Shown here: one piece after another, positions 1 to 64,000 of the stretch | Layout: every line of letters starts with the position of its first letter | Position numbering within the stretch: position 1 is the stretch's first letter | The notes under the pieces: model-generated | The model's input: the letters and a program-made list of their open reading frames with translations, nothing else | The model's database searches: none | Told to the model about the DNA's origin: nothing | From: Nitrospirota bacterium | GTDB taxonomy: Bacteria > Nitrospirota > UBA9217 | Direction of reading: 5' to 3' | Length of the DNA: 64,000 nucleotides | Assembly: GCA_963751455.1 (NCBI GenBank) | Contig: CAVVUN010000002.1 | Location: forward strand, 1-64,000 | Made by a program: the position numbers and the translations under genes

Positions 1-23
1 CCAAAACCTGTAGCGTAGAAATA

Positions 24-1952
24 TCAATTTAGGATTTGACTCCACGCCAAGCCGTTCTCGCCGGTCGCCCAAAGCGAACCGTCTGTTTTTACAGCCCAGG
101 ACTGGTAGTACCCCGGATAAATCTCCGCGACGCCGGTTAATACTTGTTTGAACGTATTGACATAGTTTTCGGTACCGTCACCAAGCCTGCCATTGGAATT
201 ATCGCCGAGCGCCCATACGGAACCATCTGACTTCATGGCGAAGAGAGTATATCCATCGACATTAAGGGGATACAGTTTTGTGATACCTGTTAAGATCTGA
301 CCCCACGCTAAGCCGTTTTCGCCGGTCGCCCAAAGCGAACCGTCTGTTTTTACAGCCCAGGACTGGTAGTACCCCGGGTAAATCTCCGCGACGCCGGTTA
401 ACACTTGTTTGAACGTATTGACATAGTTTTCGGTACCGTCACCAAGCCTGCCGTTAGAATTATCACCGAGCGCCCATACGGAACCATCTGACTTCATGGC
501 GAAGAGCGTATATCCATCGACATTAAGGGGATACAGGTTTGTGATACCTGTCAGGATCTGACTCCACGCCAAGCCGTTCTCGCCGGTCGCCCAAAGTGAA
601 CCGTCTGTTTTTACAGCCCAGGACTGGTAGTACCCCGGGTAAATCTCCGCGACGCCGGTTAATACTTGTTTGAACGAATTGACATAGTTTTCGGTACCGT
701 CACCAAGCCTGCCGTTAGAATTATCGCCGAGCGCCCATACGGAACCGTCTGACTTCATGGCGAAGAGAGTATATCCATCGACATTAAGGGGATACAGGTT
801 TGTGATGCCTGTCAGGATCTGACTCCACGCCAAGCCGTTCTCGCCGGTCGCCCAAAGCGAACCGTCTGTTTTTACAGCCCAGGACTGGTAGTACCCCGGG
901 TAAATCTCCGCGACACCGGTTAATACTTGTTTGAACGAATTGACATAGTTTTCGGTACCGTCACCAAGCCTGCCGTTAGAATTATCGCCGAGTGCCCATA
1001 CGGAACCGTCAGACTTCATGGCGAAGAGAGTATATCCATCGACATTAAGGGGATACAGGTTTGTGATACCTGTTAAGATCTGACTCCACGCCAAGCCGTT
1101 CTCGCCGGTCGCCCAAAGCGAACCGTCTGTTTTTACAGCCCAGGACTGATAGTACCCTGGATAAATCTCCGCGACGCCGGTTAATACTTGTTTGAACGAA
1201 TTGACATAGTTTTCGGTACCGTCACCAAGTTTGCCGTTAGAATTATCGCCGAGTGCCCATACGGAACCGTCAGACTTCATGGCGAAGACCGTATATCCAT
1301 CGACATTAAGGGGATACAGTTTTGTGATCGTAGCGGCATTCGAAGTAACGGCAGCAGTGAAACTCACCGATGCTATATTCGCGCCATTCACCGTCTTCGC
1401 GCTACTTGTCGGAGTAAAAGCATAACCGGTCTTGCCCGGCGTAATGGTATAGCTTCCATTTGCCAAACCTGCAAAAGCATAATTTCCACTTGCGTCAGTG
1501 CTGACAGAACCGGCAACAGCTCCGCTAAGCGTCATTGTTACGCCGGACAACCCTGCCCCCGATAACGTCACGGTTCCTGATATTGTATAGGTAGGATTCG
1601 TGTTGACTGTGGCAGTGAAGTCGACCGAGGTTATATTTGATCCATTTACAGATTGTGCGCTGCTTGCCGGATTAAAAATATAACCGGATTTACCGGCGCT
1701 GATGGAATAGCTTCCATTCACAAGGCCGGAGAACGAAAAGTTGCCGCTTGAGTCAGTAGTCACTGTTGCGGAACTTGCGCCGCTCAAAGTCATGGTGACG
1801 CCTTGCAAGCCGGTGCCTGATGAGGTCACAGTGCCGGAGATGCTATAATTATCGTTTGACGGCGCGCCACTGCCACTACCCCCTCCACTGCATGCAACTA
1901 ATCCAACCGCGAACATCATACATACCAAAACAGGCACAATACCCTTTGACAT
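24..1952 (-). CDS. Surface lipoprotein with two Ig-like (carboxypeptidase-regulatory/SdrD-B-like) domains and five 87-aa RCC1-like tandem repeats
   Basis: AGGAGG RBS precedes ATG at 1952 (MSKG...). Lipobox LVAC is followed by a Gly/Ser linker, two ISGTVT...GLxGVTMTLSGA...G.Y.F.GL.NG.Y domains, then repeats containing the RCC1-like MKSDGSVWALGDNSNG.LGDG motif. Confidence 0.8.
   Translation of the reverse strand: MSKGIVPVLVCMMFAVGLVACSGGGSGSGAPSNDNYSISGTVTSSGTGLQGVTMTLSGASSATVTTDSSGNFSFSGLVNGSYSISAGKSGYIFNPASSAQSVNGSNITSVDFTATVNTNPTYTISGTVTLSGAGLSGVTMTLSGAVAGSVSTDASGNYAFAGLANGSYTITPGKTGYAFTPTSSAKTVNGANIASVSFTAAVTSNAATITKLYPLNVDGYTVFAMKSDGSVWALGDNSNGKLGDGTENYVNSFKQVLTGVAEIYPGYYQSWAVKTDGSLWATGENGLAWSQILTGITNLYPLNVDGYTLFAMKSDGSVWALGDNSNGRLGDGTENYVNSFKQVLTGVAEIYPGYYQSWAVKTDGSLWATGENGLAWSQILTGITNLYPLNVDGYTLFAMKSDGSVWALGDNSNGRLGDGTENYVNSFKQVLTGVAEIYPGYYQSWAVKTDGSLWATGENGLAWSQILTGITNLYPLNVDGYTLFAMKSDGSVWALGDNSNGRLGDGTENYVNTFKQVLTGVAEIYPGYYQSWAVKTDGSLWATGENGLAWGQILTGITKLYPLNVDGYTLFAMKSDGSVWALGDNSNGRLGDGTENYVNTFKQVLTGVAEIYPGYYQSWAVKTDGSLWATGENGLAWSQILN
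27..1329. repeat. Intragenic tandem repeat, 5 x 261 bp
   Basis: The CCACGC(C/T)AAGCCGTT motif recurs at about 42, 303, 564, 825 and 1086. Units differ mostly by synonymous changes. Confidence 0.95.
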
Positions 1953-2284
1953 TTGACTCCTCCTTTGAAAGTTAAGCGGTTTGACCGCCTGCACGCCGGC
2001 CAGCGTAGAGCTGTATGATCAATCCTCGCTGTGCAAAAAACTGTCATGCGTTTTTTGATGTTAAACGACTGTTTTTTACAAACAGTTGCGTGCTATTTAT
2101 ATATTTTTACGAAACAGGGGAATTGTTGCATAGAATGGCAATTGTGTCAACGGGATAATTGATGGAAGGGGCAGAGGGAGAATGCTCAACCGTGGCTTAT
2201 ATCGTGCCTAAGCTTTTATCATCAAACACAATTTGGCAAAAGTGCGACCTTCACAAAGAAATCCTAGTTTTCGTTCGGAATTCG

Positions 2285-2884
2285 TTATTTTTGAGAAGCC
2301 CTTTTCCGTTTGCGCGGGACTGCTGTAGCAGCCGCCGGCTGAGAGACCGGATAGGTTATCCTGTTCCCATCATTCACAACCGCCCAGGCAGTGAGCGAGT
2401 GTTCTTTCACGCTTGTCCTGCTCATGATGTCCAGTACCGTTATCCCCCGAACAAGCAGTGCATCAGCAATAAGAGAGCGGTGACATCGCCACGGGACCGC
2501 TTCCGCGCACATGATAGCAGCCTTGTTTTCCTGTGGCTGTTTCGTATGAGCTCCTCCAGGTCCTTGTTCAAATTCCTCGGTCTGCATATAGTCGGCAAAT
2601 CCGCGAAATGAAGCGTTTTTCCAGGCCGTATTTATCGAATCTTTCCTGGCGTGACGGAGACCGCCCAGCTCCGGCATATGGATATAACCGATATTCTGCT
2701 TTTTCAGGCCGGCTTCGAGCGCTTCGCTGTTATATTGAGGATTAAAGCGTGATTTAGGGATGGTCCTTACGTCCACGAGCAAATCAATGTCGTGCGCCTT
2801 CAGAAGTTCTACAAACTCCTCCAGAGTCCGCGTCGAATGGCCGATCGTGAAGAGGTCTGGCATGGTCTTCGCGTCCTTTTTCAT
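2285..2884 (-). CDS. DUF488 family protein
   Basis: Family motifs FTIGHSTR, LVDVRTIPKSR, LGGLR and MCAEAVPWRCHRSLIAD. Confidence 0.85.
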   Translation of the reverse strand: MKKDAKTMPDLFTIGHSTRTLEEFVELLKAHDIDLLVDVRTIPKSRFNPQYNSEALEAGLKKQNIGYIHMPELGGLRHARKDSINTAWKNASFRGFADYMQTEEFEQGPGGAHTKQPQENKAAIMCAEAVPWRCHRSLIADALLVRGITVLDIMSRTSVKEHSLTAWAVVNDGNRITYPVSQPAAATAVPRKRKRASQK

Positions 2885-2889
2885 GGGTG

Positions 2890-3441
2890 CTATTTGGCTG
2901 TCGGGCTTCTGGTGACCACTCGTGCGCCCGGGTTTTCAGCCGGCATTCTCTGCGTATTGCCCAGGGCACGGACATAGGTAACGAGGTACCAGCGGTGTTC
3001 AGGAAGTACGATTCGTGGCAGGACGGGTTCATGGCCGATGCCGGTCAGCATGGCCCTGAACAGTTCGCCATCGGTTTTGCTCGTTACTTTTTCGAGATGC
3101 AAATCGGTCGGCGCGGGCATGTAGCTGTAGCCGACAGGCCCGTCACCCTGGCCGTTCTGTCCATGACAGAAAACGCAATAGTACCCATAATAAACTTTCC
3201 CGCGATCACGGTTTTGCGCGGTATCGGGCAGCGGATTTCGTATTCGGGAAGCCTGTTCTGCGGCAGGCACAGCCCCTGAGTCAGGTTCAATCGGTACGAT
3301 GCCCGAAGGCGGCTGCGGCATGCTCTGCTCGTAAGCCTTGATATTCGGCTGCACCTGCATGCGCGGGCCCTGAAACATGATATAAAAATACAGGAGACCG
3401 CCTACCCCTATGAGAGCAATTCCTGCGAAAAACCATTTCAT
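2890..3441 (-). CDS. Membrane-anchored monoheme cytochrome c, ActE-like
   Basis: N-terminal TM, M..QP.IKAYE...PP.G.VP segment, RG...Y..YCVFCHG..G.GDG; lies at the end of the ACIII/cbb3 cluster. Confidence 0.75.
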   Translation of the reverse strand: MKWFFAGIALIGVGGLLYFYIMFQGPRMQVQPNIKAYEQSMPQPPSGIVPIEPDSGAVPAAEQASRIRNPLPDTAQNRDRGKVYYGYYCVFCHGQNGQGDGPVGYSYMPAPTDLHLEKVTSKTDGELFRAMLTGIGHEPVLPRIVLPEHRWYLVTYVRALGNTQRMPAENPGARVVTRSPTAK

Positions 3442-3460
3442 AAATACTCCTTTATATATG

Positions 3461-3548
3461 TTGGACGCAGATAAAGGCGGAAAAAACAGGATTACATTTA
3501 AAAAGTATTTTTTTAATCTGCGGCCATCTGCGTAAATCTGCGGACAAA
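3461..3548. repeat. Empty CGCAGAT-type inverted-repeat shell
   Basis: TTGGACGCAGATAAAGGCGGA, AT-rich spacer, then AATCTGCGGCCATCTGCGTAAATCTGCGGACAA. Confidence 0.75.
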
Positions 3549-3561
3549 AGATTCTGTTATT

Positions 3562-3843
3562 TTACTTATCCGATTCCATCGGCCTTCCTTCGGGCATGGG
3601 ATTGACGACAATCATTCCCGGCTTCATCGGCAACGGCGGCGCCATAGTAGAATACATTGACTGGGCCGGCGTATCCGGGAGGCTTCCGTGGTCCCAATAA
3701 CGCGGAGGATCATGAACCAGGTGATGAGACCACATCCCGTAGCCCATCAAGGAAAGGCCGAAGAGAAAGAGAATTATCCATCCCACAAACTGCGGAGGTA
3801 CTTTGTATTCTTCATAGTGTTCGAGGATTTCTTTGTCGTTCAT
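3562..3843 (-). CDS. Small single-TM membrane protein in oxidase cluster
   Basis: ATG at 3843 (MNDKEI...), one hydrophobic helix, tightly packed with neighbours. Confidence 0.6.
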   Translation of the reverse strand: MNDKEILEHYEEYKVPPQFVGWIILFLFGLSLMGYGMWSHHLVHDPPRYWDHGSLPDTPAQSMYSTMAPPLPMKPGMIVVNPMPEGRPMESDK

Positions 3844-3850
3844 GGCACAC

Positions 3851-4123
3851 CTACCAGTTTGGAGGGTTCCCCGCCTTGAGAAGAGGATAGACAAAAGCCA
3901 GCAGACCCGTTCCTGCGATCGTAAGGATCAGTATCCAGGGAAAAGTCTTCTGAAACCAGATAAGAAACGACTTGAGGTCCGTTATCTCGAGCTGTGCCTC
4001 GCGTTCGACGCCCCGCATTCTCCAGATGGCGATGTAGGTCAGTGCTGTCAGCAGCACCAGGATGTCACCCAGTCCCAGGGCCAGCCAGATCCAGTGGTGA
4101 CGGTATATTTCGAGGTTGAACAT
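3851..4123 (-). CDS. Small two-TM membrane protein in oxidase cluster
   Basis: GGAG RBS, two hydrophobic helices, ends GNPPNW. Confidence 0.65.
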   Translation of the reverse strand: MFNLEIYRHHWIWLALGLGDILVLLTALTYIAIWRMRGVEREAQLEITDLKSFLIWFQKTFPWILILTIAGTGLLAFVYPLLKAGNPPNW

Positions 4124-4149
4124 AATTAACTCCGTTTAACTCCTTTTGT

Positions 4150-4274
4150 AACCACGGGTTTCGACTTTGTCGAAACACACAGATAAAGACACGTTAAATC
4201 AAATTAAAAAGATCTAAATTTTATAATCCTTATCCGTGTTCATCTGTGTGTCCGACTTGTCGGGACCTGTGGTT
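4150..4274. repeat. CACAGAT-variant inverted-repeat shell with a CGAC-TT(T)-GTCG mini-hairpin in each arm
   Basis: Left arm AACCACGGGTTTCGACTTTGTCGAAACACACAGATAAAGACACG. Reverse complement of right arm AACCACAGGTCCCGACAAGTCGGACACACAGATGAACACGGATA. Confidence 0.75.
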
Positions 4275-4445
4275 GTATTTTTATTCTTTACCTGTGGTTC
4301 TTCCGGTATTTCTGCCCACAGCGCAAGATAGCGGGCGCGCTCCTGGTCTCTAAAATGACCCGCACGGAATGCCCAGTATACGGCAAAAGCGCTGGTGATC
4401 AGGATCAACAGCGTGAAGGACAGCCAGTACAAAAAGAAGGTTCAC
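4214..4445 (-). CDS. ccoS: cbb3-type oxidase assembly protein CcoS/FixS (probable indel near start)
   Basis: TM followed by WAFRAGHFRDQERA, similar to the W...GQF.D.E motif. A GTG start overlapping the upstream stop needs a 1-nt shift in a T run. Confidence 0.7.
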
Positions 4446-5459
4446 TGCTTCTCTCCTTTCGGCATGCCAATATTGCCCCCCTCCATTTCGGGCGGCGCAT
4501 ACTCATTTTTCCATTCGGGCTCGTGCGCGGCATCGATTCCCCGGGGTTCGATGTTCCCGTCGGTATACCCTATAAAGGAAACCGCAAGGTAATTTGACAC
4601 GTCCCAGATCTTTGCCGACTCCAGGTCACGCTTGAAGTACGGCATTGCTGTCCCAGAGATGCCGTTCATGACCTGGTAATAGAGCAGACCTCCGATGTAC
4701 CGGTTCTCGATAAGGTGGCGGCGGAGCGTCGTAAAATTGAGCGGCGGCGGCATCAGGAATTTTGCGGCAGGACCCTGGCCGTCGCCGATGGAACCATGGC
4801 AGTTGATGCAGAAATCCTGGTAGATGCGCTTCCCTTTCGAGAGCGACGAAGCTGTCGCCGGATAGGGGTTCGGCATCCGTTGCCATACCTCAGGTACCTG
4901 TGCATGCAGCCATCTGGATGTTCTTGTCCACCCCGGCGCTGAACGCTGCAATGGACTGCTTTCCCCATGAATTCTGGCGGTTGACCCGCACATCCGCGTT
5001 CTTCATGCCGAGATACTGCATGAATGCGGTCAGTCTAGCGATGTCCTCGTCGCCCAGAAACTCCCAGCTCGGCATGAGCGAGACCGGGCTGGTATAGCGC
5101 GGATTTTTAAAATGGGCGCTATGCCAGTCATCCGGATGCTCGCCGCCTTCCTGCGAGAGGTCCGGACCGATGCGTTCCGTGCCGGGAAGGTACGGCTCCT
5201 GGCCGACGAAGTCGCCTGCTTCGGCAATCCGCTCGGATCCTTTATCCCAGTCATTGATACGCACGAAGAGGGAGTGGCAGTACGTGCAGCCGTTATTGAC
5301 AAACAGACGGAAACCCTCTTTTTCGGCCTGTTCCATCGGTCTCCAGATCGCGGACGGCTTTACTTCCATCGTCTGCATGGGAAGGATCACCATGATGAAG
5401 GCGGAGGCCCAGAACATGAAAATGCTGCCGATGATCAGCAGTGCGGGAGTCATCTTCAT
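4442..5459 (-). CDS. ccoO: cbb3-type oxidase subunit II fused to a second cytochrome c domain (one frameshift near 4900)
   Basis: GCTYCHS, RIGPDLS.EGG and H...P....P.S.MP in 4890..5459; second heme motif CINCH with G.SGTAMP in 4442..4993. Confidence 0.8.
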
Positions 5460-6844
5460 GGCCCATTCTCCCTTGTTACGGGCTGCGGCTCGAACGGTTC
5501 TCCCCGTTTGATGGTCATGACCAGATTAAAAAATCCGACGAAGGCGGATGCGATGATCAGAACCCCCAGTGCGGCCCTCGCCACCATGTACGGCATGATC
5601 TGCGGCAATACCCGGTAGACAACCTCTCCATTTTCCCACGCTTCGCCCTGTACAAGCCCTGCAATCGTGAGCACCACAAAAAACCCGGTTAGTCCGAACA
5701 AGACAAGGCCGAACTGAAGATTTACGAGCCGGGACGACCAGATGCGGCGCTTAAGAATAGAGGGCAGCACATGCCACATAGTGCCGAGCGCGATGAAACC
5801 CGAGAAGCCAAGGACCGCGATGTGGGAGTGGGCGATCGTCCAATTGTTCAAATGGGTGACCCTCTGCACAAAAGGCAGGGACTGGAACGGTCCCTGGATG
5901 CAGGTGAGGATATACCAGATAGTGCCTGCGGTGACAATTCTTGCGGCAGGATCATGAAGGAGTCTTCCTCCATATCCCCGGGCAGTGAGCCACAGGTTCG
6001 CGAGCGCGACAAAAACAGGCACGGTCATGGTAATCGAATTCACTACCGTTACCACTTTCAGCCAGTTCGGTATCGGGATCTGGAGGATATGGTGGCCGCC
6101 GATGTGCGTATAGAAGGCAATAAGCGTCCAGAATCCGACAAGCGACAGCGTATGCGAGTTTATTGGCGTCCGCGCCACTCTCGGAATTACATAATAGGCG
6201 GCTCCGACGGCGAGCGGCGTGAGCAGCAACCCCGGCAGGGCGTGCCCGTAGAACCAGTGAATGATAGGGTCGATGATCCCCGCGAGAGCGCCGGTTTCAG
6301 GATGCCACATCACGTTGCCGATGGGATAAAAGCCGGCTGTCCAGATGAGCATGCCTACGAAATACCATATCGAGACATACAATGCCTTTTCAGAGCGGTT
6401 AACAATGGTCATGACAATGTTTACAAGCAGAATCAGGATGGAAAGAACCAGGGTAACGTCAAAAATCCAGAGATGCTCCGCATACTCGCGTCCCTGGCTC
6501 AAGCCGAAGGGAAAAGTAAAGTACGCGCTCAACATGGTCGCGTTCCACAGTATGCAGCTCACCCATCCGAGCGGTTCCGACCAGAGAGGGGTCCGCAAGA
6601 GCGCAGGCACGTAATGCACGGCGCACCCGATCAAGGTGGTGGTGACGAAGCCGAACAGCACTGTGTCGACATGGGCCGGCCGCGCGCGGCTGAAGACCAG
6701 CCAGGGAATATTGTTAAAGAACTCGGGCGAGACCAGATTGATCGCCGAAAAAAGCCCGAATATCGTGCCTGACATGAACCAGAAGGCGCCCGTGACGATG
6801 AAGGCGAGGGCGGCGGAGTTTTGTCTTTGAAATAGGGATGGCAT
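5456..6844 (-). CDS. ccoN: cbb3-type (family C) heme-copper oxidase subunit I, divergent
   Basis: About 12 TM; R.RP.H, QGREYAE, WFYGH, FYTHIGGHH and WTIAHSH ligand motifs. Confidence 0.85.
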   Translation of the reverse strand: MPSLFQRQNSAALAFIVTGAFWFMSGTIFGLFSAINLVSPEFFNNIPWLVFSRARPAHVDTVLFGFVTTTLIGCAVHYVPALLRTPLWSEPLGWVSCILWNATMLSAYFTFPFGLSQGREYAEHLWIFDVTLVLSILILLVNIVMTIVNRSEKALYVSIWYFVGMLIWTAGFYPIGNVMWHPETGALAGIIDPIIHWFYGHALPGLLLTPLAVGAAYYVIPRVARTPINSHTLSLVGFWTLIAFYTHIGGHHILQIPIPNWLKVVTVVNSITMTVPVFVALANLWLTARGYGGRLLHDPAARIVTAGTIWYILTCIQGPFQSLPFVQRVTHLNNWTIAHSHIAVLGFSGFIALGTMWHVLPSILKRRIWSSRLVNLQFGLVLFGLTGFFVVLTIAGLVQGEAWENGEVVYRVLPQIMPYMVARAALGVLIIASAFVGFFNLVMTIKRGEPFEPQPVTRENGP

Positions 6845-7250
6845 TTAAAAAACCCCGCACTAATTTCTAATAGACCCGGACAAGCCGGAAAAAGACAAAT
6901 CCAGTTAGCCACACCCTGCATTCGCGCTTCGCACTTATAACCGCTGGGCGCAGGCGGATGAACACGTGGCCACTGCACTGTCGGAAAATCACCGTCCCCT
7001 CCGAAGGATGGGCTCGGAAAGGACACTACGGGTGCAGCAGAAAATAAAATAAACTGTATTTACAGTTGACCGCAAAATATGCCAAGAAAAGGCCGGAAAT
7101 AGCCCTGCGTTTTTTCGCGGCTAACAAATTGAGTAGATATAAACTCTATTTTATTATTTTCATCCGTGTCAATGTGTCATCCGTGGCAAACGGTATTGAT
7201 TTTTTTCCATTTTGGATGATTTCTCTTTGCAACTTGTCGCGAAAATAAAT

Positions 7251-7285
7251 TAGTTAGAATTTCGAGTTTCGAATTTAGAATTGCT
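7251..7285. repeat. Heptamer (TTTCGAA-like) repeat arm after actA
   Basis: TAGTTAGAATTTCGAGTTTCGAATTTAGAATT. Confidence 0.6.
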
Positions 7286-7833
7286 TCACCTATGACACGT
7301 GAAACAATCAATTGTCGCCTTTGTTTTTCTGTGGCACTCTATGCAGAAGCCCATGATAAAGTCCTGCTGCTTCACGACCCGGTCCATGAGCGGCACGTTG
7401 CCGTGGCATTGGCTGCAGTCGATCCGCCGATGGATGTGCATCGAATGATTGAAATAAACGAAGTCCGGAAGATAATAGATTTTGTTCCACATGATCGGCT
7501 TATTCTCAAAATAGTATTGGCGCACCTTCGCAATCTCGGGATAGGTCACCGCTATCCTCGCATGGCAGAGCATACAGGTTTCGAGAGCAGGTATCCCGGC
7601 GCGCGCCGTGGTCATGGCCTCGGGATGGCACATGAAGCAGCTGATCTTCTTATCGTTCACATGAACCCGGTGGCTGAAAAAAACCGGCTGTTCGGTGCCC
7701 ATTCTTTCTGAAAATACATACTGAAGATATACACAATCAACCCTGTCAGTATGATCGCCATGATTCCCAACGCGATTTGGAGGGGGATGGCGATATGCGG
7801 TCTCATTCCTGTCTGTCCGGGGTGCCTGCTCAT
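7286..7833 (-). CDS. actA: Pentaheme cytochrome c, ACIII subunit A (frameshift near 7705 separates the TM anchor)
   Basis: QPVFFSHRVH and LPDFVYFNH..H plus five CxxCH motifs (CFMCH, CMLCH, CSQCH, CIECH, CFTCH); the upstream frame encodes a TM anchor. Confidence 0.85.
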
Positions 7834-8921
7834 TCTCTGTTTACCTCTTCTTTGGGCATCTCCGGCAAATAGGCGCGCGCAGCCTCAATACCGAGAGCCA
7901 GTCCGCCGCAGACGGCTGCTGTCGCGGCCAGCTCTACCAATCCGAATTTTGCTTCGTGCGTAAACGAAGGGGCGACCAGCCACCATCGCTCTAGCCATAG
8001 TCCCAGGAGCAGGACTATGGATACCCCGCCCAAAAAAATACGGTTTCTTTTTGCCCATTCCGGTATGAGCAAAAGCAGCGGGCCGAAGAAAACCACGAGC
8101 AGAAGACCGGCAGTGACACGGAACCACCCGGGGTAATGCATGCGATCAATGAGAAACGACGTCTCTTCAGGCATGTTTTCGTACCAGATGGTAAGCAACT
8201 GCATAAATAGAAATGAAGTAGTCAGAATACTGAAAGCCAGAATAAGCTTCCCCAGGTCCTGCCGAAGCTCCGGCCCGAAATCCGGACTGGCTACCGCTAG
8301 GAACGCCCAAAATACCGCTGCGACGTACAGACTTGAAATAAAGAAATACGCGCCGAAGAGAGCGCTCCGCCATTCTGGAGTAAGCGCTGCCACCAGATCG
8401 AAGGAAAAAAGAGTGAACACAACGCAAAAAATAACTATGAGGATTGCAGCCGGAGTGCCTGCTCGATGCCGCCCTTTTAATCGCCTGAGAAGAAACCACG
8501 CAGCAGTCCCCCAAAACAGAAGGAGGCAGCCGAGCACCCGCACGAAGAGGGCTGTATTGTTCAACCAGGCGCCCTGATGAAACGTGCGGCCGTACCACGG
8601 CGCCCAATCAGGACTGCCGATCCAGAGCGCGACCAGGACTATGAGCGATGGTATGAGAAACCCGAGCCCGGTCCACGCAAGACGCTCAGCAGGCCCTGCC
8701 CAGCGACCGTTGGCAGCAATAACGATCGCCGACCACGTGATGAGACCTGCCGAGAGCGGGGTAAAGTACAAAAAGTTTATGAGCAAGGCGCGCCACGCTC
8801 GCGCCGGGTCCGGGCCGGTCTGGAGCAGCACTAACCAGAGGAGGAGTCCGGCGAGGAGGAGAATCGCCCATGCTGCGATACGGATGGTGCCTCTCGGATC
8901 TTTAGAACGTATGATGTTCAT
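7830..8921 (-). CDS. actF: ACIII integral membrane subunit F (NrfD-like)
   Basis: About 10 TM; FD....L.PEW.S.LFG, DLGKL..AFS and Q.L.IWY.N.PEE motifs. Confidence 0.8.
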   Translation of the reverse strand: MNIIRSKDPRGTIRIAAWAILLLAGLLLWLVLLQTGPDPARAWRALLINFLYFTPLSAGLITWSAIVIAANGRWAGPAERLAWTGLGFLIPSLIVLVALWIGSPDWAPWYGRTFHQGAWLNNTALFVRVLGCLLLFWGTAAWFLLRRLKGRHRAGTPAAILIVIFCVVFTLFSFDLVAALTPEWRSALFGAYFFISSLYVAAVFWAFLAVASPDFGPELRQDLGKLILAFSILTTSFLFMQLLTIWYENMPEETSFLIDRMHYPGWFRVTAGLLLVVFFGPLLLLIPEWAKRNRIFLGGVSIVLLLGLWLERWWLVAPSFTHEAKFGLVELAATAAVCGGLALGIEAARAYLPEMPKEEVNRE

Positions 8922-8963
8922 TAAGAGTTCGCCTCTCAGATTGCGCGGGTATCGCGCGAGCCG

Positions 8964-9289
8964 CTACGCGCCGGGCGCTCGGTACTGGACTTGCTCGGCC
9001 TTGCGCAGGGCATCCATCGTTTCGTCGACGGTCAGGAGGACTGTCGTTTCGAACGAGCTAAGCGCACCGCCGCCACTAATCGCCAGCGCAACCGCGGCCA
9101 TGGACACGTTGTCGGGGGCCTCCCACAGGTTGTAGCCGTCGTGGTGCCGAAGGCGTACCAGAACCCGTGGAGCTTCCCACCGACCGACTCGATGTACGAC
9201 TGAGCGGCCTTTCGGCGGTCCTCTGGGTTGCCGATCAGCCTGGCCCAAGTCTCCGGCGTGTAGCTGAACCTCGATAGATAGAGCGGCAT
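8964..9289 (-). CDS. GYD domain-containing protein (one frameshift near 9140)
   Basis: MPLYLSRFSYTPETWARLI.NPEDRR...GGKLHGFWYAFG joined to DGYNLWEAPDN...ETTVLLTVDE; AAGGAG RBS. Confidence 0.8.
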
Positions 9290-9440
9290 CGTTCTCTCCT
9301 TTAGCGTTATAGCAACTCCAAAATTGCAATTAGTTTTATTCCCCGTCTCCCCAGGTCATAGCTGCATCCTGTAATAAATAAAGAAATAATACATGCGGAT
9401 ATCAATAATTTGTGTAGCATGTTAGTCCTATCATTCATCC

Positions 9441-9990
9441 TCATGCGTCTCCTCCGGGTTCGACGTCCATGATGTTTTTAAGATCTTTAACCTCATGAGA
9501 TTCACAGGAAACCACGAGCGCAAACATGTTTCGGCTGTATCTCTGGTCATACGGCATTTTTTTCCGGCGATAACGCCTGGTGTAAAATAAAAAACCCATG
9601 AAGTTCGCGATCGACCCTATCAGGATAATTCCTTCGAACCCGATCACGCTGTACGGAATAAGAGAGACAGCGTGTTTTCCTCCTACGATGATATTGTTTA
9701 CGAGGGCCGTTCCGCCTGCGAGGATATACCCGCCGGTCAGTCCCGTAAGCGCGCCTATAAGCGTCCAGAACCGGACAGGACTCGGCCGGTAACCGAGCAC
9801 ACGTTCGAGTTTCACGATCCTGACCGGCGAAAAAAATTCGATCCGGTGGTATCCGGCCGCTTTAACTTTCTTTGCGGCTTCGACCAGGGCGCGGGCATCG
9901 AGGTAGCGCGCGGTAATCGTCGCGGCGGTGGCGTCCAATTTTATTTGCTCAGCCGCTGCGAACTCTTCCACGACAACGTGTTCCGTTTCT
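9441..9990 (-). CDS. actD: ACIII subunit D (DUF3341), possibly fused to actC
   Basis: A...V...GY..IE.FSP, two TMs, IVGGK...S..PY.VI.FE..IL and YD.R.S...F motifs. Confidence 0.75.
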
Positions 9991-11309
9991 TTTTCCCAAC
10001 CGCTGCTTTCAGGTCGGTGCTCGGAACCGCGGGAAGCGGCTTCGCGAACAGCAGATAGAAGAAGAAAAAGAAACAGAAGGAGCCTATCGTGATGCCGATC
10101 TTCGATCAGGTTCGGGAAATAGGAGGACCAGTTGTGCGGCATGAAATCGTGTCCCGTGGCGGAAGTGACGATCATGACCCGTTCGAGCCACATGCCGACA
10201 TTGACAAGGATGCCGATCCGAATAGCCAGTACACGTTCCGGCGCAACCGCTTGAAAACGAAGAGCGAGCGCAATGAAACATTGAAAAAGAAAAGAGACCA
10301 GTACAGCGGGCGCGAGCCCGCCGAATGCCAGACAACACATGTGCTGCGATCTCGAACTTGTCCCCGCTGTACCAGGCAATGAACGGTTCGAGCACATAGG
10401 AGTAGCCCATGATCCCGGTGGTGACGAGTATCGTCTTCGCGACAGCATCAAGGTGTTCGATTTTAATGATCTCTTTCAGGTTCAGAAGCCTTCGCATCGG
10501 GATGAGCAGCACCAGCGCCAGGGCAAGGCCGGAATGGATGGCGCCGGCCACGAAATAGGGCGCGAAGAGGGTGGTGTGCCAGCCGGGGAGCAGGCTCATG
10601 GCGAAGTCCCATGAGACAATGGAGTGCACCGAGATGACCAGCGGTGTGGCAAGCGCCGCGAAATAAAGATAGCTGCGGCCATAATGACGCCACTGCTCCG
10701 CCGGCCCCGGACCAGCCTGCGGAAAGTATTCGGTAGAATATCGATCTTCCAGTGACTCGGGCCGAGAGTCGCCTCGCACCTGTCCCGGAAGGACGCAAGA
10801 TCGGGAGCAGACCAATAAAGAAGAAGATCAGGCTGACTGTTAAATAGGTGCTGATCGCCAGAACGTCCCAGAAGAGAGGGCTCATGAAGTTCGGCCAGAG
10901 CTGGCGCTGGCTGGGGTACGGAAGAATGTAATAAATGACCCATAAGCGGCCCAGATGGACCATCGGAAACAGTCCGGCGGTCATAATCGCAAAAATCGTC
11001 ATTGCCTCCGTGGCCCGCGAAACGGAGTCCCGCCATTTCGCCCTGAGCAGATAACAGGATCGCAGAGATCAGAGTGCCCGAGTGCGCGATACCGACCCAG
11101 AACACGAAGTTTGCGATATAGACCCCCCAGTCGATCGGCTGATGGATATTGGCTGCGCCCATGCCGTACTTCACCTGGTACAGCCAGAGTCCTGCTGCCA
11201 GAAGTATCCCGGCACCCAGAACGAGCAGGACGATGAAGTACAGTAAGGGCGGACGCTCTGTTGCTTTCAGGACCTTGTCGTCTATTTGCGAGTAGGATAG
11301 CTCTGCCAT
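9942..11309 (-). CDS. actC: ACIII subunit C, NrfD/PsrC family (several frameshifts)
   Basis: Pieces in different frames: WGVYIANFVFWVGIAHSGTLISAIL, HLGR.W..YY..PYP..RQLWPNF.SPL.WD, LATPLVISVHSIVSWDFA..L.PGWHTT..APYFVAGAIHSG, GMWLER..I. Confidence 0.85.
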
Positions 11310-11337
11310 ATGGGTTGCCAATCTAACAAGTATGACA

Positions 11338-11366
11338 TTGACTTCTTAATATCATTTGAGTATCAT
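11338..11366 (+). promoter_or_regulatory. Sigma70-type promoter of the toxin-antitoxin pair
   Basis: TTGACT-17 nt-TATCAT, followed by AAGGAG and ATG at 11386. Confidence 0.55.
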
Positions 11367-11385
11367 TCTTTTAAGGAGATACACT

Positions 11386-11589
11386 ATGCCGCAGACACTT
11401 GAAGCAAAAATCATTAAAAGGACCAAAAGAGGCATTCAAATAGAGATTCGAAAAGACAACTTCGAAGCTTTTTGCGATTCGATAGGACTTTACCGTAAAG
11501 AGTTTATAGATGCGCTGGACTCCTCGGAACGGGACCACAAAGCCGGGCGCGTGACAAAACGGAAGTCCCTGCATGAGTTGATCGAGTAG
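11386..11589 (+). CDS. Putative antitoxin
   Basis: 67 aa, directly upstream of the RelE-like gene; C-terminal F..AL..SE.D.KAGRV...SL.EL resembles antitoxin tails. Confidence 0.6.
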   Translation: MPQTLEAKIIKRTKRGIQIEIRKDNFEAFCDSIGLYRKEFIDALDSSERDHKAGRVTKRKSLHELIE

Positions 11590-11856
11590 ATGCTCATGAT
11601 CGAAATCTCGACCACCGCCACATTTGACCGTCTCTTCAAAAAACTGCCCCGTACCATTCAGAAGAAGGCCGCCGAAAAAACGGAGCATTTTAAAACCAAT
11701 CCTTTTCATCCATCGCTCCATACTGAAAAGCTGCATCCTAAACACCACGAAGTGTGGAGTTTTCGGATAGACAGAGCATACCGGGTCATTTTCAAATTTA
11801 TGGATTCAGGTCATGCCGAGCCTCCGATATATCGGTCATCATCATTCCATCTATGA
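11590..11856 (+). CDS. Type II toxin, RelE/ParE family (C-terminus probably frameshifted)
   Basis: T.TF.R.FKKLP..IQ...NPFHPSLHTEKL...WSFRI...YRVIF. Confidence 0.8.
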   Translation: MLMIEISTTATFDRLFKKLPRTIQKKAAEKTEHFKTNPFHPSLHTEKLHPKHHEVWSFRIDRAYRVIFKFMDSGHAEPPIYRSSSFHL

Positions 11857-11933
11857 TTATGATTTGTTTACGTAGCTGTTCTCCCTGCGCCCTCTGATGC
11901 TTGACAGTTGCCTGACCAAACGGTGAAACTTTA

Positions 11934-12000
11934 CCCCCATCACTTCGTTCCTTTCCCCCGTAGGAGAGAGGAGAAAAAACTACCTCGCCACAGGAGAGGG
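11934..12000. repeat. CCCTCTCCC..GGGAGAGGG-like palindromic repeat remnant
   Basis: CCCCCATCACTTCGTTCCTTTCCCCCGTAGGAGAGAGG, followed by CCTCGCCACAGGAGAGGG. Confidence 0.45.
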
Positions 12001-12018
12001 CTGATGAGGGAAAATTTT

Positions 12019-12636
12019 TCACGGGTCTTTGGTCCGAGGCTTTGCCTCTTCTTTGATAAACTCATATGGATCTTGTTTATCGTAGTTATATTTATTGTCA
12101 ATACATACGAATCTGTCTATTTTATTATTTATTATTTTCTCTCTTAATAACTCTACGACTCTGCCATTTGGGTTAACTTGAAAACCTCCTCCATTTTTAA
12201 CAGCTCCTAGAAAAATATAAGCATCATCTATGATGGGCCATTTTGGCATTTCTATTATAATTTCATAAATATAATCAGTTTTGGTGGATTTCATAATATT
12301 GTACAAGCTTTTTACCTCATCTATATCTTTGGGTTTTTGCATACCAAAAAAACATGCTGTTTCTGAATATTTGTCGTATAGGTTTCCAATGGTCGGCCAA
12401 AAATAATCCCCGTCAACTCTATAAAAAGGTCCGTAAGTTTCTCCTCGGAGTAACTTTAGCCCTACGATCCAATCAAATGACTCAATGAACCAATCTCTTG
12501 GTTCAGGTATTATTGTAGGGTTGATCTTCGGGTTCTTTTCTAAACCCTGCACTTGTACAGGGGGCATTTTCCCCTGGCATAGTTTAATAAATTTTTCATA
12601 TCTCTCGGTAAATTTCATTCCTTGATCATCCTTCAT
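12019..12636 (-). CDS. AT-rich hypothetical protein, cassette-like
   Basis: Real start probably MKDDQG or MKFTERY, just downstream of the attC-like GTTGGCT; strongly AT-rich relative to the act genes. Confidence 0.6.
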   Translation of the reverse strand: MKDDQGMKFTERYEKFIKLCQGKMPPVQVQGLEKNPKINPTIIPEPRDWFIESFDWIVGLKLLRGETYGPFYRVDGDYFWPTIGNLYDKYSETACFFGMQKPKDIDEVKSLYNIMKSTKTDYIYEIIIEMPKWPIIDDAYIFLGAVKNGGGFQVNPNGRVVELLREKIINNKIDRFVCIDNKYNYDKQDPYEFIKEEAKPRTKDP

Positions 12637-12640
12637 TTTA

Positions 12641-12730
12641 AGCCAACGTCGAAGATGAGCACAGCACTCGCTGGCCGCGTGTCGGCACGTGAGTGTGAGG
12701 GACGCTGGCTCTGGCGTCAGGATTAAGGCT
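12641..12730 (-). other. Degenerate integron attC-like recombination site
   Basis: Minus strand AGCCTTAATCCTGACGCCAGAGCCA...CACTCACGTGCCGACACG...GAGTGCTGTGCTCATCTTCGACGTTGGCT: imperfect palindrome with R''-like and R'-like ends between two co-oriented ORFs. Confidence 0.5.
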
Positions 12731-13216
12731 TCTTCATTCCAAAGGTCATATTCCCACTCTGACAGTGATTTCGGACGTGCTCGCTTCTTAAGCGCGATAA
12801 TCCATCTCTCGTAGTCGGCAATCGAGTCTGACATCGTCCAAGAGCCGACAAGCTTCGCCCGTCGAAGAACAATGCCATCTATGGGGCAGTGCGGAGGAGC
12901 TTCCCGACTTTCCAAGACGCCACAAAAACTTAAGATAAAGATTAAATGCTTTTTGTGACGTCCCGATTCTTAATCTTCCTCCGTGCAAATCTCTCCAGTG
13001 ACGCGCAGAGATGGAGCTAGATATAGCTTCGATATGCCTGATGTGATCTTCTTCTTTTACTGTTGCGCGATAGAAATGGGAACGAAAAATTATCTCGTCA
13101 GCCCAATACTTCCGTATCTCCGCTCTTCTTTTGAAGTCCACACCATCGCGGTAAACCAGATTGCGCTGCAAAGCGGCTTTGAGCGAATTACGCAACGCGT
13201 CAGTTTCATTCCGCAC
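12722..13216 (-). CDS. Hypothetical protein (frameshift near 12900; stop probably lost in GCC-TTAA)
   Basis: RIGTSQKAFNLYLKFLW continues in another frame as PPHCPIDGIVL...EWEYDLWNEEA. Confidence 0.6.
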
Positions 13217-13364
13217 GCTGACTTTTATCAGGAAGGGTCTTCCATATTTTTGTCAACTTTGTATTCCTGAAGGTTATCCGATCCCATATTTCGATAATTG
13301 TTGTGTCGTTTCTTGCCTGTATGTTCTATTCTCAATTGTCTACAGTATTAAGCTGGTCAGCCTA

Positions 13365-13394
13365 GTAGGTTGAGCACAGGGCAGCCCAACCTGC
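13365..13394. repeat. GTAG-type REP-like hairpin
   Basis: GTAGGTTGAGCACAGGGCAGCCCAACCTGC. Confidence 0.55.
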
Positions 13395-13399
13395 ATCTG

Positions 13400-14452
13400 C
13401 TACATCACGCTCGCCGCGTTTGATTCGTTCGAATGCTCCACGCCAGCATCTATGATTTCAACCATATCCTCACCGGTAAACGGCGTCCCGTCAAGAAGCT
13501 TTCCTGAAAGCCGAAATGTTGCGAGTGCTGCACCGGAAAACCATGCCTGCACGGAAGCTCTGTCAAAGTGAACCGTCAGATCGGGTATCCCGTCTCCATT
13601 GACATCTCCGATACCGGCTGGTGAACCCGGCGCAACGTGAATGACATTTGAACTGACCGGCGCTACAGCCTGGAGCGTGATGGTCGTTATATCTATTTGC
13701 GAGGGATCAGCTATACCATCCGGGAGTTGGATGACAGCATGTACATATTGTCCCTTTGCCTTTTTGTTGATCTTGTCAGGGTTGATATCAACAATCAGCT
13801 GTAAGCGGGCATGCCGGCTGGCAGAACCGTATAAAATCTATGTCAGCTTTTCCGTCTACCCCAAATGTTCCATCGCCGATAGGAACCGTGGAATACCATC
13901 CCCGCCTGAAGTTGTACCAGTATGGCGAATAGACCCGTCTATAAAAAAGTCGTAAGGTTTATTTATTTCAGTCGACGCGGGGCCAACGATTTTATAAGTG
14001 TGAAAGTCATCAGTCGTGTTGAAGTCGAAAAGATATTCGCCGGGGAGTACTATGCCCGACGAGCCAAAACCAAATTCGTAATCATAGCTTGCATCGGCGA
14101 CCTCAAAATCGATGCCCCAACCAAATGGGACTGTTTGTAACACTTTCATCCGGAACTCAAGGACAAAATCTTGAGTCGGGTCGTATGCGTTTGACAGTTG
14201 ATACCAGGCTGAAGTTCCCAGACCTATTGTATTCATGTGAAGAACTCCACCGCTTACAGAAAATATTGAACTCTCCGGAGGGTTGGTCGCATTCGGGACT
14301 CCGCCGGCATAATAAGTCAGCCCCTGGCTGCTCAGCAGGATCCCGTCCTGGTTAAACTCCAGAATCACGTTGCTTCCGAAAGCATTGGTATTCCCCAGCA
14401 CCCCTATTCCCCATACTACCATCACTATCAAGAGTTTTTTGTATCTCCACAT
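13400..14452 (-). CDS. Secreted beta-rich protein with a C-terminal GDVNGDGIPDL domain (frameshift near 13800-13870)
   Basis: AGGAGG RBS, signal peptide, lectin/LamG-like beta segment; a second frame continues to IGDVNGDGIPDLTVHFD...SGKLLDGTPFTGED and TAG at 13400. Confidence 0.6.
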
Positions 14453-14528
14453 GTGATGCCTCCTGATTGACTATGATTTGTTCATTCATATAGCTATTAT
14501 TTCTCTGTGCCCTCTGTGGCAAGATAGT

Positions 14529-17428
14529 TTATGTCTTTTCCTCTTGCAAAATCCTGTACAGATACGTGATCGCGGGCTTGGTGTTCAATTCCTCCAGCAC
14601 ATGGTAGCGCCGGGGATCGTTCCGTGTAATTTTGCTTACGGCTGATTCCGGGTCCAGCAGGTCGCCGAAGGTGAAGACTTTTGCCGGGCAGGTCTGCGCG
14701 CATGCCGGGATCGATCTCTCCGTCCCGGACCTTCCTGTTTTCGCAGCTTCGCGCGATATTCCGCATTCCGGATGCGCTGCACGCAGAACGTGCATTTTTC
14801 CATGACCCCCCTGACGCGGACCGTCACTTCGGGGTTCAGCTGCCACGTGAGGGATTTGTCCCATTCGATATTGACCCAGTTGAACCGGCGGACTTTGTAG
14901 GGGCAGTTGTTGGAACAATAGCGCGTCCCGATGCACCTGTTGTAAATCTGGGCATTCAACCCATCCTCGTTATGGGCCGCGGCGAATACCGGGCAAACCG
15001 GCTCGCACGGGGCCTGATCGCAATGCTGGCAGAGCATCGGCAGCCACCCGACTCTGTGCGGATGATCGTGAAGACGATATGGTACCACCCTGAGCCAGGG
15101 AATATGCCTTCCCTTCATGACCTGTTTTCTCCCCACAACCGGAATATTGTTCTCTGCATAGCACGCAACAGCGCAGGCGCCGCAGCCGATGCAGCGTTGA
15201 AGGTCAATGGTCATAGCCCACCGGTGTTTCTTATGTTCATGAGGCTTATACAGGTCGCGCCCCTTTGCATAACTTTCCGCAAGGGGAAGGATCAGCGGCC
15301 CCGGCTTCATGGAACGCGCCTCATCCAGATGCTTCCATTGCAGGATCTCACGGTCATGCTGGTCACTCGTAGTCATGCTTTTGGCCGGTTCTTCGGTCCG
15401 CCCGGTTTTGCGGATTTTGACACGGCCGAAGGACCCGTTAAGCGGCTCACCCCGGGACAATAGTTTAAAGGCGTTTACGCCGACGTTGGCAGCGATTGAC
15501 CCTATCGCGGAATGACCCTGACCGAAGCAAACAGCCGCGACCTCCTCGGCAACATCTTCGGTTACCCGTGCCGGGGCCTGGATGGACCGGCCGTCACGCG
15601 TTGCGATCTCAATGACGTCTCCGGACCGGATTTTCAGCAGCTGTGCCTTCCTGGGATGCAGATCTATTGAGTTTCCCCACGTGATCGTGCTGATTGGTTC
15701 GGGCGCCTCCTGAAGCCAGCCCCGATTGGCAGCGCGGCCGTCAAAGAGCATAATCGAGGACCAGAGCCACAGGTATGCCTCGTCTTCCTGCATTGGAGAT
15801 GCGGAATTGCGTGTGCCTGGCAACAGGGAGATACCGGTTTTTACTGGAGCTGCTGTCTTCGATTTTGTTGCCGCTGGCGAGGACCAGGAGCCTCCTCTCC
15901 GTACGGCTTCTTCCCAGTTGACCGAAGCACTCCGGGAATTCCAGCGATTGCGAAGCCAATCATAGGTTGTTTCGATCGGAGAACCGTCCGGTTTTCTTCT
16001 CAGCACTTTTTGCGCTGTAGCTGCAATCTTTATAAAAAGATCACCGGTATCCATAGAATCGGTTAAGGGCGTCATTGTAGGCTGCATAAGACCTCGAACG
16101 CCCGTCCAGGGCTCGTATTCTCCCCAGGATTCGAGGTCGTCGTTTACGGGCACCACCCAATCCGCAATGGCCGCGGTCTCATCCATCATGGTCCCCAGGT
16201 ATACGATCAAACCTGCATTTCCGAGAAGCTCCTCGCATCCCGGTCTGGTGAATACCGGATTGGTTTTATGGACGATCAGTACATCATCCCGCGTGATGCT
16301 TTTTAAAAAAGCCATGAACTGATCTTCATCAGCTGCCCCGGACAGGGCATGAGTACGGGAGAAATCGATAATGCTTCCCGCGCTCCCTGCAGCAATATTC
16401 AGCAGAGCTGCTGCGACCGCAAGTTCTTCGGCTTCCCGGCCGATGGCTCCCACAGGACCGGCGAGTGCAAGCGAGCGAGATTTGCTGAAGCGGCGCGCCA
16501 TCAGCCGGAGCTCCGTTTCCGAAAGAGACGGGCTTACAACCGAGCGAACGTCAATGCCCGCGACAAGGGGCTTGATAAGCTCTGCGCCTGTGCGCAGCAT
16601 ATTCTCATCAGACATGATCCTGAGCATGGCGAGCGCTACGTCCTTTTCCCGCCCCGGGTGGACAGGTATAAATCTATCCGCATTCGCGGCCGTCATCGAG
16701 AGCCGCGGTCCGACGTAATCAAAGCGGCCGATGCTGCCGTTTCTGAATGCATGCATGTTCGAGAATTCGTACGCGTACTGAACATTGGATATCCAGGATT
16801 CGAGAAAGTCGGCGCCGAAGCTGATGATGTAATCGCATTGCCCGAGATTATAATAAGGGATATTTGCCAGGCCGTGAACCGCTGCATGTGCCTTGCGGAG
16901 AGGGCCATAATGAAAGGGTTCATAAAAAAGAAGCCTGTTCGACTTGAAGATCGAGATGAACGAGGACATTATTTCGGAGAGTGTCCCGGTTTCAACTCTG
17001 CTCATGATAGCAATGCGGCCGTTTGCCTTCCGGATCCATTCTCCGATACGGGCAAGAGCTGTATCGCGGCTTTCCCGGCGGAACGGGCCGGTCCTTTCCC
17101 TTGTCTGTATCTCTTTTAGGCGGTCCGGGTCGTAAATACCCTGAAGTGCTGATTGACCGCGCGGACATAAGCCGCCGCGATTAACAGGGTGCTCGGGATT
17201 CCCCTCCGCTTTTATGATCCTTCCATTAATATGCCGGACATGCATTCCGCACCCGGCGGGACATTCCCTGCAGGTGGTTGCCAGGCCGGTCCAGGCAATA
17301 GGGGACACGTTCTCAGGAGGGACGACATAGGGCACCAGCTTGCCGACCTTTTTGAGGCCCTTCTCGGTAGCAAACGACGCTCCTCCGACAGCGGCAAGCT
17401 TCATGAATGTGCGTCGTGAAAATTTCAT
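14529..17428 (-). CDS. actB: ACIII subunit B: molybdopterin-oxidoreductase-like domain plus 4Fe-4S dicluster domain (frameshift near the 3' end)
   Basis: Tat motif [15 protein letters not shown]...[59 protein letters not shown] and [13 protein letters not shown]. Confidence 0.9.
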
Positions 17429-17440
17429 GGATGTCTCGTA

Positions 17441-17492
17441 ACAAATCCTAAGCACTAATTTCTAAATCCTAAACAACATCGAAGTTCAAAAA
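17441..17492. repeat. Heptamer repeat arm upstream of actB
   Basis: CAAATCCTAAGCACTAATTTCTAAATCCTAAACAACATCGAAGTTCAAAA, similar to the arm at 39165. Confidence 0.6.
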
Positions 17493-17674
17493 TGGTTTAA
17501 AATACATGCCGTCTCATGGCTGATCATCTCCGGTTCCGGGCCGTGGCTCCACGCAGGAATATAGCCTTCCGCAATCGCCCACAATTTGCTGCCGATCGGC
17601 GTTTTAATCAATGCGCTCCTCCTTAGTTTAAAATAAAAATATGAAATATAGTTCCACGAATGCGAGAAACCTTT

Positions 17675-18115
17675 CTATTGCTGGCATGCCTGGTACGGCT
17701 CGGTGCCGTGAAGGGAGTCGCCAACCTGGTACATCCAATGTATTGCCTCATGACAGACGATCCACGGCTCGCGTCCCGAGTTTCTCACGTACATTATGTT
17801 CGGTTCAAATAAAATGTATCCATCGTAGGGACCCTGCCCCTGCACCATAAATTGATCGTTGATCAGCACGAGCCTCGGGTGGGGCTTTGGTTCCTGAATG
17901 CCGAAGTGCTGATTCAGGCAGGCGATTGTCCTATCGAAAACAGCCTTATCCTGTGGCCGGTCGTCGATGCTTCCCTCCCAGACGACTTTCTGTCCGACGA
18001 GGGAAGAGGGTGCTGATTCACTTCCGCACCCGGAAAAAAGCATGCATATCAGCGAGCAGATGACGACTCCGGGGGCGATACCCGATTCATGCTGTCTATT
18101 CATACCGTTTTCCAA
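17675..18115 (-). CDS. Putative lipoprotein with HExxH zinc-peptidase-like motif
   Basis: Lipobox LFSGC; VCHEAIHW near the C-terminus. Confidence 0.55.
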   Translation of the reverse strand: MENGMNRQHESGIAPGVVICSLICMLFSGCGSESAPSSLVGQKVVWEGSIDDRPQDKAVFDRTIACLNQHFGIQEPKPHPRLVLINDQFMVQGQGPYDGYILFEPNIMYVRNSGREPWIVCHEAIHWMYQVGDSLHGTEPYQACQQ

Positions 18116-18151
18116 GATGTTCCGGCAATGGTGTTTAAACGGTGTTTGTCG

Positions 18152-18679
18152 CTAGTTCGGGGCATCTCCTTCAGTTTCGAGAGTCAGGAGAACCGCTATC
18201 ATAACTTCCCGGTACGGATTGCTGCTGCCGATCAAAAGGGCTATCATTTTCCTAAGAGCAGGGACCAGGCAAAGAAAGATCAGGTCGCGGGCCTCCTCGA
18301 CCGAATCCTGAACGACCAGGGACCGCAGCATGATCGTAATATGATCAGGCAGTTCATTTCTGTAGGAAACATGGGAGCCATAGTGCTCTCTCATCCTGAC
18401 CACGAATAGGCTCCGGCTGCGGTCCTCGGCGAATAAATGATGTCCCACATAGGGGCAGCACGCTGCCTGCAGGTCGAAGGTCTCGATATATATCTCCTCG
18501 AGCCGGGACAGCGGGTTCGAATGACAAAAATCAAGGAAACGATCGATATGAGGCTTGGTGGCCGGATTCGCAAGCTCCAGGGTCGGGGCTGCCTCGCGGG
18601 CCTGTGCAGCGATCCGATGCGTAGGATAGTCGAGCATCTCAGCGAGCAGGCCGAAAATTTTTTTCCCTTTATTTTCCAT
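18152..18679 (-). CDS. narJ: NarJ-like molybdoenzyme assembly chaperone
   Basis: LA.MLDYP, LEEIYIETFDL...CCPYVG.HLF and ELPDHI..ML motifs. Confidence 0.75.
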   Translation of the reverse strand: MENKGKKIFGLLAEMLDYPTHRIAAQAREAAPTLELANPATKPHIDRFLDFCHSNPLSRLEEIYIETFDLQAACCPYVGHHLFAEDRSRSLFVVRMREHYGSHVSYRNELPDHITIMLRSLVVQDSVEEARDLIFLCLVPALRKMIALLIGSSNPYREVMIAVLLTLETEGDAPN

Positions 18680-18752
18680 GTAACGCCCGTGTGATCCGGC
18701 AGTTCTGAAAGGGATTCCGCCGCATGCAAAAAAAGGCATGAAATGGCAGGTG

Positions 18753-19361
18753 CTAACCTGCCTTTTTCATGAGCTGCTGGAACAGCTCCAGCCTGCTCTC
18801 GATGACGTTCCAGTTTATGTTTTTCATGAACGCCTGGATGTAGTCGGCTCTCTTCAACTGGTAGTCGGTCATGAACGCGTGCTCGAAGACGTCCATGATC
18901 AGAAGCGGGCTGCATCCGGCAGGGTGGCCGCCGTCGTGCTCGTTGATCCAGAAATTGAAGAGCTTGCCGCTTACCGTGTCCTGATAGAGAATGCTCCAGC
19001 CTATTCCCCGCATCATGCCGGTTGCCTTGAAATCATTTTCCCAGTTTTCAAAGCTGCCGAAATCCCCGGTCATTTTACGGGCAAGTTCGCTGTTCTTATT
19101 GAAGGCCGATTTGCCGCCGAGGTTCTCGAAATAGAGTTCATGCAGGCGCATACCGTCGAATTCCCACCCGAGCCGGCGTTTGAGCTCCGAATATTCCGGG
19201 GTGGTTCCTTCGTTCGCCTTGATTATCCGGTTCAGGTTGTCCAGAATTTTATTCGTGTTCGTTACGTATCCCTGATAGAGGGTGAAATGATTCTTAAGCA
19301 GCGTTTCACTGAAACCCTCCATTCCTATCAATTTTGAATAGTCTTTTGCACTATATGACAT
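18753..19361 (-). CDS. sod: Fe/Mn superoxide dismutase family protein
   Basis: HFTLYQGYV.N.N, LHELYFENL and MDVFEHAF metal-ligand motifs. Confidence 0.85.
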   Translation of the reverse strand: MSYSAKDYSKLIGMEGFSETLLKNHFTLYQGYVTNTNKILDNLNRIIKANEGTTPEYSELKRRLGWEFDGMRLHELYFENLGGKSAFNKNSELARKMTGDFGSFENWENDFKATGMMRGIGWSILYQDTVSGKLFNFWINEHDGGHPAGCSPLLIMDVFEHAFMTDYQLKRADYIQAFMKNINWNVIESRLELFQQLMKKAG

Positions 19362-19376
19362 GCCGGAACCTCCTTT

Positions 19377-20012
19377 TTATCGGCCGCCTTTATTCACCAT
19401 GCCGTCCGCCATGGCATCGGCAATCAGATAGATGGTATCTTTCAGCGCGGCCCAGGTTTTGGACTCGGAAGAAAAATCGCCGCTTACGATCTGATCTATT
19501 TCTGTGATATGATGGCCGCCCTGCGCCATGAGCAATCCAAGTACGGTTTGAGCCGACCAGCCGGAATTGGCGGAAACCAGAAATGTGGTCATGTCTTCCG
19601 TATTCTCCCTTATCCTGGCTATCGCGGCGTTTTGCGCAGCGTTGTCATGCTTCGTAGCGGCGGCCATGTATTGCTTGATGGCTGCGAAACGAATCCCCAG
19701 AAGACCGAAAAAAACTTCTGCCTGGCCCTTCCCGTAAACCGCTGACATTGAATCGGCAAGCGCCCGCTGATGTTTCGTAACCATACCCTCTGCTGTCATG
19801 GCCGCTTCGCCGTTGCCGAACCTGGTCGTTACAATTACATTCCGGATCCAGAAGATGTGCTCTACCCATTGATCGCGAAGATCAAGCTTTATCTGGATCG
19901 ATTTTTGGGCAGACTTGATGCTCGTCTTTTTAGGCTTGGCATAGGAAGAAGGTGCAGAAAAGAGCAGCAGCATGGCAATTGCAGCCGCAAGGCAGTTTTT
20001 AACCGATATCAT
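19377..20012 (-). CDS. Secreted helical protein of unknown function
   Basis: Signal peptide; LRDQWVEH..W...HH helical pattern. Confidence 0.6.
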   Translation of the reverse strand: MISVKNCLAAAIAMLLLFSAPSSYAKPKKTSIKSAQKSIQIKLDLRDQWVEHIFWIRNVIVTTRFGNGEAAMTAEGMVTKHQRALADSMSAVYGKGQAEVFFGLLGIRFAAIKQYMAAATKHDNAAQNAAIARIRENTEDMTTFLVSANSGWSAQTVLGLLMAQGGHHITEIDQIVSGDFSSESKTWAALKDTIYLIADAMADGMVNKGGR

Positions 20013-20057
20013 ACTCTCTCCCCGTCAGCAAGCCGAATCAAAAGCCAAGCGGCAAAT

Positions 20058-20480
20058 CTAACCAAGCAGGGTCGTCAGGGTGTCGTGATGTCCCTCTTCT
20101 ACAGAGAGGATTTCCTCGAAGAGCAGCCTTGTTGTTTCGTCGCCTTCCGAAACCGCCTGCTTTATAATGTGCTTGTATAAAGCAATTGCCTCTTCTTCGG
20201 CCCTGGCATCGGCCCTCAGCATCTGGATGGGATCTCCGCCGACCGAAACGGGATTAGGTTTGACCGTTGGATTTACATCAAAATAGTTCAGGCGCTCTGC
20301 GATTTTCTCGGCATGCTTCATTTCATCCATTGACGCCTTTTCGAACACACCGGAAAGTTCGGAGGCGGTCATGCCTTTGACCATTACATGGTGCCACATG
20401 TATTGAATTATGGCCTGCAGCTCCGCGGCTATCGCCTGGTTCATCAACTCCGTCAATTTGGGACTTGCCTTCTGCACCAT
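20058..20480 (-). CDS. bfr: Bacterioferritin / ferritin-like protein
   Basis: EL.AI.QY..H, DEMKHAE.IAER, EEEAI..Y and EE.H ferroxidase motifs. Confidence 0.8.
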   Translation of the reverse strand: MVQKASPKLTELMNQAIAAELQAIIQYMWHHVMVKGMTASELSGVFEKASMDEMKHAEKIAERLNYFDVNPTVKPNPVSVGGDPIQMLRADARAEEEAIALYKHIIKQAVSEGDETTRLLFEEILSVEEGHHDTLTTLLG

Positions 20481-20732
20481 GCCGCTCCTCCTCGTACATG
20501 CCTCTTTATCAAGAAAATCCTGCAGGCCGGCCCGGCCAGGAATTTCTCAAATTGGAATATTGATACTTATTTATAGATCTGAAAGGGATAGGATAATTGC
20601 ACAAAAACTCTTACTAAACATATCACCCCATGAAGTCATGTCAATTCACTGAAAGTATCACAGCACTTGAATTCGGCTGCGATCATGCCGCTGTGAAGGA
20701 AGCCGGTCTTACAAGGAAGGACCGGCCGAACG

Positions 20733-21309
20733 TCATACCTCAGGTCTTGCCCTGGCTATAATGGACATGAATTCCTGCCTGGTGGCCGGATTATCGCGGA
20801 AAACGCCGAGCACCGAAGAGGTAACGAACATGGAGTTTTGCTTTTCCACTCCCCGCATCATCATGCAGAGGTGATGCGCCTCGATCATGACGCCCACGCC
20901 ATCGGCCTTGATCGCGTTTTTTACGGCGTAGGCAATCTGTTCAGTCAGCCTTTCCTGGATCTGGAGCCTTCGTGCAAACATATCGACAAGCCTGGCCAGT
21001 TTGCTGACCCCGAAAACCCTGCCCCTGGGGATGTAGCCGATATGGCACCGACCGTAGAACGGCAGCAGGTGATGCTCGCACAGGCTGTAGAGCTCGATGT
21101 CCCGTTACCACGACCATGCTTGTCGTTTCCTGTGCGAAGCAGGCCTCGTTGATCAGCTTCTCAATATCGGCCTTGTAGCCGGAAGTCAGAAATTCAATCG
21201 CCGATGCAACGCGCTTCGGTGTGGCCAGAGTCCTTCCCGCGGCGGGGTCTTCGCCGATCTGTATCAGAAGTTCCAAACCAGATTCCCGATTTTTTCATGG
21301 TCAAGCCAT
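20733..21309 (-). CDS. folE: GTP cyclohydrolase I (frameshifted)
   Basis: IGEDP...[33 protein letters not shown] and [12 protein letters not shown]. Confidence 0.9.
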
Positions 21310-21813
21310 AAAGCAGTTCCTCTTCAAAAGGTTCGGTGTAGCAGGTAAGCGGCGTCATCTCCGTTCGCACCGCATCCTTTGCAAATGCGGAAACCGGAAG
21401 TTGTCCCGGCAGGACCAGGCCTGGCGCAAGCTCGACAAGGGGGACTGCCAGAAACGGGCGGCTCATGATATCGGGGTCCGGCAGCGTCAGCTCTTCTTCC
21501 TTCATCGTTCTGTTCCCATACAGGATCAGGTCAAGATCGATAGTGCGCTGAGAGAACTTATCGCTGCCCCGCATTCTTCCCAGTTCGCTCTCGATCGGCG
21601 GAGCACGCTGTACTTCAGGTCCCGAGGCGGCAGCGACGACTCTATCGACAGAACGCAGTTGAAAACGACGGCTGTCCGGGCGGCCGACGGGTCGGTCAGG
21701 TAGACCGTGGAGATGGCATGAACCGCGACCCGGGATGCAAGCCGGAGAAGTGCGTCCCTGACGTTGTTTTCCGGTGATATGTTCGATCCGATGCTGATAA
21801 AGGCCCGTGTCAT
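21290..21813 (-). CDS. folK: 2-amino-4-hydroxy-6-hydroxymethyldihydropteridine pyrophosphokinase (frameshifted)
   Basis: AFISIGSNI, S.VY.T.P, F.N and IE..LGR...RTIDLDLILYG...LPDP.I..RPF. Confidence 0.85.
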
Positions 21814-21815
21814 GA

Positions 21816-22173
21816 TCAGCCCGTCTTGTCCGCGTGATTTCCACTCCCACGTTCCTGGCGAACCGAAGCGCGAACGGCTTCTCGACCCTGCACGGTGGCC
21901 TCTATAACCGGAGGATACTCAAGACAAATATCGGCAACCGCCTGGGCCAGGGCCTCGACGAGATAGTAGCGTGAGTTTTCCGCCATGCCCAGGATCTGCT
22001 TGTTGACGGTGCGGTAGTCCAGGGAATCCTCGAGCCGGTCGCTTGTGCCGGCTTTGCGGAGGTCCACCGAGAGCGACAGGTTGATCAGCACGTCCTGTTC
22101 TGTCCCGCCGTTCCTCGTCGCGAACACCGATGATGCACCGGACAAGAAGATCACTGATCAGAATACGGTCCAT
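21816..22173 (-). CDS. folB: Dihydroneopterin aldolase/epimerase, FolB/FolX family (frameshifted)
   Basis: MDRILISDL.VRCIIGV.DEER...Q.V.INL...DYRTV...LVEALA...EKPFALRFA. Confidence 0.8.
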
Positions 22174-22941
22174 GGTGCTCCTCCCCGAGATGTCTGCCTC
22201 CGTCCACATAGATGATCTGGCCGGTAACAAAATCGCTTTTGAGCAGGTAGAGCACCGCGTCGGCGATGTCCCCCGGCCCGCCGTGCTTTCTGAGGGGGAC
22301 GGTCTTTGCAAGCCCGTCAAGATAGCTCTCATCCTTTCCCGCGGGCGGGAGGATGAGGCCGGGCGCCACAGCGTTCACCGTGAATTCCGGCGCGAACTCC
22401 AGCGCGCACATCATGGTCAGGACCGAGAGCATCCGTTTGCTAAGGACGTAGGCAACGTGCGTCCGGTCGTAGCCGGTGATGCGCGTGTCGAGGAGGTTGA
22501 TGATCTTGCCGCGCTCCGCGAGCCTCGCAAAATCGCGGGAAAGGACGAAAGGCGCCCACGCGTTCACCTGCAGATGCCGCGTCACGTCGCCGAACCCGAC
22601 GTCCATGAGCGTGTCCGGAAGAAACATGGATGCGTTGTTGACAAGGATATCGAGCGACCTGCCGCCTTGATCGCCCGCGCGATCAGCGATTCATATTCTT
22701 CGGGCTTTTCCAGATCGGCGATGATGCTCCATGCCCGTGCTCCGCATTCGACCACTTCGTCGCAGACCTTCGCTGTTTCCGCTTCCATGGCCTTGCGGTC
22801 GTGGGCAACGATATGCACTCCTTCGTCAGCAAGAGCGATGGCGATCGCGCGTCCTATCCGTTTGCTCGCGCCGGTGACCAGGGCGACCTTTCCCTTCAGG
22901 CTCCGAGGGGCGCTCCGCTCGGACGGGAGATGATGGCTCAT
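22151..22941 (-). CDS. Pteridine reductase-like SDR (FolM/PTR1 type; frameshifted)
   Basis: LVTGASKRIGRAIA, LVNNAS.F, IINLLD.R, Y.LSK and VNAVAPG.IL. Confidence 0.8.
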
Positions 22942-23281
22942 GCGGCCTGACCGATCCCGTGACGGTCAGCCGCGAGATCGATCTTCGCCGCCACGATGAA
23001 GTCGTTCAGCGACAGTCCGCCGATCTTATGCGTCGACAGGGTCAACTGCACCTTGTTATAGGAGATGAAGATGTCGGGATGATGGTCCTGCTCGTTCGCA
23101 ATCGCGGCAACGCTGTTCACGAATTCCATTGCCTGCCGGAAATCCTTGAAGCGAAATTCCCGCTTGATTTCCGTATCGCGGGAGACCATGCAGGGATATC
23201 GCTCAGAAGCCCTTGGGCCTCACTGATCGAAAGCCTCGCCGTTTCAGAAGCCGGTTTACAGTTTTGTTCCGCAAGGTTCAT
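22938..23281 (-). CDS. phhB: Pterin-4-alpha-carbinolamine dehydratase (frameshifted)
   Basis: AAGGAGG RBS, MNLAEQNCKP, F.FKDF..A..FVN, DHHPDI and THKIGGLS.NDF. Confidence 0.85.
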
Positions 23282-23370
23282 CAAGACCTCCTTAGCGCGG
23301 CCATGTCGATGTTTTGAAAAGAAATACCATATTCACCGGCCGGAACGGGAGGGGAGTGTTTGACCTGCCC

Positions 23371-23821
23371 CTATTGCTTCACAACAAGAACCGGGATTTT
23401 AGACTCTTTTATTGATGACGCCATAGGTAATGCTTCCAAGAACGGCGGCCGATAAGGCGCTTTTGCCGTGTGAACCGAGAACGATGAGATCAGCGCGCAA
23501 TCGCTCAGCCTCATTTACAATTTCCTCCACGGGGTGCCCTGTTGTTATTGAAATCTCGGAATCGACGTCGTTTTTATCGGACAGTTCCTTGATGCCCTGC
23601 GCGTACTCCTCGGCTGCCTTCCGGAGGTAATCCTCGATCGGCTCCGCAAGATGTGTCCCTGTTGCGTCAGGTGGAACGGTCTGTGTTATAAATGCCCGTT
23701 TGTCGATTACGCTGTGTGCAATTACGACAGCCTTGAGCTGTTTGGCAAGTTCAATGGCATATTCGACTGCCTTTTGGGCCGTTTCGGAACCGTCTGTCGC
23801 AACGAGGATTTTTGAAATCAT
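23371..23821 (-). CDS. Universal stress protein (3' indel)
   Basis: KILVATDGS..A.KA, G.P..EI, DLIVLGSHG...LGS; ends IPVLVV in a shifted frame. Confidence 0.85.
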
Positions 23822-23865
23822 GATAGGTTCTCCTTGATGGAATAAAACATAGAATGTACGGAACG

Positions 23866-25070
23866 TTACCGTATCGCGCCGCGCAGTTTTTCCCTGGTCA
23901 TGTGGCCGCCCTCCGAGATCAGTTTCCGCGCAGCATCGACCTTCTCCCAGACATTGCACATCATCACGCCTCTGACCCTGCCGCGGTCAAGATAGTAAAT
24001 GACGCCCGTATCGTTTTCTTTCTGCCAGTCCGCAAAGGTTTCGAAGCGGGTGGTCACTTCTCCAACAGCCTCATATCCGAACTCGAACAGGTCCGAAAAA
24101 AAATACGGCATATAGGTGTATTTTTCATGCGCGCCCGCCATGTTCCTGCCCGCAAGCTTTCCCTGGTTTAATGCGTTGTCCCAGTGTTCGACCCGCATCT
24201 GCTTCCCGAACGCATTGTAGGGAAAGAACGCATTATCGCCCGCTGCATATACACCGGGGAGCGACGCCTGGAGATACTCGTCGACGATGATTCCGTTGGC
24301 GGTCTGCAGTCCGGCCGTTCGCGCCAGATCAAGTGAGGGCGAGATGCCGACACCGGCGATTACGATATCCGACTCGATTTCCCTGCCGGTTTCGGTCGCA
24401 GTAACAAACCGGGTGCCCCTTTTCCTGAACCAGGCCGGCTTTTCGCCGCTGAGTATGGTGATTCCGCGCTCCTGAAATTTTGCCTGAAGCGCTCGGCCGA
24501 GATATTCCGGAAACACACGGGATACGAGATAAGGATCGGGAAAAATCATCGTTACGTCAACCTTGTTCATGCTCAGCGAGGCGGCGAGTTCGGAGCCTAT
24601 GAAGCCGCCTCCTATAATAACAGCGTATTTGCCGGCAGATGCCTCGGCCCGCAAATCCAGATAGTGGTTCAGGTTCCGAAATCGTCGATATCCTCCCGGT
24701 CTCCTCCCTCGATCGGGAGTTTTCTTGGTACGCCGCCGGTTGCAAGCAGGACCTTTTCGAAGCTGTAGCCTCTGCCTGCATCATCGGTTAATGAATTGTT
24801 TCTGACGTCCAGCGATACTGCGGTAAAGCCCAACGCAAGCGATACCCCGTTTTGATCGTAATACTCCTGTTTATGGAGAAAGATATCTTCGACTTTTTTC
24901 TTACCGAACCACAACTTTTTGGTGAGAGGCGGACGATCGTAGGGCAGGTGTTTTTCAGTGCCGACGAGGAGGATAGAACCGTTTTTGTCGAGACCTCGGA
25001 TGCCCTCTATTGCCGATGAACCGGCCAGTCCGGAGCCGACGATAATGTACTTGTATCTTTGTTCCGGCAT
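23866..25070 (-). CDS. FAD-dependent pyridine nucleotide-disulfide oxidoreductase, ferredoxin-reductase-like (frameshifted)
   Basis: IIVGSGLAG, PYDRPPLTK, LLATG, IIGGGFIGSE, VYAAGD, RVEHW..A..QG and PYFFSD. Confidence 0.85.
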
Positions 25071-25228
25071 GAAGTCCTCCGTCCCGATGCATATTCTCTG
25101 ATGCAGGGAGCACTGCAGGCGGCTTTCCTTAAGGCATGTTTCATAACATGATTTGAATATACCATAGATATTTACGAGGGAGGCGCCCCGGGGCAAGGCA
25201 AGTATCGGTCCCGGCGTTTCTCTAAAAC

Positions 25229-26143
25229 TTACAGGTATCCTTTTGTGTTCAGCCGATTCAGCAGAAAATGGAAATAGACCAAGCCCGCAAAAGGGTGCCA
25301 GCGCCTGGTAATTCCCCGTACGGCGTCAAAATCCGGTTTTTTTCCAAGCCTGAGCAGCAGCGCCAGACTGTTGCGGGCGCCCGCGTCCTCGCCCGGAAAA
25401 ATATTGAGGCGGCCCATTCCCCTGAGCAGTACGTATTCCGCGGACCAACGGCCAATGCCTTTGAAGCTTTGCAAAAATTCTATTGCTTCGGGATCATCCA
25501 TGATTGCGATACGGTCCAGGTCCGCTTTTCCTTCAGCAAAGGACTGCGACAGGGAAAGGAGTGCATTCGCCTTGTTGCCGCTGAATCCGAGACTTCGGAG
25601 CGCGCTTGCAGGTGCCCCGGCAAGCTGGTACGGTTCAGGAAAAGCATGCAGCGCCGTGCTGCCGGAGGTCCATGCACTGCCGTATGTTTCCACGAGCCGG
25701 TTCAGAAGTGTTACGCCGACATTGAGAGAAAGCTGCTGGAAGGCAACGGCATTTATCACCGCCTCGAAAAGGGAGGGGAATTGAGGAGGCTTCAACCCGA
25801 GAAACCGGTTCATGAGCGGGTTTATATACGCATCCAGAGCTGCGCGCACATAAAATTCTTTCAGGTCTTTCCGGATGCCGAGGATTTTTTCTACAAGTTC
25901 AATAGTGCGGCTTTTGAGGTCAGGAATTAAGGGGCTGGCTGTTTGGACTGTGATATTAATTCTTTGCTTTCCGGGTTGCGTTACATCGACCCTGATCAGC
26001 TCCGATCCTAGCAAAAGAATACGCGTATAGGTGTTGGCGTGCCATTGATCGATGATGTTATGGGGAAGCCGGCGCAAAGCCCATACAGTAAGATCCAGGC
26101 GAAATGGAGCAATCGGCTTAAGATAAAAGGAAATCGTGGGCAT
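25229..26143 (-). CDS. alkA: DNA-3-methyladenine glycosylase II
   Basis: FEA....V..QQ.S, FP.P and HhH motif KGIGRWSAEYVLLRG.G....FP..D. Confidence 0.85.
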   Translation of the reverse strand: MPTISFYLKPIAPFRLDLTVWALRRLPHNIIDQWHANTYTRILLLGSELIRVDVTQPGKQRINITVQTASPLIPDLKSRTIELVEKILGIRKDLKEFYVRAALDAYINPLMNRFLGLKPPQFPSLFEAVINAVAFQQLSLNVGVTLLNRLVETYGSAWTSGSTALHAFPEPYQLAGAPASALRSLGFSGNKANALLSLSQSFAEGKADLDRIAIMDDPEAIEFLQSFKGIGRWSAEYVLLRGMGRLNIFPGEDAGARNSLALLLRLGKKPDFDAVRGITRRWHPFAGLVYFHFLLNRLNTKGYL

Positions 26144-26215
26144 GGCGAGGCTGAATATAGCTAAAGAGTAGTGCGATGCAGAAGACGTGTCAAGGAAGAT
26201 GAGCTGAAGAAATAC

Positions 26216-26983
26216 CTACGGCAGATCGTAAAGTGAACGCATCTCGCGTGTAAAATGTCCATTTGTTTCGTGAATAACCAGGGGCGGCAGCACCTCGAGC
26301 CCGATACCCGATGCTTTTACAGCTTCTATCAGTACGAGCGTGGCTTGCCTGTCGGCGTACGGATGAACAAGACGCATGCGCTTTGGCTCGAGTTTACGTG
26401 ACCGAAGGGAGGTGATCAATTCCGCGAGCCTGTCCGAGGCAAAAATCAGAACGTAACGGCCCTTATTCTTGAGAAAGACCTGCAGGTCGAGCCAGGCCCG
26501 AAGGTCTCCAAGAACATCATGCCGGGCTGTCAGGCGTTCCGCATGCGGGCTCTGTTTGCCCGTACCGGTCCTTGTGTAGGGCGGGTTGGCTACGATGAGA
26601 TCGAAAGTCGCGGGTTTCAATACCGTTCGCAGTGTCTTAATATCTTTATCAAAGAAGAGGATGTGGGCGTCAACGCCATTGTCCGAAATGTTCTTCCTGC
26701 AGACGTCGACAGCGGCAGGCTGGGTTTCAACAGCGACAAGCGCGGCATCGGGAAATTTTTTCGCCAGAAGGATCGAGATAATGCCGGTGCCTGTGCCAGG
26801 CTCAAGAATGGTATCTTCCGGTTTAACACGGCAAAAATCAGCGAGAATGAGGCTGTCAAGAGTGAAGCGCGCTCCCTTTCTCGGCTGTGTGATCGTGACG
26901 ACACCTGCTCCCCGCATAGAGATACTATCGCGAGTAAATAAATCCGAATTAACGGTGTTGCTGCGTTCGTTTATGAGAGACAT
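26216..26983 (-). CDS. tRNA1(Val) A37 N6-methyltransferase-like SAM methyltransferase
   Basis: Q...G.RF..DS..LA.F, ILEPGTGTG, DLIVANPPY and ARH. Confidence 0.75.
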   Translation of the reverse strand: MSLINERSNTVNSDLFTRDSISMRGAGVVTITQPRKGARFTLDSLILADFCRVKPEDTILEPGTGTGIISILLAKKFPDAALVAVETQPAAVDVCRKNISDNGVDAHILFFDKDIKTLRTVLKPATFDLIVANPPYTRTGTGKQSPHAERLTARHDVLGDLRAWLDLQVFLKNKGRYVLIFASDRLAELITSLRSRKLEPKRMRLVHPYADRQATLVLIEAVKASGIGLEVLPPLVIHETNGHFTREMRSLYDLP

Positions 26984-27025
26984 GGATTTAATCCCGGCAA
27001 ATCGTTCGCTAAAGCTTTTTAATGT

Positions 27026-27418
27026 TTATTTCACTTTTTCGACATAGTCGGCTGTCAGGCGTTTCGGTTTGCCCTGAGGGTCTACATATACTGCTTTTGC
27101 CCTGCACTCCACGAATACGCGGCCGGATGTTTTGTCCCGCATGATATGTTCGAACACCATGGTTGCCCGCGTGACGTCGCGGACCCAGGTTTCGATTTCG
27201 ATGACATCACCATACCGGGCGGGCGATTTATAATCGATCTCGACCCGGAGGACCATGAAGATCGTGCCTTCGTCCATCAGTTTTCTGACCGCGTACCCCC
27301 GTGCAGCGAGATACTCCGTACGCGCTCGCTCCATGTACCTGAGGTAGTTTGCGTAATAGACAACCCCTCCGCAGTCAGTGTCTTCGTAGTAGATTTTAAC
27401 TTCCATCATATGGTTCAT
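27026..27418 (-). CDS. YbgC/FadM family acyl-CoA thioesterase
   Basis: YYEDTDCGGVVYYANYLRYMERARTE. Confidence 0.85.
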   Translation of the reverse strand: MNHMMEVKIYYEDTDCGGVVYYANYLRYMERARTEYLAARGYAVRKLMDEGTIFMVLRVEIDYKSPARYGDVIEIETWVRDVTRATMVFEHIMRDKTSGRVFVECRAKAVYVDPQGKPKRLTADYVEKVK

Positions 27419-27631
27419 CCCCGCGCTCCTTCTGCCATAGCTTAAAATATTTTTTGATTTTTGTCGAGAGAAAGATGTAAAATAGGCGGAATAAATGAAG
27501 CAATAACTTTTATCCTTTACATTTGTCTTTTTTTTAGATTATACTCGCTTCCACTCTTTTCGAGGAGAATTCCGCCGGCTGACGGCTTTAGAATGCACGG
27601 CTGTATGTACGGCTTCTTAAAGGAAAGACGC

Positions 27632-29023
27632 ATGAAAGTAAAGATTGCCGGTTTTTCTCTGCTTGTTCTCATAGTCGTCCTGCTGCGCGCTTTGCCGGCC
27701 GCTGCGGCTTCCAGCCTTGTATTGTCCAACTCGGGAGCTGCTTCGTATATACTGCAGGGTGTCGGGATGGAAAACGTGGCAGCGCTCGACGTCACTATTA
27801 CCTACAGCACTCGGTTACTTGATAATCCGCGGCTCATGCAGGGTCCGCTCGTGTCCGGCGCCATGACCGCGATCAACACAAATACTCCGGGCACGATACG
27901 TGTCGGGATCGTAACGACCAAACCGATAACCGGCACGGGCATTATTGCGGCGATGACGTTTGACGGTAAGGGAAATGCAGCGGATGGAATCGAGTCATTC
28001 AAAGCAAGCATTACCAATATAAACGGCGGTTCGCTTCCTGTGCTGGTGCAGATCATAAACCCGGCAGTTATGGTCGCGGACTCCTCATCAGGAGAAGCAA
28101 GCCAGGCTCCGATTCTTGTCTCAGCGGTCCCGGCTCGTCAGTTTGCCGTTCAACCTGCAACGACTGCTGTAATTACAAAATCAGAAGATGCAGAAATCTT
28201 CGAACCGGAAATACAGCCAGCAGAACCGGAAGAGGAAGCCATGCCGCAGGAAAATCCGGTTCATGCAAAGACAGCCGCGGGCCAGGAAAATAAAGCCGCT
28301 CCACAAAGTAAACCGCAGCAGGAAACGAAAATGCCGCAGGAAAGTAAAAAAAGCGACGGGGTACAGACAAAAGCTCCGGCAAGGACGATATATGCTCAAA
28401 AGAGTATTCTGCAGAAATTCAGCAGTTATAAGGGTTATCGAACGCCCAAGGGGCTGACGGCTCTTTTCAATCAGGACTTTCTGCTCGGCTTTACTCAGGA
28501 GCCCTCGATTGTTCTGTCGGACGGCAGCTCCCTCGCAAAAATTTCATTTATCGCCATGAACATAGGCAATAATCCGCCGAAGCCGGAGATGACAGAGGGC
28601 AGCATTTCCTCGCTTGTACCCGATCCGGATAATACGAATACCTGGATCGCCAATGTGAAACCGGACAAGGGTGCCTATGCGACAAGCTTCATCGTTCCCC
28701 AGGAGAAGCTTACGATGCAGTTTCCTCTTACTGTCGCGCCGAAGGCGAATGTCGATCTCGACAATTCAGGGACTGTAACAGAGAACGATTTTTTAGTTTT
28801 CCTGAAAGGGCAGGGGACTCTGCAACTCGACTTGAACGGGGACGGAAAGCGGGATTATATCGATGACTATATCTTTGCTGCGAACTTCATTGTGGAACGT
28901 GATAAATCGAAGCCCGTGGCCGAGAAAGGTATAAGCCCGGATAAACCGGGTCAAAGCCAGGAAGCACCGAAGCCGACCCGGTTCAGAAGGCATAAAAACC
29001 CCGCTGCTACTACCCATGAGTAA
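27632..29023 (+). CDS. Secreted protein with cohesin-like domain, low-complexity linker and dockerin-like double EF-hand
   Basis: Signal peptide; VAALDVTITY...G.I..G.....PI.G.G..A..TF beta-sandwich; C-terminal DLDNSGTVTENDF...DLNGDGKRDYIDDY. Confidence 0.7.
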   Translation: MKVKIAGFSLLVLIVVLLRALPAAAASSLVLSNSGAASYILQGVGMENVAALDVTITYSTRLLDNPRLMQGPLVSGAMTAINTNTPGTIRVGIVTTKPITGTGIIAAMTFDGKGNAADGIESFKASITNINGGSLPVLVQIINPAVMVADSSSGEASQAPILVSAVPARQFAVQPATTAVITKSEDAEIFEPEIQPAEPEEEAMPQENPVHAKTAAGQENKAAPQSKPQQETKMPQESKKSDGVQTKAPARTIYAQKSILQKFSSYKGYRTPKGLTALFNQDFLLGFTQEPSIVLSDGSSLAKISFIAMNIGNNPPKPEMTEGSISSLVPDPDNTNTWIANVKPDKGAYATSFIVPQEKLTMQFPLTVAPKANVDLDNSGTVTENDFLVFLKGQGTLQLDLNGDGKRDYIDDYIFAANFIVERDKSKPVAEKGISPDKPGQSQEAPKPTRFRRHKNPAATTHE

Positions 29024-29041
29024 TTGACCCACACCCCGATA

Positions 29042-30469
29042 CTAGGATTTTAAAATCTTCTCCGCCGCAATCTGCGCCTCATGGATGCAGTCGCCGATCC
29101 CGATGCCCTTGTAGGAGCAGCCGATGAGGTGCAGCCCCGGGTGCGCCGACAGGCTGCGGTCGATAAGCGCCATACGGTCGAGATGGCCGACCGTGTATTT
29201 CGGCATGCCTTTGAACCATCGATAGACTTTTGAGAATGCGGCGTTCGCCTTGAGACCGAGGATAGTGTCGAGTTCCTCCAGCACCATCTTTGTCATGCCC
29301 GCGTCATCCAGTTCATGGACCAGTTCCTCATGATGCCCTCCGCCTACGAATGCGCGGATCAGGACCTGGTCATCGGGCGCCCGGTAGGACCATTTATGGA
29401 ACTGTACGTGGCGGCGTTGACCCTTCTGCCCTCGACTCTCGGCACGATGAATCCGAAGCCCTTGAGAGGGACTTTCACGTCCTCCTTTCGGAATGCGATC
29501 GAAACCGTGGCCGGAAGAGGACCATTCGATTTTGTTCATCTGCTCCGCAAGAGTTTCATCGAAACCTTTTACCATTTCAGCGGCATCATATGAGGCCGTT
29601 CCGATCATGACGTGGTCTGCCTCAAGCGTCTCTCCGATTCTCAGGATGACCGCTGTAGCCCTTGTCTTTCGGTTCGATGGCTTTGACAGAAGCGCCGAGC
29701 CGGATCGAATCCTTGCCGATATAATCGGCGCAGGCCTGGGACAGCGTACTGCATGCCGTTCTTGAAGCTCATGAAATACGTCATTTTCGGTGCGCCGGGC
29801 TTCGGAGGCGGACCGCTCAGGGTGGCATGGGGCCTGCTCTTCATCGCGGCAAGCATTCCGCGGATGAGACTTCCGCTCTTCTGCTCCATCTGCACGAAGC
29901 GGGGGAAGGTTGCGAGGACGCTCATATTGTCGGGATTCGACGTATGGATGCCTGCAACGAGCGGTTCGGCGATTTTCTCGAGGCATTCCCGGCCAAGCCG
30001 GCGCGTAACGAATGAGGCGAGACTTTCATCCTCCATGAGCTTTCGCTTCGGAATGAATACCTCCATGCCCATGCGCATTTTGCCCGGCCAGGAAATGAGG
30101 CTTTGACTTTGCCATGGGCTTGAACGAGGTCGGGACCATGAGCATGACGCCTTCGGGAAGGGAATGGAGCTGTCTTGTGAGTAGATGAAGGTGCCCTTGA
30201 AATGGTCGTTCGAGGGAAGCATTTCGGGTTCGAGGCCGAGGTACTTGGCGAGATTCACGGTCCAGACCTTTTCCGGGAAGAAAACTGTCGGGTCCGCCCT
30301 CGATCAGATACTTGTCGTGTTTCTCGGTCAGGATCTTGCCGCCGATGCGTCTGTTCTTTTCGAGCAGCAGCACCTCGACCGTCTTGCCGTGTGCCTTGGC
30401 CCCGGCCTTCAGATGGACTGCGGCAGCCAGTCCGGCAATGCCGCCGCCTATGATTATTATTTTTGACAT
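29042..30469 (-). CDS. hemG: Protoporphyrinogen/coproporphyrinogen III oxidase, HemY/HemG type (many frameshifts)
   Basis: IIGGGIAGL.AA, R.GGKI.T...EGGPDSF, DESLASFV.RRLG, MP.Y.VGH and Y.GIGI.DC. Confidence 0.85.
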
Positions 30470-30483
30470 GATTGAACCTTTTT

Positions 30484-30930
30484 AGGACGCAGATTTGCGC
30501 GGATTAGCGCGGATAGTAATACGTTACTTTCTTGTATTGTTCAAGCTTTTCGTTTGAATTCAGGTTTGGCCCGAAGTTAAAGCAATACCAACTTCAATAT
30601 TGGTTGCTTTTAAATAGTTTAAAAGTTGTGCTTCATGTTCCGCTGCCAGTGTTTTGTTGCTTTAATCTCTATAATAATACGATCTTGACCAATAAATCAG
30701 CAAAATATTCTCCGACGACTCTGCCGTTATAAAATACCTGTATCTGTATTGTTGTTTTACATCGAGACCCAGCTTCTCTAGCTCAATCATAAGAGCGTTA
30801 GATAGATTTTTTCTAAAAAGCCATATCCTAAGGAATTGTAAACGATATAAAAAGCCTTAATGATCAGATCGGTAATTTTTTTATATTTGAAATCTTCGTC
30901 ATCAGCGTTATCTGCGTTTATCCGCGTCCA
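30484..30930. mobile_element. Inverted-repeat-flanked GxxExxY cassette inside the hem operon
   Basis: Left arm AGGACGCAGATTTGCGCGGATTAGCGCGGAT (30484-30514) and right arm ATCAGCGTTATCTGCGTTTATCCGCGTCCA (30901-30930) enclose one AT-rich gene. Confidence 0.6.
30524..30921 (-). pseudogene. GxxExxY protein (PD-(D/E)XK-like family), multiple single-base deletions; missed by the ORF track
   Basis: Manual translation across shifts: NADNADDEDFKYKKITDLIIKAFYIVYNSLGYGFLEKIY-NALMIELEKLGLDVKQQ-IQVFYNGRVVGEYFADLLV-DRIIIEIKA-LAAEHEAQLLNYLKATNIEVG-LNFG. Confidence 0.85.
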
Positions 30931-30933
30931 GAA

Positions 30934-31840
30934 TCATTTCGCTTTTGTCACAATATCCGCAAGCGCCTTAATCAATGAACGCGATGTGTTCAGCGATTCC
31001 AGGCCGCTCGAAGTCAGTCCGAGGTCGGCGGCATGCTCCCGGTGGACGATGTCGATGTCGTACAGCGTCTCCATGTGATCGCAGGTGAATCCGACGGGCA
31101 CCTCGAGCACATAATTCAGGTATCTTCCTCGGCAGCCGATTCCAGGACACGCTCGACCTCCGGCTCGATCCAGGGCTCGGTTGCGCGTGCCCCCTTGCTC
31201 TGCCACGCGATCCGCCATTCATGTAAACCGATGCCTTCGGCAACCAGCTTTACGGTTTCTTCAACCTGTTTCTTGTACGGGTCTCCTGCCGTCGATATAC
31301 CGGAGCGGGAATGCTGTGGCTGGTGAAAATAACGACTGAATATCGCCTCTGTGTTTCGGCCGGAAGCGTTTCAGCGCCGTCCCGCACCTTTTCCTGCCAC
31401 GCGTTGATGAAATAGCGGATTGTCGTGCCAGCTCGGCAATGAAGGATTTGCTGATCGTCCCGTCATCCAGCTGACTCGAAAGCTTTCCGGTAGGCGCCTG
31501 TTGTGACGATTGTTTCAAAAGGCGACATCGAAAGGCCGATGACGCGGCCGGCGCCTTCACGTACCGCCTTTTCAAACGCCACGCCGACCGAAGGAGAAGA
31601 ATATCGGAAGCCCTCGTATACCCTGTAGCCGTTCCCGAGTTCCCGGGCAAGCGCTTCTGCCTGTGCTTTAACCAGTTCCGGCAGCGGCGACTTTCCGCCG
31701 ATCAATTTATAGCGTTCAATGACGGCTTGAACGACCGGCTGCGGGTGCGGGCCGGCCCATAAAGGCGGCCATGAACGGCCCGACTTCATCCAGCGATCTG
31801 GGTCCGCCCAGGGCGATGAGTATAATTGCGGTATGGTCAT
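30934..31840 (-). CDS. hemH: Ferrochelatase / coproporphyrin ferrochelatase (many frameshifts)
   Basis: LGGP.SL..V..F, ERY..IGG.SPL, GFRYS.P, W.E, P.GF.CDH.ETLYDID and SLN. Confidence 0.85.
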
Positions 31841-31943
31841 TGAAAATCATCAAGATCGCAGAGATCGCAGAAATGCAGGATGCAAGATATAAGGACGATA
31901 TATTTGTTTCGAATCTGATGTTCATCGTAGATCGTGGCTCAGG

Positions 31944-32974
31944 TTATCTCTTGCTCAGTTCATGCGTGGCGTTAATGAACTCTTCAGCATGGTCGAGCGG
32001 CGTTTGCTGAAGAATCCCGTGGCCCAGGTTCATGATATGGCCGTTCCTGTTTGCCGCCCGGTCGAGGATTTCCTTCGTGCGTTTCCGAATGAACTCCTTT
32101 GAGCCGAAGAGCGAGATGGGATCGAGGTTTCCCTGGACTGCCTTGTCCTGTCCTACGCGCTTCCAGGCTGAATCGATATCACACCGCCAATCGAGACCGA
32201 TGACGTCGCCGCCGCCCTCGGCAACCATTTCCAGCAGATGGGTTGCACCGTTCGCAAAGTGGATGAGCGGGACGCTTTTTTTGATGCCGGCTATTACATT
32301 TTTCTGATGCGGCAGAACGAACTCACGGTAATCGCTGGGGCCGAGGGCGCCGACCCAGCAGTCAAAGAGCTGCACAACCTGTACACCCGCGTCGATTTGC
32401 GCGTTCAAATAGTTGATGATGACGCCGGTAAGATGCTCCATCAGTTTATGCCATGTTTTTGGTTCCGCGAACATCATTGCCTTAGCGTGTTCGTAATTGC
32501 GGGAACCGCCGCCCTCTATGATATAACTTGCGAGCGTAAAGGGAGCTCCTGAGAAGCCGATAAGCGGCACTTTACCGTTCAGTTCCTTGAGCGCGATGTT
32601 GATCGCCTTCATGAGATAAGCGATCTGCGTTGAAGATTCTATCGGCTTCAGTTTCTGAACATCGGCCATGGTCCGGACGGGATTATGGATCACGGGGCCT
32701 TCGCCCTTGGCGAATTCGAGGCCGATACCCATGGGCTCGAGCGGCAGCAGGATGTCGGCAAAGATGATGGCGGCATCGATCTCATAGCGCCGATGGGCTG
32801 GATTGTGACTTCGGCCGCGAGCTCCGGGGTCTTGCACATCTCAAGAAAAGTATGCTTTGCCCGGATCTCGCGGTATTCCGGCAAATATCTCCCTGCCTGG
32901 CGCATCATCCATACCGGGGTGCAGTCCACCGGCTCTCGCCTGCACGCCTTGATAAATCTGTCTGCTCTCGACAT
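31944..32974 (-). CDS. hemE: Uroporphyrinogen decarboxylase (frameshift near 32790)
   Basis: [44 protein letters not shown] and NLGHGI. Confidence 0.95.
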
Positions 32975-33080
32975 CGGCTTCTCCTCACTGTCTTTATTAA
33001 TCTGGGCACTCTTAAAGGCCCAATAATAGTATTTTATCGGGTAAAACTCAAGGAAATTTTAGGTTTGCAGGCTAACCGGC

Positions 33081-33849
33081 TTATTCCTTCCGCCGGAACG
33101 ACATTGCCGCCAGAGTGAGCATAATGAAGGACACGGCGGTAATGACTGAAAGATCGAGAACCATGGAAAATTCAGGTCCGAGCGGAGGCGTGCTGTTCAG
33201 GAGCAGGACATGCTTGAACGCATCGACGCCGTAGGTGAGCGGATTAAGCTGGGTGAGCCGGCGGAGCGCAGGCGGCATCGACGTGACCGGGTACATGGCC
33301 CCTGACAGGAACAGCATCGGCATGACCAGGAAGTTCATGATGATGTTGAATCCGTCAAAGGACGTAAGCCGCGCGGCGATCAATATGCCCAGCGACGTGA
33401 TGCAGAACGAGACGAGGAGCGAGACGGCCACCACTTCGAAAAACTGTGCAATCGTCAGTTGGATGCCGAGAAAGGGGATAAGGAACAGGATGATGACTGC
33501 CTGGGCAACAGATATCAGCGTGCCGGAAACGGCTTTGCCGATCACGATGGAGAGGCGCGAAATGGGCGCTACCAGCATCTCTTTCATGAACCCGAATTCA
33601 CGGTCCCATACAATTGAGATCGACGAGAAGATGGATGAGAAGAGGATGGTCATGCCGATCATGCCGGGAAAGATAAACTGCAGGTAGGAAAATCCGACCT
33701 GGGGCCGGATCAGCGAGTTCATGCCGTTGCCGACGACGAACAGCCAGAGCACCGGCCGGGCGAGCGTGCCCGAGGAGGCGGCTCTTTTCGCGGAAGAATT
33801 TTTTGAACTCCCGCAGACAGATGACATAGATGGGCCGAAACTGGATCAT
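33081..33849 (-). CDS. ABC-2 type exporter permease (frameshift near 33770)
   Basis: DREFGFMKEMLVAP, P..FLSGA.YP and NPLTYGVD. Confidence 0.85.
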
Positions 33850-34831
33850 CGCTGTGCCCTCCGGTGGCTTCGTACGAATTCCCGGGTTATATCCCGGTTG
33901 TTCTGGAGCCCTTCGTCCCTGATGGTCCTTCCGGTCAAGCCGGAGGAACACATCATTGAGAGTCGGTTTTTTGAGACTTACCGAGAGTGTTTTAACGGTC
34001 AGTCCGCGGATAAGCTTCGGAATGAATTCGTCGCCCTTTTCTGCTTCGATGCATAATCCGCCATTCTCGGTCCACGTCTTCATTCCGAACAACGACTGTA
34101 TCTCGTGCGCGGCACGTTTATTGTCCGCTGTCTCTACCGTTATGATATCGCCATGCACCATGTCTTTCAGGCGTTCGGGCGTATCGAGCGCAATGATCTT
34201 ACCGTTGTCGATAATGGCAATGCGGCCGCAATTTTCAGCCTCTTCCATATAGTGGGTCGTCATGAAGACCGTGATCCGCTCCGTTTTTCTGAGCGTATTG
34301 ATGAAGTCCCAGATCGTATTTCGCGTCTGGGGGTCAAGGCCGAGGGTCGGCTCGTCCAGGAACAGAACGCGGGGGTAGTGGAGCAGGCCCCGGGCGATCT
34401 CGAGCCGCCGCTTCATGCCGCCGGAAAAATTCTTGATAAGATCGTTTTTGCGGCTTTGCAGCTCGACGACCGCCAAGCATTTCGTTGATCCGCTTTTCGG
34501 TCAGTTTTCTTTCAAGGTTGTAGAGGTAGGCATGAAACTTCAGATTTTCGTACGCGGTCAGCCCGTTATCGAGTGTCGTATCCTGGAAGATGAGGCCGAT
34601 TGCCGCCCTTACCTGGTCGGGGTGCTTCGCGCAGTCATATCCCGCGATCTCAGCGCTTCCGCTGCTCGGTGAGAGGAGGGTACAGAGAATATTGATCGTC
34701 GTCGTCTTTCCCGCGCCGTTGGGGCCAAGAAAGCCGAATACTTCCCCCTCGTTGACGGAAAAGGAGATATCGTCAACGGCTTTCAGGGTCTTAAAGTGTT
34801 TTGAAAGATTTTGGACGTTAATGATAGTCAT
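33846..34831 (-). CDS. ABC transporter ATP-binding protein, DrrA type (frameshifted)
   Basis: GPNGAGKTT, FSGGMKRR, LDEPT and TTHYMEEA. Confidence 0.9.
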
Positions 34832-34839
34832 AAGATAAA

Positions 34840-34948
34840 TGCCAAATTGCAAAATCCAAAGTTCAAATAATGTCAAATTTCAAAAAATGCAAACACTTGT
34901 GGCTATCTTGAACTTTGAGCTTTGCATTTTGAACTTTGCACTGAACTT
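34840..34948. repeat. Heptamer inverted-repeat shell (CAAAAT/TTTGCA variant)
   Basis: CAAATTGCAAAATCCAAAGTTCAAA ... TTGAACTTTGAGCTTTGCATTTTGAACTTTGCACTGAAC. Confidence 0.7.
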
Positions 34949-36525
34949 TACCATTCCATCCTGTTCTTCGGCACATACCAGTCGATGAAGTTGTACATGA
35001 TTCCAAGCGGCGCAACTTCGATGCCCTTGAATCGTTTGTGCACGATCGGCAGGGCGTCGGGCACGTACAGGAAAGAGTAGGGTTGTTCCTCGGCGAGAAT
35101 CGCATGGATCCGGTAGTATATTTTCTTTCTCTTTTCGATATCGAAACTTCTTCGTCCCTCGACCAGCAGCCGGTCTACCTCGGCATTTTTATATCCTATG
35201 AAATTATATTCTCCCTTTCTGGTTTTGCTCGAATGCCAGATGTCATAGATATCCGGGTCCCGGCCCAGGCTCCATCCCAAAATCATTGCTTCAAAGGAGC
35301 GCTTATCGATCTGCTCGAGGAAGGCCTGCCACTCCATCACTCTGATATTGACGTCAATGCCGACGGCCTTCAGGTTCTGCTGGATGATCTCAGCGGAGCG
35401 GATACGCTCCGTGTTGCCCTGGTTGGTCAATATCGTGAAACGGAAAGGCCTTCCGTTTTTCTCCAGAAACCCGTCGCCATTGACATCCTTCCAGCCCTCT
35501 TCGGCCAGCATTCGCGCCGCTAGTCCGGGATTATAATCGTAGCTCTTTGCATTTGGATTATATGCCCATGAGACGTACGAGAACGGTCCGGTACAGGGTT
35601 TGCCGAGGCCGAGAAGGAGACCGTCTATGATATTTTGCCGGTTGATCGCATAGGAAAGGGCTTGCCGGACCGTTACCTTTTGAAAGAGAGGGTTCGTAAG
35701 ATTGTATCCCATATAGGTAAAGGCATTGGCCGGATAGCGTAATTTGTTATAGTTTTCCTTTATGCGGCGTGTTTCGCTTTTACGCAGATACTGCAAAGGG
35801 GTCAATCCCATCATGTCAACGCCGCCCGAGAGCAGCTCCTGGAACATGGTGGTGCTGTCGGGAATGATTCGGTATACGAACTGATCTATATTGGGTCGCC
35901 CTTCAAAAAAGTCAGCGTTCGCCTCGAGTACGATTTTCTGGCCGGCAATCCACTGCTTGAATTTGTATGGTCCGGTCCCGATGGGCCGGCGGTTGAAGGC
36001 GTCGGTATTGATATCCTTGCCGTCTAAAAGATGCTTCGGGATCATGCCTGCGGCCCAGCTTTCGAGCGCAGGCGAAAACGGCTCTTTATACGTTACCCTG
36101 AACGTGTATTTATCGAGTGCTTCCGCTTTTGCCACGTCCATGTAGGAGCTGCTGTACGGTGTTGCTACGTTCGGATCCATCAGTCGTTTATAGGTGAACA
36201 GGCAATCGTCTGCCGTAAATTCCACCCCGTCATGCCACTTCACCCCTTTGCGGATGAAAAAGGTTATTGTTTTGCCGCCGTTCGAAATCTGCCAACGCTC
36301 CGCCAGGTCGCCGACAATCTTGATGTCTTTGTCATATTTCACCAGGCCGCTGAATACCTGCTCATTGATCGTGCCCGAGGCGGAATCGTTAGCAATCACC
36401 GGGTTCAATCTTCGGGCGTCGCCGATCGAGCTTTCAACAAAGCTGTTCGGGTTTCGTTCGACCTTTTCGCCGCACGCAGAGAAAAGCAGGAAAAGCGGAA
36501 AGATGTAAAAGAAAATATTTTTCAT
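34948..36525 (-). CDS. Peptide ABC transporter substrate-binding lipoprotein (OppA/DppA family 5)
   Basis: Lipobox FSAC, GDLAE.W, RKGVKWHDG..FTA.D and PIGTGPYK. Confidence 0.9.
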   Translation of the reverse strand: MKNIFFYIFPLFLLFSACGEKVERNPNSFVESSIGDARRLNPVIANDSASGTINEQVFSGLVKYDKDIKIVGDLAERWQISNGGKTITFFIRKGVKWHDGVEFTADDCLFTYKRLMDPNVATPYSSSYMDVAKAEALDKYTFRVTYKEPFSPALESWAAGMIPKHLLDGKDINTDAFNRRPIGTGPYKFKQWIAGQKIVLEANADFFEGRPNIDQFVYRIIPDSTTMFQELLSGGVDMMGLTPLQYLRKSETRRIKENYNKLRYPANAFTYMGYNLTNPLFQKVTVRQALSYAINRQNIIDGLLLGLGKPCTGPFSYVSWAYNPNAKSYDYNPGLAARMLAEEGWKDVNGDGFLEKNGRPFRFTILTNQGNTERIRSAEIIQQNLKAVGIDVNIRVMEWQAFLEQIDKRSFEAMILGWSLGRDPDIYDIWHSSKTRKGEYNFIGYKNAEVDRLLVEGRRSFDIEKRKKIYYRIHAILAEEQPYSFLYVPDALPIVHKRFKGIEVAPLGIMYNFIDWYVPKNRMEW

Positions 36526-36600
36526 GCGCCAATCATGAAGAATAAATTAGACTAAGATTCAATTTTTCAGATTTTATCCGTGCCCAAACAAGATCTGCAA

Positions 36601-36627
36601 AAAGAAAAGGGTAGGCAAGGCCTACCC
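36601..36627 (-). terminator. Intrinsic terminator after secG
   Basis: Minus strand GGGTAGG-CCTTG-CCTACCC followed by TTTTCTTT. Confidence 0.65.
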
Positions 36628-36654
36628 ATTGTATAGCGGCAATCTCGCGGCCTG

Positions 36655-36999
36655 CTATTTCGCGGGTGCAGGCGAGGGAGCAGGTGCCGTCTGTCCCGGC
36701 GGTGCGAGAGGAACACCCGGCGCCGTCTGCTGAGGCTGCGGTTTTACGCCTTCCATGACGGAACTTCTCTTTGAAGAGGTGATCGCAAGTCCAAGAGAGG
36801 TCACCATGAAAAGAATCGCTGCTCCGGTCGTCAGTTTTGCAAGGAAACTAGCGGCACCTCGCGGCCCGAAGACCGTCTGTGATGCGCCGCCGAAGGCAGC
36901 GCCGATATCAGCGCCCTTGCCCTTCTGGAGAAGAACCATCGCTATCAGGATGGTCGAAACAATAACATGAAGCGAAATTAAAAAGTATCTCATTACCAA
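36655..36999 (-). CDS. secG: Preprotein translocase subunit SecG
   Basis: VLLQKGKGADIGAAFGG...FG.RGA..FL.K.T; downstream of tpiA. Confidence 0.95.
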   Translation of the reverse strand: MVMRYFLISLHVIVSTILIAMVLLQKGKGADIGAAFGGASQTVFGPRGAASFLAKLTTGAAILFMVTSLGLAITSSKRSSVMEGVKPQPQQTAPGVPLAPPGQTAPAPSPAPAK

Positions 37000-37103
37000 C
37001 TACCTCCGTTTATTTTGGTGAAAGAGTTAAAGTGTTACGTAGTGGAGTAATCGTCTAACCACTCGACGACGCAGCCATTCAACGCTTCTCCCGCTCTCCG
37101 CTC

Positions 37104-37865
37104 TTACTTAAAATTAACCAGCGCCGCAAAGGATTCCGGTTTGAGGCTCGCGCCTCCGACCAGGGCGCCATCGATGTCCGGCTTTGCCATCAGGCTCGAT
37201 ACGTTCTCCGGCGTTACGCTGCCGCCATACTGGATCCGGAGGCCTTCGGCGATTTCGTCATTGTAAAGCGACTTCACTTTCTGCCGAATCAGTGCATGCA
37301 CTTCATTGGCCTGCTCAGGAGTCGCTGTTTTTCCGGTGCCGATAGCCCAGACCGGCTCATACGCAATGACCACCTTCTTCATATCCTGGGAGACAACGTC
37401 CTTGAGTCCGCCGGTCACCTGCCGGTTTATGATCTCGTTCAGTTTTCCGGCTTCTCGCTCTGCCAGAGTCTCACCAACGCACATGATGGGCAGTAAACCC
37501 TTCTTGAGGGACTGCTTCACCTTCTTATTGACTGTTTCATCGGTTTCGCCAAAGAACTGGCGGCGTTCACTATGGCCGATAATAACATACTTGCAGCGTA
37601 AATCCAACAGCATATCAGCAGAAATCTCGCCGGTAAAGGCCCCCTTGTCTTCCCAGTGCATGTTCTGGGCCGAGAGCGAGATATTCGTCCCCCTGATCGT
37701 CTCTGAAACGGCTTCCAGCGACGTAAAGGGAGGGGCGAGTACTATTTCCCGGTCCTTTACAGACGAAACAAGCGGTATCAGGTTCGCGGCAAGGTCGCTT
37801 GCTTCAACGGTCGTTTTGTTCATCTTCCAGTTTCCTGCGATGATCGGCTTTCGTTTTGAGTTCAT
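37104..37865 (-). CDS. tpiA: Triosephosphate isomerase
   Basis: AGNWKM, GHSERR, AYEPVWAIGTG and YGGSV. Confidence 0.98.
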   Translation of the reverse strand: MNSKRKPIIAGNWKMNKTTVEASDLAANLIPLVSSVKDREIVLAPPFTSLEAVSETIRGTNISLSAQNMHWEDKGAFTGEISADMLLDLRCKYVIIGHSERRQFFGETDETVNKKVKQSLKKGLLPIMCVGETLAEREAGKLNEIINRQVTGGLKDVVSQDMKKVVIAYEPVWAIGTGKTATPEQANEVHALIRQKVKSLYNDEIAEGLRIQYGGSVTPENVSSLMAKPDIDGALVGGASLKPESFAALVNFK

Positions 37866-37884
37866 AATACCCTCTTTTATTTTA

Positions 37885-37946
37885 GGATGGACACGGATAA
37901 TTCATATATAACAAATTTATCTGTTATCTGTGTTCAGCTGTGTTTC
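37885..37946. repeat. Degenerate CACGGAT/CACAGAT inverted-repeat shell between pgk and tpiA
   Basis: GGACACGGATAA ... TTATCTGTTATCTGTGTTCAGCTGTGTT. Confidence 0.55.
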
Positions 37947-37955
37947 AAAGAAGCC

Positions 37956-39149
37956 TTAATCTTTGTCATTCGTCAGCGCTGCCAGGCCGGGCAGTTCTTT
38001 TCCTTCCAGAAGTTCAAGCGAAGCTCCACCGCCCGTGGAGATAAACGTAATGCTGTCGGAAACACCCGCCCTATGCACGGCCACATCCGTGTCTCCGCCG
38101 CCCACGATGGTAGTCGCATAAGCGTCTGCAACCGCGCGGGCAATGGCAAACGTTCCACGCGAATAGGCGTCCTTCTCGAAGAGGCCCATGGGACCGTTCC
38201 AGATGATCGTCTTTGCGTCCTGTATCGCCTCTCCGAAAAGACGGACCGTGGCCGGGCCTATGTCGAGTCCCACCCAGCCTTTCGGGATTTCCTGCGAGGT
38301 TACGATCTTGGTCTCCGCACCATCGTTCGTGTTTTCGGCTACGACAAAGTCGACCGGCAGATAGAACTTGACGCCTTTATCCCGCGCGCCCTTTCTCAGG
38401 CGCTGGGCCATTTGCAGCATATCGTCTTCCACAAGGGAACTGCCGACTTCGCAGCCCTCCGCCTTGATGAAAGTAAAGGCCATGGCGCCGCCGACAATGA
38501 TCTTGTCTACCTTGTTTTGAAGGTTCTCGATGACGCCGATCTTGCCGGATACTTTGGCGCCGCCGAGGATTGCGACAAAGGGCCGGACCGGGTTCGCAAC
38601 TGTCTTCTGAAGGTATTCAATCTCCTTCTTCATCAGGAACCCGGCTGCCGCTAATTTCACGAACTTCGTAATGCCGTATGTCGAAGCATGTGCGCGATGA
38701 GCCGTACCGAACGCATCGTTTACATAAACATCGGTAAAGGCCGCGAGGGCTTTCGAAAAATTCTCGTCGTTTTTTTCTTCTTCAGGATGGAACCTGAGAT
38801 TTTCGAGAAGCAGAACATCTCCAGGCCGCATTCCGGCCACCATATGCTCCACATCGGGCCCGATGCAGTCCTTTGCGAACTTTACTTCTTTATTAAGAAG
38901 CCGGTTCAGGCGGAGCGCAACCGGAGCAAGGCTGTATTTCGGGCTCGGTTTGCCTTTGGGGCGGCCCAGATGAGATGCAAGGATGACCTTGGCTCCGGCG
39001 TCCAAGGCGTAATTTATCGTCGGCAGCGTTGAGCGGATCCGGCCGTCGTCGGTAATGTTGGAGTTTTCGTCAAGCGGCACATTGAAGTCAGCCCGGATGA
39101 AGACCCGCTTGCCTTTGAGATCCACTTTTTCGATTGTCTTCTTATCCAT
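37956..39149 (-). CDS. pgk: Phosphoglycerate kinase
   Basis: RADFNVP, SHLGRP, LENLRF, GGAKVS.K, WNGP.G and STGGGASL. Confidence 0.98.
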
Positions 39150-39164
39150 GGTGCACCTCAAGGT

Positions 39165-39281
39165 GAAATTCGAAATCCTAATATCGAAATCCTAAACAAA
39201 TTCAAATATCGAAATTCAAAAATTTTTTTGATTTCGAATTTTGATATTATTTCGGATTTCGTGCTTCGAATTTCGAATTTG
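39165..39281. repeat. Heptamer (TTCGAAA) inverted-repeat shell between gap and pgk
   Basis: GAAATTCGAAATCCTAATATCGAAATCCTAAACAAATTC ... ATTTCGGATTTCGTGCTTCGAATTTCGAATTT. Confidence 0.85.
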
Positions 39282-39287
39282 CTGTCT

Positions 39288-40453
<1,166 letters not shown>

Positions 40454-40460
40454 AAATCTT

Positions 40461-41787
40461 TTAATCCATTTTATGCATTACCAGCCCCGTAAGGAGCTTC
40501 GGATAGAAGTAGGTTGCCTTCTGGGGCATACGCTCGCCCGAGTCCGCAACTTCCTTGACTTCATTCACCTTCGTCGGATTCATATAGAAGGCAATATCGG
40601 CAGTACCGTCATGCACCCGCCTGTCGGCCTCGTCGGCATTTTTAATGTATTCAATATTCAATCCGAGCTTATGTGTTTCCATGCTGATCCCGAGTAGCTT
40701 GTCAATGATCAGATGATGGAGGATTGAGACGTCCAGTTTCCTGTAAGCAGGGGAATTGCCGGAAAGCAGCTTGTCCATGTCCGCTTCGTTTCTCAGGGTC
40801 AGCAAATAATAGCTGTGCTCTCCCTTGATCCGCATACCGAAAACATGGGCTTTGTCCGCCCGATGGGCCATGGTTTCCAGCACCGTAAGCAGATCCTTGT
40901 TCTCCGATTTTTTGTCAAAATCGATCCGCTCTATATCGAAATACCGGTTCAGATCGTCCTCGAAGCGGCCTGGTTCGAAATTGTTCAGGTTAAACAGCAC
41001 CCGGTGGGCGGGCATTATGGTTATCCCCGGGTCTTCCAATCGTGCCAAAAACATCGGTACGAAATTGAAGGGCTCGGTTCCGCCAACCGATCCTGAACTT
41101 TTTCGGCGCTCGTTCCGGTAATTGAGTGCCGTGTCATAGCGATGATGACCGTCCGCGATGAAAACAGTTTTATCCGCCATTGCATTGACTAAAGCGGCGA
41201 TATCCCGGTCTGTCCTTCAGGCTCCAGAGTCGGTGCAGGACGCCATCGTTGTTTTTTACCTCAAATTCAGGAACCCCTGTTTCCTTTTCGAGAATGCCGG
41301 ATATCCTGCTTTCCGGATCGGAAAAGAGTGAGAAGATCTGACTGAAACTCGCGCGGCACGCCCGCAGAAGATTCAAGCGGTCGGTCTTGGGACCGGAGAG
41401 GGTCGTCTCATGCGGCTTAATGATCCCGGATTCATAATCTTCAATCTTTACGAGCGAAATAAAACCGCGCAGTTTTTTTATTCTGCTACCTATGGAGTAC
41501 TCCATCTCGTAAATATAGATGGCAGGCTTCTCGCTCTGAAGCACTATCGCGGATTTATACCAGTCATTCAGGAGGGCAGCTGCACGGGTATACCGGTTGT
41601 CTTCCGGCGTATCCGCGGGACTCTCGAGTCCGTATTCAAGCCGGATGATGTTATAGGCGCTTTTTCTATAGAGTTCCTGCTGTTCTGAAGGAGATATGAT
41701 GTCATAAGGCGGGCATACGAGGCTGCTGATCTTGCCCGCTTTAGTTTTATTATATATTATTCCCTTGAACGGGGCTATAGTTGCCAT
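40461..41787 (-). CDS. DUF1015 family protein (frameshift near 41200)
   Basis: I.PFKG..Y, PPYDII, PHE.T....K.DRL.L, IADGHHRY and MPQK.TYFYPKL..GL. Confidence 0.85.
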
Positions 41788-42150
41788 TTCTCGATCCTTG
41801 ACGACGGGCAGTAAATGCTTTCAAAAGACTTCTTTTATAGCATAGCGCCCGTTTTATTGTCAACCCCGAAATAGACTTATTTATTCGATAGTATCCCGCT
41901 CAGGGCCGCGTTGCCTTGCGTAATCCCGCTCATTCCGGCCCAGGATTATTTTGCCGGGTTAACGGCTTGATGATTTTAATGTGCAAAAGCGAGTCGAACC
42001 CCGGAGAGCCTTAACGAGCGATATCATCAGGACCGCAGAGCAGGTATGTATCGCCCGATTGATAATTGATAAGGCGCTTCATATGAAGCAGTAAGGAGCG
42101 CCGCTGCCGGGGTTGACAATTTCAGGCCATTGTGCGATTATCCCTGCGCA

Positions 42151-43077
42151 ATGAGGATCATACGCGGAATAAAAAATCTGACCGAACGGTTTCCCAACCC
42201 AGTGCTTACGCTCGGCAACTTTGATGGAGTTCACCTGGGACATCAGACGATTTTCAAAATGGTTGTCGACCGTGCAAGGGAGACCGGTGGCACATCGATC
42301 GCGTTTACCTTCGAACCGCATCCTCTCAAGGTCCTCGCTCCGGAGAGATCGCCGCTTCTCCTGAACACTTTTCACGCCAAAATGAAGCTGCTGGAGGCGG
42401 CCGGCATCGATATCGTTATCTGCGCAAGTTTCACACGGGCTTTCGCCGATCAGAACCCGGACGAATTTGCCCGAGAGGTGCTTTATAAACTGATAGATGC
42501 CAAAGAGATTTACGTCGGATATGATTATGCATTCGGCAAGGACCGTGAAGGCAGCATCGAATCGCTGAAAAAAATGGGTCTTGCTTACGATTTCAGGGTC
42601 GGCGTTATTGAGCCGGTTCTCGTGAACGGGATGGTGGTTAGCAGTTCTTCTATCCGCGAGCTGGTTGCTACGGGAAGGGTTGAGGAAGCAGCCGTCCTGC
42701 TCGGCAGACGCTATACAATCGAAGGAGAAGTTGTTCACGGGGCAAACCGCGGTCATTCTCTCGGTTTCCCTACCGCAAATCTTAAAACTGTCAATGAACT
42801 GATACCGAGTTATGGGGTATATGCCGTCTACGGAGAGGTAGAGGGCAGGACAGTGAAGGGGGTCGCATCGATCGGAATCCGCCCCACCTTCGACAGCGGG
42901 CCCGTTTCGATTGAAGTATATCTTTTCGAGTTTGATGAAGATCTCTACGGAAAAGAGATGGAAATTGTTTTTGTAAAACGCCTTCGTGGAGAAGAGAAGT
43001 TTCAGAATGCCGAAGCGCTCATTCATCAGATCCGGAAAGATGTGCAGGATGCTCAAGAAGCGCTCAAAGCCTGCTGA
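42151..43077 (+). CDS. ribF: Bifunctional riboflavin kinase/FAD synthetase
   Basis: GNFDGVHLGHQ, TFEPHP, VSSS.IR, G..LGFPTAN and G.RPTF. Confidence 0.95.
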   Translation: MRIIRGIKNLTERFPNPVLTLGNFDGVHLGHQTIFKMVVDRARETGGTSIAFTFEPHPLKVLAPERSPLLLNTFHAKMKLLEAAGIDIVICASFTRAFADQNPDEFAREVLYKLIDAKEIYVGYDYAFGKDREGSIESLKKMGLAYDFRVGVIEPVLVNGMVVSSSSIRELVATGRVEEAAVLLGRRYTIEGEVVHGANRGHSLGFPTANLKTVNELIPSYGVYAVYGEVEGRTVKGVASIGIRPTFDSGPVSIEVYLFEFDEDLYGKEMEIVFVKRLRGEEKFQNAEALIHQIRKDVQDAQEALKAC

Positions 43078-43147
43078 CAATGTTCAGTGGGCGGCGACAT
43101 TCCGATATCCAGGTCCATATTTTGTTTGTGTAAGGAGGTGACAATCA

Positions 43148-43216
43148 ATGGCTTGTGGAAAAAAATGCGGCACAGCGAAAAAGGCGGTCAAAAAGAAAAC
43201 GGCGAAGAAAAAATAG
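43148..43216 (+). CDS. 22-aa lysine-rich mini-protein MACGKKCGTAKKAVKKKTAKKK
   Basis: SD AAGGAGGTGA at 43132-43141, 6 nt before the ATG; terminator immediately downstream. Confidence 0.6.
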   Translation: MACGKKCGTAKKAVKKKTAKKK

Positions 43217-43226
43217 CAGCGACATC

Positions 43227-43250
43227 GGCGGGTAGCTTACCCGCCTTTTT
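43227..43250 (+). terminator. Intrinsic terminator
   Basis: GGCGGGTA-GCT-TACCCGCC followed by TTTTT. Confidence 0.75.
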
Positions 43251-43463
43251 ATTCATCTTCTACCTCGCTATCGTTCAGTTCTTTCCTTATGTTGTCTTAT
43301 CCTTAGGAACGGCACTATTAAATTGACTTTTGAAGAAGCGTGTGATAAAAAAATTCACTCCGCTATGCCAAACATTGAAGCCCGCAATAAAGCAAGAAGC
43401 GCGGCCAGGTCGTCTGGTTTTATAATTAGAACAGTTTAATGGCTGATTCTGACTGGATGTGGA

Positions 43464-44681
43464 ATGCTTTCAGCAAAACAACAACTTGATATTATAAAGC
43501 GCGGAGCTGTTGAGATCATCGTCGAGGCGGATCTGCTCAAGAAGCTCGAAAAGTCCGTTTCGACCGGGAAGCCGCTGCGTGTCAAGCTTGGCTTCGATCC
43601 AACCGCGCCAGATATCCACCTTGGCCATGCAGTGCCTCTAAACAAGGCCCGTCAGTTCCAGGACCTCGGTCATGAAGTCTTATTTCTGATCGGCGACTTT
43701 ACGGGTATGATCGGCGACCCGACGGGAAAGTCCGAGACCCGAAAACACCTTACGAAAGAGGAAGTCGCCGAAAACGCGAAAACCTATCAGGTGCAGATTT
43801 ACAAAATCCTCGATCGTGAGAAGACAACGATTGCGTTCAACAGCGAATGGATGGGGAAAATGTCCTCGTCCGATATGATACAACTCGCGGCAAAACACAC
43901 GGTCGCGCGCATGCTCGAGCGTGAGGACTTTAAAAAGCGGTATGAGTCCCAACTTCCCATCAGTATTCACGAATTTCTGTACCCGTTGATCCAGGGATAC
44001 GATTCTGTTGCATTGAGAGCGGATGTGGAGCTGGGCGGCACCGACCAGAAGTTCAATCTTCTTGTCGGCCGCGAGCTTCAGAAAGAATACGGCCAGGAGC
44101 CGCAATGCATCGTAATGATGCCGCTGCTTGAGGGCCTCGATGGCGTGAACAAAATGAGCAAAAGCCTCGGGAACTATATCGGCATCAATGAACCGGCCAA
44201 GGAGATTTTCGGGAAGGTTATGTCAATTAGTGATGACTTAATGATCAGGTTTTATGAATTAGTTAGCTCAGTGACACTTAACGGATTGGCCAACATCAAG
44301 GCAAGCATCAAGTCGGGGACTCTTCATCCAATGGAGGCGAAGAAAAGATTGGGCGTGGAGCTGGCGGACCGGTTTTGCGGGTCAGGCGAAGGACTGAAAG
44401 CACGGGCCGAGTTCGAGAAGGTCTTTAGTAAAAAAGACATGCCCGACGATATCCCCGTTGTTGAAATTGCATGGGAAGGCGAAAAGATGAAACTGGCGAA
44501 GATCATGCCGCTTGCCGGCGTCGCGAAAAGCAATTCCGATGCGCGGCGGCTGATCCAGCAGAATGCAGTCGAGATCGACCAGAAGCAGGTTAACGATGTG
44601 GATGCCGAGCTGGCTGCGCCGGGACCGTACATTCTTCGAGTGGGAAAGAAGCGGTTCGTCAGAGTCGTATCAAAGAAATAG
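43464..44681 (+). CDS. tyrS: Tyrosine--tRNA ligase
   Basis: [33 protein letters not shown] and C-terminal S4 domain ending VGKK. Confidence 0.97.
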
Positions 44682-44710
44682 CTATTTTTTCCCACAAAAC
44701 AAGCAGCACA

Positions 44711-47188
44711 TTATTTTGCCTTGCTCACGGCTTGCGCGGCATAGGACAGCAGATCACCCAGCGCGGCGAAGAGCGTTTTTATCCTCTCCGTTTCCGGCAG
44801 CGGTATCTTTAAAAACGCCGAACCTGTCGTTTCGTCTTTGCCGATCATGGCTTGCAGGCGCTTTTCGGCCGGCTCGCCGGGCCGCGCCATCATATCCCCG
44901 AGACCGGCTAGGAACCGCGCGCCGCTCTGGAAAAGGTCGTTCAGCGAATCGCGTGTTTCTCCGTGGCCGTTTCCACCGGATCGTGCTGCTTTGGATCGTC
45001 CGGCACTCACCGCTTCTTGGCGCATTTCTTTTTCCGCCAGTTCATCTTCATGCCGTTTCTGCCGCTCGGCAGCCGGGTCCGGCTGGGGCATGTTTTGCGT
45101 CATCGTCTCGACGGTCTTCATCAGCGTATTGAGCTTCGACTCTCCGACCATGACCGTGTCCAGCCCTCCCTCGTCCAGCGCGCCGGCGAAGACCGACTTC
45201 TTGAATTTGAGCAGTTCAAGAATACGTTCTTCGATTGAGCCGGAGGTTACGAAGTTGATGACCTGTACAGGTTTCTTCTGGCCCATGCGGTGGACTCTGC
45301 CGATGCGCTGTTCGAGCACTGCGGGGTTCCAGGGAATGTCCACGTTGATCACGACCGAACCCGATTGCAGGTTGAGGCCGACTCCTCCGGCGTCGGTCGA
45401 AAGGAAGACGCTGCATTTCGGGTCTTCCCGGAAGTCCGTGATCAAATCCCTCCGCTTCTTCGACGGAATCCTGCCGTGCAGGTGAGTGTATCCGATTCCA
45501 TTTCGTTTCAGGATTTCCTCGACCAGCTCGGCCATGCGAAGCCACTGAGTGAAAACAACGACCTTTTCGCCGCCCTCAATGACCAGTTCCCGGAGAATGA
45601 TTTCGAGTTCCTCGATTTTCGGGCCGTGAATGTTTTTCTTGTCCACGAGATACGTATTGTCCGAAACCATGCGCATCATGTTGAGCGCCATCATGAGCCG
45701 CTTTTGGTCGGCATCGCTCAGGAATTTGTAGCGCCTCCACTTGGCCACGAGCCGGGCCACAAGCTCCCGGTACTCGTCGTGGATCGCGAACTGTTCCCGT
45801 GTCATGGGCACGAAGAAGTTCTTGTCTGTGCGCCCGGGGAGCTGCCGGAGGACTTCGTGTTTCATCCGCCGGATCAGGACGTCCTTGAGCGACTCCCGGA
45901 TGGACCGCAAATGCCGGTAGCCCTTGACCTTGCCGTCATTGTCAACGATGCGATGGTTGTGCACAAAACGGTAAAGAGGCCCGAGGTGGAGCCGGTCGAT
46001 GAACTCCATGATCGAATGCAGCTCTTCAATCCTGTTTTCGAGCGGCGTTCCGGTGAGCACCACGGCGAAGGTCGATTCAAGCCGCTTGACGGATTTCGCC
46101 GTCCGGGTGTTCCAGTTCTTGATCCGTTGCGCCTCGTCGAGGATGATCAGATCGGGAGACCACGCCTTGATATGGTCCAAGTCGCGGGATACGACCTCGT
46201 AGTTGATGACCTTGTAGAACGTTTCAGAACGGTACAGTCGCGCCCGCTCGGCGTTCATGCCCTCGACGACGGAGACGCTTTTGCCAGTGAATTTTTCGAT
46301 CTCTGTCCGCCATTGGTGCTTGAGCGATGTGGGCGTGACAATCAGCACTTTTTCGATATTGAACAGCCTGTGCATCAACTCCGAGGCGGCAAGAGCCTGA
46401 ATGGTTTTTCCGAGGCCCATGTCGTCGCCGATCAGGCAGCGGCCCGCCCGAACCGCGAACAGCGCGCCTTCTTTCTGATAGGGGTAAAGTTCGGTTTTCA
46501 GGAGACTGTGAAACGCCGAGCTCTGGATTCCGTGTTTCAGTACATCTCCGACGATTCGCATTCGGTGTTCCTCGTCCTGATGCTCCGCGACAAAGGCCAT
46601 GACATCATCATAGCAGCGCACTTCGTGACCGTCGAAGCGCCTGGCCGCGTCGGCAAATGCCAGGAAATCGGACATGCGCTCAGGTCTTAATACGCCCTTC
46701 CCGTCGAAATATTTCCGCGCGAGGTGGCTCAGTTCCGCGGGCGCAGCCACGCCGGGTTTGAACCGTATCTCCTTCTTCAAGCCATAGTGCAGGAACACCT
46801 CCGAATACTGCGGGGTGAAGCCCGCACGGAACGCCTTTTTCGCGCCCGGTTTCTTCTCCAGTTTTGCGAGAGTGAATTCGATATGCTTACAGGTGCCGAG
46901 GTTGTTGATGCTGAAATCCGGGCAGGAACAGTAATTCTCGCCCGCATCCTTGCCGCGGATGGCGAGCCTGTACGTTTTTCCCGAGACCGGATTTGTGAGC
47001 GAAAACTCGGAAAAGATCGGATGGTCGCCGTTGTTCCGGAGAATGAAACTCTGCTGCTCGCCGAACTGCTTTCTGAGCGCGCGCTGCCAGTCCTCAAGCG
47101 AGAGGTCGTCGGGCTTGTGCATGCGCGGGACCTTCAGTTTGATCGGTTTTGACTTCGTCCGTGAAGCGCGGCTGTTTATCATTATCAT
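44711..47188 (-). CDS. SWIM zinc finger / SNF2-family helicase
   Basis: CSCPDF...CKH, DDMGLGKT, LDEAQRIKN, LTGTPLEN, GGVGLNLQ and WNP....QR..R.HR.GQ. Confidence 0.9.
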   Translation of the reverse strand: MIMINSRASRTKSKPIKLKVPRMHKPDDLSLEDWQRALRKQFGEQQSFILRNNGDHPIFSEFSLTNPVSGKTYRLAIRGKDAGENYCSCPDFSINNLGTCKHIEFTLAKLEKKPGAKKAFRAGFTPQYSEVFLHYGLKKEIRFKPGVAAPAELSHLARKYFDGKGVLRPERMSDFLAFADAARRFDGHEVRCYDDVMAFVAEHQDEEHRMRIVGDVLKHGIQSSAFHSLLKTELYPYQKEGALFAVRAGRCLIGDDMGLGKTIQALAASELMHRLFNIEKVLIVTPTSLKHQWRTEIEKFTGKSVSVVEGMNAERARLYRSETFYKVINYEVVSRDLDHIKAWSPDLIILDEAQRIKNWNTRTAKSVKRLESTFAVVLTGTPLENRIEELHSIMEFIDRLHLGPLYRFVHNHRIVDNDGKVKGYRHLRSIRESLKDVLIRRMKHEVLRQLPGRTDKNFFVPMTREQFAIHDEYRELVARLVAKWRRYKFLSDADQKRLMMALNMMRMVSDNTYLVDKKNIHGPKIEELEIILRELVIEGGEKVVVFTQWLRMAELVEEILKRNGIGYTHLHGRIPSKKRRDLITDFREDPKCSVFLSTDAGGVGLNLQSGSVVINVDIPWNPAVLEQRIGRVHRMGQKKPVQVINFVTSGSIEERILELLKFKKSVFAGALDEGGLDTVMVGESKLNTLMKTVETMTQNMPQPDPAAERQKRHEDELAEKEMRQEAVSAGRSKAARSGGNGHGETRDSLNDLFQSGARFLAGLGDMMARPGEPAEKRLQAMIGKDETTGSAFLKIPLPETERIKTLFAALGDLLSYAAQAVSKAK

Positions 47189-47343
47189 GGCATCTGCTCC
47201 TTTGCTTTCTGCATCAATTAGAATGGCCGAAATATAGCAAAAGCGCCGACTGGAGACAAGAGGAAAAACCTTTGACTCGATCTCGCATATTACGTACTAT
47301 GGGCGTCGTAAGGGGTAGTTTTAAGATTCGTGAGGGTTGACGC

Positions 47344-50292
47344 ATGAGTGGAGAGGACACGTCCGCGAGCGAACAGCAGGAAAAGTATCTGGCTTTACTG
47401 GCCGAGAACGGCAGATTGAGGGAAGAAATTAAGGTGCTGAAAGCCCGACTGGGCGATGAGGTGTCCTTCGTTTTGCCGGATTCGATTTCCAGGAATGCGA
47501 ACGGAGCGGATGCGGCAAGTTTCAGGCAGACAGCGGAGACGCTCTTCCCTCCGGAGATCAACAGCAGGTCGGACGTCGGCGACAAGATCAGGTTGTTTAT
47601 GTCGCTGTTCAAGGGGCGGGACGATGTTTACGCCAGGCGTTGGGAAAACAAGAAGAAAGGGACCTCCGGTTATTCACCCTGCTGCTTTAATGAATGGGAG
47701 AGGGGATTTTGCTCGAAACCAAAGGGCAAGTGTTCGGATTGCCGCCATAAAGCATACGCGCCCTTTGATGAAAAGGCGGTTGAAGATCATTTACGGGGGA
47801 ACATCGTCGCCGGCGTATACCCGATGCTCCCTGATGAAACGTGCCGGTTTCTTGCGATTGACCTGGATGACGGGGACTGGCGCAAAGACGCGGCGGCTTT
47901 GCGGGAGACGGCGTCCGAATACGCCATACCTCTTGCGGTCGAGCGCTCCCGCTCGGGCAATGGCGCCCATGCCTGGATCTTTTTTGAGGCGCCGCTGGCC
48001 GCCGTACTGGCAAGGAAATTCGGCACGGCCCTGCTTACCCGAACCATGAGCAAGCGGCATGAGATTACGTTCAAATCGTATGACAGATTTTTCCCCAATC
48101 AGGACACTATGCCCACGGGCGGATTTGGAAACCTGATTGCGATTCCTTTGCAAAAAGAGGCCAGGACCGCCCGAAACAGTGAATTCATCGATGAGTATTT
48201 TGAACCCTATGCCGATCAGTGGACGTATCTGGGCGCAATCCGAAAACTCTCCGAGAAAGAGATAGGTTCGCTCACGGCAACGCTGTGTCACGGAAATGAA
48301 CTCGGCGTTCTGAAAATCGACGAAGAAGATCCGCAAAAACCCTGGGAAACGGTCGCAGTCGGATTGTCGGCGTCGGATTTCCCGCGCTCGATCGAGATCG
48401 TGAAAGCGAATATGTTGTATATCCCCAAAGCGGGGATATCCCAACGGGGATTGAACCGGATCAAACGACTGGCGGCCTTTAGAAACCCGGAGTACTACAA
48501 GGCCCAGGCGATGCGGTTCCCGACGTATGACAAACCGCGAGTTATCTGTTGCGCTGATGTGACCGCTGAATATCTCTGTTTGCCGAGGGGGTGCCAGGAG
48601 GAACTGAAGGAGTTGTTGTCCGAACAGGGTTTGGAAATGACCTGGGTAGACAAGACCAATTGCGGCAAGAGGATTGATGTCGAATTCAAGGGAGTTCTGC
48701 GGGAAGAACAGATGTTTGCCCTGGAAAAACTCCTCGTCCATGATACCGGGCTGCTCGCCGGCACAACCGCCTTCGGAAAGACAGTGGTCGCGATCGGGCT
48801 TATCGCCGAAAGAAAAGTCAATACTCTTATGATTGTGAATCGGGCCGGCCTGATCAGCCAATGGCGGAAACGGTTGCAGGAATTCCTGACCATCAATGAA
48901 ACAGCGCCGCCGGAGACGGACACGAAAGGAAAAAGGCGCAAAAAAGGGAAGAGTATCATTGGTCAAATGGGACAAGGGAAGCAGGCGCTGAGCGGCATCA
49001 TCGATATCGCCCTTATGCAGTCATTGAACAGGATGGGCGAGGTCAGGGAGTGCGTGAAAAATTATGGGATGATCATTGTCGATGAATGCCATCATGTGGC
49101 GGCCTTCAGCTTTGAGACGATCCTGAAAAACGCAAGCGCCCGATATGTGTATGGTCTGACCGCCACGCCCGCCAGAAAAGATGGACACCATCCGATAATA
49201 TTCATGCAGTGCGGACCGGTTCGGTTCCGTGATGATGCCAGGAAGCAAGCGGAAAAAAGGCCGTTTGATCATTTCGTGATCCCGAGATTCACTCCGTTCC
49301 GGCCCCCGCTGGACAGCGAAGAGAAGGAGCTTTCGATCCAGGCTCTTTATGCCGAGGTCGCGGTCAATGAATTACGGAATCAAATCATCATCGATGACGT
49401 GGTAAAGAGCCATGAGAAGGGGCGAAACTGCCTTGTATTGACGGAACGGACCGCGCATGTGGACTATCTCGCCGGCAAGCTGAGAGAAAAAATCCCGGAC
49501 GCTCTCTCTCTTGTGGGGAGCATGGGAGCAAAGGAGACAGGCGAGGTCCTGAACCGAATCGCCGCTACTCCGGCAGACCGTCAATTGACCCTGATCGCGA
49601 CCGGGAGGTACATCGGAGAGGGCTTTGACGAACCACGTCTGGATACGCTCTTTCTGACCATGCCGATCTCATGGAAAGGGACGCTGCAACAGTATGCGGG
49701 CCGGCTGCACCGTCTTTTTGAACACAAGAATGAGGTGCAAATCTATGATTACGTGGATATTCATGTAAGGATGCTGGAGAAGATGTATCAGAGACGCCTG
49801 AACGGCTATGCTGCAATCGGGTATAAAATTAAGGCTGGAACGATCGAAACAGATTCGATCGATATCATCTTCGACAAGAGCAGCTTCCTGCCGGTCTACG
49901 GCAATGATATCAACGCGGCGAAACGGGAGGTCGTGATCGTAAGCCCCTTCGTCACCCGGAGGCGCACCCTCCGCATGTTGCCGCTGCTCGAAGGGGCGAT
50001 GAAAAATGGAGTGAGAACGATCGTCGTGACCAGACGGCCGGAAGATTTCAAGGAAAAGGACGCCGCCGCATTGCGGGAAACCCTGAATTTGCTCAACAAC
50101 GCCGGAGTGAGCGTCGTATTCCGTTCAAATATCCACCAGAAATTCGCCGTGATCGACCAAAGGATCGTCTGGTACGGCAGTATCAATCTGATGAGCTACG
50201 GCGAAGCGGAAGAAAGCATAATGCGCCTCGAAAGCCCGAATATTGCAAATGAACTGATCAAAGTCGCGGAGCGGACCACGGGGAGTTGTTGA
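47344..50292 (+). CDS. TOTE-type archaeo-eukaryotic primase domain + SF2 (DEAD/DEAH) helicase + C-terminal PLD-like nuclease domain
   Basis: F.GR.DVYA.RW, AIDLD, ERSRSGNGAH.W and GNLIA.PLQ; TAFGKT, DECHH, GLTATP.R.DG and EGFD.P.LD; SPF...HQKFAVID....WYGS.N. Confidence 0.85.
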   Translation: MSGEDTSASEQQEKYLALLAENGRLREEIKVLKARLGDEVSFVLPDSISRNANGADAASFRQTAETLFPPEINSRSDVGDKIRLFMSLFKGRDDVYARRWENKKKGTSGYSPCCFNEWERGFCSKPKGKCSDCRHKAYAPFDEKAVEDHLRGNIVAGVYPMLPDETCRFLAIDLDDGDWRKDAAALRETASEYAIPLAVERSRSGNGAHAWIFFEAPLAAVLARKFGTALLTRTMSKRHEITFKSYDRFFPNQDTMPTGGFGNLIAIPLQKEARTARNSEFIDEYFEPYADQWTYLGAIRKLSEKEIGSLTATLCHGNELGVLKIDEEDPQKPWETVAVGLSASDFPRSIEIVKANMLYIPKAGISQRGLNRIKRLAAFRNPEYYKAQAMRFPTYDKPRVICCADVTAEYLCLPRGCQEELKELLSEQGLEMTWVDKTNCGKRIDVEFKGVLREEQMFALEKLLVHDTGLLAGTTAFGKTVVAIGLIAERKVNTLMIVNRAGLISQWRKRLQEFLTINETAPPETDTKGKRRKKGKSIIGQMGQGKQALSGIIDIALMQSLNRMGEVRECVKNYGMIIVDECHHVAAFSFETILKNASARYVYGLTATPARKDGHHPIIFMQCGPVRFRDDARKQAEKRPFDHFVIPRFTPFRPPLDSEEKELSIQALYAEVAVNELRNQIIIDDVVKSHEKGRNCLVLTERTAHVDYLAGKLREKIPDALSLVGSMGAKETGEVLNRIAATPADRQLTLIATGRYIGEGFDEPRLDTLFLTMPISWKGTLQQYAGRLHRLFEHKNEVQIYDYVDIHVRMLEKMYQRRLNGYAAIGYKIKAGTIETDSIDIIFDKSSFLPVYGNDINAAKREVVIVSPFVTRRRTLRMLPLLEGAMKNGVRTIVVTRRPEDFKEKDAAALRETLNLLNNAGVSVVFRSNIHQKFAVIDQRIVWYGSINLMSYGEAEESIMRLESPNIANELIKVAERTTGSC

Positions 50293-50530
50293 AGCCGGTT
50301 CAATCCAAACCGTCATGGCCGCTTTAACATTAAAAGGGAGGGAAATAACGATGAAGAAGAGTATTGTGTAGGTTTTGGTCTTGGAACAACGACATAGCGT
50401 TTCGTAAGGGTAATACCTAAAAAGTAGAAATTAGGACATCAGGAAAAAACGGCGCGATAAGACGATTTTAAGCGTAAATAAGCCCTCTTGACACTGTTCT
50501 CTAAAAGAGGGAACATATAATTGAGGGGGA

Positions 50531-50597
50531 AATAGAAAAAAATAAGTAAAAATAAAAAAGTCTTGACACAGAAAATCGCTTGTGTTACATTGCGCCC
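50531..50597 (+). promoter_or_regulatory. rrn promoter P1-like
   Basis: A-rich UP element, TTGACA at 50563, 17 nt, TACATT, then GC-rich discriminator GCGCCC. Confidence 0.55.
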
Positions 50598-50692
50598 TCG
50601 TTCGGCGGTAAACCTCGGGCAAAACCTCGAAGTTCCTAAATACCAAACCGATCTTTTAATTTAAGAACAAAAAGTTAAAGAGAATATTTTTC

Positions 50693-50768
50693 TTGACAAA
50701 GTAATACAGATTTGTTAATATCAATATTCTGCGAGGATGCAGGAGCATGGTCTTTGAAAACTAAATAG
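50693..50768 (+). promoter_or_regulatory. rrn promoter P2-like and boxA
   Basis: TTGACA-17 nt-TAATAT with extended TG; GGTCTTTGAAAACT boxA-like leader that pairs with 52488-52512. Confidence 0.65.
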
Positions 50769-50870
50769 GTGCATTGCTTCCAAGGACTTCACCAGGTCTT
50801 TGGAAGTGGCGGGTTTTGAGTAACACAAACAGTCAAGTTACCTTGAGTAACATTGCATAGGATCAGATTT

Positions 50871-52442
<1,572 letters not shown>

Positions 52443-52517
52443 GAATCAGAGATTGCTTCGGTGACTCTCATCTTAGGTCGTTCGCCAGCACCTATTTAGT
52501 TTTGAAGGACCATGAGT

Positions 52518-52588
52518 AAGCACAAATTCGAAGTGTTAATTTCGAAATCCGAATCTTGGGATTTAGAGTTTAGAGCTTTCGGATTTAG
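52518..52588. repeat. Heptamer inverted-repeat shell in the 16S-tRNA spacer
   Basis: CACAAATTCGAAGTGTTAATTTCGAAATCCGAAT ... GGATTTAGAGTTTAGAGCTTTCGGATTT. Confidence 0.6.
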
Positions 52589-52655
52589 CCGCTCAGGGCT
52601 ATAGGCATGGGCTCGGAGCTTTACCCCCGGGAAAAGTCCTGAGCCTGTTAAAAAC

Positions 52656-52732
<77 letters not shown>

Positions 52733-52796
52733 ACTAATAACAAATGGCTAAATCGGATTTCAACAATTCTAAATTTAAACCGTTCTGAATTTATCA

Positions 52797-52872
52797 GGGG
52801 CTGTAGCTCAGCTGGGAGAGCACCTGCTTTGCAAGCAGGGGGTCAGCGGTTCGATCCCGCTCAGCTCCACCA
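52797..52872 (+). tRNA. tRNA-Ala(TGC)
   Basis: GGGGCTGTAGCTCAGCTGGGAGAGC...TTTGCAA...GTTCGATC...CTCCACCA. Confidence 0.97.
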
Positions 52873-53044
52873 TAATTATAATTCAATATTCAAGATTTAA
52901 TATTCACGAGGAATATTGAATGTTGAGTTTTGAATTCCCGAGCGAAGTTGCTCGGGATTGTTCTTTGACAACTGAATAGCAAGAGTACAAGTAAAGCTGA
53001 GGCAAACTCAAGAAAAAGCCAAATTTGCCAGAAGCAAATTTGGT

Positions 53045-56045
<3,001 letters not shown>

Positions 56046-56167
56046 CTAATTTTTTGCTTCTGACAAATTCGGCTTTTAAAGTACTCTTGCATATTCAGTG
56101 TTGAAGTAAAACGCAGAGCGCATGCGCAAAGCGGTTTAACTTTAAGTAGTTCTTGTAATTAAAGGTT

Positions 56168-56286
<119 letters not shown>

Positions 56287-56292
56287 TATTTT

Positions 56293-56326
56293 AAGCCCAT
56301 TATCGAAAGATAATGGGCTTTTTTTT
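56293..56326 (+). terminator. rrn terminator
   Basis: AAGCCCATTATC-GAAA-GATAATGGGCTT followed by a T run. Confidence 0.9.
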
Positions 56327-56405
56327 GCACTCGACGCTTTGCCTATTATCGCTTGCATCTTCAATGCGGTATGGTATCATTAAATCCGTTCACTCCCGGT
56401 AAACC

Positions 56406-56873
56406 ATGGCTGATAATAAAACCAATACCTCTGTTGCCACGAATCGAAAAGCCTATCACGATTATTTTATTGAAGAGAATATCGAGGCCGGAATTGTGCT
56501 TCAGGGCACTGAAGTAAAATCTCTTCGACTAGGTCTTGCCAATCTGACGGACAGCTATGCCATAGTCAAGAACAACGAACTGTTCCTGTTCAATGCGAAC
56601 ATCAGCCCGTATCCGCACGGCAATATCATGAACCACGAACCGCTCAGAACGCGCAAACTGCTGCTTCATCGGGAAGAGATCAAAAGGCTTATCGGCAAAA
56701 TGACGCATAAGGGGTATACTCTTATCCCGCTGAAGATATATTTCGTCCGGGGAAAAGCAAAGGTACTGATCGGCCTCGCAAAAGGTAAAAAGGCCTATGA
56801 TAAGCGCGAGACGATCAAGGAAAAAGAATCGAAGCGCGAAGTCGAGAGAACCGTGAAGGAACGAAGCCGCTAA
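56406..56873 (+). CDS. smpB: SsrA-binding protein
   Basis: [29 protein letters not shown] and GKK.YDKR. Confidence 0.97.
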
Positions 56874-57001
56874 AAAGTAACACCCACCCCTCTTGTCATT
56901 CCATTTGTTACAATCTAAATAATAAGCGGTAATTAGCCGATTCAGACCGGCTGATCGCAGTATCCATTACTCTCTCGATTTTTGACATCAAGGAGGTAAC
57001 T

Positions 57002-57808
57002 ATGAGAAGATTACTGTTTATTATCATTGCCGCGGCTTATGTCATAACCGTGACTGCCCTTACCCCGGTTCAGGCAAAAGTAGTCGGGAAAGCCGTTGAG
57101 TATGCCGCTCACGGCACCACGATGAAAGGATATCTTGCATATGACGATAAAGTCACGAGCAAGCGTCCCGGCATCCTGGTTGTGCATGAGTGGTGGGGTT
57201 TAAACGAGTATGTGCGAAAGCGTGCCGACATGCTTGCAGAACTCGGCTATACCGCTCTGGCCCTGGATATGTACGGAGATGGCAAGACTGCAGCACATCC
57301 GGATGATGCAGGGAAGTTTTCAGCCGAGCTCATGAAGAATTTCGATGTTGCAAAGGCACGGTTTCTGGCAGCAGAGGAGTTTTTGAAAAAGCAGCCGGCA
57401 GTCGATTCCGGCCGGATTGCTGCGGTCGGATATTGCTTTGGAGGCGGAGTGGCTCTCAATATGGCCGCACAAGGGGCCGACTTGAAGGGCGTTGTCAGCT
57501 TCCATGGAGCCCTGGCGCTGGTCCAGGCGCCAAAGCCCGGAGATGTAAAGGCAAAAATCCTTGTTCTCCATGGAGGCGCTGATAAATTCGCGTCACCCGA
57601 GCAAATTGAATCATTCAAGAACTCAATGAAGACTGCCGGGGCCGATTACAGGTTCATCGTCTACCCTGGTGCGATGCATGCGTTTACAAATCCGGAGGCA
57701 ACCGCAAACGGCAAAAAATTCAATATCCCGCTTGCATACAATGAAAAGGCAGATAAAGAATCGTGGGAGGTGATGAAGAAGTTTTTGCAGGAAATCTTTA
57801 GGAAATGA
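57002..57808 (+). CDS. Dienelactone hydrolase family protein, secreted
   Basis: VHEWWGL, GYCFGG, SFHG and H.F.NP; signal peptide. Confidence 0.9.
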   Translation: MRRLLFIIIAAAYVITVTALTPVQAKVVGKAVEYAAHGTTMKGYLAYDDKVTSKRPGILVVHEWWGLNEYVRKRADMLAELGYTALALDMYGDGKTAAHPDDAGKFSAELMKNFDVAKARFLAAEEFLKKQPAVDSGRIAAVGYCFGGGVALNMAAQGADLKGVVSFHGALALVQAPKPGDVKAKILVLHGGADKFASPEQIESFKNSMKTAGADYRFIVYPGAMHAFTNPEATANGKKFNIPLAYNEKADKESWEVMKKFLQEIFRK

Positions 57809-57819
57809 CCGTATGGTCC

Positions 57820-57849
57820 GCAGGGGCGCAGCCCTGTCTGTGCCCCTGT
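57820..57849. repeat. REP-like hairpin
   Basis: GCAGGGGCGCAG-CCCTGT-CTGTGCCCCTG. Confidence 0.5.
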
Positions 57850-57992
57850 TTAAACATCACTTTTTTGTTTCCTCGCCCGCAGCTTTTTGATATCATATTC
57901 CCACGGCAAGAAAAACAACACGGCACCCCGATCAAACCTTCGAGGGCAGGATTAACGTCTTCCACCAGAGTGAAGGAAGATTTTTATTCTCA

Positions 57993-58697
57993 ATGACATT
58001 ACCAGAGATTCAAAATAAATTACGCAGGCTTTCGAGCAAAGAGAAGGCCAAAATCCTGCAAGGTTTCTTCAAGACAGGACCCGGTCAGTACGGTGAAGGG
58101 GATATATTTCTCGGGATTACCGTTCCCCTGCTCCGTCAACTCGCGAAGGAATGCCGGGACACTCGCATTATCGACGCGGTGAAACTGCTGAGGTCCTCTA
58201 TCCACGAAGAACGGCTTCTAGCTCTTTTTCTTCTCATGCAGCTGTACGTTAAGGGCAACGAAATCGTAAAGAAAAAAATCTATTTGCTTTACCTCAGGAA
58301 CACGAGGTACATCAACAACTGGGACCTGATCGATTTGTCGGCTCCGACTATTATTGGAAATTATCTTGTTGATAAACCTCGGGACCTGCTCTTTGAGCTG
58401 GCTCAATCGAACGATATATGGAAACGAAGAATCAGCATTCTGGCAACATTTGCCTTTATTAAAGAGAACGATTATAAAGACGCCCTCGGGATTTCCCGGA
58501 TTCTTCTCAATGACGAGCACGACCTCATCCAGAAAGCCGTCGGTTGGATGCTTCGTGAGGTGGGCAAACGCGACTTGGCGGCCGAGGAAAGATTTCTTGT
58601 GCGGCATTACAGGACAATGCCACGCACCATGTTACGCTATGCGATAGAGCGGTTTCCCGAGACGAAAAGAAAAAGCTATTTGAATGGAACTATGTAA
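57993..58697 (+). CDS. DNA alkylation repair protein, AlkD-like
   Basis: FFKTGPGQYGEGD.F.G, INNWDL.D, W..R and KA.GWMLRE.GKR. Confidence 0.85.
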   Translation: MTLPEIQNKLRRLSSKEKAKILQGFFKTGPGQYGEGDIFLGITVPLLRQLAKECRDTRIIDAVKLLRSSIHEERLLALFLLMQLYVKGNEIVKKKIYLLYLRNTRYINNWDLIDLSAPTIIGNYLVDKPRDLLFELAQSNDIWKRRISILATFAFIKENDYKDALGISRILLNDEHDLIQKAVGWMLREVGKRDLAAEERFLVRHYRTMPRTMLRYAIERFPETKRKSYLNGTM

Positions 58698-58738
58698 TCA
58701 GATCTGCGGGTTTTTTTGATGGGACCTGACCACCTGCA

Positions 58739-60091
58739 TCATTCTCTTGCTAAAAACTCCTGAACAAACAGCGGTTCCGATTCGATCACATCACGGAATA
58801 TCGCGACTATCCGGGGAGCGAACTGCTTGCCGGAAAATCGGGTAAGCTCCCGGAGAGCTTCTTCATGAGAAAACGGCTTTTTGTAGGGACGCGCCGAGGT
58901 CATGGCGTCAAAGGCATCAGCCACAGCTATTATTGCCGCGTGAAGCGGAATGTCTTCTCCTCGAAGCCCGTCGGGATAGCCTTCTCCGTTGAACCACTCA
59001 TGGTGATGTCTCACGCCCGGGATGTATTTCTGAAGTGAAGAGGCCCTGCTCAGAATAGCCGCACCGAATTCGCTATGGTTTGCGATTTCATCGCGTTCCA
59101 GCGGGTCCAGAGGACCTTCCTTCAGCAGAAGGTAATCGGGCATCTTTAGCTTTCCGACATCATGGAAAAGACTTGCCAATTCCAGATCTTCAAGCTCTGA
59201 GCCGGCAAGCCCCATTGCTTTACCGATTTTTAATGATAATTTTGAGACCCGCGTTGAATGGCCGAGAGTATACGGATCGCGTGCGTCGATTGCCGCGGCA
59301 AGCACTTTTACTGTCGAGCGATAGGCTTCTTCCAGCTCTCTTGCAGAATCCGTAAGCCTCGTCTGCTGCTGTGTAATCAATTCCGCCATCTGGTTGAAGC
59401 TGGCCGTCAAATGTCCGAGTTCATCGTGCGCGTAAATTCTCAGCCGAGAACTTTTGCCTCTTTTGAGTTCCCGTACGCCGAGGGAAAGTTCTTTGATCGG
59501 CCGGGTCACAAAGGAGGACAGCACAATAATACAACCAATGCCGAGCATTATAACGATCACGAATCCCGCAATGATTCTTTTGCGCGTTTCCGCCCTCGCC
59601 CTGAGCAAGGCCGACTTATTCATGCCGATGACGAATAAGCCTACCTGCTTTTTATTGAAGATCATCGGCGTAACAATTTCAAAACGATCTGCTTCATTCT
59701 TTACTTCATAGATATGAGTCCCGTCCCCTGCTTTCTGGATAGTTTTGCCCGGGGACGGAGTAAATCTACCGCCGGTATTTGTCATATTGCTATGCGCAAT
59801 TATGTTCATGCCGGAATCCGTGACTATCACGTACTCCACATCCTCATTTGCCGCCTTGACCTTCGAAACAATATTGATCATTCCGAGTAAATCACCCGAA
59901 AGAATGCTATACGGGGCCAAAGCTGCCGTGCTCTTGCTGAGCGACTCTGCACGCTTTATGACTTCGTCCATAATATACCGGTTCACGGTATTTACCGTCA
60001 GGACAGTGAAAATAGATGCAGTGACCAAAAGCAGAATGGTAATGAAGAGAGCAATTTTAAATTTAAGTTTACCGAAAATATGTTTTATCAT
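58739..60091 (-). CDS. Membrane sensor with HAMP and HD-GYP cyclic-dinucleotide phosphodiesterase domains
   Basis: Two TMs, DELG.L..SFN.M, DPYT.GHS.RV, HDVGK and HHEWFNG.GYPDGL. Confidence 0.9.
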   Translation of the reverse strand: MIKHIFGKLKFKIALFITILLLVTASIFTVLTVNTVNRYIMDEVIKRAESLSKSTAALAPYSILSGDLLGMINIVSKVKAANEDVEYVIVTDSGMNIIAHSNMTNTGGRFTPSPGKTIQKAGDGTHIYEVKNEADRFEIVTPMIFNKKQVGLFVIGMNKSALLRARAETRKRIIAGFVIVIMLGIGCIIVLSSFVTRPIKELSLGVRELKRGKSSRLRIYAHDELGHLTASFNQMAELITQQQTRLTDSARELEEAYRSTVKVLAAAIDARDPYTLGHSTRVSKLSLKIGKAMGLAGSELEDLELASLFHDVGKLKMPDYLLLKEGPLDPLERDEIANHSEFGAAILSRASSLQKYIPGVRHHHEWFNGEGYPDGLRGEDIPLHAAIIAVADAFDAMTSARPYKKPFSHEEALRELTRFSGKQFAPRIVAIFRDVIESEPLFVQEFLARE

Positions 60092-60346
60092 TATAACTTT
60101 TTTATCACAAGATTCCGATACAGTCAAATTGGTTTTATAGAAGACAAGCCGTAATGTGTTATTTTAGCGCTAAAATGAAAGTTAATGCTATTTTCTTTTG
60201 CGATATAACGAAACGCAGGAAAAATCGGGCAAATCATAAATTCGCTGTAAAAGCTGAATTTATAGGCTTGATAATTACGCAAAAATATGCTGTAATAACC
60301 CACACTGGGTAATAATTGTGAAGCGCGAAACGAAGAGGGAGGGGCG

Positions 60347-60784
60347 ATGGGAACAGGAAACCAGGTTGTTGCGCGGTTCAATGACGGGAGAGTGGTCAAA
60401 GGGTACACCAATGGGTTCTCGTCGGAGTCGAAAACTATTATGGTTCAGGAAGTAAAGAGCGGCAATGTCGTTGATATTCCCGTTGCCGAGCTCAAGGCCC
60501 TTTATTTCATTAAGTCTTTTGACGGCGACGAGGAACGCCGTGAGAGAAAGGCTTTCGGCATTAATGCGAATACCGGCCGTAAAGTTTATATCAAGTTTAA
60601 CGACAGGGAGTCATTGGTGGGTTTTATCGAAGGGGAAATTCCATGGTCTAAAGGGTTTTTTCTTTCGAAGGAGCGAAGTAAAGCAAATGGTTTTTTCGTG
60701 GTTCCTGCCGACAGTAACTCTAACAATGACAAAGTGTTTGTTGTCGGGAGTTCGATAAAGGATGTTACCGTAATGGTGAAATAG
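60347..60784 (+). CDS. Conserved hypothetical protein (DUF6982-like)
   Basis: VVARF.DGRV.KG, LKAL.F.K.F.G and V...F.D.E...G...GFF..PAD...NN; GAGGGG RBS. Confidence 0.65.
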   Translation: MGTGNQVVARFNDGRVVKGYTNGFSSESKTIMVQEVKSGNVVDIPVAELKALYFIKSFDGDEERRERKAFGINANTGRKVYIKFNDRESLVGFIEGEIPWSKGFFLSKERSKANGFFVVPADSNSNNDKVFVVGSSIKDVTVMVK

Positions 60785-60863
60785 AGGAGCTGATTTCCGA
60801 ACGTGGAATCAATCCCCGATCCGAAGAGCAACAAGAAAGCAAAAAGGTTGTGTCCGCGACTTT

Positions 60864-61355
60864 TCAGCCGCTGGTCCCGGTTGGCTCACTCCGCGGAGTC
60901 CGCTGGAGAGGTTGGTCTTGAGAAGGGGCTTTTTGAGACTGCTGAGTTGAACCGGGCTCAGTTTCGGAAGCGGGAGGAACCGGAGCCTGTTTGTCCGTTT
61001 CAACAGGTTCCACGGGTTTATACCGGCTCGGCGTGAAATTGGGGTTCAACTCATATGCTTCATTGAAGCTTTCCATCGACTTTTTCCTGCTTTCGGCGTC
61101 ATCATTCTTCCTGCCTTTCATATAGTAAGCGTATCCCAGATAATAGTAGCCTTCGGCGTCCGGATTGATAGAAACAGCTTCCTCCAACTCGGAAATTGCA
61201 GGCTCATATTTTTTTTCTTTCAGAAGATCTATCCCTTTCTCGATATGCTTTGTCGAGGCTTCCGTATCAAAGAGGGGTTCTTGAGCGGACGCAGACTGAA
61301 TCCCGGCGGTAATTATCGCTATGAAAACCAGCGTGACCATTATGCTGCGCATCAT
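60864..61355 (-). CDS. Secreted TPR protein with Pro/Gln-rich tail
   Basis: AGGAGG RBS, signal peptide, A...LEEAV.INP.AE.YYYLG.AY TPR pattern. Confidence 0.75.
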   Translation of the reverse strand: MMRSIMVTLVFIAIITAGIQSASAQEPLFDTEASTKHIEKGIDLLKEKKYEPAISELEEAVSINPDAEGYYYLGYAYYMKGRKNDDAESRKKSMESFNEAYELNPNFTPSRYKPVEPVETDKQAPVPPASETEPGSTQQSQKAPSQDQPLQRTPRSEPTGTSG

Positions 61356-61544
61356 CTCCTCCTTAAACGCCTTAAATTACTGTAACAATATCACAGCCAT
61401 TCGCAGGAAGTCAACAATATGTGATCCTTACTTTTTTTGCCTTGACAGGATTCCGCTCCGTGCAGTACTATAAAGCACTTTTTTTACCGGGCGATAAAGC
61501 CTGTACTGGACAATTTATCAGCTGAGATTTTGAGAGGAGTCAAT

Positions 61545-61748
61545 ATGCCGTTCTATGAATATGTCTGCGAGGCGTGCGGCAAGGATTTCGTGCTCTTGCA
61601 GTCCATGACTCATAAAGTGGAAGAAACAGTCTGTCCCTATTGCAGCGAGAAGAAGGCAAAAAAAATGCTTTCCAGGTTCTCATCGCCCGGAGCTGACCAT
61701 TCGAGCTGCGGAACAAGCGGGGCTTCCTGGGGCGGCGGGGGCGGCTGA
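61545..61748 (+). CDS. FmdB family zinc ribbon protein
   Basis: MP.YEY.C..CG..F...CP.C; GAGGAG RBS; TTGACA promoter-like site at 61442. Confidence 0.85.
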   Translation: MPFYEYVCEACGKDFVLLQSMTHKVEETVCPYCSEKKAKKMLSRFSSPGADHSSCGTSGASWGGGGG

Positions 61749-61786
61749 AGCATTTAAAAAAACCGCCGTGAGCGGGGAGAAAAGCC

Positions 61787-61819
61787 AGCCTGAGAGTCCT
61801 TCGATTCTCAGGCTTTTTT
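61787..61819 (+). terminator. Intrinsic terminator
   Basis: AGCCTGAGA ... TCTCAGGCT followed by TTTTT. Confidence 0.65.
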
Positions 61820-61956
61820 GTGCAACATCAAAAGTAAGCGCCAAATAACTATTGTACGCAGCAAGCACTGGTAAACACTGGGTGCGAGTACTTGGTTCCG
61901 GTCTCGCCTGGTACGTAAACGCCGGGCGCGGACCGAGATATTTTTTTGTATAAATT

Positions 61957-62877
61957 ATGGAATCCGCCATTTCTCTGAAAACCTTTCTTAATCCGCGGTA
62001 CTGGTACGCATGGCCGGTGCTGGGGTCCATGATGCTGCTGAGCTGGATGCCGCGCTCCGTCCTGTGGGTGCTGGGGAGTGCGATCGGCTGGCTCTTCTAC
62101 TGGCTGCCCTCCCCTGCGTGCCGTATCGCGGCCAGGAACATCGAGCTTTGCTTTCAAGATCGTGCTCCGAGTGAGCGGCGCAGCATGGTACAAGCCCATT
62201 TTCGACTTTGCGGCTTTGCCGTTCTCTGTCTCGGCGTCGGCTGGTGGGCGCCGAAATGGCGCATTAAGCGTTTCATCAAGCTCCACAACTCCCACTATGT
62301 GCACGACGCATATGCACGAGGCAAGAACGTGATACTGCTTGCGCCGCATTTTATCGCGCTGGACATCGGCGGAATACGCACATCGATCGAGAAGACTGTC
62401 GTAACCCTGTACCGGAAAGCTAGAAATCCGCTTATCGAATATATGTTTCAAAGACGCACGCGATTTGGCGCAGTTACTATAGAGCGCTTGGCAAGCCTCA
62501 AGCCGATCATTCGGCATATCCGGGAGGGCATGCCGTTTTACTATCTACCCGATCAGGACATGGGGGAGCGCGCAAGCGTGTTCGTTCCTTTCTTCGGAAT
62601 ACCGACGGCGACCGTGATGGCTCTCAGCCGGATCGCTCAGATCACGAACGCCGAGGTCGTTCCCTGTATTACCCGCCTCATGCCCAAAGGGCGGGGGATC
62701 GAAGTCACATTGCATCCCGCGCTGGAAAATTTCCCGACTGACGACCCTGAGGCCGATGCCCGGCGGATGAATGAGGAAATCGAGAAATGGGTGCGCGAAA
62801 TGCCCGAACAATACATGTGGTCCTACCGCCGTTTCAAGACCAGGCCGAACAACGAGCCGTCCCTGTACGGGAAATAG
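61957..62877 (+). CDS. lpxL: Lipid A biosynthesis acyltransferase, LpxL/HtrB family
   Basis: A.RNIELCF, PHF...D, LPDQD, VPFFG and PEQY.W..RRFKTRP. Confidence 0.85.
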   Translation: MESAISLKTFLNPRYWYAWPVLGSMMLLSWMPRSVLWVLGSAIGWLFYWLPSPACRIAARNIELCFQDRAPSERRSMVQAHFRLCGFAVLCLGVGWWAPKWRIKRFIKLHNSHYVHDAYARGKNVILLAPHFIALDIGGIRTSIEKTVVTLYRKARNPLIEYMFQRRTRFGAVTIERLASLKPIIRHIREGMPFYYLPDQDMGERASVFVPFFGIPTATVMALSRIAQITNAEVVPCITRLMPKGRGIEVTLHPALENFPTDDPEADARRMNEEIEKWVREMPEQYMWSYRRFKTRPNNEPSLYGK

Positions 62878-62933
62878 TTGGGATTGCCCGGCAGAGTCCG
62901 GATGATAAAACGGACAAATAAATCTAAAAGGAA

Positions 62934-63080
62934 TTGGGACGCGGAAAAATCGGGAAACGCTGATAAGGCAGCAAAGCATCGCCTGACAAGACTGGATTCT
63001 GCCTTCGCAGGAATGACGTTTTTGAGTAAATTAGACTCTCGTATTTTAATCCGTGTCATCTGCGTTTATCTGCGTCCAAA
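62934..63080. repeat. CGCAGAT-type inverted-repeat shell with a nested GATTC.GCCTTCGC.GGAATGAC hairpin
   Basis: TTGGGACGCGGA...AACGCTGATAA, nested CTGGATTCTGCCTTCGCAGGAATGAC (62992-63017), right arm ATCTGCGTTTATCTGCGTCCAAA. Confidence 0.75.
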
Positions 63081-63101
63081 GGGGCCTTATTACATAGCCA
63101 C

Positions 63102-63824
63102 ATGCAGACCTGGAACCTCATCGATACGGGCTTTAATACCGGCGCTTACAACATGGCATTTGATGAAGATCTGCTGACCCGCGCCCAGGCACGGGAAAGC
63201 GTGCCTGTGCTCCGGCTTTACGGATGGAGCCCGGCGGCGGTCTCTCTCGGCAGGTTCCAGAAAATTGAGGAAGCGGTCAACGTTACGGCCTGCAAAGAAC
63301 TCGGCGTCGATATTGTGAAGCGTGTTACCGGAGGACGGGCAGTGCTTCATCGGGATGAACTGACGTACAGTATTATCGCGAGGACCGATAACACGCTCTT
63401 TCCGAACAGCATCCTGGAAACATACAAGCTTATCGCACGCGGCATGCTCGCGGGCTTCGGCAATCTCGGAATCCGCGCTGAGATGGTTTCGCGTGGAGGA
63501 AGGAACGCACATCTCGTAAAAGGAAACTCGGACGATGCTGCGTGCTTTTCCTCGCCATCCTGGTACGAGATCCTTGTCGCGGGGAAAAAGATCGCCGGAA
63601 GCGCGCAGCGGAGAATACCGGGCGCCTTTCTTCAACACGGCTCGATACTGATCCAATATGATCGCTCGCTCGAGTCCAGAATCATCCGGAGTCGATGCAC
63701 CAATGACGTCGTTACGTGCATCCGGCGGGAGACGGGGAGGGATATTTCGCTTGACTGCGTTAAACAAGCATTTGTCAAAGGTTTTTCAGACGCCCTGGAT
63801 ATTCGTTTCAGCTCGCGGAATTAA
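63102..63824 (+). CDS. Lipoate-protein ligase / LipM-like octanoyltransferase
   Basis: NMA.DE.L, LR.Y.W....S.G.FQ, R.TGG.AVLH, K..GSAQ.R and LQHGS. Confidence 0.85.
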   Translation: MQTWNLIDTGFNTGAYNMAFDEDLLTRAQARESVPVLRLYGWSPAAVSLGRFQKIEEAVNVTACKELGVDIVKRVTGGRAVLHRDELTYSIIARTDNTLFPNSILETYKLIARGMLAGFGNLGIRAEMVSRGGRNAHLVKGNSDDAACFSSPSWYEILVAGKKIAGSAQRRIPGAFLQHGSILIQYDRSLESRIIRSRCTNDVVTCIRRETGRDISLDCVKQAFVKGFSDALDIRFSSRN

Positions 63825-64000
63825 CTAAAACATTAAAGCCTGCATCTTCCGGCTCTGTTATAATAACCTATAAGAACCTTCATCGTTCATCATGAATCTT
63901 GTCACAAACTGCGCTCGAATAAGCTTCGCATTCTTAAGAACCGGGATGCTCTGTCGCCTCAGGACGGAGTTGGGAGAACTTCAATATTTCCATGACAAAA

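Follow-up and report, generated by a model that had tools for sequence, protein, structure and literature searches.

Among described mobile elements, the closest counterparts of the family analysed here are the REPINs and their RAYT enzymes. In the available text of that literature (PMC3116915; bioRxiv 10.1101/2021.07.10.451892; PMC3733652), REPINs are extragenic inverted doublets of about 100 bp with conserved ends and a variable spacer, hundreds per genome, and the cognate enzyme gene is flanked by the same repeats, is rare on plasmids and occupies fixed chromosomal sites, with nested clusters; these features are shared by our elements. RAYTs are described there as single-copy genes that do not jump. 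A second parallel is offered by the free-standing homing endonucleases of T4-like phages (seg, mob), which the accessible part of PMC2988022 presents as nuclease genes in the spacers that separate conserved genes, in many cases co-oriented and without a promoter, and which spread by break repair in a course of invasion and decay to which we liken that of the GxxExxY cassette. MITEs of DDE insertion sequences are likewise short non-coding units with inverted ends (PMC3184786, accessible text). The GxxExxY protein itself resembles the Cas4/RecB family (SSO0001; PMC8610317, accessible text) in its core fold and E...D...ExK motifs and also has QxxxY, a motif found in RecB/Cas4 nucleases, and its own family, PF13366 or PDDEXK_3, is listed with unknown function in the available part of a survey (PMC3424549). 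Among the papers that a literature search brought up, taken by title and start of abstract, none describes a pairing between GxxExxY and an arm word.

The window, by which we mean the whole stretch of 64,000 nt that was analysed, contains arms built of tandem 7-mer words (CRCRGAT and its reverse complement) that face each other as shells, one of which encloses a GxxExxY gene and is called a cassette (Table 1). An earlier note on this DNA had given six places with such inverted arms; all six were found, as were the identity of the right arms at 30910-30930 and 63058-63078 in 20 of 21 nt and the placement between co-oriented genes, which is true of all eight window places, although genome-wide co-orientation is only weakly above background (65/83 non-MITE shells vs 2295/3288 spacers, p = 0.095). 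Of two arms that the note called lone, the one at 7161-7190 turned out to have an interrupted left partner; the one at 14500-14522 is indeed lone, a partner having been looked for and not found, but is made of a different word. The shells at 4150 and 40365 fold with z of -4.8 to -5.7 against shuffles, and those at 3461, 37885 and 62934, whose left arms are degenerate, surpass shuffles only slightly (z -1.5 to -2.3). At gathering score Rfam gave no structured-RNA match at the arms, its matches within the window being to rRNA and tRNA only.

Table 1. Arms, shells and associated genes in the window
Feature	Position	Strand	Remarks
Gene-less shell, left arm degenerate	3461..3548	.	Collinear C12 copy has the shell too
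Gene-less shell	4150..4274	.	Tiny hairpin interrupts each arm (4163, 4252); shell also on C12
Old shell	6905..7190	.	Left arm ~6905-6966 split by 43-nt insert; right arm 7161-7190; at the matching place C12 has a shell built of another word
Lone right arm, CACAGAG word	14500..14522	.	Full CGCAGAT shell at the corresponding gene junction on C12
hemG (protoporphyrinogen oxidase), downstream host gene	29042..30469	-	Frameshifted as assembled
Cassette 3' arm	30485..30514	-	CGCAGAT, CGCGGAT, CGCGGAT read on +; ends ~15 nt before hemG start
GxxExxY gene body (TIGR04256, PF13366)	30527..30900	-	AT-rich; six frame pieces as assembled
Cassette 5' arm	30901..30930	-	Starts a few nt past hemH stop; in frame with GxxExxY N-terminus (NADNAD)
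hemH (ferrochelatase), upstream host gene	30934..31850	-	Frameshifted as assembled
Gene-less shell, pgk-tpi spacer	37885..37946	.	Not in C12 copy, where a different repeat sits
Gene-less shell, DUF1015-gap spacer	40365..40453	.	Arms identical on C12
Gene-less shell, lpxL / lipoate-ligase-like gene spacer	62934..63080	.	Nested half palindrome at 62994; left arm degenerate

The GxxExxY gene reported between hemH and hemG is present as sequence but has no open frame, being frameshifted five times into pieces lying between 30879 and 30544. These frameshifts and those of the two host genes beside it probably come from assembly errors; the region shows many single-base errors relative to C12, assembly contamination stands at 5.4%, and an intact counterpart of the gene, with CACGGA/CGCGGA arms, lies at G000:C12:21566-21958. 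The note's observation that the arm encodes the N-terminus stands in so far as NADNAD is in frame, but no ATG, GTG or TTG precedes it in that frame; in intact relatives at the same hemH-hemG site the start codon does lie within the arm. Broken as assembled, the window copy lends no support to the note's idea of an autonomous cassette.

The arms are real and occur far above chance. The genome holds 510 tandem arms (248 left and 262 right) as against 27, 16 and 18 in three shuffles, each arm comprising two or three non-palindromic 7-mers, and arms less than 150 nt apart are arranged left-then-right in 117 pairs and right-then-left in 3. The shells are extragenic, with only 2 of 125 inside ORFs, and their interiors are variable: interior and flanks are both unique in 46 of the 125, and some shells share related interiors at unrelated sites, the 40365 shell being a member of one such small subfamily. 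A role as terminator was rejected, since shells are not enriched in spacers between convergent genes (10/83). Over 24 family genomes, arm abundance follows the GxxExxY gene (Spearman 0.79), the median number of tandem matches being 274 in the 19 genomes with the gene vs 17 in the 5 without. Three genomes of 91-98% completeness (G015, G029 and G038) have many arms and no GxxExxY gene was found in them; when each word is taken separately, gene and genome abundance are only weakly linked (p = 0.065, 0.093 and 0.010, kin not being independent).

Arms flank GxxExxY at 93 of the 110 loci scored (114 minus 4 dropped for short flanks) vs 8 of 408 shifted windows; of the 77 loci that come from named genomes, which span many phyla, 64 have them. 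Herpetosiphon llansteffanensis and Stieleria tagensis are among the cultured carriers. The earlier note had staked its proposal on this enrichment and on polymorphism of orthologous spacers, and both were found, hemH-hemG spacers containing the gene, a shell or nothing. The cassette ends at its arms. When related cassettes from unrelated sites are compared (30 pairs, 39 ends), identity at -2 and -1 is 0.92 and 0.87 but drops to 0.36 at -3 and 0.30 beyond, so that homology stops some 2 nt past the outer word. Cassettes lie a median of 15 nt from the upstream stop codon (within 30 nt in 56 of 79 units) and share the upstream gene's sense in 97 of 106 clear cases. The word used in the arms follows the phylogeny of 149 intact proteins, with 29 label changes vs 60.2 after shuffling and 0 of 200 shuffles as low; an intact protein of another clade than the C12 counterpart, for example, is encoded at G000:C2:422946-423293 with CGCAAAG arms. 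Clustering of word and protein on a tree can come from shared ancestry alone.

The 46 hemH-hemG spacers comprise 11 with a full-length gene, 1 with a fragment inside arms, 12 that are gene-less with at least two words, 6 of 35 nt or less and 16 others, so that the gene for the predicted nuclease, lying between conserved genes, is present or absent among relatives as homing endonucleases are. An internal-deletion remnant of the cassette occupies this spacer in G001, which bears out the suggestion that gene-less shells can derive from it; frameshift and internal deletion are the routes of cassette decay. The eight cassettes behind one umuD/LexA-like gene represent three unrelated clades at that site, a single clade being rejected (p-AU 1.7e-120), and a single origin was not rejected for five other clusters, including hemH-hemG, nor could the cassettes of the window and of C12 be rejected as sisters (p-AU 0.21). 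Among the 39 ORFs compared between the window and C12, GxxExxY shows the highest divergence at fourfold sites (0.58 vs a median of 0.29). Cassette divergence exceeds that of the flanks in 7 of the 7 closest host pairs, one of them from cluster U6, and two other pairs show the opposite; the excess rests on 17-46 sites per pair, and AT-rich genes saturate higher than GC-biased flanks. In another duplicated block, 3 of 26 ordinary genes are equally diverged. Cluster U6, at first sight a case of three clades sharing a site, was dropped as replacement evidence because its three members occupy three different, adjacent nuo spacers. Clean filled/empty pairs that would define an insertion point were not found. 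Joined flanks have a match elsewhere for 44 of 203 shells, and these candidate empty sites within the genome were rejected, as all trace to deletions or MITE nesting; a metagenome scan for close hemH-hemG alleles yielded 3 contigs and no strain-level filled/empty pair.

In the strict sense the term MITE-like, which the note had applied to the shells, does not fit. Direct repeats of 3-9 nt show no excess beside 103 shells, hence there is no target duplication, and the window shells, lacking it, are not MITEs; neither of the carrier ends described below encloses any of the eight window places. An apparent TA at the outer end was rejected as a duplication because it occurs with one word type only and belongs to the inverted repeat. 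Duplications occur only outside IS66- and IS1380-type ends wrapped round a shell, and the copies that have them do so because of these ends. MITEs of these two types captured shells and spread them: near-identical young shell families all lie inside IS-derived ends, none of those found being free, and only the two carrier families share their ends with an autonomous transposase element. An IS1380-like element seemingly with arms at both ends (C2:305392-307257) was rejected as such: it is a MITE that bears a shell and into whose loop another MITE and, separately, an IS have inserted. Most arms (249/352 GAT, 73/73 GAG and 166/168 AAG) belong to neither MITE family.

For the arm-flanked gene, PF13366 is the sole profile match and the fold is PD-(D/E)XK. 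The structural model (pLDDT 95) finds its best Foldseek match in Cas4 SSO0001 (PDB 4ic1; E 5.6e-5, TM 0.63), with middling VIA-align scores (Z 8.8 and 8.1), and a search of the ESM Atlas returned GxxExxY clusters only. The QxxxY residues are kept in 147 (Q) and 143 (Y) of 149 proteins, counts that are free of the filter by which those for G, E, Y, E and K are partly fixed. Judging from fold and residues, we take GxxExxY as a predicted Cas4/RecB-type nuclease. Enzymes of this fold are mostly not sequence-specific. The GxxExxY family (PF13366) is very large: by estimate, a single pattern for it is matched by about 22,000 stretches in the collection of species-level genomes.

We put at about 0.52 the probability that the shells are gene-less cassettes and that the cassette is a selfish element, whose predicted nuclease would cut its own arm word for repair-copying into operon spacers. 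The nuclease would bind its cognate 7-base word in DNA and cut at the extruded or paired arm; host recombination repair could then copy the arm-bounded unit into operon spacers with no target duplication, and spacers already holding a shell might be re-invaded, in a homing-like cycle of invasion, decay and replacement. One could also speculate that the arms act in RNA, pairing in the operon mRNA so that the cargo is looped out and processed like 23S rRNA intervening sequences, or forming mRNA-stabilising stems. This would account for arms of the same locus staying complementary (295 matches at variable positions vs 209 +/- 8; spacer lengths 79/82 vs 48), for units sitting close behind stop codons in the upstream gene's sense, and for the base-for-base conservation of the 40365 arms on C12. 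The arms co-vary, but G.U mismatches are as frequent as A.C ones (cassettes 21:20, shells 44:49, sense strand 271:260), which argues for DNA rather than RNA; moreover, the bases between words in empty shells pair no better than chance (12 vs 13.1), and the lack of enrichment between convergent genes also speaks against an RNA element. We hold this account to be improbable, and the RNA looping of the earlier note gains no support from strand asymmetry. Chance low-complexity sequence or an assembly artefact, which the single-base errors and contamination noted above might suggest, can practically be dismissed in view of the 20-fold excess over shuffles, the same design in the 24 family genomes and many phyla, and reversed-pattern controls near zero for the GAT word.

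It is conceivable, if unlikely, that GxxExxY is a domesticated gene that does not move, inherited vertically and useful to the host in repair or defence, with the arms as its own operator or translation-control stem and the shells as deletion remnants spread by IS-derived MITEs and chance recombination. Cassettes are indeed kept at fixed spacers across genera, under purifying selection (median pN 0.16, pS 0.83 in 52 same-site pairs), mobile vectors are nearly free of GxxExxY (7/72,556 plasmid and 0/50,697 phage records with one query), the young high-copy shell families are all MITE passengers, and 23 of 135 loci have no candidate start codon other than one within or ahead of the arm. Such a gene would hardly be expected to reach up to 9 matches per genome (8 loci in G000), to spread 94 loci over 51 upstream-gene clusters, 39 of them singletons, to be broken or short in 17 of 94 copies, or to form related cassettes at unrelated sites that end at the arms, with most arms outside the two MITE families. 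Quite unlikely, too, is that another enzyme, HUH/RAYT-like or an IS transposase acting in trans, moves the arm-bounded unit with GxxExxY as cargo. In its favour, Y1_Tnp is matched 33 times in the genome, shells are indeed moved by active systems of IS66 and IS1380 type, and a mobilising activity is not known for PF13366 in the accessible part of its survey (PMC3424549); against this, the arm word changes with the GxxExxY clade, window shells and cassettes are without IS ends or duplications, and no other gene was seen packaged directly between arms among the larger shells listed.

With moderate confidence, then, a REPIN-like or homing-like selfish element with a predicted nuclease of Cas4/RecB fold fits best. 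We would go only doubtfully further and propose a new class of mobile DNA, in which a minimal, evolution-programmable Cas4-fold nuclease recognises a 7-base word in tandem, mobilises units bounded by that word with neither a transposase nor a target duplication, and homes across bacterial phyla using hundreds of its own empty shells, seeded in part by riding on IS MITEs, as landing pads. With the pairing described here the GxxExxY family gains a candidate substrate, and its protein clades, paired with different 7-base words, form a natural set for the study of specificity.

Compared with known systems, GxxExxY differs from Cas4/RecB nucleases in its size of about 120 aa, in having no conserved cysteines (20-sequence alignment) for the four-cysteine Fe-S cluster of Cas4, and in having no cas context in the loci examined. 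The shells differ from DDE insertion-sequence MITEs in being without target duplication and without a transposase with matching ends. Unlike the T4-like homing endonucleases, GxxExxY belongs to another nuclease family, is chromosomal and was not found in the phage collection, and its cassette is bounded by cognate inverted arms and accompanied by hundreds of gene-less copies, with no flanking-gene target known. As regards REPIN-RAYT, at least as its available literature describes it, the RAYT is a single-copy HUH/Y1 tyrosine transposase and REP is palindromic, whereas GxxExxY has a PD-(D/E)XK fold, is multi-copy at many sites and appears replaced, and the arm consists of non-palindromic 7-mers that recur every 8-10 nt. 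If the nuclease does move its arms, it would be a sequence-reading family of only 120 aa, would account for a major share of the repeats between genes in little-studied phyla, and would represent a second enzyme chemistry that has reached the REPIN-RAYT way of life.

The inverted tandem arms belong to GxxExxY genes: at least two words stand on both sides of 93 of 110 GxxExxY loci against 8 of 408 shifted windows, the enrichment that the earlier note had proposed as a check. In the 5.7-Mb assembly (G000; the window spans the opening 64 kb of its contig C2), inverted tandem words bracket, by eye, all eight GxxExxY loci, and the words differ from locus to locus. In a set drawn from named genomes, spanning many phyla and one archaeon, 64 of 77 loci have at least two words on each side; the 80 loci of this kind were the best matches to the query and so do not sample the family at random. 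The word clusters strongly on a rapidly built protein tree (29 changes against 60.2); the tree covers 149 intact proteins and 122 columns and has many weak forks, and 25 of 174 proteins, broken or missed by the filter, were left out of it. Where related cassettes occupy unrelated sites, the sequence in common ends about 2 nt outside the outer word; the first word follows the upstream stop codon at a median distance of 15 nt (79 loci). Where the orientation is clear (106 cases), 97 have an upstream gene of matching strand; a further 49 are unclear. Tandem matches climb with GxxExxY gene count across 24 genomes of the family (Spearman 0.79), although the link is weakened by three genomes (G015, G029 and G038) with many arms in which no GxxExxY gene was found, and by weak word-specific gene-abundance tests. 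At C2:422946-423293 (-), the 5' arm extends over the final codons of the gene upstream and supplies the coding sequence for that protein's C-terminus.

Tandem arms number 510 in the assembly against 16-27 in three shuffles, and left-right pairs less than 150 nt apart number 117 against 3 in the opposite order; no Rfam family matched the arms. The tandem words and inverted partners described in the earlier note are present in the window at the positions that it gives, and its 20-of-21-nt match between two right arms is exact. Its lone arm at 7161 proved to have an interrupted partner at about 6905-6966, and that at 14500 is of another word; co-orientation of the flanking genes is, genome-wide, barely above background (65/83 against 70%, p = 0.095). 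Arms are split at matching positions by tiny hairpin or 43-nt inserts at 4163, 4252 and about 6913-6955, as also elsewhere in the assembly and at one further GxxExxY locus (L011); presumably these resemble the small dispersed repeats of cyanobacteria. One half of a CGTC-type palindrome is nested in a shell at 62994-63018, and a degenerate tandem word pair, with no partner seen, lies immediately upstream of hemH (31857-31872).

Contig C12 of the same assembly is collinear over its first 52 kb (1-51732) with 2.3-56 kb of the window (2285-55934), at 76-95% identity and 99.0% in 16S, and stems either from a relative that was co-binned (contamination 5.4%) or from an old duplication; C10/C15 and C7/C1 form further long blocks of this kind. 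Three shells are common to both copies, the pgk-tpi shell of the window is absent on C12, and the C12 counterpart of the 7161 spacer has a different word. The gap-pgk spacer (39161-39288) holds a different tandem inverted repeat, of CGAAAT words, on C12 too. Against the intact C12 copy, hemH and hemG (29042-31850) carry many single-base indels, and the window GxxExxY gene has five frame changes and matches TIGR04256 in pieces only; assembly error, such as long-read consensus errors, is the likeliest source. The SNF2-like and primase-polymerase/helicase genes (table) are unmatched on C12 and possibly form a defence or mobile island. Elsewhere in the assembly, two one-strand repeats of 165 and about 87 copies are CRISPR-array-like.

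Features of the window and of the G000 assembly
Feature	Location	Context
Complete rRNA operon and two tRNAs	window 50870-56285	
SNF2-like helicase gene	window 44711-47188	between tyrS and rRNA operon
Divergent primase-polymerase/helicase fusion gene	window 47344-50292	between tyrS and rRNA operon
IS66-type MITE, example	C1:204792-204959	G000
Autonomous element of the IS66-type family	C9:161390-163453	G000
Second-family MITE, example	C1:17949-18112	G000
Autonomous element of the second family	C3:259081-260704	G000

Orthologous hemH-hemG spacers are polymorphic, as the earlier note had anticipated, with gene, words alone or near-empty. Of 56 hemG loci examined, 46 have hemH upstream, counting both copies of the assembly and three metagenome contigs (one a twin of genome G004). 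The spacer holds a full-length GxxExxY gene in 11 of the 46, 34 codons between arms in one (G001) and words but no gene in 12; six are at most 35 nt long, and the other 16 include several with decayed arms. A 29-nt spacer (G055) looks like both outer ends joined. Hosts with the gene are scattered over the hemG tree.

Eight cassettes directly following one gene, which by sequence likeness we take to be umuD/LexA-like, represent three clades and carry two words, and a single clade for them is rejected. Identity between sister hosts is 64-72% for their hemH-hemG cassettes against 88-96% for hemG, and the window/C12 GxxExxY pair has the highest fourfold-site divergence of 39 ORFs. This polyphyly and excess divergence are compatible with cassette replacement. 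The excess may also reflect fast evolution of an AT-rich gene, given the small site counts, a test that does not reject the window and C12 cassettes as sisters (p-AU 0.21) and the fit of five other site clusters to one origin. In one nuo operon type, cassettes of different clades occupy four different spacers in different genomes (L141, L008, L136, L022).

The youngest shell copies are passengers of MITEs. One family (166-168 bp, ends starting GTAAC) has an 8-bp duplication, exact in 35 of 52 end pairs and present in 42 with one mismatch allowed, against 1.2; an IS66 transposase element of the assembly has similar ends and also an 8-bp duplication. Its MITEs wrap several palindromic repeat kinds, and copies disrupt a four-helix-bundle gene (C2:320776) and a Y1 transposase gene (C12:266191). 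The second family (164-176 bp), with a 5-bp duplication in 68 of 78 end pairs against 5.4, has ends resembling those of a 1.6-kb DDE_Tnp_1_4 element, which we take to be of the IS1380 type; in three independent types the IS ends are joined directly onto shell arms. Of 352 GAT arms 103 lie inside the two families, and almost none of other words; no shell or cassette of the window does. At free shells the target duplication expected of the earlier note's MITE-like insertion is lacking, and a search for a clean insertion site found none. Most interiors are unique; since small subfamilies, one including the 40365 shell, have interiors common to unrelated sites, free shells are likely copied as units.

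The GxxExxY structure model is confident, with Cas4 SSO0001 as top Foldseek match and the BpuSI nuclease domain and SSO0001 ranking first in VIA-align at middling Z. The protein keeps the E, D, ExK and QxxxY motifs as given in PMC8610317. It is without Fe-S cysteines and without an extra DNA-binding domain, so that a putative reading of words at 8-10-nt pitch would need an oligomer. With a single query, GxxExxY proved rare among plasmid records and gave no phage match.

We favour, at odds slightly better than even (about 0.52), a selfish cassette: the predicted nuclease would recognise and cut the cassette's own arms, repair would then copy units bounded by the arms into spacers and on top of earlier shells, copied cassettes would decay into shells, and IS MITEs would spread shells as well. 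Purifying selection acts on same-site GxxExxY genes (pN 0.16, pS 0.83; 52 pairs), yet among 94 copies in the family 17 are disrupted or short, some perhaps through assembly error. A domesticated gene accompanied by remnants seems an unlikely account, and GxxExxY as cargo of another enzyme an improbable one. At variable positions, arms of one locus agree far more than same-word arms of different loci, so the arms of a locus pair or convert each other, and shared clade history may add to the agreement. The looping out of mRNA suggested in the earlier note fares poorly, since sense-strand G.U and A.C mismatches are equal, unlike the prediction for a selected mRNA stem; an RNA intervening element is likewise improbable, and the arms would rather be a DNA-level structure or putative binding site.

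The literature searched, including main-text passages of PMC3424549 and 10.1101/2021.01.26.428298, gave no description of the GxxExxY-arm pairing. On the features tested, the cassettes and shells belong neither to MITEs (PMC3184786) nor to REPIN-RAYT systems. In their proposed way of working, the cassettes resemble REPIN-RAYT (PMC3116915, PMC3733652 and 10.1101/2021.07.10.451892) and free-standing homing endonucleases (PMC2988022).
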